From assembly GCA_010405405.1 (NCBI GenBank), contig MU004232.1:701481-765480 (forward strand): a DNA stretch of 64,000 bases, read 5' to 3'. The translations under genes were made by a program, and so were the position numbers. Below are positions 1 to 64,000 of this stretch, piece by piece. Each line of letters begins with the position of its first letter. The first letter of the stretch is position 1. The notes under the pieces were generated by a model that saw only the letters and a list, made by a program, of their open reading frames with translations, did not search any database and was not told the origin of the DNA. Source of the stretch: Microthyrium microscopicum (Eukaryota).

Positions 1-1470
1 TTCCTAGACAATTCCGTGGTCCGTACGAAAATGGTTGAAGAGCATGTTTTTTGTCCGTAGCATACTCGGTATTATCAGCGAGCCAACGCTCAGGAACGAA
101 ATCGTACGGATCTTTGAAGTTCTTGGGATTGCGATAGCAAGAATATTGCGTGAGTGAGATGGAAGCCTGTGTTTGTTAGAAATATTCCACAGCATGTCAT
201 CGACGACTTACGCCTGGTGGAACGAAAGTATCATCAACCATTACTCCACCCTCAGGAACAACGCGCGGGAGTCCATTGGAAACTGGTGGATACATTCGAA
301 GCCCTTCTTCTATACACGCGTGTAGATATTTGAGTGACTGAAGCTTTTCAATTGAGATGTCGTCTGTTGATGGGAATGCGCCTCTAATTTCGTCGGCAAG
401 TAACTTCATCTTATCGGGGTGAGCGAGAAGATAGTAAGTGAGTCCACTAAGCAATGTTGCAGTGGTTTCCGTTCCAGCGATCATGAAGAGTTGAGCATTC
501 GCATACATCTCTTTGCGCGTCATACCAAGTTCCTCATCTTTTTCAAGCACAAGGCCCCAGATATCTGGTCGTTTTTCTTTGATTTCCATCCGTTTGTCTA
601 CACGAGCTTGTGTGAACTGGTGGTGTAGCTTCTGTTTCTCAGCCATGCCGGGGTTGAGTCGAGGAATCAGAGCGAGAAGCGACTTCTCAACGACTTGATA
701 GTAGCGGATAGTGAACAAGTAGATGCCGTAGCGAAAGTTGGCAAACATTGCTGCTACCCAAGAGTGATACTCCGTGTTCTCTAAGAGATTCAAGGGCTCA
801 CTGAAGCAGAGATCTGACATGACATCGAAAGTGGTAAAGTTGTACTGATTGACCATGTTGAATTTGGCATTTGGATCCGCCTTGGTGTCTCTTAAGAGAT
901 TGCTCACGAGCTTGTCAACGTATTTCAAGAATAGTTGTTCTTGTAACTTGAGCGCTCGATCGCTGAAGGCGTTGGAGAAAATTCGGCGGATACGTGTGTG
1001 GTTTACATTGTCTGAATCAATGATGTTGAATACGCGCTCATGTTCATTTGCGACTGGTGCCAGATAGAACTTGGGATTTTTCTTGAGAATTGGCTGTCCT
1101 GCTTTTCGGTGTCCATAGATGTCCTTCCATGCATCACCAGAGCTGAAGCTCAGCTCATTTGGGCTGTAGCGAACAACCTCTCCATATTTGGCATGGAGTT
1201 CGGTAATCCAAAACTGTTGATCTCCAGAGAGATTCTTTCGACAAAGGGGTAGGCAACTGGCAGCAGACAATAGCGGGCCTGGAAATTTTCGTAGAGGGTG
1301 GAAGAAGATGTTGTAGACGTAGATGGAAAGCTGATAGGTTACGAGCTTGGAAAGTCAACAATCAAAACTCGGTGGCAATGTTTATGAGCAATACTTACAG
1401 CTAAAGCTACAATTACTGTGAGGTTGGAGATGCGACTGCCTAGCGCTCCGGCGCTTTCTATTACACCCAT
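1..1470 (-). CDS. Cytochrome P450 monooxygenase (3' end truncated by the window edge); introns 1346-1398 and 167-211
   Basis: ATG at 1470. Spliced product has FHPLRKFPGP, I-helix AGTETT, EGLR (ExxR), PERW and the heme motif FSYGPRNCLG at the window start. Confidence 0.95.
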
Positions 1471-2412
1471 CTTGTAACCAGTCTTCGAAGACGTACTTGA
1501 AGAAAGTTAGATATAAGAAGTGGCGACGATGATGCTAGAAGAATGACGAGCCCCAAGCCTTATAACTTGTCCAGTCCTGGAGGCATGGAGATGCCTTGAT
1601 TGTCTTGTACTCCCAAGTCCATGCGAACCATGTTACTTGCAGAAACATGGTTAAACATAATCGCTGCAAGCTTCTGGGAACTTGTAAGGTTTGTTTCAAC
1701 TCTCGAGGTGACTTCCAGGATTTTCTGGCCCGTAGTTGGTCAATCAAATGTTTGCGAGAAACCTTGTCGTAGGAATATCCGTTGATCGACACAAGTGGTT
1801 CGAAAATCCGGGGGTACCTCCTTGCTCAAAGAAGTCGGCCCTGTCGCTCCACACTCCATTGTATTGTAGATCAAGCGGTTCATTCATGGATCCGAGTCCC
1901 GGGGCGCGAAAGCGAAAGCGAAAAGATCGGGGTGTGTTGAATATGCATGCGGAGTAAATCTTGTGCGACCTACTATGCAGCTTGTAGTTATATGTCAAGT
2001 CCAGAAAACAATTATTATTGTATAGGGGATAATTCTTTTGGGAGATGTGCAAGGTTAGAGAGCTACTCTACCCATGGAATGTGTCGCCGGTAGGCGTATG
2101 AGAAATTGGTTTACGATGGCCTGGGTGGAGCGAAACATGATCCAGGAAATAAGGTAGGGCAGTCGGCACAGACAGATAAAATAGCCGTGATGAGGCTGAG
2201 AATTGAGCTGTCGTTAAATTACCCTTCAAAGAGAATCATCGATCTTTTCCTCAATGGGAAGTGAGGAAATGCGATACTCAATTCATGGCTTTGCGGATTC
2301 AAGATTGGAGAATCATTAATGGATATTTGCGCCGAGAGCACCTTCAATGCTGCTAAATATGTACCGTGTAGTGAAATGCATACAATTCCAGGTAACAACA
2401 TGCCAAATTTCC

Positions 2413-3481
2413 TTAAACAGCAAGTTGATTGAGAGCCCAGTTGAGAATACGGCGATGTTCCGATTCGTCTGCACCGAGGCGAGGTCTGAAATTCTGCCTC
2501 ACGATTGAAACGATGCTTCGATAGACCGTATATCTAGAAACAATAACGTGAGTACTTCGAAACAAAACAATCGCTACGCTCGCGCAATTAGGGAACTTAC
2601 ATCTGACTTCGCCGCTCATCATAACCATCTCCGTACTGCAAAATCTGCTGACCACCAAAACCTAGCCAGAAACTTGAAGTTGCGCCGGTAAAGACCTCAC
2701 CAAGCGATGGATCTCCCCATAGTACATCACCCCAGGAAAGAATTCCTACCACGCATTTACGGTTCTCATCTAATAGAACTGTCTCGGGCGTACCTGCGCG
2801 CAGTGGCACTAGCCGTGGCTCTGTTACGGCGTCTAGATGATGCATATGTAAGCCGACGTAGTGTCTGATGCTTTGGTAGGGTAATGTAAGGACTGCATCT
2901 TCAGCATCACGCAGAACGGCTTCGAAGAGCGCATGAAAAGCTTCACGCCAGCTGCCATAGCCATCGCCTTTATCAATGCGTGCAATGGTTCCGAACTGGC
3001 TGGACGTGTTGTTTACGGCATGCCGAAGATGTGCGCCCACTGTCTTGTCAATTTGCTCTCGATCATAGGTCGTGAGGCGGTGAGATATCGAAGACAACGG
3101 AATGCCGGCTACATAGCTGCGCAAAAGATAGGGACCAGAAAGAGGACTTGACGATGAGTTTGATGCTGATAGCAATCGAGGCACGGGAAAATTGAGTAGC
3201 ATAGGACCAGAGAGACGTTGTAGTATTGAGGCTTCTCCGGCTGGAGATGATGCTTCACATCGGAGTAATCTGGTGTTGCTTGATGGTGAAGTCTTGAGGA
3301 CAAAATAGTTGCCGTCGGCTGATGTGATGATATAGCCTTTGTGGGGTGAAGCAGGTAATACATCAACTCGAGTGACTTCAATTCCTGTGTGTTGATAGAC
3401 GTAATGTAGGAACGATTGTATTTGACTCTGAATTTTGGACGATGCTAATGACGCTGTCATCATCACATTCGGGTTGCCCAT
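2413..3481 (-). CDS. Aminoglycoside phosphotransferase (APH)/kinase-like protein; one 3' intron starting at 2600
   Basis: ORF 2597-3520 has FVLK, PVPRLL, GSWREAF and GILSWGDVLWGDP. GTAAGT donor at 2600, last exon IYTVYRSIV...LAV*. The catalytic loop is degenerate (LVPLRA...). Confidence 0.75.
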
Positions 3482-5186
3482 CGCCCCCGATAAATGCTCT
3501 GAAACTGGAGATATAAGCATTGTTGAGATTTATATCGTGTCCGGATGAATTAGTCCACTGGTTGGTTTTGATGTATTGTGGGTGTTCTTGCATATGCAAT
3601 ACTGTCAGCCTTCAAATCAGCATACACCGTACTGATATAGATTCATAGGTTTGATGACGTTTTCAACAGTTCGTGGGGAGATGCGAAGCCCAACTTCAAA
3701 AGCAATGAACAGTAAGGACAAAGAGTATCAGCCTTCGTGGGAGAATAATGCAAGCCTATACAACCCATCCGGCCGGAGAATAAGCCAACCATCATAATAT
3801 TTACGACAAGACTTTACTCCAGAGGTGCAGCCCGGTGTGCCGCAGCTGGCAGATCGATCGTAAAATCGCGAAAATCCGAAGTTGCATCGCAAACCATTCC
3901 GCTAGAGAAGGCTTCAATGCAAAGACAACGGCAGTGCGATAGGTCAGCGGTTCTAAGGGAATGAAAGATCAGCTTAGATTCACCGAAGATTTGAAATTTA
4001 GACGCCGGCTCTTGCTAGAGAGATTCTACGTGTATTCTGTGAGGGTGTGGAAATGCACCTCGAGATGCGGTTGGATTGGCGTTGTTTTAGAGGCTGCAGT
4101 AAGGGAAAGCTGCATTTCCAGGACTGCAGATCAATGACAGCTTTCGTCTAGATTTTCCCGATCTGGTTGGGCAAGGCTTGACAGGTGCGGGAGCATCGTA
4201 AACTTTCCAGCCAGTTGGGTCGTAAGTTCGATATATTGTTGCGACTCTTGATACCGACATTTCTCGGGGTTGGCATACTTTTTTCCCGGCTCCAAGGTGC
4301 TGTAGCTTGTCCAAGGCGAATAAGATGTTCAAATTCGGCGAATAGATATCTTCGAATTGCCCTGTTATTGTGTAGGGTTGGTTTCGCGGCAACCATCTTA
4401 GGCTTGATATCTGCACATTGAACGATTTCATCACCAAGCTTGGCTTCCCGGAGTACGGCGCTGAGATGGGATTTAGTTCTGTTGGCATAACCACCAATTG
4501 GAACAGACCAGCAAAACATGCAAGATTTCTTTTTTTGGCTTTGACAACAACTGCCAATTTTAACCCATCCCGATGTAAAGTCATCCCGCGCAGCGCGCAA
4601 ACTTCAAGTTTGGTACGCTAATGTAGGCATAATTTTGATCGATCTTCTTGGCAAGCCGTGAGCGTTATCATCGCTCCAAGTCGTCAGATGGTCATTTTGA
4701 TCTCTTTCCAATCACGGTGACAACAGAATTGAACAGTTACACACCGGGTGTGATTTGACAGCTTTCAGACATAAAAGGCCAAATGGAACTTTTGCAAAGG
4801 GTGTGATGACCTCAATGTTTAAGCGCCACAGAGCCAACTGTCGGTAAGGTTAATTTCAACTTACGAAGCTGGACAGTTGTTTTTCCTGTTTATTTTCACT
4901 GTGGATCGTCAGAGTAATTCATTTTGGTAAGGCTTTGAAGTCAGCTGTACGTAAAGGAGGTGGCCGATTCAAAAGGAATTATCATGCAAGATTTGGTCTT
5001 GTAAGCACGATAAGCGAATGCCCCATGTCTGCATACTGCAGGGACAAATCAGAACACAAAGAGACAGTTCGACCATCGTCTAACTTGCAGCACCATCACC
5101 AATAGGCAAGCGCAAGAATGCTGATGGCTTCATCCAGATGACAGAATAGCCGAGTTTAAAGCCGTGAAATTGATGCATCTGAGGAT

Positions 5187-6599
5187 CTACGATGCAGAAA
5201 CCTCGGGTTGCACTTCGGGTTCCGCCTTGACTTGCGAACTAGAGTTCTGAGTTGGCGAATGTATTTCTGAGAGATTGAAGCGCTTCAAAGTTTCGAACTC
5301 TTGTGTGACGACGCTGATTCCACAAATGTTCTGTTGGTTCCAAGTGTTAGCGAAACTAGTCGCACATAAGATCCTCGACAAACTAAGCTACACAGCAGAC
5401 ATGTACCAACATAACAAAGATGCCACCAGGAAATCGTGACGTACCTTGTAAACATCAATTAAGATCAGGAGATCGTAGTTTTTCAAATCCACCGTGTGGA
5501 GATGCCCCACAATCTCTGCTACACGTCGGATGACTTCTTCCCGCTTTAGTTGGTTATGATTGCGGAGATTTGCACGAATAGCAAACTGTAAGGCACTGCG
5601 GTTAGCCAAATGCATTTGCGGTCAAGGACCCCATTTGACGTCCAAGATTTTAGCTTGCAGTGCCCGCAATCTATAATCGCTAATGCACATGCAATGCAGC
5701 ACATCTGCAGCACAGTTCTTCCCAAGTTTCTCAACACCAAGATCGAAAAACTCTGGAAAGTATTTGGAAGGGTTCGGGCTGTGTGCTTGCATGTCTCACC
5801 TTTTTGGATACCTGATCCTCTCCATGGAAATGCGGTGCTAAGACTTTCTTTGCTAGCTCTTCCAGTCCTTTTTCTGATGCTTTGCCAAACAATGTTATTG
5901 GAGTAAGTCGCTTTGCATGGCGAGTTTGTTTCCGATCTGGGTGTGCTGCAGCATCGTTGCAGAATGAAAGGACAAATTCGACTGGATCGATAGGCGCAGA
6001 TGTCTTGAAGAAAAGGACTAAAGATCGTTGGTCAGAGATTCGAGATTCGACAAACTAGTCCTTGACTGTAACACTTTCACGTCTGATAAACTTACGACAT
6101 GGTGTGCCCATTCTCATCGAAGTGAAGATTTGCGTCTTTCTATCCCGCAATTCTTCAAGTTCCTGGGCCAATTCGTCCTCGACACTGCGATTTGCTTTCG
6201 ACTCATCCAGTTTTGTTCCATCTTGATCTCCGAGGCTGTACAGCTTCTGGGCATGCTGTTTGTAGTTAGAGCCATGCAATACGATGCGCTGGATTTCACA
6301 TACTTCTTCAAAGAGTGGCCTCAGCTCGCTGACACACTTGCCTTCTCTCTGCATATCACAAGACACCCATATACCAGAATCTCCAGCTTCTGGTTCACGC
6401 TGACGCTTGCTCTTGCTGTCGCCGCCTTTCCGTGGTACTGTCCACTCCCGTTTGCCCTGTGAGATGTTAGATTTCTCGGATGATAGAGTCAAGGCGAAAG
6501 CGCAGAAGCTTTTACGTGATGGCCTACCTTGGTCTTTTTCGCCTCTGAGCCGCCATTACTAGACTCAGCTTTCCTCTTACGGCTCTCTGAATTTTCCAT
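5187..6599 (-). CDS. TAN1: THUMP-domain tRNA-modification adaptor (Tan1/THUMPD1-like), multi-exon
   Basis: Exon peptides GIWVSCDMQREGKC, FAIRANLRNHNQLKREEVI, HTVDLKNYDLLILIDVYK and NICGISVV...LKRFNL. ATG MENSESRKRK at 6599. Confidence 0.85.
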
Positions 6600-6947
6600 G
6601 ATGTGTCGTTGCTTTGTGACGTTGCTCTGTGGTGGGCCAGAGATGTGTTCCAGCAAAGTGGATCGGGCAGCCGCTGAAACTGTCGTACAACCTGGGGCTT
6701 TTTGAGTACTATAGTCCAATCAAGTAGGTCGATGCCTTGTTGAAAGATAATTGCAAGAAGTTGATGGGACAGGACAGAAGTTTGGTGCAAAATTCAAACG
6801 TGACACCGTGAACACCAAACGCGTCTCCAACTTCATCCCACCAACCCCAAACAACATCAACAAATCCACCACAACCACTCCAAAAATCCTCTAACCACAC
6901 AACCATTCTCCATCTACTCCTACATTATACCACCTTTCATACCCAAA

Positions 6948-7663
6948 ATGTCAGAAACAACAACACCAACCCGCACCCCAACAAACCTCCCATCGCGCCC
7001 AACAACCCCTCTCCGCCCATCCTCGCGTACCTCCCTCCGCACCTCCCTCCAACACAGCGCCACCACGCCCTTCAACCCCCTCGATGCGTTAGAATCCCAA
7101 TTCGCAGAACTCTCCGACGGCATGGCAGACCTGGAAGCGAATTTTCTACATTTGCAGCTTATGCATGAGAGTTTGGCGCGGTTTTCTGAGAGCTTTGCGA
7201 GTTTTTTATATGGGATGAATATGAATGCTTTTTGTGTGGACTTTCCTGAGGTAAGCTCTGAATTGTATGGAGAGACAAGATAAATATGGTGGCTAACGAT
7301 GATGTGCTCTAGGCACCGATTGCAGAGTCCTTCAAACGCGCTGATAGAATGGAGGCTCAGTTCAATGCTATGTCCCTGGGCGGGGCAGGAGGTGATCCAG
7401 ATGCGACGTTTTTGACGACGGATACGAGTTTTGTGGAACATCCGCCGCTTTCGAGCAAGGCGTCGAGCAAGTTCTCTACACCGCGGGCTTCTCGGAGTCG
7501 TGGAACTGTTGGAAGGGGTGCGCCTAGTGGACGAGGAACGACGACGATGGGCAGAGGACGCGGGATACCGCGGGCGAGTGGCATTGCAAGAGGAAGTGGG
7601 ATTGCGAGGGGAGTAGGTCGCGGACGAGCACGAGGGACTGGAAGTGGGACGAGTACCCGTTAG
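6948..7663 (+). CDS. DAM1: DASH complex subunit Dam1; intron ~7251-7312
   Basis: RPTTPLRPSSR; FAELSDGMADLEANFLHLQLMHESLARFSESFASFLYGMNMNAFCVDFPE|APIAESF; G/R-rich tail. Confidence 0.95.
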
Positions 7664-7949
7664 GAATTGGCATGGTAATGCGAGGATATTGAAGATGTGT
7701 ATATTGCCTTCAGTGAGCTGGATATATGACGAGATGATGAAATGATGGAGCGAAGCAGTGGTATTAGCATGTATTGCGCAATGCAATGACTTGAATTAAA
7801 CTTGAATGGAGCGCTCTCGATAAAACACAGCGCCATAACACCCTAATATCATACAGCGCAGATAATCATATACCATAGACTATGTATGCATTCCATCCCC
7901 AACACCATGCAAATGCCCCTGAAAGCAAGTCGCTCGAACAAGTATCGTA

Positions 7950-10900
7950 TCAGTCGCCGAGTATACTCTCAGGCTCATCATCAATAGCCGGCTCCTCTGC
8001 TTCCTCTCGTTCTTCCGGCTCCTGCTGTTCGAGATCGCCTGCCTCGGCTTCCTTCTCTTCCTGATCTTGCTCTTCTTCTTCCTCACTTTCACTGCCGCTC
8101 TCAACAATGATTGCTGCGCTCTTCTTCGCTCCCTCGATTTCTTTTTGTGGCTTGGGAGCAGCCTTCTTCTTTGGAGCGGCACCTGGTGCACCTTTCTCCA
8201 TCATGTCGATGACCGCGCGGAAATTGGTTCCCAGTTTCATCTTGTTTCGCTTTAGGCGACGCTTTACCTTGCCACTTGCGCCCTCTTTGCGGCCGTCCAC
8301 GACACCAGCCCATATGCCGAGGACTAGCTTGCCGGCAAATTCACACAGAGTTTGCTCCGCGACAAGTGTTGCTTTGAGTCGGGCCTCGTCATCTTCAGCA
8401 TCAGGAATGACCTCATCATCCTCCGGTTCTGCGTCGGTCGCGTCATCATCAGCATCTTCGGGGTTCTCCAGAGTCTTGCCTAAACGCTTCGCATACGCAC
8501 GCTCAGTCCCGGAAAGCAGTTGCAACAGTACTGTTTGTGTAGCCAGTGGGACTTCAGCTGCAAGCTCAAGATATGCTGGGGTACTCGAGCTCTCAGCACC
8601 TTCATTGCGAGCGCGCGTTGCATCATTGACGTGCAAGAGACTTGCAAAGGCTGCATACAAGTCAATCAATGCGCCCGCCAATGCTACCTTGACCTCCTCC
8701 GTGGTGCCTTTGGCCGCAATCACGTTGGCCACGCTCTGCACAAACTTCTGCTTGCGCATAGCGATGGCCTTAACGGTGGCTGTGGGCACGGTGCCAGAAG
8801 CCTTGATGAGACGCTGCAGCGCGTTGACCTTCCACATGAAATAGAAGACTAGCGTGCGAGCCGCGCGTTTAACAATGGTATTTTCCTGTGCGGCGGTCTC
8901 TTCATCAGCGTTGGCTGTTGGGATGCCGCGAGATAGGACAGCGAGAAGGGAGTCTATAGGAGCGGGAGCGGATTGCTTCTTGCGCGACTCTGCAGGTGCA
9001 GTCTCAAGGGCGTCGCCAAAGTCTTCGATACGCGTGAGCATTTCAAGGCGGGTGACTACGCCCTCGAGGACCTCGATATGAGCGTCGTCTAGAGATCCAC
9101 GCATGTTGAGGGGGTTGGCTTTGGCAAGACCATTGAGTTTGTCGATGGCGTCCTCAGTTAATGCACCGAGTTTTTCTTGAGCCATTTCATCTGCTTCGCC
9201 CGCCGATCGTGCATTGAGAAGGGCTAGAGAGGCTTCTTCGAGAACTCGCGATGTGGCATGGGCTTGGAATTGTTTCTTGATATCTTCTAGAAGTGTTCCA
9301 TAGTTTGCAAAGTCTTGTTTGGAGGGATCGAGAACGTGCTCGAGTCGAAGGATTGCGGAGGCTGCGACAGGAGTTGCACCAAATTTGTTGAGAAGTTGAG
9401 GTATGGTAGTAATAAGATGGCGGGCAGAAGTCTCGAGGTTGTCTTGTTCCACAACTCGCTGGGCTTTTGAGGTTTTCTTGGATTTATCCGCTAATCCAGC
9501 TGTTGTTTGAGCGAACGATACGCGAACAGCAGCGTTGAGTACCTCTAAAAGTAGTACCTCTTCTTCGGAGGATAGTCGAACCGCTTCTTTGAATTGGGAC
9601 ATTGCGTCCACGCCATTGGCACCATTCTGAGTTACAGTTGAATGATCGTAGAGCAGGTACCCTGCCAGCAGTTCCCATTGTAGTTCTGGGATTCTGTCGC
9701 AGATTGCCTCTGCAGCCATCGAGAATCGTGACTCCATCTGAGCGACAAGCATGTAGTGATCAGTCTTTGGGACTTGAATGGCTGGTGGTGCGTCAATCTG
9801 AAGTTGAGCATCATAGCTTTCAAGTTGTTCTACAAGGGCTTTAATCTTGAGCCACTCTGGTCGAGGGGTGTCATAGTCATCCTCGTCTTGTTGCTCCTCA
9901 CCGAATATTTCTTCCATTGCTTCGGCACCACCTAGTTCCTCAAGCTTGAGCTCATGGCCATCTTCAACATTTGCGATGAAGAAGTTGACTACGGCCTTGC
10001 GGACTTTTGGTTCCGAATCAAAGATGAGCTGTCCGACAGCATCAATGTCATCAGGTTCCAGGAACTTTGCGTCGCGTAGCAAATCGAGTAATTCTATGGC
10101 TGCAGCCCGAACAGGGCCGTCGCTATCTCGCGTTGCCATTTCTGTCATGCGTGAGCGGAATTTTTCTGTGAAGCTCTCCAGCCCAGCATGCTTGTCTTTA
10201 TCGGTGTAAAGACTAATGAGACCTTTTAGGACTTCGTGGCGAATGTCTGGTTTCAAATCTGAGAGCAGCCAGCCAAGATATCGTAGAAAGGTGCCCTCAA
10301 AGAACATATCAGGGTATGTGACAATCCACACACTCAAGGCATGAATGCAATCTAATCTAATATGAGGGTCGACATCTCGGTAGCGGTGAACAAATACGGC
10401 ATCCACAAGATCTGTGAGACGTTCGTTCAAGTATGTAACTTGTATATCGTTCTTCCGCTTGGCTGTTTCACCTTCAGAGATCACTGCTTTGTTGGCTCTT
10501 TTCTTCTTCTTTTCTCCTTCAATTTGAAGCTGAATCTTGGCAGTGTTGGTGACCAATTCGCGGGCCACTTCAGCCAGAGCACTCACGGTCTCAAGTGCGA
10601 TGACTGTAGCAGTATGCCGAAGGGCTCGGTTTCCCGTTGACGAAAGCGTGGAAACCCATGAGATAAAAACCTCGATAAGCGTTGTATCTTCAAACAAAAT
10701 ATGACCCTTGTGAATCGTCAAGACCAGTGATGAGATGAATCCGGTCAACGTCTGTCGAAAAGCAGCAGTTCCTTTGGCTCTCGAAACTATTGGATACTCT
10801 GTAAGATTTTCCTGTCGAAATTAGTAAGAGGCGTCCAAACAGGCCCGGTCAACATACTGCTTGGTATTTATTTTGAATATCAGCAATCCGGTCGCTGAAA

Positions 10901-11537
10901 CTGTCCGGATCTGCAACAACGCTAACATCGATTTCATGTTCGCAGCCTGCCGCCCTGAGAGTAAATGTGAGCAGATCCGCGACGGCGGGTTCTGCATTTT
11001 CCTTGTATTCGCCGATCCAGATTGCAGACACGTCGTCCAGCACTTTGCCGTTGCCGAAAACTTCCGCTGTATTCAATTAGTATGCGCAGGACTTGATCAA
11101 GGCAGAAACATACCATATAAGCCGCCGGCGTCCGCTGCGCTCGAGAATCGCGCGGCCTTCTTGACCCTTGGCTTCGCTCGTGGTTTGGCAGGTCGAATCG
11201 CCAAATGATGCACTCCGTTGCCATTCGTCTTGCGCTTCGTTCCGGCACCAGCTGCCTTGCGCGCTTTCTTGCGCGCCGGCTTAACATCCTCGTCTTGTGA
11301 ATCGTCTGGTTCGCTTGGACTGTCGTCCTCTTCCTCCTCTACTTCCTGGTCCATGTCAACGTCACCATCCACGTCGGCATTGGCTTCAGCAGCCGAAGGA
11401 ACGCGCTTGCGTTTAGGCGCAGAAACACCAAGCTGATCAACTAACAACGCGGGTTTCTTGGAAACGCGTCCCGAGCGGCGACGATTGGCGTCGTTATCGG
11501 GGCCGGGCGATGCGCCAGCCTGAGATGAGTCGTCCAT
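7950..11537 (-). CDS. SCC3: Cohesin STAG/stromalin subunit Scc3/Psc3; two 5' introns
   Basis: RALRHTAT, VFVHRYRDVDPHIRLDCI, FLRYLGWLLSD and FTEKFRSRMTEMATRD. ATG MDDSSQ at 11537. Confidence 0.95.
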
Positions 11538-11978
11538 TGCCCTTAGAGTCGCGAATGAGATTGTTATGGGAGGTAAGGAAGGGGAGAGGGTAAGAGAGGC
11601 AAAAGCCAGATTTGTTGGGGATGGGGAACGCGTTGGTGTGGATTGCGAGTGTCGCGACCCACAAGGAAGGAGCAACGCTCGGGCCTGGGCTTCTGATTGG
11701 CTGGGCTACTTGAGACTCCAACTTCAACACTGCAAGCCTCCTGCCTAATCAGGAAGTATTTACAACTACATCTTCACCACAGCACCAAGGAGCCAACAGA
11801 GACGTAAAGAGCCGGGAATTTCAAGGGACATACAATTGAGGTCTACCAAACTTTACCAGCAGCATCTCATGTAGACTTTGTTGTCAATCGCTTCAGAACT
11901 CACCAGTTCCTACTTCTGAAGCTCTGCTTATCTATCAGCAATCTCGATGCAACCAAGAAACTCGATGCGGCCAAAGCA

Positions 11979-12956
11979 ATGACCGCAAGCTTTCCACCCA
12001 GCACACCCGCTGGTCGTGGCACCGTTCATCTGACCTCTTCTCCTTCCCAGTTCCGGGCCCTAACATACGCCTATCCGCTCAAACTGATATCTCCCGACGC
12101 AGAAGTACATGCTAATCGCAGCATCCATACTCTATTTCTATTGACCTACGGCGGTGGACTGGTAGCAGGGGACGCCATTGACCTGAACATCACCCTCGAC
12201 GCCAAGACCTTTCTTGTCCTACTCACCCAAGGCAGCACCAAGATCTTCAAGACGCCAGACCCGCAAATACTCAGTATCCAAAAGGCCACCATCTCCATAA
12301 ATGACGGGGCGGGTCTTGTCTATCTCCCAGATCCAGTACAACCCTTTGCAGAAAGCTCATTTGAGCAAAGTCAAATGTACTATCTGAACGGCCCACAAGC
12401 GAACTTGTGCGTATGCGACTGGGTATGCTGTGGGCGCGCGGCAAGAGGAGAGATGTGGGAATTTTGGCGTTACGGCTCGCGGAATGAGATCTGGGATGTC
12501 AGTCAAGGAGAAGACAAGAAAAGACTGTTACTCAGGGATAACTTGATCCTTGATCATAAGCGTGGAGTGATAGCATCAGCATCGAGTATTGCGAGGAGGG
12601 TCGATGATCACGGTGTTTTTGGAACACTCATACTGAGGGGGCCGATGTTCGAAGGACTGGGCGCTTTCTTTCTAGAAGAGTTTGAAAAGATGCCACGGAT
12701 TGGAGAGAAGAAATGGGATGGTGAAGACGTTCCAAAGGACAAAGTCGGATCTCTGGAAGATAAACGAAGACATAGATTGAAGAGGGGAGAAGGTGATGGA
12801 CTGCTATGGACTGCTGCCAATATTCGTGGCTTTGTCATGGTGAAATTCGCCGCCAGGGAGGTTGAGGGCGCAAAACACTGGCTCAAAGCCATTCTACACG
12901 ACGAAGGTAGTATCGAAAGCCAGTTCGGAGAGCGATCATTGTTATGTCTTAAATAA
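11979..12956 (+). CDS. ureD: Urease accessory protein UreD
   Basis: YAYPLKLISP, LLTYGGGLVAGD, LLTQGSTKIFK, LPDPVQPF and DWVCCGRAARGE. Confidence 0.95.
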   Translation: MTASFPPSTPAGRGTVHLTSSPSQFRALTYAYPLKLISPDAEVHANRSIHTLFLLTYGGGLVAGDAIDLNITLDAKTFLVLLTQGSTKIFKTPDPQILSIQKATISINDGAGLVYLPDPVQPFAESSFEQSQMYYLNGPQANLCVCDWVCCGRAARGEMWEFWRYGSRNEIWDVSQGEDKKRLLLRDNLILDHKRGVIASASSIARRVDDHGVFGTLILRGPMFEGLGAFFLEEFEKMPRIGEKKWDGEDVPKDKVGSLEDKRRHRLKRGEGDGLLWTAANIRGFVMVKFAAREVEGAKHWLKAILHDEGSIESQFGERSLLCLK

Positions 12957-13045
12957 CCGAACCCCAAAACTTCAACGATACCCAGAAATATGCTTTAAGG
13001 AGGCCAAGACGCACTAGAAATCCCAAACGTGCTTTTCGCGGCAAG

Positions 13046-13220
13046 TTCCCATCGCACTTTATGGGAGCCACCAAGTGTTATGGCAGCCAGAAGCCGCGAC
13101 GGTGATATCTCGCCAATCTAGAATCTTTGCGAAATAGAGATGATCAACTGCTTCTGTTGAAATTATAGGGTATGTTGTCGTAGCCATCGAGTGCGATGGG
13201 AGCCACCGGGTGTCTTGGGG
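13046..13220. repeat. Palindrome array 1: two clusters of 19-bp units CCATCG-N4-CGATGG-NNN
   Basis: Degenerate units start at 13049, 13068 and 13087. A perfect unit (CCATCGAGTGCGATGG) starts at 13184 and a degenerate one at 13203. Confidence 0.8.
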
Positions 13221-13871
13221 AATAAGACGTGGTCGTTGACAACTATTTTGCTACAGAGGTCACCACAGAACAGCAGAGTTTCATCCTAATTTCTGCCATT
13301 TTATCGATAGGATTTCTTGGCATATCGTACTGTCATCCTGGAAATGCAAGTTTTCTTTGGCAATATTGCTCTTGGCTGCAAGATTTGGGCTTGGTTTGAG
13401 CATAATGATTTGAGCAAACTCAATAGAAATAATTAATGATCCAGCCAGTTTGCCCATTTGAATGATCATACGGTAACGTAGATTGTTCTTTCTTTATACA
13501 ATCTACCAGTCGTTCGGATAGCACCCGCGAGGTCGCATAATAGCTCGCTGTACCAAACATGGCCCTGACCAATTCCTCAGCAAGCAGTCTATTGTCATGT
13601 TTGCTTCCAGACTGGAGGTGAAACAATAGTGACCGATATTTAGAAGATGAGGTGCTATCAGTGGCGTTCAATGTTCTGGGCTCCTTCCCCTTCTTGATCA
13701 ATAGCCTGTGACGTTTGCATAAGGCCTCTTCCACACCACCATCCACCAAATTTATATCATCCTCCAATTCTTAAACTTGTCAATTTGATTTTCTATCCGC
13801 CTCGTCCATACCAATTCTTCCTTCGGCATTAACCACCACAGCCAGTTCTCTGTTCTGCCGTTCATATCAGG

Positions 13872-14566
13872 ATGTCTCGCTTCCCCATAACTTGTCACAA
13901 TTGTGGACAGTATGGCCATCAAGCTCGTAATTGCACTTACTGTGGCTGCCGCAACTGCGGCAAGCGTAAGTACTAGAAAGACTTCTGAACTACATCCTCA
14001 CTGACTCTATTTTGCAACAGTCGGTCATCACGCTGGTGTTTGCGCCAAGTTCAACTACGAGCAATCTCGATTTCCGACCTGGGCCAATCCGCCCGAATAC
14101 GATGGCCCTTCACGTCCACTGAACCCTGAAGCTTCGCGATTCCATCCTCCCCAAAACAAGCAGTTTTATGGAGCAGTCTCCTTTAGCAATTACAATCAGG
14201 CTATCTCCTACTACAACAACGCCAGCCCATACAACAGCGGGAACCTCCCATTACAGAGACGAGAGAGACCGCAGGCGTGCAATCTGTGTGACGAAGGCGA
14301 TCACGACATCTGGGACTGCTACTACATCAAGTGCTGCATCTGTCAGCAGCAGGGTCACTCTGCCAGTCGCTGCCCATATGACTATGAGGATCGCTATGGA
14401 CGGCATGCTTGCTTTTATTGCGGAAGTCGTAAGTTGTGATACTCTGAGGTTGATTGACAGGCGCTGACAAAGTATCGCAGTGAGACATCGCCAGAAGCAA
14501 TGTGCCTACCGTGGTCAGGCTCTTAGCGACCAAAAGAACGGACGAAGCAGTCAGGCACAATTCTAA
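13872..14566 (+). CDS. CCHC zinc-knuckle protein A (5 knuckles, PAM2-like motif); introns 13966-14020 and 14429-14480
   Basis: Manual splice gives CHNCGQYGHQARNC, CRNCGKLGHHAGVC, CNLCDEGDHDIWDC, CCICQQQGHSASRC and CFYCGSLRHRQKQC. Both GTAAGT...CTGAC...CAG introns restore exact CX2CX4HX4C spacing. Confidence 0.9.
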
Positions 14567-14878
14567 TGCAGGAGGTCATCTTTGGAATAAAGGAATTCTA
14601 CTAGAGGTCAGATAAGATGTCAATATGAAGCTGAGTAGCGGCTGTTGGGTCACTGTATCTGAGCATGTTAAATTCTTCAATTGCAACACTCTCCTTTCTG
14701 TGACCAACAATCCTTCTGACCTTGTCCATCTTCCATGTGATACTATTTCTTTCCTCGTCATTCTATTACCATCACTGTGACGCAATTCCGCAACAGTCGG
14801 CCGGAGCTCAAATTGCTCAATTCAAGTCTAGCCGTTTCGGTAATGAACCTCGTGCCCAATACCTCAGTTGGTCACTGC

Positions 14879-14931
14879 TGAGGCCGCCTGAGCTATAGCT
14901 CCTGCCATTCACTCCATTGAGGCCGCCTGAG
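14879..14931. repeat. 14-bp direct repeat TGAGGCCGCCTGAG x2 in the upstream region of knuckle gene B
   Basis: Copies at 14879-14892 and 14918-14931. Confidence 0.7.
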
Positions 14932-15327
14932 TCATCTCAGCCTGATGTCCTCATTCGCCAATTGATATCATCTGAGCTAACGCTGACCTCCTGCAATCAC
15001 TGCGGTCTCTCAAAAGAGCTTAGTCCTGCAGTCAATGGTGCTCATTTGGAAGGAGTGCAAGCAAGTGAAATTAAATATGGCCTCATTGAGTGAGATTTCA
15101 GTGACTAAAGATGGTCACTGCGTCCAGTGAAAGTCTCACGATAAGTGACGTTTTCCAAATTCTGATTCCCATCGACGACTATAAAGCCTCTTGAAGTCTC
15201 CCTCTCCTCCACTTCTTCTTCACACCACAACTTCAACAACAACAATTCTTCCTCCACACAGACAACTCTCACCAACAACAACTCCCACCACCACCAATCT
15301 TCCCAACTCCTGCTATATATAGCAAAA

Positions 15328-15844
15328 ATGTCTTCCTCAAACAACCAACAAAACGAATGCCAGAACTGTGGCGCATGTGAGTTTTACCTTATCTTTTTTG
15401 CTTCAAGTTACTAATGCGGTAACAGATGACCACGAGACCAACGCTTGCGACCAACCCTGTGGTCGTTGCAATATCTACGGTCACCGCTGGTCCCAGTGCC
15501 AGGATCACTGGCGCCCTCAAATCGCGAGGGACATAGCACGCGCTGCCCAAGGAGGGCAGGCGTCAGTCCAGGCGCCTGCCCGAGTGGGCCGCGGAGTGAT
15601 TTGCTTCCGGTGCCAGCGAACCGGCCACAAGGTGGAGAATTGCCCACTGACGGAGTGTCACGTTTGCAAGCAGAAGGGGCACATTGCGATGCATTGTCCC
15701 AATGATACGGGCAAGGCAGTTGCGGAGTCGAAATGCTACAACTGCGGTGAGAGTGAGTTTTTCTTCCATTATTGGAATGATGGACTTGTGCTAACTTCAC
15801 TTCCAGAGGGTCACAAGGCCAACAAGTGCCCAAAGAAGAAGTGA
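15328..15844 (+). CDS. CCHC zinc-knuckle protein B (5 knuckles); introns 15377-15425 and 15753-15806
   Basis: CQNCGAYDHETNAC, CGRCNIYGHRWSQC, CFRCQRTGHKVENC, CHVCKQKGHIAMHC and CYNCGEKGHKANKC. GTGAGT donors with CTAAY branch points. Confidence 0.9.
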
Positions 15845-16039
15845 GAATTCCTGGATTGGGTGGGATCAAAGTGATTCCCTATTAGCGTAGAAATGGCGTA
15901 GGACTGGAATTGGAAGCCTGGCTGGACATGTCTGGCAGGCGCTGTTAGATCAAAATAGAAGGTATATCATGGCTTTCTTCTCAAAATTTTGCTTTTCTTT
16001 TCTTCTCTTGTGTGATATCTTCCGTGTGAAAATTCTAAG

Positions 16040-16970
16040 TCAAAATATCTCCTCCCATCGCATTCGATCCCGGCTATCGCACTTGATGGGAGTTTGGCAC
16101 TATTCGCGTCCTCTTCAATTCTCTCATTTTCCATCAGTTTGTCTTAGATTTCCCCTCAAAAATGTACTAATTATTGCTTTGAACCGTGAATACACCGCAG
16201 TCGATGACGTTCATCGCACTCGAGAGTGGATTTTGCGCTTAATGAGACTCTCAAACTTGTGGGATATCCGCTACTTCTATGCCTTTTCTCTATTTTTCTG
16301 CAGATTTTTTGATATTTCGAAAGTGTAATGAAATAGCTGATTTTCCCATCGCATTCGATCCCAGCCATCGCACTCGATGGGAGTTTGGCGTTATTTGCCA
16401 CTCCTCCTGTTTCTAACAATTTTCTTCAATCTTCTATACTTTGGCCAGTTAAAAAGCAACAATTATTGCTTTCAACCATGTTCCCATCGCACTCGATCAC
16501 ACCCATCGCACTCGATATCGAATTCTGCGCCTAATGAGGCTCTCAAAGTGCTTGAAAGCTCAGCTCTATTCACGCCTTTTCTCCGGTTCTCTATATGTTT
16601 TCCATGTTTTTGATTTGTCGTGAAATGGCCAGAACTCCCATCGCATTCGATCCCAGCCATCGCAATCGATGGGAGTTTGGCACAATTTAACATCTCTTTA
16701 AAATCTGTCCATTTTCCATGAAATGACGGTCTGCTAGTCGTAAAATTGCAATATTTATTGAAGTCTGCCATACTCCCATCGCATTCGATCACAATTATCG
16801 CATTCGATGCTATGCATGCCAGTTATTCAGAGTCTCATAGTGCTCAGATCACCAGCTCCAATTCTGTCCTTTCCCCATTTTTCGCTGCTTTGCCTCACTG
16901 TTCTGAAGTGTTGCATAATTACCAATTGTCCATCGCATACGCTGGAGATTATCAGATGCGATGGGAGAAA
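16040..16970. repeat. Palindrome array 2: seven dimers of the 19-bp unit within a ~292-bp higher-order tandem repeat
   Basis: Dimers start at 16055, 16192, 16346, 16484, 16638, 16776 and 16930 (gaps 137/154/138/154/138/154). The major type reads CTCCCATCGCATTCGATCCCAGCCATCGCACTCGATGGGAGTTTGGC. Confidence 0.95.
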
Positions 16971-17262
16971 CAGGGCTTTATCAGAACTATTTCAAGTCGT
17001 CACAAATCTCGAATTGGGGACTTCATCAGATTTTACATCTGTGGTTGATGAAGTGTCGTTGTCAGTCGACAGCCTTATAGAAAATCTAGGCTTCGATGAT
17101 TGGTCTGCTTCAGAGCCACTAGCCAATGATGAAAAGGCCGCCTGAGAAACAAGGCTGAAGTTTGGGTGCCTTGCGCACATACGCGCGCGTCCATCTTCAA
17201 CCTCCACCACAAATTTGGCTGAAGTCCTCTCCATCTTTCCTCCATCACACAACTCCTTCATC

Positions 17263-18246
17263 ATGGGTATACCGTTCGACTACGCCCAAGACCGGCCCGA
17301 GAACATCGAAGCCATATTAAACGGCCTCGATCGTTACAATCCCGAAACCACCAAAATCTTTGAAGAATATGTCTTGCATCAGTGCGAAAACAAGACCTAC
17401 GACTGCTACGCCAACCTAGCACTCCTTAAACTGTACGTTTCTCCTAGATCGCATGCTCTAATCTTTCTGTTTAAATGATGATCAAATAACCACGTTTCCT
17501 ATTACCTGAGGATTCACTCCCCATGAAGATTTGTTTATTAGCTCTATCTGAAAATCACCCTCCTCACCCGCCCAATTTCAACGCACATATATCAGGGAGA
17601 GACTAACGCGCATCCTCAACTCTCTAGCTACCAATTCAACCCACCGCTAGCCCGCGACGAAACCATCACCAACATCCTCGTCAAATCCCTCACCGTCTTC
17701 CCCTCTCCAGACTTCAGTCTTTGTCTCTCACTCCTCCCCCCACACGTCCTCCAAAAATCCACATCGACCAGCCACTCGAACCCAGCAGCCGGCGACGCCC
17801 CGCTCACCGAGGCAGTCCAAAAGCTCAACTCGCTAAACAACCTGTTGGCATCGGGCGACTACACGTCCTTCTGGAACACATACGATGGCGACGATCTGTT
17901 CGCAGATTTGGTAGCGGATGTCGCTGGCTTCGAGGATATGATCCGGCTACGCATCATTCTCGCAGTCAGTCAAGCGTGGCGCGATATCAGCCTGGAAACG
18001 CTGGAGGAGTGGTTGAACGTGGACGGTAAAGACTTTGAGCACTTGATGGGTGTGGTGGGCTTCAAGGTTGAGGGTGAGACGGTTAAGGTCCCTTTGAATA
18101 AGGAGAATGAGGCCAAGGGAACTGTGATCCGCGAGAATGTCAAGTTCGACCGTAAGTTTACTTCATTGCCTGTTAGGTCCGGCTCGTTGCTAACATAAAC
18201 AGAATTCAATCGTGTCATACGGCGTGCTTTTGAACAGCCTGCGTAA
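17263..18246 (+). CDS. eIF3k: Translation initiation factor eIF3 subunit K; introns 17433-17627 and ~18152-18202
   Basis: [64 protein letters not shown] and [17 protein letters not shown]. Confidence 0.95.
17470..17555 (+). ncRNA. Intronic box C/D snoRNA, predicted guide for 18S rRNA 2'-O-methylation (site equivalent to human Am166, SNORD44-like)
   Basis: Box C ATGATGA 17475, D' CTGA 17506, C' ATGAAGA 17523, D CTGA 17548. Guide TATTAGCTCTA before box D is complementary to the conserved 18S sequence TAGAGCTAATA. It lies in an enlarged 195-nt intron. Confidence 0.85.
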
Positions 18247-18524
18247 GGTCGGCATGGTTGGCATTCGAGAACTGTATTATGAGTTATGTGCAAAGGTAGT
18301 CATGACCGTATGGGTGACTAGAATCAAAAAATCATGCATTTACGCCATTTCTTCCGCTGCCATGCGATGGCCCACAAGGCTACTTTGTGCCTGTCTCTTC
18401 TCTTAGTCGCCAAAAGCTGAGATCTTAGCTTGCTTGACGCACGAGATGCTGCATTCCTACTATACGCGATCCATGCTGCCGCTGCGTAGCCCCGGTTCTA
18501 AGTACACATCTCTGGTGCTAACAT

Positions 18525-19793
18525 TTACCGTCCACCCTTCTGTACCTCCTCCCACTGCACGCCGACCCACTCCTCTCCATACCCAACATTGCCCTCCTCT
18601 GCAAGCGCACAATCCACCCCACAAACACCAACAATGACCGTTCCCCACTCCATCCCATCCACACCCATCTCCTCCTCCTCCAGCTCCGTAATCGCATGCG
18701 GCGTCAACTGTACCTCGAATACTCGTTGGGCCCCACAGCGGGTACATCGCGGCATCCGCGAGCCTTCTGAGGCCGTCACCACCAACTTGCCCTCTCCCGA
18801 AGTAGATGGAGTGAGCAACTTACCGACAGCATCGGTATTACTATAGAGTACTGGTGCGCCGCCAAATTCATAGCGCAGCACTTGTTCTGGATTCTGCGCC
18901 ATTCGGTCCGCGAACTTTTGGAAAGTCTTGTCCATGCTGGATTCGAAGAGGTCTTCTACGCGGCCGCTGGTGCCGCCACCACTGGAGTCGGTGTCAATCG
19001 TGGGAAGGCTTTGCTTGGGGGTAGGTGGGGCGGAGAGGGTTTCGTAGTCCGCGTCAAGGTGGTAGTGTGGGAAGGGCGCTGAGAGTTGGTCCAGTGTTGG
19101 CCAGGGTTCGTGCGGTGGCTCGTGCGAGGGTGGTGGAGTGGAGAGACGGGCTTTGGACGCGAATGTTTCAGGGAGGGTGGTTATGTCTGAGGTAGTAGAG
19201 TCTGTGTTCGCGGATGGTTTGCTCGTGGGCGCGGCGGTTGCGAAGGGGGTAGCGGCGAAGGGATTTGCTTTGTTGACTGCGGTGCTTGTTGCGAAGGGAT
19301 TGGTGCGTTGTGTCGTTGATGAGGATACACCGAAGAGTTGCGCGCCAACATTGATGGATGGTTTGGCTGGTTCTGGAGTTGATTGTGGCTTTGATGGAGT
19401 CGGGGCGACCTTGGATATGCGGTTTCCGCGCATCGCTCGTATGCTGCCATCTTTGCGCCGACATGGCTTTCGTCGGCAAGCGAAGATGTAGAGCCAGCGC
19501 TCATGGCCAGGAAACTTGCTGGGGAGGTCACCGTTGAGTTGGAGCAGGAGGGAGCAATTATCATTGCAGACTTTGCATTTCGCAAGCGATCCGGAAGGCG
19601 TTGTCTTTGAGTCTAACCATGTCTAAGAATTCATTAGCATTGGAGCTATAGGTTTTGGGCCTCGTCATACTGGAGTGCCGCCCAAATGGCTTGTACTGTC
19701 GTCAGTTGGTTCTTTGCTGGCATAACCAAGAAGGGTGAGAGTTTCTGTGTAAGGCTGATCCTCTCCGGCGGATGAATCGCTATCGTAATCCAT
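18525..19793 (-). CDS. TSR4: PDCD2-C domain protein (Tsr4-like); intron ~19623-19670
   Basis: TLLGYA, HLGGTP|TWLD, CKVC...LLLQLNGD, FQKFADRMAQNPEQVLRYEFGGAP, FEVQLTP and GMEWGTVIVGVC. Confidence 0.93.
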
Positions 19794-20153
19794 GGCAAGG
19801 TAGTCGTTCTTACTTTTGATTTTTCTCCCTCATAAAAAGTTGAAGCAGTTGTAAAAGTAAAGATGCTTATCGATAACAGGCCGCCGCTAGCACTACTCTA
19901 AGCCTAACATAGCCTAGCGTTACTTCCCACAACATTGCCCAACTTCACTGAATCTGATCTCAGCCTGACAGCAACGACGATACCACCCAAATGCGAAAAT
20001 CTCATTGTCCTCATCATTGATAGTGGAAGCTGTAAACTATAGCAAAGATGACTCGAACAAGGTTCTAGGGCTCCACAAAACCATTACGATCCTCCAACTA
20101 TTCTGAGGAACACAGGCCGCACCAGGCTGAGCTGCTACGGCTCCAAGACCAGA

Positions 20154-21855
20154 ATGAGGCTCCTGAATGTGCACACATCACAATTAGAGGAATTTTTCGG
20201 CATGAATATACCAGACTACGCCATCTTATCTCACACGTCGAACGAGGAGGAGGTTACCTTTTCTGAAATTGGTACTCAAGAAGCAACGCGAAAGAAAGGC
20301 TTCAAAAAGATCGACTTTGCTTGCAAGCAAGCCATTAAAGATAAGTCGACATATATCTGGATCGACACATGCTGTATTGGTACGTCGTTCTCAACTTGTT
20401 TCGACTGCGGATGGGATGATCCCCATCGCATGTTGAAGTCATTCCACATAAGAGTGCATAAATCATGGCCCCACAGTCCCATCAACGGTCAACCTTGCTT
20501 GGTGGTCTCGCAATAAATTTAGTTAGCGCAAGGCTTCTGCTTCTTGCAACGCTTTTGCGACTAATTCCTGTCAATTCTAGGTTCTGAGCTAATATTCATG
20601 CAGACAAAACCAGTAGCTGTTTGGTGTTGCTATCCCCTTACTATATGGCCAAGGCACCAAATCCTTCCTCTGTCTCCAGGAAGAAACCACAGAGTTTCAC
20701 AAGATGAGTCTATCCTTGCATGGGGCTTCGTTGACAAAACAATATTCTCTTTTGGTTGCCTCGATCAAGAAATACACCCTTTGTATCAAGATTATACGTT
20801 TCTAGGCGGGTTCTTTCCCCTATATGGAAATGGAGGCTTTGCTATTTCACCACGACAGTTTTATAATCCATTAAGCAGCGCTCAGATAGTTCCTCGTTGG
20901 TCTATCAACTCACTACACCAGTGTTCATGACTAATAGAGGTTTACAAATGACCCTCCCGTTGATCTGGTTGGACGAAAAGCAAGCTGTCAAGATAATTGG
21001 TCACGCTTTGAGATTTTCCAACTTGTGGACAGATCCAGATCAGCTGCAAGCAATGTTGGATTATTGGGATGCTAGGGTCTCCAGAAGCACTCCATCAAGC
21101 ACGCAGTTAGTGGCCATCGGGTTATTGTCCTGCCAAACGAATTCTCAGGACTTCATTATCATGATGCTATTTCCGACTTTCAGGCGATATCCCACTATTC
21201 ACTGTGGCAGTATCTCATGCCATCGCCCTTAGTTCAGAACAAAGAACGATTCACATCCAGAAATATACTCCATCCGTCTGTTTTCGAGAACGGCCATTAT
21301 CTCAGGAACGCACATTCTATAGCGTCAGTGTTTCAACAACAGCCATTGCAAACATTGGTTATGGAATAATCAAAGTGGTAATTCCTCACCCATATCTCAA
21401 TCATGTCGGGGCTCCTCATAACTATGTATGGGACAAAGGTCACCATCATGACAGACCTGAAAGTGTAAACTCTGTGAAGTCTGCGCCTGCCTGGGAACAG
21501 GAATCACAGACCATCTTCCTTAGCCGCGACCGCCTAGAAGCGGTAATACTAAATCTTAGACTCGCGAGCTATTCAAGAAATAGTAGGTTTACTACTACCT
21601 TGGGAGGAGGAAAAGGAAAAAGTCGTCACGAAGACCTTGCAAATCCCTTGCAATCGCGACACAAATGTTAACCTGAACAATTTTATTCAAACTAATGAGC
21701 TAGAAATTATCGAATCATACGGTCCGCAAAACATGCAAAGCTCGTTTGATACCGATAAGAAAGAAGACGCGCTTGACATTTCAGTCTCTTGCGACATTCG
21801 TGAGATTTTCAACCAGCAGATATACTCAGTAAAGTTTGCAATGAAAGGCGAGTAA
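20154..21855 (+). pseudogene. Decayed HET-domain (heterokaryon incompatibility-like) gene
   Basis: MRLLNV...YAILSHT(W>S)...YIWIDTCCI|DKTSS across intron 20380-20603. The HET core is then missing, and downstream remnants (DESILAW, FMTNRGLQMTLPL) lie in shifting frames. Confidence 0.8.
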
Positions 21856-23309
21856 GGACACGGGTCGTTCTTTGAGGACGTCTTTCTTCTTTCACAACAA
21901 GAATTTCGCCTCGAGTACTGTCCATGTGAGAGCATTGAATATAGCAGGGTCTTCAATTGAGATGCAACCATGGTCGCAAGACAAACCGAGTTCCTGCAGG
22001 TGTATCATGCTATGGCCCCCTTCCTCTTCTGATTCTATCGTCGCGGCGACCTGAACATACAATCCTACTGCACCAAATGCCACCGATGCTTCGAATCCAG
22101 GACCAAGCCGGAAGTTTCAATCCAGCCGTAGAGCTCCCGCACAACACCGCCCAGCTTTACCACAGACTGTGCACAACTACCCGATCTTGCACCTCGGAGT
22201 CTTCTATCTGGACTCTCAGACGAATCCCATGTGGACCTCGAAAGCCTCCCGGCTCGTATCACATCTGGACTCTCGAGTGGTTACAATGTTGAACCCACGA
22301 GCCCACCAGATGTAACAGCACCCACGCCGTGAAAGAAGCGCCAATCAAAGAAGCCCCTATTGATATGGGATATTCAGGATGCCCCTAAATAACCTGAACC
22401 TATTCCGCCGCCGCCAACACCAGAACTCTTGGAATCTACTACCTTGGAACTGCTCCAGATCAAATACAGGAGTCGCTGGCAAAATCGTTAGGCGCATAAC
22501 CCCGATGTGACTCTGTGTTGCTAAAAAGCGTTTGCTGGCATGGATCTAGCAACAGGCGAAGTTGATGAGGCAAAGCGGCTCATACAATACCAAGATTCCC
22601 ACCATTCGGATACATGCAATGCCTTGTAGGAAAGTTTTGGGGTAGCAAAGACGAGAATAATATCGGTAAGCCGTTCGTACATGAATTCGCGGTTGTTGGC
22701 GGCCTTAGAAGTCAAAAACTCCTAACATTTCCCTCACTTCCTTCACATTGATGGGTCAGCGCATTTAGGCAATAAATCGCTTGCTTTAGCTTTGAAAGCC
22801 GTTTCGACATTTCTAGGAGAGCTGTTCACTCTGTTAAAAACTGAAAATAAAGTAGGTGGGCCTTTCGAGGAATTCATTTCCATTTCTGTATGTTTGCTCT
22901 GAACTTGATCTCTCATGTTCTTCCATTGCGGCTAATTTTTGTTACTCGGAATTGACAATAAGGCTGTCTCATATTGTTGTTTCATTGTTGAGTTGTAATC
23001 AGTCGCTCTTGCCCTGCTGATACATGGCTGACTGCTAATTGACCACATGGCAGGCAGAAATGGCAATTGAGGCCGGAAGGCTGGATTCTCAGCCATTTGA
23101 TTGGCTGTAAGACTTGAGTCAAATGCAGCTTCCCGATATGACAGGTACTCCTCTCGTGCTCTAGTCTGCTTGCATGTGTGTGCTCTGAGGTTTCGATTTG
23201 CTTCTACTTGGAATTGATCTTCCTCCTTCTTTATCCTACTCTTCTTTTTCTCCTCCAACTTTCATTCTACATCGCACAAATCGCTTACCAATATTCATCG
23301 CCAAACGCT

Positions 23310-24977
23310 ATGGCACCAATAGCGCCCAAACCAGCCAAAAGGCCAGCCTCACGATCTCACATACACGGAATCAGCAAGAAAAAGCGCTTGTCCAACAAAA
23401 CTGCCAGCTCTGACAACCCGCCTCTCAAATGGATCTGGACCGGCACCAAAACTCGTGCCGTATATCATCCAGTGACTGCCGGCAAATGGTGGTCCCGGAC
23501 CAAGGAGTATTTTGACAGCATGACCCTCGAGCAAAAAAATAATTGGAGCCACGTTGGACGCATCATGGAGACTGAACTTGGCGAGGAGAGAATCGGCGAT
23601 GATCGTTGCAACTGCTGCTTGGACAAAGACCGTAGATGCTGGGTCTATACTGAGCGTGCTAAACGTGAGATTGCGAACCCGGGCGAAAGATGTGTAGAGT
23701 GCCGGCTGAAGGTTAAGGGAACTGCTTGTAGTTTCATCACGCGATTTGGACCAGGTGGAAAGAAGAAGAAGGGTGTGGAAGCTAATGCTCAGACTGAGAT
23801 TGACGCTGAAGAGAGTCCTGCTGTGGAAGATGTCGACGAGGATGAAACTCCGCAGGTTAGTCCCTCTCGGTTTTTTACCGCAATCAACTCTAATGCGGCG
23901 GCCGCTAAGAGGTTGAGTCTTGCTGCGCTTGATAGCGATTCCTCAGATGTCGAGATATCCAAGATCAACGTCAGCGTTCCGAATATCAGCACCAGCGTCC
24001 CGGGTAACGACTTCGACGATCCGGATGATAGTGTCAACCTTCTTGATGACAACGTCAATATTCCAAATGCCAATGTCCACACCCTGAATCCCACCATCAC
24101 AAATTTCGACGGCTTCAATCTCAACGGCCCAGCAATACCTAATGCTCAAGTCTTAGAAATGGCCCAGGACACCAACGACTATGCGCCAGCTATCATCCTC
24201 AGCTCTGATCCATCTGCCAATGATGGAGTCTATCAAGCCTTCGGAACTGAGAAAAGCCCAGCGAGCCAGTCTGGCATCGGCCCTCCGTCAGCCCCAAGAA
24301 CCGTCAACTCTCCGGACGTGACTCCATCTCGACCGTCCTCATCCGCTTCCAGTACAAGAAAATCCTCAATGCGCACTTCCCGCATCATTTCAAACTACTC
24401 ACTGCGCTCCAAGAGTTTGCATTCCAAGAGTCCGCCTGCTAAGTCACCTCCAGCGCGTTCAAGATTGCTAGACCTAGCTCCTGCTCTGTCAGAGATATCT
24501 GCATCCGAGTCGCCTGATTTCATCGACACCTCTATGCCTTACAATGGTGCATGCGCCGCGCCGTCGCCGCCAGAAGCTATTTCGACTATGAGCAGCGATG
24601 GATCATTTCTCTCCAACATCGACGATGCATCTCTTCCTTCCACTCCTAGTGGATATGATCCCACTTCACCCTCGTATCTCGGCGTAGGCCATCCCTCCCC
24701 AATGACACTTTCTCCGGATCATGACTCTGGATTATCGCACATGCCAACTTCAGCATTCCAGTCAGAAGCACCTATCGGCCAAGGACCCAAACCTGCCAAA
24801 CAACAGTACCCCGGCCGTTGGGCTACTCTCGAAGAATTCCTAGCTTGGCTTAAGAAGCCTATACAGCAAGACCCGCGCTGGTCTAACCATGAGGAGTTCA
24901 TGGCGTATCTCGATAAACCGATTGGACAGCTACCTCGTCTCCCCGATGACTTGCTCCAGCTATTGAATAGTCGTTGA
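23310..24977 (+). CDS. Orphan protein with a Cys6 cluster, Ser/Pro-rich disordered middle and duplicated C-terminal motif
   Basis: 555-codon intronless ORF from ATG 23310. Basic N-terminus, CNCC...C...CVEC...C, and RWATLEEFLAWLKKPIQQDP followed by RWSNHEEFMAYLDKPIGQLP. Confidence 0.8.
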   Translation: MAPIAPKPAKRPASRSHIHGISKKKRLSNKTASSDNPPLKWIWTGTKTRAVYHPVTAGKWWSRTKEYFDSMTLEQKNNWSHVGRIMETELGEERIGDDRCNCCLDKDRRCWVYTERAKREIANPGERCVECRLKVKGTACSFITRFGPGGKKKKGVEANAQTEIDAEESPAVEDVDEDETPQVSPSRFFTAINSNAAAAKRLSLAALDSDSSDVEISKINVSVPNISTSVPGNDFDDPDDSVNLLDDNVNIPNANVHTLNPTITNFDGFNLNGPAIPNAQVLEMAQDTNDYAPAIILSSDPSANDGVYQAFGTEKSPASQSGIGPPSAPRTVNSPDVTPSRPSSSASSTRKSSMRTSRIISNYSLRSKSLHSKSPPAKSPPARSRLLDLAPALSEISASESPDFIDTSMPYNGACAAPSPPEAISTMSSDGSFLSNIDDASLPSTPSGYDPTSPSYLGVGHPSPMTLSPDHDSGLSHMPTSAFQSEAPIGQGPKPAKQQYPGRWATLEEFLAWLKKPIQQDPRWSNHEEFMAYLDKPIGQLPRLPDDLLQLLNSR

Positions 24978-26029
24978 AGGGAGTGGGAATCCTTGGTGAT
25001 AGCTCAGGGGCTTCATGGGCTCATAATACTTTTCTTAGCACGGGTCATCGACTTCACATACATACTAGCACGGGGGCTGTTGGATATGCAGTTTTTTTGG
25101 CAGAATCTCAGAAGATTCTGTCACCCCATCAACCACTTGTCAGATGTCTTGAGGAAGAGATCAACATCGATTCCAGAAGCATCAGTGATTAGTGTCTGCA
25201 GTTCATTCGTCATTTTAGATAACCCAGTCGAGTGAATATAAAGCCTCTTCTTACCCTCTGCTTGAGAAATCGTGATCAATGACTATCACTCGTAGACACC
25301 TCAGCGATATCTCTCCCAAGATCTAGACGAAAGCAAGTCGACAATCCTAACCTTATTGCATTTACCAGTTTTTACATCGGGCAAGTGCTTTACTGCTTGC
25401 AATAATGGCAGATAACCATTCGGGTGGTTGTCCACCTTGTAAAGCAAACTAAGAGGTCTTTAATATATACTGAAACCACCTCAACATCAAAATGCTTCAC
25501 GTTTTCATAACACCTCAACCATAGTCACGCTAGCCCATTCTCTTGCTGCTATACTAATTGAGATATCTAATCTCCTCATGGTCACTTGTAGGCCATCTGA
25601 CCTCGATTGATCCAGTAAGTGTGGACAGTGACACTTTCTATACCAACCGCCTCTTACCTCGCCTATAACACCAATACGACATCAATCAGTTTGAGTTTTG
25701 ATCATTATACTCAGAACCGCTCATTGTAAATCTGTAAAAAAATTGGGCCTCATTATTGCGCTCATCACTTGTGGGTTTTTGATATTCATTCATTCGGCAA
25801 TTGGGCAGTCACAAGTCATCGAAGCAAGTCCTTTTAACTTGATTTCTTCGATTGCTGTTCAAGCTGATCCGTATCATCTTCCTCCTCCTCCTGATCACTG
25901 CCCAAACTTCGCGCTATCAGATTCTTTCAACACACTTTTTCTTCTACACCGCCTCTTAACTTCCCAATCTTCTATACAGTCTCGAGGCCACCACCATCGA
26001 ATCCAACTTCATCCATCACCTCTATAACA

Positions 26030-27630
26030 ATGAATCCAGCATTTTCCTCTGCGAATGTGCGCTGCGAAGGATGTGGCCAAGGTAATTACTATATTCATTA
26101 CTTACGAATTTTCTGCTAACTTCACCTCTAGTCGGAGGCCACACAGCAGAATGTACTCGCTGTAAAGCTTGCCACTCCGGTATGTTCAACTCGTGGCCAG
26201 CACGAACATTTGCTAAGTGATATATAGACGCACATACGGAAAACAGTTGCTTCTGGGTGCAGTGTGGAATTCAGGGATATCTACCAACCTCGTCGGCGGG
26301 TCCTTCCAATACAGAGCAAAGCGTCACGATGGTGCGTACATCAGAGGCAGATCAGACTGTAATCGCAGCTCGCCCAGCTTCGCCTAAAATTCCTCCATGG
26401 AGAGATCAGTGGCGAAGAGCAGCTCAAGAGTCTGGCCCTGCCAGCAAGATGTCTGGCATTACTGATGAGCATCAAATGCCAATTGCCAACACCACGAGAC
26501 CCAATCATAGCGCCCTTCAAGCCCTCCTGCGAGCGCAATTGGAGCACAATGATGCTCTAGATCCAATCCCGACAACACACGTTCCTCAAGCTCATGTTGC
26601 CAACCCTCACCAGGATTCATTTCATACCCAAACTCAGACACAAGCCCTGCCAAACCACGACCAGAACGAACGGATCATAAATGAGGCAAGTTATCAACAA
26701 CACCTCGATTACGAAGCACATCGAGCACAGCAAGAGTGGGTTGTTCGCCAAGCAAATCACGCTCAGCAGACCTACTTGGCTCGAGAAATGGAAGCTCAAC
26801 GAGCATATTTTGCCCAACAGGTAAGATATCCCACGACAAAGCATCACGTTTCCTGTCCATATCGGGGGAAAGCAAAAACCAAATGCGATGGGACTTTTGT
26901 GGTTTCACGCTGGCAAGACCAGCTAGTGCTTTCAACCATATTCCTGGACGATATCTGATCATATCAAGACCGTCGTATCTGCCATCGCATTCAATGGCTG
27001 TCATCGAACGCGATGGGTGATGAAATGTTTCTGATTTGATTAAAGAAAGACCGTTTCATTGTGATCAAACTGACCATCTCCAGGCTGCTCCTCCGATGTA
27101 CGGTCCTGCTCCTTACCAAATGCAGCAAATGCAGCAAACCTACCCACCTCCTCCGCTCGGCGTTCCTATCCCATCGGCGTACGGCGCTCCTACCTCTATG
27201 CCGCCCTACCCTCCTGGACCGGCATATTCCCCTCCCGGCCCAAGCTATCCAAACCAACAACCATATCCTCAGCCGTATCCCATGCAACAACCTCCTCCCG
27301 GATTCTACAATCCTCAACCGCAACCGCCCAACATCCACCCCTTCGCGCATCTGGCAAGAACGGAGTGTGCAACCTGTCGCGCGTTCGGGCATATCTACCG
27401 CAACTGCCCAAGGACGCAGTGCTACGGATGCTGGGGCTTCGGTCACATGTCAGAGGATTGTCCGGATCGGGCAACGAACAACATGATTGCGAGAAATGAG
27501 TGTTTCCGGTGCAAGCAAGGTGAGCCTCCATGCAATGTTTTGGGGAAAGAGGAAAGTACTAACCGATGTAGTGGGACATAAGGTTGAAAATTGTCCATTG
27601 AATGGCCAGGATCAGCAGGAGGGTTGGTAG
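26030..27630 (+). CDS. CCHC zinc-knuckle protein C (Q-rich and P/Y/Q-rich middle); introns 26082-26131, 26180-26227, 26821-27083 and 27520-27571
   Basis: CEGCGQVGGHTAEC (atypical), CKACHSDAHTENSC, CATCRAFGHIYRNC, CYGCWGFGHMSEDC and CFRCKQVGHKVENC. All four introns have canonical signals and keep the frame. Confidence 0.88.
26876..27020. repeat. Palindrome array 3 (degenerate), inside intron 3 of knuckle gene C
   Basis: Half unit AATGCGATGGGA at 26882; CCATCGCATTCAATGG at 26982 and TCATCGAACGCGATGG at 27001 (19-bp pitch). Confidence 0.75.
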
Positions 27631-28060
27631 CGTGGCGATGGAGAAGGATGTTGTTGCTTTGAGAGGGAGTCGATGGAAGTGAAGTGATGTTGAGCGAGCC
27701 AAAAAAGTGCAGAGTAGAGTATGAGAAGGGCATTATTAGAGCAAACATAATCACAAAAGCAAGCTGCACAATATTGATATTTAACCCGTTGATTTCATTA
27801 CCTACAATGCGCTATATTCTGCCGGTCATACCAACATATAACCCATTCCCATATGTTTTCCGGCACCGCAACCCTTCGCGGCATGTCCAGTAACTTTGCA
27901 CCAGCACCGGGGGATAACGCCAGGCTAAAAGCATACGAGATTTTGATTTGGTAACCACGTTACCATGATATCAGCAGGCATGATCAAGCCAAAGCGGGTC
28001 AGAATCAACTCGAGTACACACGGATGGAAATTTGCACGGGCTAGCTCCCGTACTAATGAA

Positions 28061-30424
28061 CTACCGCACGTCCTTCAACCAAGCATCGGCTTCGTCAAAT
28101 TGCTTGCGGTCCGCAGCTTTGATGAGATTACCAGCCGCTCTAATTCCTGCATACACGGCGTCCCAAAGCTGGAAAGCCTTCTTGAGGTCACCCTCGTAGT
28201 CGACGGCATAGATGAAGACTTGCTCCTTAATGCGCTTCTTAATGGCGGACTTGGTGTCGGGTGCGGATGGATCCTCCTCTACACTGACGGCGTCGAGATA
28301 TGTGTTGACTGCGATACCGAGTGCGCAGGTGTTTTGAAGAACGAAAGGTAAACTGAGAAAGTCGTTAGTAGGCTATACACCAGGGAGTGAAGTCAGGCAT
28401 GGTAGGGATGGCACGTACCCGAGACCGAGATCCTTGTAATCGTTACGCTCGCGCTCTGCGTCGCCGTTGAGCAGTAGTGTAACCAAGCACACTTCGCCCA
28501 GGTCACGGAGGCTGGAGCTAACAGCGGCCGCCATTGAGTGATAGCCAAGATAATTGCGGCTGAGCGGACCAGTATAACCTATTTCCTGGTGTTGTAGACG
28601 GCCGAGACAGGCAATGCGAGAAATGAGGAGGGTGTTGCGCTTGATTTCTTCGCTGCCGCGGTATGGTGCGCCGTGGTATTGCGGATGCATGTTGTTGGCA
28701 TTGAGCAGACCATAGCGAGCGAGCTCAATGGCGATGACGACAGCCTCTTCGAGTTCGGTAATTTTGACTCCGGTGGAGGCTGAAGGAAGGAGAGCAAGAG
28801 CAGCGTGTAGAACCTGGCCCCACTCAGTGAGTGTGTGGTCGCGGTTGATGTAGCCACGGAGCTGCAGAAGGCGCCAGATGCTGTTGAATAGAATTTCATC
28901 CTTGGTTTTGAGAAGACTGTCATTGTTACGCTTAGTTAATGAAGTCTTGGCAAATGAACCGCTGTCCAAGGCCTTGACTGCGATACCCAAGAGACCACTA
29001 CCCTGTATAGAGTTAGTTGTAGTAATGGGCAATGCAAAAGAGTAACATACGATGAACTTGTTCTTCACCGAACCATATACGCTCTCGTGGACATTCCAAT
29101 CTTTCATCAGAGGTCGAGGGTCATCCAGGTCTTTCATACTAATGACCGATGAATTGTACTTGTCGAACCAACTGCGAAATTCTAGGTCCTTGTGTTGATA
29201 GAACCGGGCCAGGGAATATGAGAGAAGTGAAATGGCCGCTGTTCGGACTGGAGTGAGTTGGTTCTGTACGAGATCCTTATATTCTTCGGAATCGCCATTA
29301 TCAATGGGTGGAAATTCAAGAATGTATCCAGAAGTGCGCCAGTTCAAGACTCGCGTGCCGATGACACCTTTGGACATGTAAAAGTATAGCTCTTCTGGCA
29401 GGCGCTGTCCAATAAACTCATGAACATCACCCGGCGCCTGTTCAACGCTAGATGGTTCAACCTTTCCGTCTGCCGTCAATACCACATGATGTTTGATCGC
29501 CAGCTTCGCTCTACGAAAACGATCCACATAGCCCATTTGTACCACCGTAGGCTCATCATTGTAGTGCGTGCACACAGAGTGTCCACTTCGTCCCATACTG
29601 GTCATGATCAACTCATTTGCCTGTTTAATCTTGAATTGGACTGGTTTCGGCTGAAGGGCCAGGTGTGGGAACATTGGAAGAATGGAGTTGCCAGCAAGTA
29701 GACAGGCATCCAGGAAAGCATCGTAAGAGGGTGAGCCTACATCACTCATGCAGGAGCGAACTTTGACCCATGAGAACTCGGCCTTTTTGAAGTCCCAGCT
29801 TGTGATCACCTCAGGCACTTGGAACATGAGTAGTTCTGAGCTGCCCGCAATAGCATCGACTGTTTTGGCCGTGTACAAACATTGGAGCTGTAACGATTAG
29901 TTGTGAGCAATACCTGAGCAGAAACCGTAACCAACCTGAGCTAGAGCTCCATATGGAGCAACCAGGAACTCAACACCTTCTTCACTGAGCACAGTTTGTA
30001 GGAATCGAAACAAGTCCTCCGCTGTGACAGCCTCGGAGTTGCCAAAGGTGATGACCGACTGGGCTGCATCGTTACTATAGTACAGATCCCAGGCGTTCTT
30101 GTTGATTCTTGATGCTTCCTCCGAAGCTTGAAAGGACTTGTCTACAGGCGCAGTTTGCAGACCACTGAAGACAAACAATGGCGTAACGCCATGTTGCTTC
30201 CATACCGCCAAAGTGTTGCAAACGACAGATCGAAGTCCGAATGGAATAGGTCCGAGAGCAGGAATGAGGGATTCTTTGATAGGACGATCGATGTTGGGGA
30301 CTGAATAGCCTTGTAAACGGTTGATGTATTCGGTGGCTTCGATACCAATAACACAACCGTTTAGAGTGTCCAGGGAATCGTACTCGACCAAGTTGGCCGT
30401 CCACTCTTGGAAATCGGTGATCAT
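28061..30424 (-). CDS. MKT1: Mkt1 (XPG/PIN-fold post-transcriptional regulator), multi-exon
   Basis: VIGIEA, PLFVFSGL, FLVAPYGALAQ, GDVHEFIGQRLPEELYFY, LQLRGYI, GYTGPLSR and AFQLWDAVY. Stop at 28061. Confidence 0.92.
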
Positions 30425-31999
30425 TTTGGGCGATATGACTTTGAGGACAAGGTTTCCGCGTCTGCGTAAAGTGGAGCAACTCGTGGGCGCGGCGTGGGAG
30501 AAGGAGAGCGAAGCGATGCTTGAAGTAAAAGGAAGATACTAGGAGCTGTAAGCTGAGTAGTGAAAGCAGCTCACGATATCAGCATTAATGGGGCAATACC
30601 GTACTTCGGCCACTCAATAAGAGCTCGGAAGCATAATGGTTGGCGAATGGGGAATGTTGCGTTTGAAGCAATTCCTAGCGCTTTTGAGGAGTTGAAGCTT
30701 TGGTAGGCGCCGCCCAAGCTTTTTGCAAGGCTGGAATGCGCACTTCAGGGTCTTCCACTCCACCCCACCCTGCCAAGGTCCCGGGTTGTGCTTGTTCCTC
30801 CTTATCTTAAGATCTTATCAGCTCCATCTCTTCTAACTTCACTCGAATTGTTCTTTCTTCCAACACGCACAACAAGAGTGCAGAGAAGCATAAACGCGTG
30901 TCTTTCGAAATCTAACCTTGGCTATGGCGAGACCACCTCAACTTGTAGGCTTGGTCGCAGCGATAATCCGCATGACTCGATTGCGTCCGCCAGATTGGCG
31001 TTCGCCGCAATGCCCCCATATCGTGAAGGCTGCGATCCGCGGTAAGTGATTCTGGTCGTGGCATCGACTCAAGTCTTATAAGAGAGCGAGAAAGGCCAGG
31101 ATGCGATTGTCTTTGTTCGTGTTATGAGAGCCAGCAAAACGGATTGTGCGGAATGTGTCTCATAGAGGTGAAAGCAGCAATGCCATTTCTTTGTACTTTT
31201 CCTTTGAGGGTCTCATTCAAGTTTCTGATATTGACAATTCTAAGCAAGTCATCTTATCAACACAACAAGCTCTTTGAAGCATTTCATTTTGCTCCTTGAA
31301 CGCTGTTTGCTATGTTCTAAACATGATGAAAGATCTCCAGTGGCATTGGCGTTCTTATCCAAACCGGCCATATCAGTCCTTACACGGCACTTCACGATTT
31401 CCAATATCAAATTGGAAATAGCAGGAGCGTTCAGGACTAGGAACACATTATTGGTTAGTGTATGATTTCTTCCATCTGTCATACTACACTTTGCCTAAGG
31501 CCTCCTGATTCCCTCTTTCAGTAAGTAAGACTACGTGATATATCGTTCTGCTGTCCTCACCTAAGCTTCCCTCCTTCCTGCTAATCTTCTGCTGCCTAGA
31601 GTCGCCTTGACATTCAGTTGCCTAAGGACGCTTTTCTGCTCTCGCAACGTCTTTATAAAAGGCCTCTTTACGCCCCTCCTCCGTCTTCCTTCACTTCTTC
31701 CTCTTTACCTCAAAGCCGCCTTAACAACCTGCTCTCTCCTTTCAGTACGTCTTTTCATCTCCTTGAATTCTCTCGCTAATCAAAGCAGAGTTGGGTTCAA
31801 GGGCCAGATTCCTTCATTGCAGCTCTCAAAACTTCACTCCTCAGCAACTTGAACCTTCAGCATTTCAGCACGTCGACTACCCTTACATTCAGCATCTCAC
31901 AGCCCTTCTTGTAGTGAGTGCCTCATCATTACCAATTTTTACTAAATACGGTGCTAAATCTCGGCCCAGAAAGCAGTCAAGCAAAAATTCTCTGGCATC

Positions 32000-34090
32000 A
32001 TGACGCGACGAATCGTTATCGACTTGACCGGCTCACCTGAACCCGAGGAAATCACTGACATTGACGGATTGTTTCTGGAAGCTCCTACCACAGATGAGAC
32101 CATCCGTAGAAGCCCGAGTGTTGCGCAGTCAGATGTCTCGGACGAAGAATTTGACTTCGACCAATTCTTACACGACGTAGTCGTAATAGATAATGGCAGT
32201 GATAGTGATTCGGACTTGGAGATCATTAAGACAACGCAGGTTCAGCCTACAACAACCCCAGCTCGACCGGCACCTCGAGCTAGGCAGTTCACTGAGTCGT
32301 TTCTGGATTCTTACACCTCTCAAGGACAGACTATCGCCTTGAATGACACTTTGGAGCTCCAACCACAAGACCACAAGCGAGGCGACATATTGAAGGTCAT
32401 CCAAATAATCCGCAAGAAGAAGGGCGTGTTCCTCCGTGGACAATTGTTTCGCCGTTCCGTCTATCTTCCCGAAGTTAGCCATATGCACATTAACGAAGTG
32501 ACGTTGAAACGAAATATCCAAGACCGAGACACCGAGCATGAAAAAGAGCAGCGATATGACGATGTTCCTGTCTCGCGAGTTCTGATCGATGGCGATGAGC
32601 TACGAAAGCGAGAAGTCATCAAATCCTGCGATGCTTGGCCTGCCCATAATCCCAAGAGCGTTACAACAAAAGGACTCTTTGACAAGGAGTTCCTTAAGCG
32701 TAATGGCCCACTGTTCTGCCGTACCATTTACTCCGCAGTTTGGGAAGATGTTCAGAAGAAGAAAAAGCTGGTAGGGGAAGAGATCCGTCGTGTTCGTCTC
32801 TCTGAATCGCATCCTGCTTACTCCGATTGTCTTCCATCGGAGAGACACGAAACTTTTGATCGTTCCGAGGCCATTCAACATCGAGAAGGAGGAATAACGT
32901 ATGGATCTGGATGCGCCGGTGCCGGTGGCGATGTCACAGGCGCAAAAATGGCGGGCGCCCAAGTCATGTGGGCGTTCGATAAAGACCAGTTGGCAGCAGA
33001 GAGCTTAAGAGCCAACCATGATGGTCTACTTGTCCTTTGTATGGACCAATCCGAAGCGCTCGAAATTGTCCGCCGCTACAAAGTCGACATAATGCACACT
33101 TCTTGGCCATGCCAGGCCTTCTCGCCCGCAAACACGGCCGCCACAACAACTCAAGGTCAGCGAAACAATGAAATCAATTCCGCGCTCATCTTAGCTACGA
33201 AGCATCATTTGCAGGTTATGCAACCTCTTTACCACACTCAGGAAAACACCTTTGGCCTAAAGAGCATAGAGAAGGCCAAGTACTACTTTCGAACTATCAT
33301 TTCTGATATGTTGGACCAAGGCTATAACGTGCAATGGCGAGTTTCTCAATTCACCCATTACGGTCTCGTTAGCTCACGGAAACGCCTCATCACAATTGCC
33401 AGCCTTTATCAAGTCCCCATGCCAGCTTTCCCGTTACCTACGCATGGCCCTGAGGGATCTGGTCTCCAGCCCTACACCACAATGTGGGATGCCTGCGGAC
33501 ATGTCCCCCCAGATGCAACTTACCATAACCAGCTGGGTATGTGCTACTATTACCCAGAGCGGAAAGAACCTTATGATCCAGAGCGAAAACGCTCCATCGG
33601 CTGCTTGACCACGAAGTCTAATCTGCTTGGCCACTGGAATGGCTTTCGTGCTCTCACTCCTCGAGAATGTGCTTGTTGTCAAGAGTTTCCAATAGACTGC
33701 ATATTCAAAGGCAGCAAAACACAAATCGTGAAGCAGATAGGCAATGCCGTGCCTCCCAAAGTCTGGAGCCAGTTCGTCAAGTCTATCATGAAGACTCTGC
33801 AAGATTGGCGTGACGGTAAAATCGACGATGAAGGTCGCCCAATGCCCCGACCCTCCTCCCATCACCAGCAAGAATCCATACTCCTACCTCAACGTCAATC
33901 ACCACCTCCACGACCATCCTCGCGAGCACCGTCAATATCTCTCCCAATACGTAGACCCCAAACCGGCTCGCGAACTTCAAATCACGAACGATCCCCGTCT
34001 CGATCTCGTCAAAGCTCATTTCGAGATCGAGCCTCTCATCATCAACAAACAATCAATCCTCCCTATGCCAGACCCTCGGAATGGATCTAG
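32000..34090 (+). CDS. C5-cytosine DNA methyltransferase, RID/Masc1-like architecture with divergent motifs
   Basis: Motif I SGCAGAGG, II WAFD, IV SWPCQAFS, VI QENT, VIII SSRKRLI, IX LTPRECACCQEFP, X KQIGNAVPP. Also FPLPTHG, a ~300-aa N-terminal region and a Ser/Arg-rich tail; intronless. Confidence 0.9.
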   Translation: MTRRIVIDLTGSPEPEEITDIDGLFLEAPTTDETIRRSPSVAQSDVSDEEFDFDQFLHDVVVIDNGSDSDSDLEIIKTTQVQPTTTPARPAPRARQFTESFLDSYTSQGQTIALNDTLELQPQDHKRGDILKVIQIIRKKKGVFLRGQLFRRSVYLPEVSHMHINEVTLKRNIQDRDTEHEKEQRYDDVPVSRVLIDGDELRKREVIKSCDAWPAHNPKSVTTKGLFDKEFLKRNGPLFCRTIYSAVWEDVQKKKKLVGEEIRRVRLSESHPAYSDCLPSERHETFDRSEAIQHREGGITYGSGCAGAGGDVTGAKMAGAQVMWAFDKDQLAAESLRANHDGLLVLCMDQSEALEIVRRYKVDIMHTSWPCQAFSPANTAATTTQGQRNNEINSALILATKHHLQVMQPLYHTQENTFGLKSIEKAKYYFRTIISDMLDQGYNVQWRVSQFTHYGLVSSRKRLITIASLYQVPMPAFPLPTHGPEGSGLQPYTTMWDACGHVPPDATYHNQLGMCYYYPERKEPYDPERKRSIGCLTTKSNLLGHWNGFRALTPRECACCQEFPIDCIFKGSKTQIVKQIGNAVPPKVWSQFVKSIMKTLQDWRDGKIDDEGRPMPRPSSHHQQESILLPQRQSPPPRPSSRAPSISLPIRRPQTGSRTSNHERSPSRSRQSSFRDRASHHQQTINPPYARPSEWI

Positions 34091-34469
34091 CTCAACGTTG
34101 AGTTCAAAGAAAGAGTCTTATTATAACATTCGGAAGCATAATAGGAAGGAAGGCAATCAGAGCTTTAGTAATAAAAAGCTTAGCAAAAATGTATAAGTAA
34201 TCAAGGCTAGGAAAGACATAAAGTCTATAAATATTCGAGTTATGTATTTTTATAGGATTGACTAGGAAACATGATAGCAATGCAGACTTAGGTTTCATTT
34301 AGACTTTGCATTTCTCTTTAGTGACTAGCATTTTTGACATGTCAATATAAGTACCTATAATGCATACAGAAATGATGACAACAGTTTGTATTGTAACATG
34401 TATTTTGCTCTATTCCGCGCTCTCAAGTTGTCACTACCTAAGTTTCTTCACTCTCTGAACTCATCATTC

Positions 34470-35712
34470 TCACATTCCAAACATAGCATTACTGCCTGCC
34501 GGGCCAGAACCACGGCCACGACCACTGCCTCGCTTGTGCGGGCACTTGCCCGTCTTGTGTTCGGCTTTGCCAAAGTCAGTATCTACGGGCCTGAGGTAGA
34601 AAACGAACTTACTGCTTTCACAAACAAAGCACTTTCCCTCCAGGATCAAGGCACGAGTCCGAGGATCTGGACAGTCCTCTGAAAGGTGGCCCTTTCCCTT
34701 GCAGCCCCTGAGAAAAGTTAGCCAATCCAAGCTTTGCAAACATCGGTGGAAACTCCCATCGCACTCGACGGCAGCCATCGAATGCGATGGGAGCCATGAA
34801 GGGGGATCAAAATTCATGACAAGGCATCCAAAATGCGAAAATTGCAGTTTTTGCCAACAGAAAATCGCAAAAATCGCAGATATTGAACACCTGGCACGAA
34901 CTCCCATCGAATGCGATGGTAGCCATCGAGTGCAATGGGCGCCATGAAAGGTGATGGGAGCCATGGAGAATGATGCAATTTCATGACCAGACACCAAAAA
35001 AACTGCGGAACATGCAGATATTGGACCTCTGGCATGAATTTTCATCGAATGCAATGGTAGACAGCATATACGATGGCTCCCATCGAGTGCGATGGGAGCC
35101 ATTGGCAACGATAATAGATTTGGAAAAAGACAAAAAATGCAGAGAAGATGGAGGAACAAACTCACCAACATGGTGTGTGGGGGCAATTGCGGTACTTGTG
35201 ACCGCGCTGTTCGCAATAGCGACATTCCGGGAGGCTCCGGGAAGCACCAGCATCTCTGGCAGGCAATGCTGTATATTGGGGCGCCGTTGATGGTGGCGCA
35301 TTACCAGAAGCAAGCGGTGCTGGTCCAGTGCCAGCAGCCGCAAGCTCCAAAGCCTCTGCTTGATTGCGCAGGAGGCCACCCGGAGCCCAACCGCACTGGA
35401 AACCGTAATGGCTACCAGCTATATATGGAATCAGATTGTGTATGGAGGAGGGAACGATCGAAAGGCTTACAGCGGCCGCAGTAGCAACACTGCACATGGC
35501 AGTGGTCAATGAGGTGGCCGGCTAGAAGACAGTCAGATCAATGACCTCTTAATATGCTGATATATATCTTACGATCCCGGCAGATCAAGCAAGCCCGCTG
35601 GCATTGCTCGGTTTGGTGGTCGTCTACAGAGCAATTAGTTACGCACCACGGCGAGAAAAACGCGGGAAATTGACTCACTGCCACCGCAGAAGTTGCAGAA
35701 AGGAGCATCCAT
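34470..35712 (-). CDS. CCHC zinc-knuckle protein D (6 knuckles), paralogue of C; five introns including the 458-nt intron 34708-35165
   Basis: CNFCGGNDHQTEQC, CLICRDPGHLIDHC, CYCGRSGSHYGFQC (atypical), CRYCEQRGHKYRNC, CW|GCKGKGHLSEDC and CFVCESTEHKTGKC. The long intron has GTGAGT...GCTAAC...CAG. Confidence 0.9.
34752..35115. repeat. Palindrome array 4: three clusters of 3-4 units inside the long intron of knuckle gene D
   Basis: Units at 34756/34775/34794, 34904/34923/34942/34961 and 35042/35061/35080/35099. The linkers are homologous (TTCATGAC...GCAGATATTG...CTGGCAYGAA). Confidence 0.95.
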
Positions 35713-36732
35713 CTCGCTGATGATGCTAATGTAAGGAATTGGATGGTGGAATATAGAAAGGCCACGAGAGAAAAGCGCAAGTCCAAAAGGCGCGTGTAGA
35801 TGTTGCTTGAAGGAGAGTGAAAGGATTTCAAATTCTGGTGGGCGAAGACACCACTGTGGGGTATGACTAAGAAGGACAATTATATATAGAAGGAGCGATG
35901 GAGAAATAAGAAAGAGCCATTGTACTAGTGTGAGCACTCAAGGCAGGAGGGAGTGGGTTGTGGTGGGTGGTTCCTTCTACTTTGGGAAGGGGAAGGGGAG
36001 GTTTTATACCAAAGCAAAAAGAGTATGAGACGATGTATATCAAATTCTGTAATGACCATAGTACTTAGTGACATGCTAAATATGAAGCGTGATGGATCCC
36101 AAATATCAGATATCATTCGCCAAATCTCCAAATATGTCCAATTCTAAGATCGTGCTCTCATAGAGTTAGCAGATGATACATCAGCTTCTGGCGGAGTCAA
36201 TGACCAACATACCCTCCTGACAGGCAAGGAGCATTAGAACAGTTATTTCGAGAGAACTTTGGGATAATACATCAAGGAATAAGGTGTGAACACTCCAGTG
36301 ACCAAGCCACTCGTCTTTTCTGTCTTCAATTACTAACAGATGCAAGTCAACACTGAAGCATTCTCTATGCGTCTTACCGCGAACATAACCAACTTGGCCC
36401 TGTCTGGAAAAGAAAAATATCAAATAACCCTTATGATCCAGAGCAGCTTGAACCTGTTTAGATCAAACCAACGGATTTCGATGATGGACAATACGGTAAA
36501 CGTTGCTAGAATATGGCCCTGTTAACTTCAACCTGAAAATGCACCTCAAGCTTACTTCACCAACTTACCAGTCACTGCCGACAAGTCTCTATGTCTTGGT
36601 TCGCGAACAATTCATAGCCAACCTCGAGCGTTTGGCCACGTTTGTCTGAAGTTCACTCTCATATATACTCCTTTTTGCCATGTCTTCCCGGTCTATTCCT
36701 CTCTACCAAAAAACCAATCAACAACATTCACC

Positions 36733-37407
36733 ATGACTTCCTGCCAACTTTGCCAAAACACAACTGGTGGACAAAACCACTCTGAACTGGACTGCGATCT
36801 GCTTTATAGCGTCTGCGAGGACATTCTCTCAACGATATGCAATGAATGCGCGGGCAATCACCGTTTGATCGACTGTCCATCCATAGCTCCAATTCGACAA
36901 GAACTAGTCGACTGTCGACTGAACGCTATTGTTGCTCATAGAATAGCTATGGATTCCATGGGCATTGACGAACCTTTAGAAGCTATTGAGGCGCAAGCTG
37001 CGGCTCTAGCATGCTACAAGCAAATTCCAGTGCCTTCGACTGTTCCAGTTCCAGCTATCATCATCAGTGATGCTGATCACGATGTATTCGAAGATCGTGT
37101 CTTGTATCCAGGGGCCAACGCTGCTGTTGTGCAGCCTGATTTGCTGCATGTTCGCGCGCGCTGGGTATACGGGTTCTCCAGTGCCATGGCATCTGATGCC
37201 GATGAAGAGGAGGAGGAGGAGGGGTGGGATTCCGAGTACGATGCCGATGGAGAGGACGGGTGGGAGTCTAGTGTATGGGACTCAGGGGAGGTCACAGAAA
37301 TGGAAAGCGTCTCTGAAGCATGGGGATCTGAGACTGAAGTGGAGGATGCTTCAGATTATCAGAGCTCTGAGCCCGCGCCTGAGGGAAGCTTCTGGGACGA
37401 GTTCTAA
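36733..37407 (+). CDS. Orphan protein E: two CCHC-like fingers and an acidic Trp-rich tail
   Basis: CQLC-x8-H-x4-C and CNEC-x3-H-x4-C. TATA-like ATATATA at 36661 and a CACCATG start context. Confidence 0.8.
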   Translation: MTSCQLCQNTTGGQNHSELDCDLLYSVCEDILSTICNECAGNHRLIDCPSIAPIRQELVDCRLNAIVAHRIAMDSMGIDEPLEAIEAQAAALACYKQIPVPSTVPVPAIIISDADHDVFEDRVLYPGANAAVVQPDLLHVRARWVYGFSSAMASDADEEEEEEGWDSEYDADGEDGWESSVWDSGEVTEMESVSEAWGSETEVEDASDYQSSEPAPEGSFWDEF

Positions 37408-37831
37408 ACTTCTGAACGATTGATATTGATTAGAGAACGTATCGCTGTTTCCAAAGATGAAAGTTGTCTCTCTCTGATTGTGATTAGACTGTGATCTTGA
37501 TTATCAGCTCGACTTCACTTTTAACGGCTTTGTTTCATTTGAGGAGATATTTGCAGATACAAAAGAACAATGACCTTGTTTCTCAAATAGACCGATAGCT
37601 TTGTATATAAATTGGGAAGGCACCCATTGTATGTCGCAGAACAAGGCCTTAGTTATGGTCATTGTCCCTTCACATCGTTCATATATATACTCCTTGTCAA
37701 ATAAGTCCATCATGGAGTTCTACCACTACCAGAACACCAAGTCAAATTCGATACCACCGATATTGCGACATATCGCAGTCAAAATTTCCGTAAAACATCC
37801 AATAAGTCATCAAACATCAGTGTCGGCAACA

Positions 37832-38854
37832 ATGAACAACTGCAAAGTCTGCACAACGCTCTTCCATAAGCCTCAGCACCATCAGGCTGAAAGCTGTCCC
37901 GTCCTACTCGGTTCAGATGAGAGCTTCTACATGGCGAAATGCACATACCTGTTGTGCGAATTCCAACCTCGCACCCATACTCTCCTTACTTGTCCTCGCA
38001 AGGCTGAACTTCTCAAACGCATCATCACAGTCCGACAGACCACGATCCCTCACGATACGCGCCAAGCTTATTATCCAGACCTCGTTCGACATGTACTCTC
38101 TCTCAAGCCGCGAGAACTCAATGCGCTCCCACTAGAACATCGCCAAAGAGCCCATGCCATCCACCACGACTACCAGTCAGTCCCACAAAAGCCCAGCCCA
38201 GAAGCATTTTCCAAGTTGCGCGCACTAACAGCCTCACAGATAGACAAGCTTCCACTCATAGACCAGCGAGCCATCCACTCTCTACGAGAACTCGATGCGC
38301 AGCAACAAGCAAAAGTTCAAGCAAAGGCCGATGAAGAACACAGATTCCTTCTCAAGCAGCTACTAACCCGCACCCCCAAACAACTAGACGCGAGCCCGAA
38401 AGTCGAGAAACTGATGACCCTCCTCAAGCAGATGCTAGATCTGACTCCAGATCAAATCAAGTCCATGCCACATATCGAGCAGATGCAAGTAAAGATCCTT
38501 CACCGGCAGTTCCGTCAAGGTACAGCTTCGCGTATGCCATCTCGAATCAAAGATGTCATCGAGCACTCCGGCATGACTCCAAGTGCTAAATGGTTGAAGA
38601 AAAGACGTCAGCCAGCGAAGAAAGATCCTGGTGTTGGACCGAAGCCATACAATCCTGATGGGACGTACAGTCCGTTCAAAAACGCCGATAGCGTACTTGG
38701 AAGTCCGGCGAAGATTGGCGCACCGAAGAGTCATGGGTCTAGTAGCCACGGGTCGGTGACTTGGTCTTTGGCTTCAGAGGATGGTGATGAGGCGCCGACT
38801 TCGACGGCGCAGATGCGTACTCTGGAGAAACGGTTCGGGCAGACAGGATTATAA
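37832..38854 (+). CDS. Orphan protein F: two CCHC-like fingers plus tandem CSTF_C-like helical repeats
   Basis: ATG at 37832. CKVC...H....C and CTYLLC...H....CP. Repeats VLSLKPRELNALPLEHRQ, LRALTASQIDKLPLIDQR and MLDLTPDQIKSMPHIEQM. Confidence 0.8.
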   Translation: MNNCKVCTTLFHKPQHHQAESCPVLLGSDESFYMAKCTYLLCEFQPRTHTLLTCPRKAELLKRIITVRQTTIPHDTRQAYYPDLVRHVLSLKPRELNALPLEHRQRAHAIHHDYQSVPQKPSPEAFSKLRALTASQIDKLPLIDQRAIHSLRELDAQQQAKVQAKADEEHRFLLKQLLTRTPKQLDASPKVEKLMTLLKQMLDLTPDQIKSMPHIEQMQVKILHRQFRQGTASRMPSRIKDVIEHSGMTPSAKWLKKRRQPAKKDPGVGPKPYNPDGTYSPFKNADSVLGSPAKIGAPKSHGSSSHGSVTWSLASEDGDEAPTSTAQMRTLEKRFGQTGL

Positions 38855-39648
38855 AGACGTTGCAAAGAGATGTCTGTGATGAGAGGCCACGATATGTCCA
38901 ATGCGTTGGATAGGACTGATAACAGTCAGCATAACAGGTAAGTCAGTATGAAAGGAATGGTAAGTATTTTCGAAGCTATAAGAATACAAAGTTGATGATT
39001 TTCGAATTTAACTGGGCTATAATCAGTGAAAATGAAAGCGTACAAAAAGGGGATATAGATGAAGCTTCGAGAGCGAGATCACCATCAATCAATGAATTCT
39101 AAGATATCCTTGCTCTTATTCGTATGTCAATCGTATACGCTCTCATTCAGTAATCCTGTTTTTTTTTTCAAGATAAGTGCAAACAGAGCAATCCAAAGAA
39201 TTCCCATTGCCCCGTCCGCGACAAATATATCTTATACCTCTATATCAAAAAAAGGTTATCACGCATCGAACCCAGCCATTTATCACGAACTACCTTCGAG
39301 AGCATCAAGATATAGCAGTTTCAATTACTATGTATATCAATCTCTGCGAAGTAGAAAGAACCAGCCGAAACAAGCGCATTACGGTCAGGTATCTTAACGC
39401 CCAGTAAAACACCGTTCGACGATACGCCAACACGACGCTAAAGTCGCAAAATCATCGAACAACCATGGTAACCCGCTAAATATTGCAAATAGACAAACAG
39501 TCGAATCCATTACTCTACACGCACACAGTGCCTCTTCAGCCCCGGTAAAAGGCTCCTTTGCAGAACCACTCCTGTATCTCCCTCCTTCTTTGTGTGATTA
39601 CCCACCGTCCTGACGCCTCCCTTGCGCTTTCTTCCTTGGAGAGGTATA

Positions 39649-39879
39649 TTATACCCCCTTAATAGCAACCGTCCGCTCCGAAATCAACTTGCTAGCATTC
39701 TGCTCATGGCTCTCCTTTTTGCAATCCTCCAAGTTCGGACACATATGTGACTCGAGGAGTCGGTGTTTGGAGCAGAAATGGCCGCCGCAGAAACCGCAGT
39801 CGCCGACGATTCGTTGGGCGAGACCGGTGCATTTGTCGACAGTGTCTTTTTTGTAGTCGCAGGTCGGTTTGCGGGCCAT
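39649..39879 (-). CDS. AN1-type zinc finger protein
   Basis: AQRIVGDCGFCGGHFCSKHRLLESHMC. Confidence 0.9.
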   Translation of the reverse strand: MARKPTCDYKKDTVDKCTGLAQRIVGDCGFCGGHFCSKHRLLESHMCPNLEDCKKESHEQNASKLISERTVAIKGV

Positions 39880-42011
39880 GATTGCGATTTGTACGGGAAG
39901 AGGTTGTGGTGGGTGGGAGCGGGTTGAGGGGAGATGGTGATGGGAGCGGTTGTGGTTCTTGTCTGGGAGGAGTTTCGATATAAGGTTGTTGATGCAGAGG
40001 GATTGTTTGGGTTTAAATAGCTGGGAGGGATTAGTGTTGGTTGGAAGGAAGGAGGAAGAGGTTAAAGTACTTGATCGTGGATGTATGGGTTTGTTGCGAA
40101 CGAGGTTGATGGCGTGCCCGAGAGCTGGTTACTGGCGATAAGGTTGTAGTTTGCGGCTTGTCGGAAATTGTAGATTGTAGGAATTGTGTTATAAAGATGG
40201 CGGCGCTTAGGTGCTCACAAAGGAAATATAGGAAATCAGGTGGATCAAAAGGATAAGAGTTGAGGTTGAGGAAAGTGAAGTGTCGGAAGGCAGACGTATG
40301 ATGAGTTGATGAGGTGTCTTTGATGAGTGTGTGAGTGAGTTGGTCGAGACGCCGGTGGCGGAGGCGGAGACAGTGCAGATGACAGGACGGATATAAAGAG
40401 GATGACGTTCAGGCCAGTAGGCGGGAGGAGGAAAGATCAAATGGAACGAAGCGGAAGATCAAAGACTAACGAAAGTACAGTACAGTAGTAGGCAGTCAAG
40501 TCATCAAAGACAACGTTGTCAGTGCACGGATATCGGCGAGGCGGCGAAAGCGGCTAAAGATACTCCAAACGTCTTGATATTGCGGAACAGCCTCACAAAA
40601 GTATAAGACACCGAGATCTGGAATGGATGGCACGGATTGTGGATAGATCGGGCAGGATCTTGCTTGTACAAAATGGTAAAATGGCGATCGAAAGGACGGC
40701 AGTTGAAGTGGTATAAAAGGAACGAGAGACATTGGAGTTATTAATAATGGGTTGATATCAAAAGACAAAAAGTAATCCGCATGTGCATGTATCACCATAT
40801 CAACTCGGGCACATTCTCGTCTAACTCTTTCAAGACCTACTTATCCACAGTTCCAGACCACCAGTCCTCTTAACAACTACAGATGCAACCATAATCCAGA
40901 CCATCAAGGGATGCCACTCAATACATAAGCCATCCACAATCTCCATCTCGACTCACCCTTTGCCCAAGTCGCCATTGACCATTCGCCTTGCACCACCAAA
41001 CACCAAGCACCATAAACCACGCAACAAGCGGTTACCGCCATTATCGTCTGACAAACCTTCCAACCCTCCATCCAGCCCGAGGGTTCAATCGTGACTTTAA
41101 TTCTTTGACCGCCCTCATGCACGCCTGTCTCCAAACTAGTGCCCCTAGGGTCGTGTGCCTCTTCCCATCACACACGAGCCAAGAGAAACCCACGAGAGAC
41201 TCAAAATGCATGTGCCTGGCCCACAAGCTTACCAACCGCTCCAATTGTGGTTAAAAGCAGGGTTGGGTACATTTCTCGAATCACCACGCTCCAGTTCCCA
41301 AGGATCAAGGGTCCTGCTGGCACCCGTCCCGCCAAAACCTTTATTTTATTGTCGCGGTTGGCAATGCCATATTCTTGTGCTTCGGTACCAGTACTTTTGA
41401 GATTTCTTTGTGCTGCTTTTTTGACCATGCCTAATTTTACTTGCCCATGTATGCGGGAGCAGCTCTTCTCCTTGCCTTGACTATAACGCATATATTGGGG
41501 ACACCCGCCAAATTGGTTCGAGAAAGCTAGCGACACAGATACGTTGTGCTACGGAACAGCAGATCGGCGGTCATTGCTTCCATTGTTCTTTGATCGAGCC
41601 ACGTTTGCGGGTGTCGTTCTAGATGTTGAGGATCGGCGTGGCTAGGCCAAGCAGTTTGCTGGAATGCTTCAAACTTGCGGCATCACCGAACCGCCACGTC
41701 CAGCTATTTCCTGATGGCCTTCTATTCTGTTGCTGCAACAGGTATATCCGCACAACGAACAGGAAGGTTATGTCTCCGCGAGGTTTAAGCATGCTACTTC
41801 CTAATCTTGATATTTGATTTTTGTCTTTTATGTGCATCTCAGCAGTATTTTCGTCCACATGTCCGAGGCATCGAGACAAAAGTCATCTCTACAAACCAAA
41901 GCCTTCCAATCTCACATGTAACCAACCAAGTCTCCGTAAAATGAATAACAAGAAGTTTTCCAAAACATCCTCAAGATTCCGTCCATGAACCTCCACAATG
42001 AACAGCGAAAT

Positions 42012-43942
42012 CTAGAAATTCTCCTTGCCCCATAAGAAGCGGAACTCCCGCGTACTGTACTGATTACACTTGATATGCAACAGACTCCCCAACACCTTGG
42101 GACCACAAAAGAACACACCCGCCTCCGCCGGCTGGTGGATCTTGCGGATACCCTTGAAGATCATATCCCAGTTTGGTCTGCCGAAATTGGTGGGCGAGCG
42201 GAGACCGGTGATGGCGTCTTGTTCGGCGTTGGCATCGTTGATCATGATGTTCGTTGCGTCTTCGGCTCGGATTTTGGCTGTTAGATACTACGAGGCGAGT
42301 TAGTAAGATGGGAGAAGGGGTGGCGGTGGGAAAAGTAAGTGAATGGGAGACTTACGGTATGGATTTCAATGGAATGTTCACTATCTTGTGCCTCAATAGC
42401 CATCAACAGCGAGCGGAACCACTCGAGTGAACCAAAGTCACGAATGATCCAGAAGAAATACACTTTTCGTAGGCGACTCTTTCCTTGAGGATAGTTCATG
42501 CGGTACCAGATACTCTTGAGAATACTAGCGAATGGAGTAACACCGATACCAGCACCTACAAGAACCGCGACTTCAAACTTGAACACATCCTCGGACGCAG
42601 AGCCAAATGGACCATCGACGTAGACACGAGGCAAGATGCGACGGAGTGATGGGTCAATCCCGTCTTCATCGATAGACTTGACGACGGCACCGTTGGCGGC
42701 TTTTTCACCGCCCTTTTTGGACCAGTCGCAGCCGAGTGCTTTGGACATGGCCATGGTGAAATCACCCTGGCAACGTACGTGCACGGAGATATAGTCTTCC
42801 TCGGGGGCGGATGTCAGAGTGAAGGGGTGATATTGCCAGACGGAGACTTCGGGGCAGCAAAGAAAGATATACTATATCATGCGTTAGTCTTTCAGAACTC
42901 CACGTTTTTTGGGGATGGCTTACTTGTCCGGCTCTGGTGATGGTATTGTCCTTCTTAATCTGAATTTCGCAGACTTGACTTGGATGTTGAATAACCTTGG
43001 ACACATACGTCTTATGGCGTCCTCGGATTTCACGAGCGACACGTTCAGCGAGATATGTGAAGCCTCCAACGAGCCAGTACTGGTAGAAAACACCGACACC
43101 GTTGCAGTATGGTGCGCGATCATTCTTAATCATGCAGAACTCGCCATGGACGGACCAGAACATGAAGAAAATGATGAACATGTGATGAGTATACCAGAAA
43201 CGTTCAAAGTTGGCTCGGCGTGGTGCTTCCCTGGACGTAAAAACCATGGCCATCAAAGCTGTGAGCATGATATAGCCAGACCAGCCAGGTCCAGTAACCA
43301 AGTTGGCCATAAGGAAACCGACGAATCCAAGCTTTTCTTTGGCGGCTAGTTGGGCATAGTTGTTCCAGTGGGCAATAGTATGGACCCATGCGAAGAATAC
43401 AATGGACCAGGCGACAAGTTTGTGGAAGGTGATGTTTTTGTCCAGTTGTATAATTCCATTTAGAGGAGTTTGACGAGCCAGAGAAATGAGTGTTCTGCAC
43501 ACAGGAAGTAGAATGAGAGCAACATCGACATGAAGCACCAAAGCAGCAGCACGAGCTGTAGGGTATGATAGTCCAAATACCGATCGCGCGCCGGTCAAAG
43601 TATCCTATTTCTTGTTAGTCTCAGTACCAGCCAAATAGATTATAAGCCTTACCTTGAGCTTAAAGTTCATGAAACCAAAAGCGAAAACCATTGCGTGTAA
43701 AAGAGCAAATACGCCCAAAAATCTTCAACCCATTAGTTCAAATCTTTCTTTATGCTGTTGTATACCCACAATCGTCGCCATCCTTCATTAATCATCCAGA
43801 CATCAAAACGTTCTTTCCACGACATAACCCTTGGTCCTTCATCCGTCAATTCTCCCGACATCAACATCCGCGTCAATGGTGGCCATCTTGATCTTTCTCT
43901 CTTTGACAACGTGCGCCCCAAGACACCCTTTTCGAAATCCAT
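42012..43942 (-). CDS. noxA: NADPH oxidase NoxA (gp91phox homologue), multi-exon
   Basis: WMINEG, ILLPVCR, FERFWYTHH, QYHPFTLTSAPEEDY, VDGPFG, GAGIGVTPF, FFCGP and terminal KENF. Confidence 0.97.
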
Positions 43943-46546
43943 GGTGACAGTAAAATGGCGGAGTGTATGATCGATGCGATCGGTAAGGACGGTATCAGTA
44001 CAATTTCAGGGCCTGCTGAGCGCTATAAAATGCGAAAAGGGAATAAATCTAGTATCACCAAGTCAGTCGTTATTCTCGTCCGGCGGCTAAGCGGTGTAGA
44101 AGATCAACTCACATAGTGCCCGCACTTGTAGTTGAACGCGAAAAGGCGATTGATGCGTCCCACAGCGTGTAAAAGGTCAGGCAATAAGAGCAGACCTGCG
44201 GCTCAGCAATAACAAGAAGTGAATGCAAAGAGAAACCCCTAGAAAGAGAGAGGGAAAATGTTTCTTGAGCGGGAAGGGCAGGATGAATGCAAAGGTAAAA
44301 GGAAGCGCTGGAGTTGGTGCAGTTGGCGGCCAGAAAGGGGTAAGGCGGGTACGCGCAGCGCGGGATGATGAACAGTGGAGTCTTGGGAGCGAGAGAGATG
44401 GCTGGCAAGGGACCAACAAATGCTTCGAGGAATCGAAACAAGTGCCAATTACAGTAAGATCAGGTCACAGTGGTATTAAATCTGGAGTAATAATATGAAC
44501 AAGGCCCAGGACATGCTCAGGCCCAGCGTGGCCAGGTACCAAATCTCCAGCGGCTGGCGTGCGACGATGCAGAGGCGAACAAGTAGGCGAAAACACCAGG
44601 ACTGAAGGACAGAGGGGAGAAAGGAAAACGCAATGCCTGTTTGGGATTTGGTTGCTCCTTGATGCTCCATGCCTGTCGCAGGTCTGTCTCAAGGTAGTCC
44701 ATCTCTCCAATCAGCGGACACAATCGACCAAGAACACGCGAAATGGCAGGTGTTGAGGCTGAAGCTAGACCAGTCATGTTCAACTGTTTGGACAGCCTGC
44801 AGCACTCCAGAGAAATCCAGGAACAAATCTTTGAGTTGTCGACCAGTTCAATTCAAGAATTGGTAAAACAACATTTAACTGCCGAGTTCTCCGTTGGCCG
44901 AGTGCAATATCTTTCCAAGTCTTTCAATGAACAAAGACATCAGTTTCGCCGTAGAAGGGAAGAAAATGTAGTCTTCAAACACATCTTTTGCCCTTCACAG
45001 TGCTCGATATGCAGAACTTGAATGCATGTCCCAAGCAGTACATAAAAATCACCTTGTATGCCTAGAGACCCAAGTATATGGGTACAAGAGTATGATGTGA
45101 CGGGACGAGCGATATGAAGGAGCTGCAGGCCTTGATCCGGACCTCATTTTATTCAACCTGTTATCTGTCAAACGTGACAGGAACCCCACATCCAAAAGCC
45201 ATTAAATGTCACTTTGATAGTTGTGGGGTGTGTCAGTGTGGATAGTCCATATCTGTTGCAGAAGGACTCGTCACTGCTCTGACCTTATAAGGTACAAGGC
45301 ATGACAGGTAGCAAAGGAATCAATGTCAAGGGCGTCCAAGCCTTGCTGATCGTCCACTGATCGCATGGAAGCTCAAGATATGTACTCAAAGCTGCCAGGG
45401 GATGTTCGCTTCGACATTGGGCGTATGGTGTCGACCATCTTCCACCATCAGTGCCATCAAGGACGCAAGTAATACGTCCAATTTTTGTTCTCGTCCGGCT
45501 GGATCAAGGACCGTACAAGAGATATTGCATAAGCTGTTCAAGTGGATCGATCACGAAACAGGGCATATCCAAGAGTGTTGGTGTTGAGGGGTACGGACAT
45601 TGAATCTAGACCTTCTTTCAATCTTGTCAGACCTGTCAAATCGAGCACTGGTACACTGGTCCAATAGATGCTCTTGAATGGGCTTGCGAGAGCCGTTGAT
45701 GGTGAATCTGGGGTTGATCCTTCGAGATTGGAACCAGCTGCAAAAGCCATTTCGACCCGCACAAATCCGCCAACCTCGGCTAGTGCCCCGTTATCGATAG
45801 CGAAATCGCAGAATAATTTTTTGGTCACACTTTATTTCACATCGTACGTTGTTGAGAAGAAGCTCCGACGATCTGCTGACCTCTTCATCGATATTCCTTG
45901 GTATTGTCGGTGAGAAAAACAATACTGTACCCCTCTCGATTGCCTACTATTGTCTTTTCAAGTCAGCCAACAGTTTCGTGGTATTCTGCGATAACACAAC
46001 AAGTCGGTCTGCAAGCGGCCATCGTACATGATCACCAAACAGCAAATCAACAACAACAGTTTGCAAAAACAACTGCCAACTCATTGATTCTGTCATCTAG
46101 ACATCCGTGCCCTTGCGTATGACCTCTGATCGTTTGGTGTTGAACAATCCCAGTTACGACCTCGGACGAATCTGATTTGGCAGCGCATACGGAGCATCGG
46201 TACTAAGGGTCGAGTCCAGACGTAGGTTTAGCCCGCCCGCAGATTTTGAAGCTGCAACAACCTTGAACCACGCCTCCAGAAAGTATAAGGTATAGCCCAT
46301 TTGCTGTTCGACCCTCAAAGGCCACAGTTATACAAGCACACAACTGCAGCAGAGCGAAAACTACATACAAGTTGGATCCAACATCCTCCTTCTTCCTCTT
46401 GCTTGCACCTTCTCATCCGTGATACACCCCACCTTGGACCAAACAGCAAACTCCTACCAAACATCGATTTGGAAAAATTCAACCTCCAGGAGCACCTATT
46501 ATTTGGATACTAGTATCTTCCAACTCACCAAGAGCATTTGTCAAAG

Positions 46547-47578
46547 ATGGACACTCAAACCACCACAAAGCTCGGGTCTACCTCGGCCGCCACTACCAAC
46601 GGTGTCGAAAATAATAAAAAGCGGTCCAGCATGCAATCGCGCGCTGATGAGGCTCACGCCCGCCGACCCATCGCTGCCCGAGCAATTTTGCGAGAGCGCA
46701 AGAGGACCAGTCAGTCGCCAAAACAAATTTCTCTTGGTCCAACACCATGAGTACTGACGGTCCGCTTTCTTCCCCTGTAGGAACCCAATCCCTCCCTCCT
46801 CCGCAACTGCCGCAACTTGTTGCTGAGCAGCATGCCACCATCGCCGCAAACGATCGCGACACTCAGCGTCTTGTCGTTGTGCTGTCAAACGCGAGTCTCG
46901 AGACATATCGCGCGCACGCGTGGGGTGGACGAAATGGCGCGAGCCGTGATGAGAAGTATTCGCTGTTGAATAGTGATGAGCATATTGGCATTATGCGCAA
47001 GATGGGTCGCGATATTAGTGAGGCGCGGCCAGATATTACGCATCAGGTTTGAAAAAACTACTCTCCCAGTGCGCGCGCAAAAGCTTATAATGATACACCA
47101 GTGCCTTCTTACCCTCCTCGATTCTCCCGTCAACAAAGCCGGCAAACTCCAAATCTACATCCATACCGCCAAAAACGTCCTCATCGAAGTCAACCCAACT
47201 GTCCGCCTACCACGAACCTTCAAGCGTTTCGCTGGTCTTATGGTCCAACTGCTACAACGCTATCACATCCGATCCAACGAGTCCAACGAGCCACTCCTCC
47301 GCATCATCAAGAATCCCATCACCGAACACCTACCACCCAACTGCCGCAAAGTCACACTCAGTTTCGAAGGTCCCGTCGTGCGCGTTAAGGACTATATCCA
47401 AACGTTGGGACCTAAGGAAAGCATCTGCGTGTTCATTGGCGCAATGGCCAAGGGCAAGGATGACTTTGCAGACTTGTACAAGGACGATACGATCAGTATC
47501 AGCAATTACAGTCTGTCGGCTAGTGTAGCGTGTAGCAAGTTCTGTCATGCGGCGGAGGATATTTGGAGCATCATATAG
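46547..47578 (+). CDS. NEP1: Nep1/Emg1 18S rRNA pseudouridine methyltransferase; introns 46710-46780 and 47047-47101
   Basis: [68 protein letters not shown] and [10 protein letters not shown]. The start could be 46547 or 46631. Confidence 0.95.
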
Positions 47579-50264
47579 ATGCCTGAAGTAGGACAAGTTC
47601 AGGTCGCTGAGCAGTCGGTAATAGCTCGCTGGGTATATAAAAGTGTATCAGGAACTACGCTAGTTCACTGTAGTGCGAGCTTTATGAATAAACAATAAAT
47701 TCATATCCATCAGGCTCTCTTTGCAAAAGTATCGTGAAATATGCTATACTGGAAGTGCATTTCTCTTTGTCTGAACATGTGATAGATGAACACTGCCATG
47801 ATCAAATCAGCATTGGTCCAACTATCGCTACTAACAACTCTACCACTGAAATTGATTCCAGACTATATTGTCGATAAACAAGAAGCTTACGGCCAACGAA
47901 GTTGCAAAGTTTTCTTATAGCATGCACAACAAGTTTAAACAAATCGAACTAGCATCAGCTCAATCTTCCTGTGGAACCAAAGTGCTTTTTTAAGACATGT
48001 ACTCTGCTTTAATGGCCCAATAGAAACATCCTTGATGACATAACGTTGCATTGCCTCTGATCAACCCGGGGCACCAACCTACAAACCAGGATATCTTAAC
48101 ATGCTCATGATAGGGGTGCATAAACTCTACATCATGTCGACGTAGAGTCGATCCACTATCTCTACATGCAGAATTTAGTAGCAGCAGTAATGCAAAAGTG
48201 CAAAGTAGTTCTTCCATGGAACGTCGATTCTCGATTAACAAACACTGAATCATCTCTACAGGTACTATCTCTTACTTGATCACCTGTATATCCGGGAGAG
48301 CTTACCTCATTGTAAATCTTCTCACCAGCCTCTCAACTCAATGTCCAATTGTGAAAAGGTAGCTAGATACATACCAGGTACCACAGTCCCCTACCTGATA
48401 GTACAAATATGCTAGGAAGTGTCTGCTATAACTACTGCGGACCTCGGGAATATATTCCGAGCGAATGGGTGGCCCTGTAAAACCGCGCCAGGCTGGCGGT
48501 ATTATTCGTTACTGCCAGCGAAGGTAAAAGGGTCGAAAAGTCTTCGATACGATTGACTTGGACTGTTGATATTGATATTAGCCATCTTATAACATGGTAT
48601 CAGTGAATTGCACATTGCTATCATCGCTAAAACCTCACATGCCTTCAAATCCTCAAAATAGTTGGTGGAGGCGCATCTTCCCCTCTTTCAAATGTTTCGA
48701 ATCTTCGTGACAGCATCGGCTCGAGTTCGCGAGGTGTTTAGACATGGGCGGAGATTGAGCAAATTATGCAAGATCAATGATATCAGATAGATGTTGACGT
48801 ATCAGTTCATGTCGAGATATTGTCCTGGTTTGGAAAGTGTAGATCCTCAAGCTTGATGCTTTCAAAAGCAAATCATATATGAGGATGATCGTGAATCGTA
48901 AGATTGTTCAGCCTGTACTGAGAAGCCCCTCAGATCTCCCACCACAACGGCTTTTGATGCATGGCTATCTGGTAAGCACAGGCATGTCTAACAAACGAGA
49001 AGACTCTGTGCCCTGACATTGTGCAGGGCTGCAGAGATACTCATTTTCACGAGCTTTCTAACGAGTCCTGAAAATTGTGGGAGAAATGCTGAGAGCTTCA
49101 CGAAGCAATGTGGAAAGTACTGAAGCTCTCACATTCCAGGTCTATCCAGGACAAGATATGGAAATAATATCAAACAAATGAGTGGATGAGAGCTCAAGGT
49201 CCAACTGCCGTCCTGCAAAGAATTAACCTTTAAGCATGTGCATGTGGTTGCACAACAAGCCGTTGGACTTGGTTGTTGAAAAGCAAGATCGAATTGCTTT
49301 TTATGTGCTTTGACAAGGAACCACCTGCAGATGGCGATTCAACCATGCCCCACAACGCTTGGTAGATGCCCGCCACTGCTGTCATGCTGCATCTGGCTTT
49401 GCAGCGCTCACCCAGGGCCTCAGGCACTGGTTCAAGCTTTGGAGGTTGGTATGGAATGGTTGATGCTTCATCATTGTGGATGTTGTGACTCGTGAGGGTG
49501 TCGTGGGGAGCACGCGAGCGGTTGCTGGCGGGCGGACACGCGGGTCCTGCCATGAAAGCCGTCTGACCAACGAGTATTTCCATCCAATAAAATCGAGCAG
49601 ACCATTCTTTGTCCGTCACTCTAGTGAAGATGGGTCCCGGGAGAAATTCTGACGGTTGATAGCTCTAGTCTCTACGCTTGAGGTTGCAAGAACGTAAGAG
49701 TTTTTCTGGGTGATGAACAGGCCAACCCGGCATAAATATGGGCTAGCAACACCTTCGAAGCATAAAACTCGAGAAATAGCTTTGATAACGAGCAAGGCTG
49801 CCCTGGACTTTTGGGGGCAATTGGCCAATGATATGGATTGGGTCGTTCATCCGCCAGCCCGGGACCCCAAGGCTGTGGAACTAATTGATCGGGGATTTTT
49901 AGCTCTTCCAAGTGCCTGAAAAGCAATGGTAAAGATTCTTTCAGCGACTCAAGAGGCGAAAAATGAACGCCTCTTGCACGCAAGTTGCAGCTAACGACGT
50001 GCCGTGTTGTGGGCCACCACAACGGGCGAGAAAGCTAGTCCAAATGCTACATGGCGTCCTGCGAAGATAATAGTTTGTGGGACGAAAAGCCTCTGATCGT
50101 TCTCATATAGACCTGGGAGCTTCTGCTTCGGAGACTCGGTCGCATTTTTGTCGTACACATTCTAACCTCCTTCATTCACCTGTATTCCTTTCTTTCTTTT
50201 CTCGTCACGTCTGTTCTGCAAGATCAATCCAACTGTTCCAAGTTGATACTGCAGTTCAGTCAAG

Positions 50265-52043
50265 ATGGACAACTCCGAGCTATTCAAACATGAAGGATCC
50301 GATCACCATCATGTCAAAAACGAGACTGAATCCCGGTCATCGGATTTCGAGGAGGGCGCGGGTGGTGTAGATGCTACAGATATGTATCGTATGGGCAAAG
50401 AACAACAATTCAGAGTACGTTGACGCGCTGTCAATCGCGATATCTCATGTTCAAAGAACTAACTTTACTAGCGTATATTTCGCGTCTCTACAATGATGTT
50501 CTTCACATCAATGGTTCAGTCAACATGGGAAATTATATTAATGTATGCGCTGCCAACATGCCAATTGCACATTCACTAACGACTACAGTGCCCCAATTGG
50601 AGGTATAATCAATGGTGGTCTTGCCGGTCTCTTTTGGAGTTACATCTGGACTTTTGTCGGCTTCGTTTTCATCGTATTGTCACTAGCTGAGATGGCCAGT
50701 ATGGCCCCGACGAGCGGAGGACAGTATCATTGGGTGTCTGAATTCGCGCCGCGCAGACAACAACGCTTCCTCAGTTACATGTCTGGATGGATGGCCACTC
50801 TTTCATGGCAAGCTGGTTCCGCTGGAGGATCTTTCCTTATCGGAACGCTTATCCAAGGCTGCTTGACTGCATATAAACCAACCTACATTGCTGAACGATG
50901 GCAGGGAACGCTTTTCGTTTTCGCAGTGGCCGCGCTCGAAGGCTTTGTGAACATTCTGCTCGTCAATTGGCTTCCATGGCTCCAAACTGTCATGATCTTC
51001 CCTCACGGACTCGGTTGGATCGCTGTCATTGGATTCTTAGTGGCTCTTTCTCCAAAGGCTTCCGCTCATGATGTGTTCTTGAACTTTACCAGCAACGGCG
51101 GATGGGAACCCATTGGATTGAGTCTCATGGTTGGACAAATCACTTCGGTTTACTTCATGATCTTGTCCGATTCCGCTGCCCATCTTGCGGAAGAAGTCAA
51201 GACAGCTTCTCGAGCAGTTCCACAGGCTATGATCTGGAGTTTCTTTTCCAACATGTTGGTAGGATTCTTCATTCTAATCACTTTCATTTTCTGTATGCCA
51301 GACATCAACTCGATCCTCGATCCAACAATCAACCCATCTGGCTCCGCCCTCCTTTACGTCTTTCAAAAAGCGTCATACTGGGGCGCTATTCCATTACTGG
51401 TCATCATACTTCTCGTCATGATTACTGGTATCATCGATTCCAACGCGTCTACATCCCGTCAAACCTTCGCCTTTGCCCGTGACGGCGGTCTCCCATTCAA
51501 GAGATTCCTAGCCAAAGTCACCAAGGTACGCTAATTTCCATCTCACGTTTTATAAATACACTAACTCCTCCACAGAGCCCAGGCGGCACCCCCGTCCCCA
51601 TGAACTCCATTATCGTAACCTGTATCATAAGCTGCCTCCTCTCTCTCATCAACATCGGCTCCAGCGTCGCCTTCAACGCCATAATCTCCCTCCAACTCAT
51701 GGCCCTAATGGCCACCTACTCCATCTCCATTGGCTGCGTTCTCTGGCAACGAACCGTCAACGGAGGCGCACATCTCCCATATGCTCGCTGGTCACTTGGC
51801 TCATTCGGCACACCTGTCAATGCCATCGCATTTGTGTACAGCATATTCATTTTCTTCTGGACTGGTTGGCCTGGCGCTGCGGATCCTACGTTGCAGACTT
51901 TCAACTGGTCACCTGTCATGTTTGGCGGTGTGCTGATTCTTTCGCTGGTGTATTATGTGATATATGGCCGCACGCATTATAAGGGACCTGTCGTATTGGT
52001 CAGGTCCGGCGCTGGCGTTTCTCATAGTGGTGGCAGCTTTTGA
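50265..52043 (+). CDS. APC-family amino acid/GABA/choline permease, multi-exon
   Basis: DMYRMGKEQQF, SLAEMASMAPTSGGQYHWVSEFAP, DSAAHLAEE, SRQTFAFARDGGLPF and LSLINIGSSVAFNAI. Confidence 0.95.
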
Positions 52044-52348
52044 AGATTCTTACGCGGAAGGGGATCTCTCTTACCATCTGGCGCGGGCCTGAGTATTACG
52101 ACAGCATATGCGTATTGGTTCCATATCTGAGCCCTCACGGGCCGAGTGCTATAATTATAGAAATAAAAACAAAAAGTTTAAAATGATAATATGCAAATTC
52201 CCGTCACAAACTACGAAATCCGGAAGAAGCTGGACCGTAATAAGTACAAAGGTTGTTTTAACATTCTATGCCGACCTCTTCTACTCTCTATTGACTACTA
52301 GTACCCTACCTTCTCACCCATCCATCAATCTCCCCATTGATTAGATAT

Positions 52349-52734
52349 CTATCCAACTCTAGCAGCACCAGTGCAGACAAGGTCACCAACGTTAAGGTTA
52401 GGATAGGTCTGGTACTTATCACTAGAAAACGAGTTAGCATACCGCCCAGTATGAAATATAAAAAACTTACGGGTTCAATCCAATGAGTGGCTTTCCACTG
52501 GTAGGATTGCCAGTGTTCTGGGCAATGCTGTAGTAAGTATCACCACTTTCAACTTCCCAGTAGCTATTGCCTATTCTTGGTATTAGCGCGCTTCCTTCTC
52601 AGGAGAAGTCCATGTTACTTACAAGGCATGACGCCTGGTCGGTTTGGACCGTCAGGGAGGTTTCCAATGGATCCAGCGGAGGCCATTCCGATAAGGGCAG
52701 CAACAGCTGCAGCGGCACAGACGTAAGACTTCAT
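52349..52734 (-). CDS. Small secreted single-LysM protein; introns 52571-52622 and 52422-52470 (absent from the ORF track)
   Basis: Signal peptide MKSYVCAAAAVAALIGMASA, then C-NSYWEVESGDTYYSIA...LIGLNP...NLNVGDLVC (fungal LysM pattern). Confidence 0.88.
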
Positions 52735-53549
52735 TTTGATGGATTTATGTAAGAATTGATACGGTTTTGAGGTCGCGATGTGTAGTCTTGAATTCGTGGG
52801 TGCGGTTGTGGATGTAATTAAAGATATCGAGGATGGCCTAGATTAGCCTGTCTCTTTGATAGAGCGTCTTTGATTGGGAGAATGGTCGTTTCCGGATATG
52901 GCCTGGTAAGGTATTTTTGAAAGAGGTTGTGATTGTGAATATTCAATGGCAAGTAGAACAAAGAACTTTCGCTTCAAACTGCAAGAACCCTCCGTACATC
53001 TAAGACGGCGGCCGATTTATTTGGTGATGGACGTAGTAACCCTGCTTGATGTTGTGTCTCTGAAAGAGATTCATGCGGCTTTCATGGTCTTAATGACATC
53101 TCTTACGGTTCTTCCTTAGTCACTGACCATGTATCACGATTGGATAACAAAGAACTGGCACAGATCATGCTATCATTCTTTGTTCCTGGAGCGTACTTCT
53201 AGCAGGTAGCCAAAGCTAACACGACCAGTGAGACAATTGGAGCACTAGGAACACACTTGTGCGTCAAATGGCAGCTCACATGCTCGAGAAGAAGGATCAG
53301 TATTGAGAAGATAACAAAGCGGTTCCACCTGTTGCTAGGCAGACTTCGAATTTGACATTAAGAGTAGTAAAGGAGTGTTTCTAAAGATCAAAAGTACAAC
53401 TTCAACTGCCACCCATCAAATGTCCACACTTTACAATTCCATCCAAGCAATATAGCCAAACATGAAGAAACTTGTCCTTCGCTGACTCAAATTAGTCACT
53501 TCGCTGCAATGATGATGGATCCAAGTTGATATGAGAGGTCATAGAACGA

Positions 53550-54041
53550 TCAATACTTTGCATGGCACGAGACGGTACTCTTGACTGCCGTGCTAGTCTT
53601 TACCACGCTTGTGACAATAGGGCAAGTTGTAATAGAAACGCTCGTGCCGACGATAGTACTTTTTGTGGTCTCAGTGCAGGTCTTGGTATAAGGAACGTCA
53701 ATAGTGGTGACTGAGGTACCAGTGACCCAGTTGGTGATGACCGAAGATGAAGATGTAGTCAAGGTCTTGGTGCTCTTGGAGCTCCCGGTTGTGAGCTTGG
53801 TATAGGTGGATGTGACAGTATCGGTGACTGGGACACCGATATATTCGGTCGAGTAGGTAGTAGTCGGAATCGTGTAAAGAGAGGTGGTGGTAGTGTATGA
53901 GGTCTTGCATGTGGAGGAGGGCGGTGTTGGGGGGTAGTAGTCGGGCGGCGGTGGAGGTCCATAGTTGGCATTTGCTTCGTCAGGAAGGGCGACGGCTGCT
54001 GCAGTAGCTGCTAGCAAGACGATGCTGATGATGGTCTTCAT
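53550..54041 (-). CDS. Small secreted Thr-rich protein
   Basis: Signal peptide MKTIISIVLLAATAAAVA, a Pro/Tyr patch and a Thr/Ser-rich body with 4 Cys. Confidence 0.8.
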   Translation of the reverse strand: MKTIISIVLLAATAAAVALPDEANANYGPPPPPDYYPPTPPSSTCKTSYTTTTSLYTIPTTTYSTEYIGVPVTDTVTSTYTKLTTGSSKSTKTLTTSSSSVITNWVTGTSVTTIDVPYTKTCTETTKSTIVGTSVSITTCPIVTSVVKTSTAVKSTVSCHAKY

Positions 54042-56176
54042 AGCTGTGGCGTTTTGGCAAAGCGAACGAGTGATGCGTAGAAATGTCTGATTTTTGACAA
54101 AGATGTCTGACGTTGGTAAGCCTGTGAAATTCGAGTGCTGAATATCTGAGATTTCTGTCAAGACTCGTACTCCTTCTTATATGCTTTACAAACCGGGACA
54201 TCGTGTCATGTATGCGGTTGAATATGGTTAGAAGTGGCTTCGTTGTCGCCGATTACTTCGCTCTGATAGTCACGATGTCTACTACCGGCGGAGTGAAGAC
54301 CGACGGGAGCGTTGCCTTGGTCACCGCTCTAGCCGGATAACCAATACTTTCTGCGCCGATCAACCATATGTCCTGGAATAATTGATTGAGGCCATCCGGT
54401 CAGATTGCAATGGTATGACGGGGGCCGCAACGTGGTCAAGGTCTTCCAATTGACGGATATCGGCATGGAAGCTCTTGCTTATTTTGGGAAGGTCTTCAAT
54501 GTGATGAGGTCCCAGCATTGGAGAAACAGGACGCTGTAGAATCCTATGCTAAGAGAGTCCACACCGCCCGCAAGCTCGGGCGATATTGTAGCCGTCAGGT
54601 GTACCTGCTGAAGTCCTTGACGGCTGCGTGCATATATTCAGGAACACAGACGGCAGGGCACCGAATCGCAAAAGTTGCTTTCCTGTGCTGCTAGTTTGTA
54701 CATGCTGCAACATTGAGTGTGTTGGTTCCGGTCAATGCTACGTCGTCAAGTCTGTGATGATGAACATACCAATTGAAGGTCCAACATGTGTTGATTTAGA
54801 GTGTGAAGATATCACAAGTCACTTAGCACAACGTGAGGATCACTGGTCCACAGCCTATTGTTGCATTGACCTCGAACGCCTTAGCCTGGTGGGTCGATTC
54901 CTGCGGAAGTAGTCGTGAAACCAAAATGATGTTCATTCAATCCGTGGGTATACTGCTTTCTGCTGGGACAGGAGCCACCAGTAGCTTTGACGTGCTGTGA
55001 TGTTGCTGGAGCAAGAAATTTCTCAATAGATGGAGCTTCTTTCCTACAACCCCTTTAGATGATAAATTTACGAAAATATAACTACCTCGTCGAGAATTGG
55101 CCTAGTGAGCCAATCTAGCGGACGGCGGTTGCCGCGCGGTAGCAAATCAGACAAGGCAGTGGTCCCATGAGGTCGGTTTGATAGAAGAATAGTTGCTTCC
55201 CTGGGCCATAAACAGGTGACACAGCAGGAACTATATCCTGATCGTAGCGTAAGCTCTCCAGATTGATTTGATAACAGAAGGCTGTATCATTGGTTTCCTG
55301 AGGCCACTGAACCATTGAAACCTCAGCAACAAAATGGTAAGGAAAGGTAGCTTAGCCGTTCCAAACACCAATGGTGAGTATAGTTCTGGAAGGCGGAAAT
55401 CTTTTCTCAGCTAGAGCAAGTCGAACGATCCACTGTGTCACAGACAACGTGGTGTTACGCGGGGGCGTTGGAATTGTTTACACAGGATTCACTGGCAAGT
55501 TCGTATATATTGACAGGCGGTTGAGCTGTCTTGTCGGTCTTTGGAGGCTCAGGGCGAATAATCCAATGTGCCAACTATTGTCGGAAGTTGGATAGTCGTT
55601 GAAACATCCCGGGGTAATGAATGCTTGTGTCCTACGGCGAAGGTGTATCGTAGCAGTAAGTGCACGTGTCGATCGTATTATCTAGCCTTGTGTTACTTCT
55701 TCGGAAGCTGTCTGGGGTATCTCAGCCTCCTTTATTGACTACTGACGTTGACTGCTGGAGATCTGTAGGGCAACATGTCAGTGGTTATTGGTACCAGGGT
55801 ACAGACAATCCGCTATTGAATCATATCTGTGTGGTATAATTTCAATGCAGGCTCGCAAAACGCAGCGAATTGCTGGTTCATTGAAGGGCGACGGACTCTA
55901 TGTCTTAGAATCTGCCGTATTCTGTACCTGCTGCTTGTCAGAATGATAGTTGCTTTCTGTACCTGTCCGGGCAGAAGCAGTGAAACGACGTAATATTAAC
56001 TGCGAGCTCACTTGACGTTGTGGAAGCAGACAAGCTACCGGGGCATGCGTTGGCGAGGGCGAAGAATAGTCTGGAGGTTGGTAGCAAATACTGCATCAGA
56101 GATCGACGCAATTATGATATGTATTACAAGTGCGTGAATCATCTAGTCAGTCTTGTATTCATTGTTATAACTGACA

Positions 56177-58907
56177 CTAAGCAACATATCCGTATATGTT
56201 CTTCTTGCTAGGATCTTCTTCCTCCAAACGACACATGTAATCCTTTTCGATCAACCTAGAAGGCTAGTTAGTGTCTAAAGGATAGATGTTGGGAGCTGAA
56301 ACCAACGTACCTATCGATTTGCTTCTTGATGTCTGGCAAGGATAGTTTGCCACGTTTCTGAGTAGCTGTGATGACGTCCGCAATGAGAAGATTGTGTGCA
56401 TATTCCTTTTTGCTCTTCATAATGCGTACGATGGCTGCTTGAGTCTCAAACTCTCGATCCAAAGCCACTCGCTCGTGGGTCTCCTTGTTCTCTTTCTTCG
56501 TTTCCTTTTGCTGGATCCGATTGATTTTGACGCGGTACTTGGGGCTTTTGAACTTTGTATTGATGAAGAATACATCGCTTGTGCCAATGTCGCGCCCTTC
56601 GGGTCGCTTTCTCAGTGGCCTAAGTTTGGCGCAAGCTAAAGACTGTAGAGTGAGCTTAAGGTCTTCGTCTGGTAATCCAGTTGTCGCCTTGATCATTTCG
56701 TAAGACAGTTCTTCTTCCCCTGAAACATTGTTGAACATGAGAAGGACCGCAGCTTGGAAAGCAGAGACGATGAGCTCCTTTGGTCCAGCTGGGAATCGCG
56801 CTACAATTGAAGTGTGATGAAGAGCGTATTTCCAGTGGAGTTTTCGATTGTTATGATGGGCGTTGTAACTTGTCTCAAACTTGGCTATTACCTTTTGAAC
56901 CTCCACGGGAACATTGAAGTTGATGTCAGGGTAGGATGGCCATGCAGCCGATGAGAGAACGTGTACAGTCAGATCAATTGGGGACTTGTAGCCTGCTTCA
57001 GTTTGTCGCGCTTTGTATTCGATCAGCTCTTCACGGGACAATTCCATATCATTGAACATTGTTTCGAGGTTTTGTGTAAATCCGGATCCGCATTCCGTCC
57101 TCAAGCGATTGATCATGCTCAATTCGGCGTCAGCACTTGCACTGCGGCCGAGGAGTAATCGCCGTGCCAAATCTCGCTTGTAGAATGCTTCAAACACTGC
57201 TTTGCCATGTAGGAAGCGGAAGAGATCAAGGACTTGATCAAGTTGCTCGTTAATAACGCCATCTTCATCATGAACTTCGTTATCGTCTTCCTCTGCTACT
57301 GCCGCGGTTTGAGTAGCTTTAAGTGAGGATGGAATTGCCTTGGATCCTCCCTCTAGTAGCATGTTGACGTACTTTGCAATCATTTCTCCTTGTTTGGTAT
57401 TGTCCGTTCCATGATTGGCTTTAGACTTTTTGGTTTTGTTCATGAATTCTTCAAAGGCCTCTCGGAGTTTGGCTAGGTATTCCCGATTGCGATGAAACGA
57501 CTCGATATACATAAAATCGATTTGTCTTTTGAGCGCGAGAAGTTTGATGACCATTTGATCGTCGTGTTCTTCGTCAAACACGATTTCTGTTCCTCGATCT
57601 CGAATCCATTTTTCAAATGGGCCAATGATCTCATTGGATTGTTTACATCGTCCGAGCAAGGTGTACAAGCGCTCAAGATTCACTTTATCATTTTCGTCTA
57701 GTAGCTCGTGCACCTCTTTTTCGGATACAAGACGATCTACCTGCCTCTCTATAGCAAGAAGTTCAAGACTTTCAGATAAACTCCTCTTGGTAAACGATGT
57801 GAGGTTGAGGTCAGATGCACGTTTATCTTCCAGCTGGAAAAGGGCCATGACTGAGTTGACATATGTGGAGAGCGCTTCTGACTTGCTTTTCTCCACGGAC
57901 CATTCGTGAAAGAACTTTTGCGACTCGGCCAATAGACGTGGCTCAAGTTTCGTGTTGTAAAGGCCCAGGTCAGCGAACATTTTCACCCCAGCTTTACATG
58001 TGCCAGCCTCATATGCAGCACCAGTGCGAGTGCGAGAACCATGAATCAAATCACAAACACCGGCAAGAGCTTTTTCACCTAGCAGCTTATCATCGAGTAC
58101 GACATCCCTGAAAATTTCTTTGCACATGTCGGCAAGATTCTTGGACTGGCTAAGGAGATATGTGCGCTCGAGAAAGTAGAATATATCTCGCACAAAATCC
58201 GTTCGCTTCTTCCAGATATAGAATTCCTCAAGGATAGATTTGAGGGCTTGTGGGCTCGGAGTATCAACGTCAACTTTTCGCGAAAGGACATTCTTCATCG
58301 TAGTCGTAGCATGATCGCTCAAACGCGTGGTAAGGCACCTGCAAAGGTCGGCAGCTCGACCTTGTTTACATATATTTTCCACGCCTTTGTATAGGTCCTC
58401 GTTGGAGAAGCCAAGGGTTTGACCTTGTAGAATGATGTCCAAAGCTCTTTCTAGTTTCTTGACTGTCGCATTATAGTAGTCCTGAGGGCTGGACTTTGCT
58501 TTGCGGAAGTTTCGCACTGTGAGAACTTTTGTATCGATTTTGACCGGAGAGCTAATCACAGCTGGCCGAGATATTCTGAGTGGAGGTGGCGATGAGGATT
58601 GTGAGCTTGTGAGATCCACAATCTCGGGCTGTCTTTTGACAATCTCGGGTTGTCTTTTGGCATACATCTTGCAAGGTGTTGTAGGTGCAACCTTTGCTGG
58701 TTCAAGAGTTGAGTCAAGTTTACGACGCTTGGGATCCGGGTGGTAGTGTTCGTGTGAACTCGCTGTTCGAGATGCTCCTTCAGAGGCTTTGGAGCTTAAT
58801 TGCTTTGATATGTTCTGGTTGGATGTTGGGTTCTTTGGCAAGTCGCGCTTCTTGGTGGGTAAAACGTCCCCGTTGGAAGATGAGGCTGTGTCCGCGTTTT
58901 TCGGCAT
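56177..58907 (-). CDS. CUL4: Cullin-4; one 3' intron ~56256-56310
   Basis: EDLYKGVENICKQ, IFYFLERTY, LFRFLHGKAVFEAFYKRDLARRLLLGRSASADAE, ECGSGFTQNLE and the neddylation motif AAIVRIMK. Confidence 0.93.
58618..58659. repeat. In-frame 21-bp tandem duplication (KRQPEIV x2) in the cullin N-terminal tail
   Basis: acaatctcgggctgtcttttg followed by acaatctcgggttgtcttttg. Confidence 0.9.
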
Positions 58908-59569
58908 TAATTTGAGATGGTGAGACAAGAGTCACCGAGTGCGGTACGGGTAGGGGAATTTGTAGATAGCGGGACTGCGGGACCAGCGAAGTGCATGATG
59001 GTATCAAAGTCGCCATGAAGTTGAGCTCGGTCACGGCATTAAGAAGGCCCACATCGGATTTAACCCGCCACGTGGTCCGAGCTTCCGATTGATCTTATCA
59101 AGATCTTGATGCCATCGCGACTTCGTTCAGTTCCTATCCTTCTTAAATGCGACGAGAACATGTGCGTCAACCTCAATCTTCATGGGAAAGAGAGCACTAG
59201 CTTGAAAAGTAATCAGGACAGGCCGATCCACCACAGGTCTTGCTCTGAGGTGAAATTGGAAACATTCAACAGGTACCGCCAGCCTTGCGTATGGAGCTGG
59301 CAAAAGAATATAACGTAGGCTCAAGAATACGCGCAGGTGAGAGTGTCAGAGCTCAAAGATTGGCATCAAGGACGCACTACGGCACCTCCTTGGAGTCTTG
59401 CGGAGACCAGGAGACTGCAGCCTAACTCGTGCACTGTAGAATGGTGGACAAGCGAGACAGCGCACTTCCCTTGTCTTGATACTTTCGAAAACTCGATTCT
59501 ATCAGCTTAGTTTGCATCACTCCACACTCAAGCATATTGCTTTCTACTTCTTAAGTCTCTCCCTTGGCT

Positions 59570-60472
59570 ATGGCTCCTCAAATCAACACATCTCGCTACT
59601 ATCTCGAGTGGAAAGGCCACCAAGTAGCTGATCTGACCGCATTTCACTCTCACATCCTCTCGAGTAGACCAGACAAGCCTGTTGTCTATCTCGCCGGTGA
59701 TTCATCACTGGACAATAAATTCTGGGTTCAAAAATCCGATCTGGAAGATCTCCCAGATGTGCAAACTCCAGGTATCTATCAAGGCATCCTAAAGGATCCA
59801 AAACCGAAGCCCGATGTGGCTTTCTGGCTGAATCATGCACTTGGAAATGAAGCCACAGCACTCAACACAGCGGTCGAAGAATCTATGCTGCGCGACCGAG
59901 ACGAAGACCTCTTGGAACACGATAAGTTCATTAGAGATCACATCAGGGCAGAAGATGTGTTGATCGTCTCTGTTGGTGCCAATGACATCGCATTGCGGCC
60001 AACGAAATCAACCATGTGGAATATGTTCCGGCTGGCTTGGTTGACGCCACGATGGTTTCTGGAACGCGGTTGGGCTCTTGGACATTTCAAGCACATGTTC
60101 AAAGATCAAGTGCAGACATACATCTCTAGATTAGTTGAGAAGACGAAACCGAAAGCTATCATAGTTTGCATGATTTACTATCCACTGGAGAGGACTGAAG
60201 ACCAAAGCAGCTGGGCAGACATGCAGCTCAAATTGCTTGGGTACGACCGTTGGCCATCGCAGCTTCAAACTGGAATCAGAAAAATGTATGAGCTGGCTAC
60301 GCAGAAAGTACAGATCCCGGGGACAACAGTTGTCCCATGTGCGCTGTTCGAAGTTTTAGATGGGAAGAATTCTGAAGATTATACAGCGAGAGTTGAACCA
60401 AGTTGTGAAGGAGGACGAAAGATGGCGGTATGTTTTAAGGACATCTTGGATTCACTACAACATCTTGTATAA
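59570..60472 (+). CDS. SGNH/GDSL-like hydrolase
   Basis: VYLAGDSSLDN (block I), SVGANDI (block III) and C-terminal DYTARVEPS. Confidence 0.75.
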   Translation: MAPQINTSRYYLEWKGHQVADLTAFHSHILSSRPDKPVVYLAGDSSLDNKFWVQKSDLEDLPDVQTPGIYQGILKDPKPKPDVAFWLNHALGNEATALNTAVEESMLRDRDEDLLEHDKFIRDHIRAEDVLIVSVGANDIALRPTKSTMWNMFRLAWLTPRWFLERGWALGHFKHMFKDQVQTYISRLVEKTKPKAIIVCMIYYPLERTEDQSSWADMQLKLLGYDRWPSQLQTGIRKMYELATQKVQIPGTTVVPCALFEVLDGKNSEDYTARVEPSCEGGRKMAVCFKDILDSLQHLV

Positions 60473-60879
60473 CATAAAACGTTACAATACTCCGAACCGA
60501 AAGGCCATCTGGGCCCTTGATCCAGCTGCCGATAATATCTGCCCATATTATTGGCTTTTCATTTTCAAATAGCTGTCAAGAGGGCCATCGAAGATGCCGG
60601 AAATGCCGATAATACTCTAGCCATGTACAAGCCCAAGCCCTGTGAGTGCTCCTTCAATTTGGCATACACGCGCTTTGCGGCGCCAATAGATAGGACAGTT
60701 GCAGCATTAAATCAATCTAGATGATTATTGAATTACCCTATAGACTATGCCAATACTAATCAACCACTACATTTGAGCATTCTTAAACCGACTTCATCCC
60801 GGCTTCAAAGCACTGCAGAGTAAGATACGACAGCTCTTCTAAATTTACCAAGACATATCATTACACACTCGTTTTTACA

Positions 60880-61765
60880 ATGAAGTACATTTCACTGCTC
60901 GCCATAGTGGCACAAACTGCTGTTGTTCTTGCCCTACCACAAGACGCTCCAGCAGCACCCAAGGCTGGAGGTGCTGGAAAAGGGGGTAAAGGTGGTATGG
61001 GCAAAACACCAACACCATTTGGACCAGTTCCAAACGGCTGCGGAAGTCTTGAGATCCTGATTGGTAAGAACCACAGATACTTCCCACCAAACTGTCGACT
61101 AACGATAGTGTAGGCCGTGGAACTTCAGAGCGAGGTCCATTTGGACAATGGGTTGGCGACAACCTAGTCCCAGCAGTGGCAAAAGTAGTACCAGGAAGCC
61201 GTGGATACCCTGTGCAGGTAAATCCAAATCGCTGTGACTCTTTTCTACCTAAGTACTGACGAAATCGCAGTATCCGGCTGATATGTCTTCAACGTCTGTC
61301 TCCACTGGATCAGCAGATGTTGTTGCACGCCTGATAGATCAGAATAAAGCTTGCCCGGATGAGAAGTTTGTCCTTGTAGGCTACTCGCAAGGTGCCAGCG
61401 TGATGAGAAATGCGGCACCCAAGATCCCCAAGGAATTATATCCTAAGATCATCGCATTGGTGATGTTCGGCGATCCAGGATTGAAAAGGGGACAGAAGTT
61501 TCCCGAAGGACTGGAGAGCAAATTGTTCGACAACTGTGCTCCGGGTGATCCAGTAAGTAGACCTTGTAATAGACCGAAGAAGAAAAAGCTAAGACGATAG
61601 GTCTGTGATGCCTCCGGTGCCCCAGACACCGATATGGCGCATATCAAGTATGGCAAAGGAGCAGGAGCTAATAACGTTTTCCATCAAGAGTCGGCCAAGT
61701 TCATTGCTGCTGCTTTTAAGGGAACACCATTACCAGCGAGGGTCTTTACGGGGAAAGAGGTCTAA
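60880..61765 (+). CDS. Secreted cutinase, three introns
   Basis: Signal peptide, RGTSE, LVGYSQGA, MFGDP, CAPGDP|VCD and a catalytic His in AHIKY. Confidence 0.93.
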
Positions 61766-61860
61766 AGAGTCGTGGGGCTACACAGAGAAATCTATATAGA
61801 TTCAGTTAGCAGAAATACAGGGGGTTGATGGTGTGGCCTGATTCATCGTCAAGCATTTGA

Positions 61861-61924
61861 GATACAAGTCCAGAGTGATACAAGTTAAGAGTGATACAAG
61901 TCAAGAGTGATAAAAGTCAAGAGT
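61861..61924. repeat. 16-bp minisatellite GATACAAGTCAAGAGT x4
   Basis: Copies at 61861, 61877, 61893 and 61909, with 0-1 mismatch each. Confidence 0.9.
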
Positions 61925-62196
61925 GGTAATAAGGCTCGTAAGAAAAAGATACTAATAAGGCTGAGATTTCGGGATGTTCATTGGCCAATTCCTGGTCAGA
62001 GTTTGGGTACAAATTACCAGTGAGACGACCCCAGTGTCTTTTCCAATACGTTAGATACGATTAATAATAGGACCAAAAGCTTTCTACGTTTAATTGATAA
62101 TTCTAATATGTGAAATGAGCAGACCGAATACTTCTTTAACCTTTACAAAGAGACCGATTGACTACAAATGTGGCCAATGTAGGCCACGGGTAATAA

Positions 62197-64000
62197 CTAG
62201 TCTATGTTCAAGCGACCAAACTGCTGCTCAATTGACTCTGCTCGCTGCACACCTTCAACAGGTTGATGATGCGCTCCCCCTACATGCTCTCCACACTCTG
62301 GACAGAGAGCTTGTTGCATTGGCATTCCGCATTCACCGACCGTAAACGGATGCCCGTTCACGCACGTATACCAATGTCTATATTGAGATTAGAGCATAGT
62401 CACTAGATGTAAAAGAGAAAGGACTTACCCTGTGCCTAAGAACTCTGTACGCATGGCCTGATACACAGCGCGCATTTCATCGCTTGTCACTGGCTGGTAG
62501 AACACACCGCCGTTGAGAGCTATGTTGACGGCATCGATCATTTCACGTAGACCCGATGTACTGCCAGAAATTTTCTTCATGGCCTCTTCCGCTTCTGTGA
62601 TGTGTTTTTCGCCTTGACCTCGCAGCTCATTGCGCTTGTCGTTTTCCACATAGGACATCCACAGCGCAATATATTGCGCAGCGAAGATATGTCCTTCAGT
62701 GAGTTGAAGTGGCATGAATGCATTTTGAGCGGCAGCAATCAGTTTTTCACAGCCCTCCACGTTGCGCTTCAGGTTTACTGATATGTCTCCCATCAGCGGA
62801 TGCGCAGGACCTTCTTTTCGAACCTCCAACGTGTCTTGAATGAGAAACAGCTCACAGCGAACAAGAAGAGCATGGACTTTGACTTCCATGCCAGTCTGGA
62901 TCAGCTCTGGCTGCATTTTGAGCTCGTCGACAGTTCCACCTTGAGCACGTAAGGTCTCCACTCGATCATGAACACGTTTGAAAGGCTGCTCGTCAACGGA
63001 AACTTGCTTCTTAAATCTCCAGAGCTCGCCGTGAAGCTTCAGCATGTCGGCATGTCGACGAGCACCAAACTTACGGAGCCTATTCATTTGCTGATCCGGA
63101 AGACCCTGAAGAACGATTGGGCCACTGAGATACGGTCGGACATAAGCTGTGATGTCAGAGCCGGCAGCGCTCGGAGTTTTAGCAAGATTGTCTTGTTCGT
63201 CATAATATCGTTCCATGAACCCCGCGAGTTTCGAATTGGAGTCTGAGATGAACTTCTTGGTTACTTCGTCCAGGAAGGCTCGTCGCAGAATTCGCGAATA
63301 TCGGTTGATAGTGCCAAGGAAACCACGACAGTACATGCAAGCCTTCATCTCTTTGACCGAGAAAGGTGTCGATGTAGCGAGAATAGCCTTGATGTTGTGG
63401 CCCTCAACTTCATAATGTGTGCTCATTTCCATCCAGCCGTCCAGCGTCTGCACCGTGTACAGGTGGCCGCAGGGCGCAACAATTACCGGGCTTTCTTCGA
63501 GATTGATCTCCCGGTATGTTCCATGCTCGATTTGATCTACCACTTGATCTTTGACTGTATCCTCGCTACAGACCTGGCAAAACTTCTTGCCTGGACATGG
63601 TTCAGAGCATAGAGACGGACACTGATGGCCACAGTCAAGCAGTTTATCGCATCTCTCGGAGCATGGAAGGTTGTTGCATGGCGCTGCGCAAGGCATGGAG
63701 CAATTGTTGCCATGATCACATCTGTTTGTACAGTCTTCTGCTACGCATGGTGCACATGGAGCAGAGCATGGCTTTGGGCAACGAGAATGTGAACAACGAG
63801 TCGCGCAAGGGGCCTCGCATGGCGGACAAGGAATCTCACCATGACATTTCTTGCGGCAAGAATGACCACAAGCGTAGTCGCGTCCACATACCTTGTCGCA
63901 CTGTGTATGGTCCGTTTTACCGTATTTCTTTCGACACAGGTGACATGCCTTATTGCAGGTATGGCCGCATGGGAGTGGTGTAGAGCAGCGAGCATTGCAT
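62197..64000 (-). CDS. NFX1-type zinc-finger protein, ZNFX1-like (5' part outside the window)
   Basis: Cys-rich repeats (CDKLLDCGHQCPSLCSEPCP) and a C-terminal RZ-like finger GTG|HWYTCVNGHPFTVGECGMPMQQALCPECG. Confidence 0.88.

Follow-up and report, generated by a model that had tools for sequence, protein, structure and literature searches.

Why should four small genes rich in CCHC zinc knuckles each have a cluster of the same short palindrome in or beside them, and why should one of them adjoin a C5 DNA methyltransferase? The question is raised by a 64-kb window of Microthyrium microscopicum (64,000 nucleotides, the whole stretch analysed here), in which the genes and clusters occupy about 22 kb. 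The original prediction saw in them a candidate regulatory or genome-defence module, with coincidental accumulation in dispensable DNA as its alternative.

Knuckle genes and palindrome clusters

The four predicted gene starts (13872, 15328, 26030 and, on the reverse strand, 35712) proved right, and the spliced models carry five, five, five and six knuckles, respectively (Table 1). For gene C, the model matches the annotated protein P0008 exactly; the name given to the latter is that of a CCHC-type protein of Microthyrium microscopicum. Nine unsplit canonical CX2CX4HX4C knuckles were found in the window, all nine in genes A–D and none beyond them, compared with 0.27 per shuffle. The Pfam family zf-CCHC (PF00098) was matched above its cut-off by gene B (33 bits) and by P0030, a fifth paralogue located beyond the window on the same 2.9-Mb scaffold; gene C scored 17.2, below the cut-off of 20.8, and the exons of genes A and D gave no match to this family. 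Genes C and D share 52% identity across a 61-aa three-knuckle module, and genes B and D 30% over 167 columns. Genes A–D are thus a real paralogous CCHC family. CCHC knuckles generally bind single-stranded nucleic acid. The predicted proteins resemble those of the CNBP/Gis2/Air2 type in their small size, their five to six CX2CX4HX4C knuckles and their low-complexity linkers, but differ in that four genes stand within 22 kb and nearly all introns fall at one knuckle position; moreover, no orthologues of the knuckle genes were detectable, and matches outside hit generic knuckles only.

Table 1. Positions of genes, ORFs and repeat clusters in the window
Feature	Position	Strand	Description
Repeat cluster A	13045..13205	.	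three 16-mer copies: 13049 +, 13068 -, 13184 -
Gene A	13872..14566	+	195 aa, 5 CCHC knuckles, 3 exons; introns 55 and 52 nt, phase 1, knuckle codon 7
Gene B	15328..15844	+	137 aa, 5 CCHC knuckles, 3 exons; introns 49 and 54 nt, same knuckle position
Repeat cluster B	16049..16967	.	14 copies in 7 doublets, 19-bp pitch
Gene C	26030..27630	+	395 aa, 5 knuckles, 5 exons; annotated as P0008
Repeat cluster C	26876..27019	.	about one unit: half-site 26876 and inverted doublet 26982/27001; within gene C intron 3
C5 DNA methyltransferase P0001	31462..34090	+	815 aa as annotated; catalytic part in single exon 31970-34090
Gene D	34470..35712	-	192 aa, 6 knuckles, 6 exons
Repeat cluster D	34750..35112	.	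7-8 copies in three groups; within gene D intron
Orphan ORF	36733..37407	+	224 aa from ATG; two degenerate CxxC..H..C patterns, acidic tail
Orphan ORF	37832..38854	+	340 aa from ATG; one degenerate Cys/His pattern

The repeat motif is the palindrome CCATCG-N4-CGATGG, a 16-mer. Its exact form, searched as CCATCGNNNNCGATGG, gave six matches in the window, all six within the four clusters, and none of 100 shuffles contained any. When up to two mismatches were allowed, 24 matches were obtained (shuffles: mean 2.5, maximum 7), of which 20 fall in the clusters and four outside (3478, 19780, 28191 and 41068). A scan with the oriented 16-mer, in which as many as four mismatches were tolerated, returned 36 non-overlapping matches, 27 in clusters and 9 scattered (shuffle mean 7.45), and a profile of the cluster B unit run over the window found no matches except in B, C and D. 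The scan and the profile place clusters only at A–D, in line with the earlier remark that no array was seen in 1–13 kb or 36–64 kb.

The repeat core of about 19 bp, CCCATCGCAYTCGATGG plus GAG, is arranged as direct or inverted doublets. The clusters had been described as arrays at 19-bp pitch; this pitch is found inside doublets and triplets, but these groups recur only every 130–175 bp or so (137–154 bp between doublet starts in cluster B, giving a higher-order unit of about 292 bp, and 129–176 bp in cluster D). Continuous 19-bp arrays are absent, and TRF over the window reports only positions 34904–34964, a 19-bp x 3.2 tandem in cluster D. The same cluster holds a near-perfect palindrome of 41 bp at 34753–34793, with a DNA hairpin of -17.1 kcal/mol (z -4.9); in folding calculations, the inverted doublets form hairpins of 16–19 bp (z -4.9 and -3.3).

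Within cluster B, the cores are 90–97% identical in type-1 units and 71–85% in type-2 units, whereas the spacers reach only 50–63%, and alignments of shuffled spacers average 44% identity, with 62% as the highest value. The repeat finder returned core-based families only in the window, and BLAST among the four gene/cluster regions gave no match longer than 45 nt. Since the gene DNA lacks mutual similarity but the cores are alike, the cores are either younger than the gene duplications or have been kept alike. A core so conserved over its spacers looks like the result of core selection or homogenisation, as might be expected of a functional binding site, and this contrast in identity speaks against regarding the clusters as a dispersed repeat.

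Every cluster lies in, or at most 667 bp from, one knuckle gene, as predicted. Cluster A starts 89 bp past the stop codon of ureD, and 667 bp separate its end from the gene A ATG downstream (predicted, about 650 bp); cluster B begins 205 bp downstream of the gene B stop (predicted, about 200 bp) and ends 296 bp ahead of the eIF3k ATG; clusters C and D occupy, as predicted, introns of their genes, in a linker and in a knuckle, respectively. With four different placements, there is no conserved cis position, and clusters A and B are as near to housekeeping genes (ureD, eIF3k) as to knuckle genes. When four clusters were placed at random, 0.06% of trials under uniform placement (p ~6e-4) and 0.7% with long ORFs masked (p ~7e-3) brought all of them this near to knuckle genes, and p was lower still when one cluster per gene was required; these values are post hoc, as the distance threshold was picked after viewing the data, and apply to the window only. 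An association that beats independent random placement counts against a dispersed repeat, as does the presence nearby of dispensable genes that carry no cluster, namely the HET gene, ORF 23142–24977, the methyltransferase and two orphan ORFs.

Repeat-bearing introns and copies beyond the window

Genes A–D contain 13 introns, 11 of which are 48–55 nt long and interrupt, in phase 1, the seventh codon of a knuckle. Two longer ones, of 263 and 458 nt, are off that position, and exactly these two carry the repeat; this pattern of a fixed knuckle position, with the repeat bearers as exceptions, is new here. Gene C has three introns of 48–52 nt at the knuckle position and a repeat intron at 26821–27083 (263 nt, phase 0) in a linker, and gene D has four introns of 48–55 nt there and a repeat intron at 35165–34708 (458 nt, phase 2) that interrupts its fifth knuckle at codon 2. 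Splicing out the latter restores a canonical knuckle that aligns without gaps to uninterrupted knuckles of genes C and B, and in this comparison among paralogues both genes are intronless at the position concerned. The repeat introns of C and D, the closest paralogues, are non-homologous: by BLAST, they are alike over 26–39 nt of core only, while the splice sites and 55–65 nt at each end are unique.

Sequencing data reveal further copies. Of the 66 contigs of DNA run X4 placed on the window, 42 match it partly and continue into unlike sequence; their loose ends gather at core edges (34753, 34791, 34793, 34939 and 35080), and the depth bin over cluster D reaches 3204, against about 1010 alongside. 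All three flanks tested from runs X5–X7 are absent from the window, so the motif occurs at other genomic loci, and dispersed genomic copies, a MITE trait, are thus present. Their number is only roughly indicated by the contigs, which suggest tens of loci in 37 Mb; if there are only tens, four clusters in 22 kb make a strong local excess that a dispersed repeat would have to explain.

Searches of the window returned no transposase, reverse transcriptase, tRNA or Rfam family, which fits a non-autonomous element. The cores are palindromic, but neither inspection by eye nor BLAST allowed element ends or duplications to be delimited. MITE-, foldback- and Helentron-derived arrays and bacterial REP/BIME clusters share with these clusters dispersed short palindromic cores, local arrays (monomer about 150 bp) and no coding capacity. 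Here, in contrast, searches for a target-site duplication, a terminal repeat or other structure beyond the core and an autonomous partner found none, so that mobility is something we infer, and the spacers are by now close to random, with cores that remain 90–97% alike.

The methyltransferase and its neighbours

The methyltransferase lies tail to tail with gene D as described (stops at 34090 and 34470) and is transcribed and spliced, with RNA contigs spliced at 31452/31599, 31744/31789 and 31913/31970. The C5-methyltransferase catalytic domain, PF00145 (107–108 bits), is its sole Pfam family at E up to 1, and Pfam gave none of the accessory domains BAH, RFD, chromo and SNF2. Motif IV reads PCQ, in which P489 and C490 are invariant in an alignment of seven sequences and Q is not conserved. 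Motif VI is ENT, as in four of the six aligned relatives (two Venturia and two others); among all seven sequences there are five ENT, one EET (Penicillium angulare) and one EQT (a Gyalolechia). The target-recognition region comprises about 75–80 aa, between a motif VIII block that extends to about residue 590 and a motif IX block that starts near 654–668. Seven relatives were found, with Venturia, a Penicillium and a lichen fungus among their sources, and the best non-self match has 33% identity.

PMC6709928 describes Masc1/RID/DmtA enzymes as having EQT or EET in place of ENV in motif VI and a remarkably short target-recognition region, about 80 aa, between motifs VIII and IX. P0001 resembles them, as described there, in having PF00145 alone, PCQ, the short region and a long N-terminal extension without known domain, and both EQT and EET occur among its relatives; its own motif VI shares the T but keeps the canonical N. 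Because only this T of EQT/EET is shared, P0001 was not filed as a Masc1/RID/DmtA member. The designation "divergent RID-like" is fair for the build of the enzyme.

The two ORFs that follow had been called Cys/His-finger orphans, a description that did not hold, as their CxxC..H..C patterns are all degenerate and neither ORF is significantly similar to genes A–D. The first (36733..37407) has no Pfam family over cut-off; the second scores 30.3 bits for a CSTF_C-like repeat (PF14304), where the cut-off is 24.3, and, going by its sequence, is not a demonstrable member of the knuckle family.

Dinucleotide indices revealed no RIP or CpG-decay signature in the clusters. TpA/ApT is 0.14–0.60 and (CpA+TpG)/(ApC+GpT) 1.6–2.8, values that fall opposite to RIP by the usual thresholds, and observed/expected CpG is 0.91–1.06, against 0.86 in the window. 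Rid-dependent silencing of tandem repeats is known in Fusarium graminearum and, according to PMC12366691, failed below 1109 bp; the cluster units, with 138–154 bp and spacers 50–63% identical, are far under the approximately 1.1 kb needed. The locus recalls RIP and tandem repeat-induced sexual silencing, as that source presents them, in its tandem repeats and Rid-type enzyme, but falls short in length and identity and lacks the mutational signature.

Origin of the association between repeat and genes

We favour, with a probability of roughly 0.55, the reading that the clusters are a dispersed short palindromic repeat family in plastic lineage-specific DNA and not a working system with the methyltransferase, which is the alternative that the original prediction had itself named. 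The repeat would behave like a non-autonomous mobile or satellite-like element, which may have settled at least four times across 22 kb of lineage-specific DNA where genes duplicate, and may have multiplied on the spot into short tandem arrays. The small multi-CCHC-knuckle genes in the same stretch are a family that has expanded locally. That repeat and gene occur together could then result from shared young, tolerant DNA and from local spread of the repeat. The two intronic copies are most likely late arrivals, removed by splicing, that either created or lengthened their introns, and the methyltransferase would adjoin gene D by chance, taking no part in a mechanism with the repeats. This reading draws on the differing placement at all four genes, on the partly fitting contigs that end at core edges and the motif at other loci, on cores that are alike where the gene DNA is not, on the two intron exceptions being the two repeat bearers, and on the missing RIP/CpG signature in units that are neither long enough nor similar enough for Rid-dependent silencing. 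The predicted paralogous CCHC family, the cluster by each gene and the RID-like build stand; the functional module is not supported, given the lack of a fixed cis position, the motif elsewhere, the absent signature, the short units and nothing but adjacency to the methyltransferase. The knuckle genes have no detectable orthologues, whereas the methyltransferase has relatives.

It is doubtful, although conceivable, that the 19-bp palindrome is a putative binding site maintained by selection, to be recognised by some sequence-specific factor or by the knuckle proteins, which would act on hairpin DNA or RNA in a system without the methyltransferase, each gene and its cluster being a functional or duplicating unit. 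The concentration of all four clusters at all four knuckle genes, the far better conservation of core than spacers, the hairpins and the fifth paralogue on the same scaffold agree with such a site; the changing placement, the equal nearness of clusters A and B to ureD and eIF3k, the non-homologous introns of C and D, the motif at other loci and two knuckle-like orphans without a cluster do not. Far less credible is genome defence, in which the RID-like enzyme would target the tandem clusters through RIP, methylation or Rid-dependent RNAi, thereby silencing the knuckle genes in the sexual phase. Each 16-mer does contain two CpG, the transcribed and spliced enzyme does adjoin gene D, and the silencing known in Fusarium graminearum (PMC12366691) offers a precedent, but the indices given above are opposite to RIP, the CpG values show no loss, the units are below the limit stated there, and just one of the four clusters adjoins the enzyme.

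Compatible with the dispersed repeat, as a sub-claim of it, is the improbable idea that the repeat is an intron-generating element whose insertion into coding sequence created gene C intron 3 and gene D intron 4. Introners comprise many near-identical introns in unrelated genes, with a unit that extends over the intron and brings the splice signals along; here the window has two intronic copies, both in paralogues, with a common core of 26–39 nt between unique ends, so the splice signals were not brought by the repeat. Two of the clusters lie between genes, a target-site duplication was not observed, and the matches listed include no splice junction reads for either repeat intron. The supplement tables of two published surveys score this genome 0, which argues against an active intron-generating family and likewise tells against the dispersed-repeat reading. 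On the other hand, the only two introns off the fixed position are the repeat bearers, their new position is absent from relatives as judged on paralogues, the gene D intron splits its knuckle seamlessly, and the annotated gene C model splices the repeat away. Hairpin-prone repeats in seamless introns at new positions likewise recall the introners and introner-like elements known from fungi and algae (PMC4457414 and PMC9860276), the former paper describing such elements in the same fungal class, Dothideomycetes, and the seamlessly integrating symmetrical sister introns of Hypoxylaceae (PMC8469720).

Gene neighbourhood and the zinc-knuckle family

Genes are densely packed in the window, whose DNA is that of an ascomycete and whose introns are short and of the GT..AG type; both the C5 DNA methyltransferase P0001 and the gene C product P0008 are 100% identical to database entries of the Dothideomycete Microthyrium microscopicum. 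Pfam upheld the frame of housekeeping genes named in the original prediction (UreD, eIF3k, TSR4/PDCD2, MKT1 and AN1), and the other genes of the window include cohesin SCC3, a P450, a ferric reductase, EMG1, an amino-acid permease and a cullin. Neither a transposase nor a reverse transcriptase was found in the window. Moreover, the window gave 0 Rfam matches at the gathering threshold and 0 tRNA or tmRNA genes, so the palindromic repeat treated below is neither a snoRNA cluster nor a tRNA-derived SINE.

Coordinates of the knuckle genes, repeat clusters and housekeeping genes in the window
Feature	Position	Strand	Description	Basis
UreD	11808-12956			Pfam
Cluster A	13045-13205			
Gene A	13872-14566		195 aa, 5 knuckles	splice-aware model
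Gene B	15328-15844		137 aa, 5 knuckles	splice-aware model
Cluster B	16049-16967			
eIF3k	17263-18198			Pfam
TSR4/PDCD2	18525-19622	minus		Pfam
Gene C	26030-27630		395 aa, 5 knuckles, one with a five-residue spacer	splice-aware model
Cluster C	26876-27019			
MKT1	28373-30538	minus		Pfam
Cluster D	34750-35112			
Gene D	35712-34470	minus	192 aa, 6 knuckles	splice-aware model
AN1 zinc-finger gene	39649-40128	minus		Pfam

The four multi-CCHC zinc-knuckle genes, A to D, hold all 9 of the unsplit canonical knuckles in the window (0.27 in shuffles), and the annotated protein P0008 agrees with our gene C model letter for letter. Genes C and D share a 61-aa three-knuckle module at 52% identity, B and D align over most of the length of B at 30% identity, and A is more distant. 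A fifth relative, P0030 (203 aa, 5 knuckles), carries the three-knuckle module of C and D at 45% identity; it is annotated in the same species, on the 2.9-Mb scaffold to which the window also belongs but outside the window itself, and has an accession 13 numbers from that of gene C. The family looks lineage-specific, because matches outside the species are generic only and word-based searches came back empty or with the query itself. When the gene C exon was used in a full scan, 251 matches came out at E <= 0.001; beyond the product of gene C itself they were generic knuckles only, those of other origin coming from animals, basidiomycetes and contigs. The word-based search with the last large exon of gene C found no match among 22 near-length candidates, and that with P0030 returned only P0030. 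An Atlas look-up with the gene B exon scored at most 0.88, a lead only, and pointed to generic zf-CCHC clusters.

Some further features of these blocks were recorded. The public run X5 is an RNA run by guess, with GT..AG or CT..AC joints listed at 9 introns of eIF3k, TSR4, MKT1 and the methyltransferase. One of its contigs, of 3382 nt, connects the interior of ORF 23142-24977 with exon 1 of gene C (23908-26079) and has 1210 nt more, which suggests overlapping or read-through transcripts; those 1210 nt would fit a spliced gene C. A HET-domain (heterokaryon incompatibility) gene at 20052-22400 (+) lies in the TSR4-MKT1 block, an assignment that comes from the first ORF piece only, at 19.2 bits and below the 22.5 cut-off. 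The orphan ORF at 37832-38854 (+) matches PF14304 (cleavage stimulation factor C-terminal domain) at 30.3 bits against a cut-off of 24.3, and a similar stretch of the form 'L-T-P-x-Q-I..L-P' is apparently repeated about four times in it. Unrelated short tandem repeats lie at 61861-61925 (16 bp x 4.1, 91% matches) and 58618-58659 (21 bp x 2.0, 95% matches).

Architecture and copies of the palindromic repeat

The exact form CCATCGNNNNCGATGG occurs 6 times in the window, and any match to it in 0 of 100 shuffles. Allowing up to 2 mismatches raises the count to 24, of which 20 fall in the four clusters and 4 are scattered (shuffles: mean 2.5, maximum 7); an oriented scan with up to 4 mismatches gave 27 cluster copies and 9 scattered ones, the scattered count being about the shuffle level of 7.45. 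A profile built from six cluster B units matches only clusters B, D and C, and cluster A was detected by the short motif only.

The knuckle genes and the repeat clusters near them, as originally predicted, were thus both found, but the continuous 19-bp arrays were not: each cluster consists of groups of two to four 16-mers spaced at a 19-bp pitch. In cluster B the groups repeat at intervals of 137-154 bp, giving a 292-bp higher-order unit of 6.5 units; in cluster D the intervals are 129-176 bp. Cluster B has direct doublets; inverted doublets occur in cluster C and in D's first group, and the ends of A and B have them too. An inverted doublet makes a 35-41-bp palindrome, whose fold as single-stranded DNA is -17.1 kcal/mol (z -4.9). 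In cluster B the 40-nt core is 90-97% identical within type-1 units and 71-85% within type-2 units, whereas the spacers of both unit types are 50-63% identical, against a mean of 44% and a maximum of 62% for shuffled spacers put through the same alignment. Across clusters, alignment is confined to the core, in stretches of at most 45 nt. Such a core, kept while the spacers decayed nearly to random, calls for selection or directed homogenisation.

Other classes of repeat were considered. A CRISPR-like arrangement of conserved repeats and unique spacers was rejected, because the organism is a eukaryote whose genes are spliced and because weak alignment, up to 63%, persists between spacers of alternate units. 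A foldback element in the first block, whose inverted arms would be clusters A and B, was rejected as unsupported; A and B share 16-nt core matches only. A full-text literature search for four forms of the 16-mer found none of them. A half-site with its flank, GCGATGGGAG, is present in clusters A-D (for example at 16369-16383 and 34779-34793) and is one base from GCGATGAG, the PAC box of ribosome-biogenesis promoters. Cluster B lies upstream of eIF3k, and the likeness may be a coincidence.

We compared contigs of four public runs (X4-X7) with positions 15750-35749. In X4, a DNA run, 42 of the 66 placed contigs fit only partly and continue into unlike sequence. Loose contig ends gather at the edges of the core, with at least 5, 3, 3, 2, 2 and 2 contigs at the six places listed; depth over the cluster D bin is 3204 versus about 1010 in adjacent bins; and none of the three flanks obtained from X5, X6 and X7 occurs in the window. 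On these four grounds the core is present at other loci as well, perhaps tens of them as a rough guess. Several joints inside cluster D have sides of just 24-44 nt; they were treated as contig-end overlaps and given no weight, and the small shares of X6 and X7 were likewise given none as to strain or habitat. A scan of metagenome contigs with the 26-nt doublet pattern gave 9 loci, each single-copy and without a cluster, which we took as chance matches.

Repeat-bearing introns and the pairing with knuckle genes

Introns in genes A-D follow a common pattern: 11 of the 13 are 48-55 nt long, in phase 1, and placed at the seventh codon of a CCHC knuckle. Such regularity suggests that the family grew as a knuckle-plus-intron unit was duplicated. 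The two introns that depart from this pattern are exactly the two that bear the repeat, namely a 263-nt phase-0 intron within a Gln/Pro-rich linker of gene C and a 458-nt phase-2 intron of gene D, which falls at codon 2 of the fifth knuckle. Removal of the gene D intron in the model restores a canonical knuckle that aligns without gaps to the uninterrupted knuckles of C and B. On the minus strand (window 34470-35300), this intron stays open when read in frame with the exon downstream, as part of a stop-to-stop ORF of 276 aa; its retention would shift the frame relative to the upstream exon all the same. The X5 joints listed include neither repeat-bearing intron.

The two repeat-bearing introns are probably late gains, which is the simplest history: either insertion of the repeat made them, as a true introner would, or small young introns were later enlarged by the repeat. 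Against the former, the core alone is common to both introns, the splice sites lie in unique sequence, and target-site duplications were not seen; moreover, the supplement tables of two introner surveys (PMC9860276, PMC12130899) list zeros for the M. microscopicum genome, which they give as 37.1 Mb in 58 scaffolds with 12,493 proteins. A full-text search found no literature pairing the species name with 'introner'. Because the repeat introns stand out against a regular exon structure, the locus offers a small and clean test case for the idea that introns in Dothideomycetes can be seeded or enlarged by palindromic repeats.

The local association of clusters with knuckle genes is real, though not fully explained. 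In trials that placed four clusters of the observed lengths independently and randomly across the window, 0.06% (0.7% with long ORFs masked) brought every cluster to within 667 bp of a knuckle gene, a distance chosen after the data were seen. Requiring one cluster per gene lowered this to 0.003% (0.07% masked), figures that assume an independence which local spread of the repeat would break. Cluster A is also 89 bp from ureD and cluster B 296 bp from eIF3k, and the HET gene, ORF 23142-24977, the methyltransferase and the two orphan ORFs are without a cluster.

We give a probability of roughly 0.55 to a plain account of this association, in which a dispersed palindromic repeat would have settled in a plastic, lineage-specific neighbourhood and amplified there; the same neighbourhood would itself have bred the small multi-knuckle gene family, and two repeat copies would now be removed by splicing as atypical introns. 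If so, this is an ordinary lineage-specific repeat and gene family in plastic DNA, mainly of value for annotation. That the repeat is instead a functional cis-element is unlikely in our judgement, although its association with knuckle genes in the window speaks for it, as does a core so strongly conserved beside decayed spacers. More improbable still is the elaborate version, in which the 19-bp palindrome would be a selected cis-element that the neighbouring knuckle proteins bind in the form of hairpin DNA or RNA; gene and repeat would spread jointly inside a chromosomal neighbourhood, and the repeat would enter coding sequence and then be spliced out as a new intron. Were that true, it would be a low-copy, protein-linked intron-generating element overlooked by the published introner surveys.

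The methyltransferase next to gene D

Apart from its adjacency to gene D, no link of the methyltransferase to the repeat was found. By the usual RIP index thresholds the clusters are the opposite of RIP, with TpA/ApT of 0.14-0.60 and (CpA+TpG)/(ApC+GpT) of 1.6-2.8. CpG observed/expected is 0.91-1.06 in the clusters versus 0.86 in the whole window, and transitions do not dominate the differences between units (transitions to transversions 58:83 in one unit type and 105:83 in the other). Rid-dependent silencing of tandem repeats in Fusarium is reported to fail below 1109 bp (PMC12366691), a limit that far exceeds the unit length of the clusters here. We therefore rejected RIP or Rid-dependent silencing on base-composition indices, unit length and spacer divergence, and the proposed functional system that includes the methyltransferase is unsupported.

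P0001 (METHYLTRANSFERASE) is 815 aa as annotated, with PF00145 as its sole Pfam family, PCQ in motif IV and GNAVPP in motif X. Marks of Masc1/RID enzymes, as quoted from PMC6709928, are a target-recognition region of about 80 aa and EQT or EET replacing ENV in motif VI. P0001 resembles them in its short stretch of about 75-80 residues between motifs VIII and IX, and its aligned relatives include RID-type EET and EQT sequences, but it differs in motif VI, which reads ENT in P0001 and in 4 of the 6 aligned relatives (EET in one, EQT in one). Judged by motifs rather than by a tree of named references, P0001 is RID-like in build, and we do not assign it as a RID member. Together with these four relatives it forms a subgroup with ENT in motif VI, which extends the catalogue of RID-like enzymes a little; the DNMT classification tables in the supplement of PMC7862722 do not include the species.

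The methyltransferase gene is transcribed, because contigs of X5, the presumed RNA run, cover 31970-34153 and are spliced at three 5' introns. In P0001 the first ~300 residues (31970-33200, +) are without any Pfam family, and a block GDF..I..II...LRG..RR..Y in them is kept in most aligned relatives. The N-terminus also has one or more acidic 'IDLT' stretches, recurring in the Venturia proteins, which resemble SUMO-interaction motifs.
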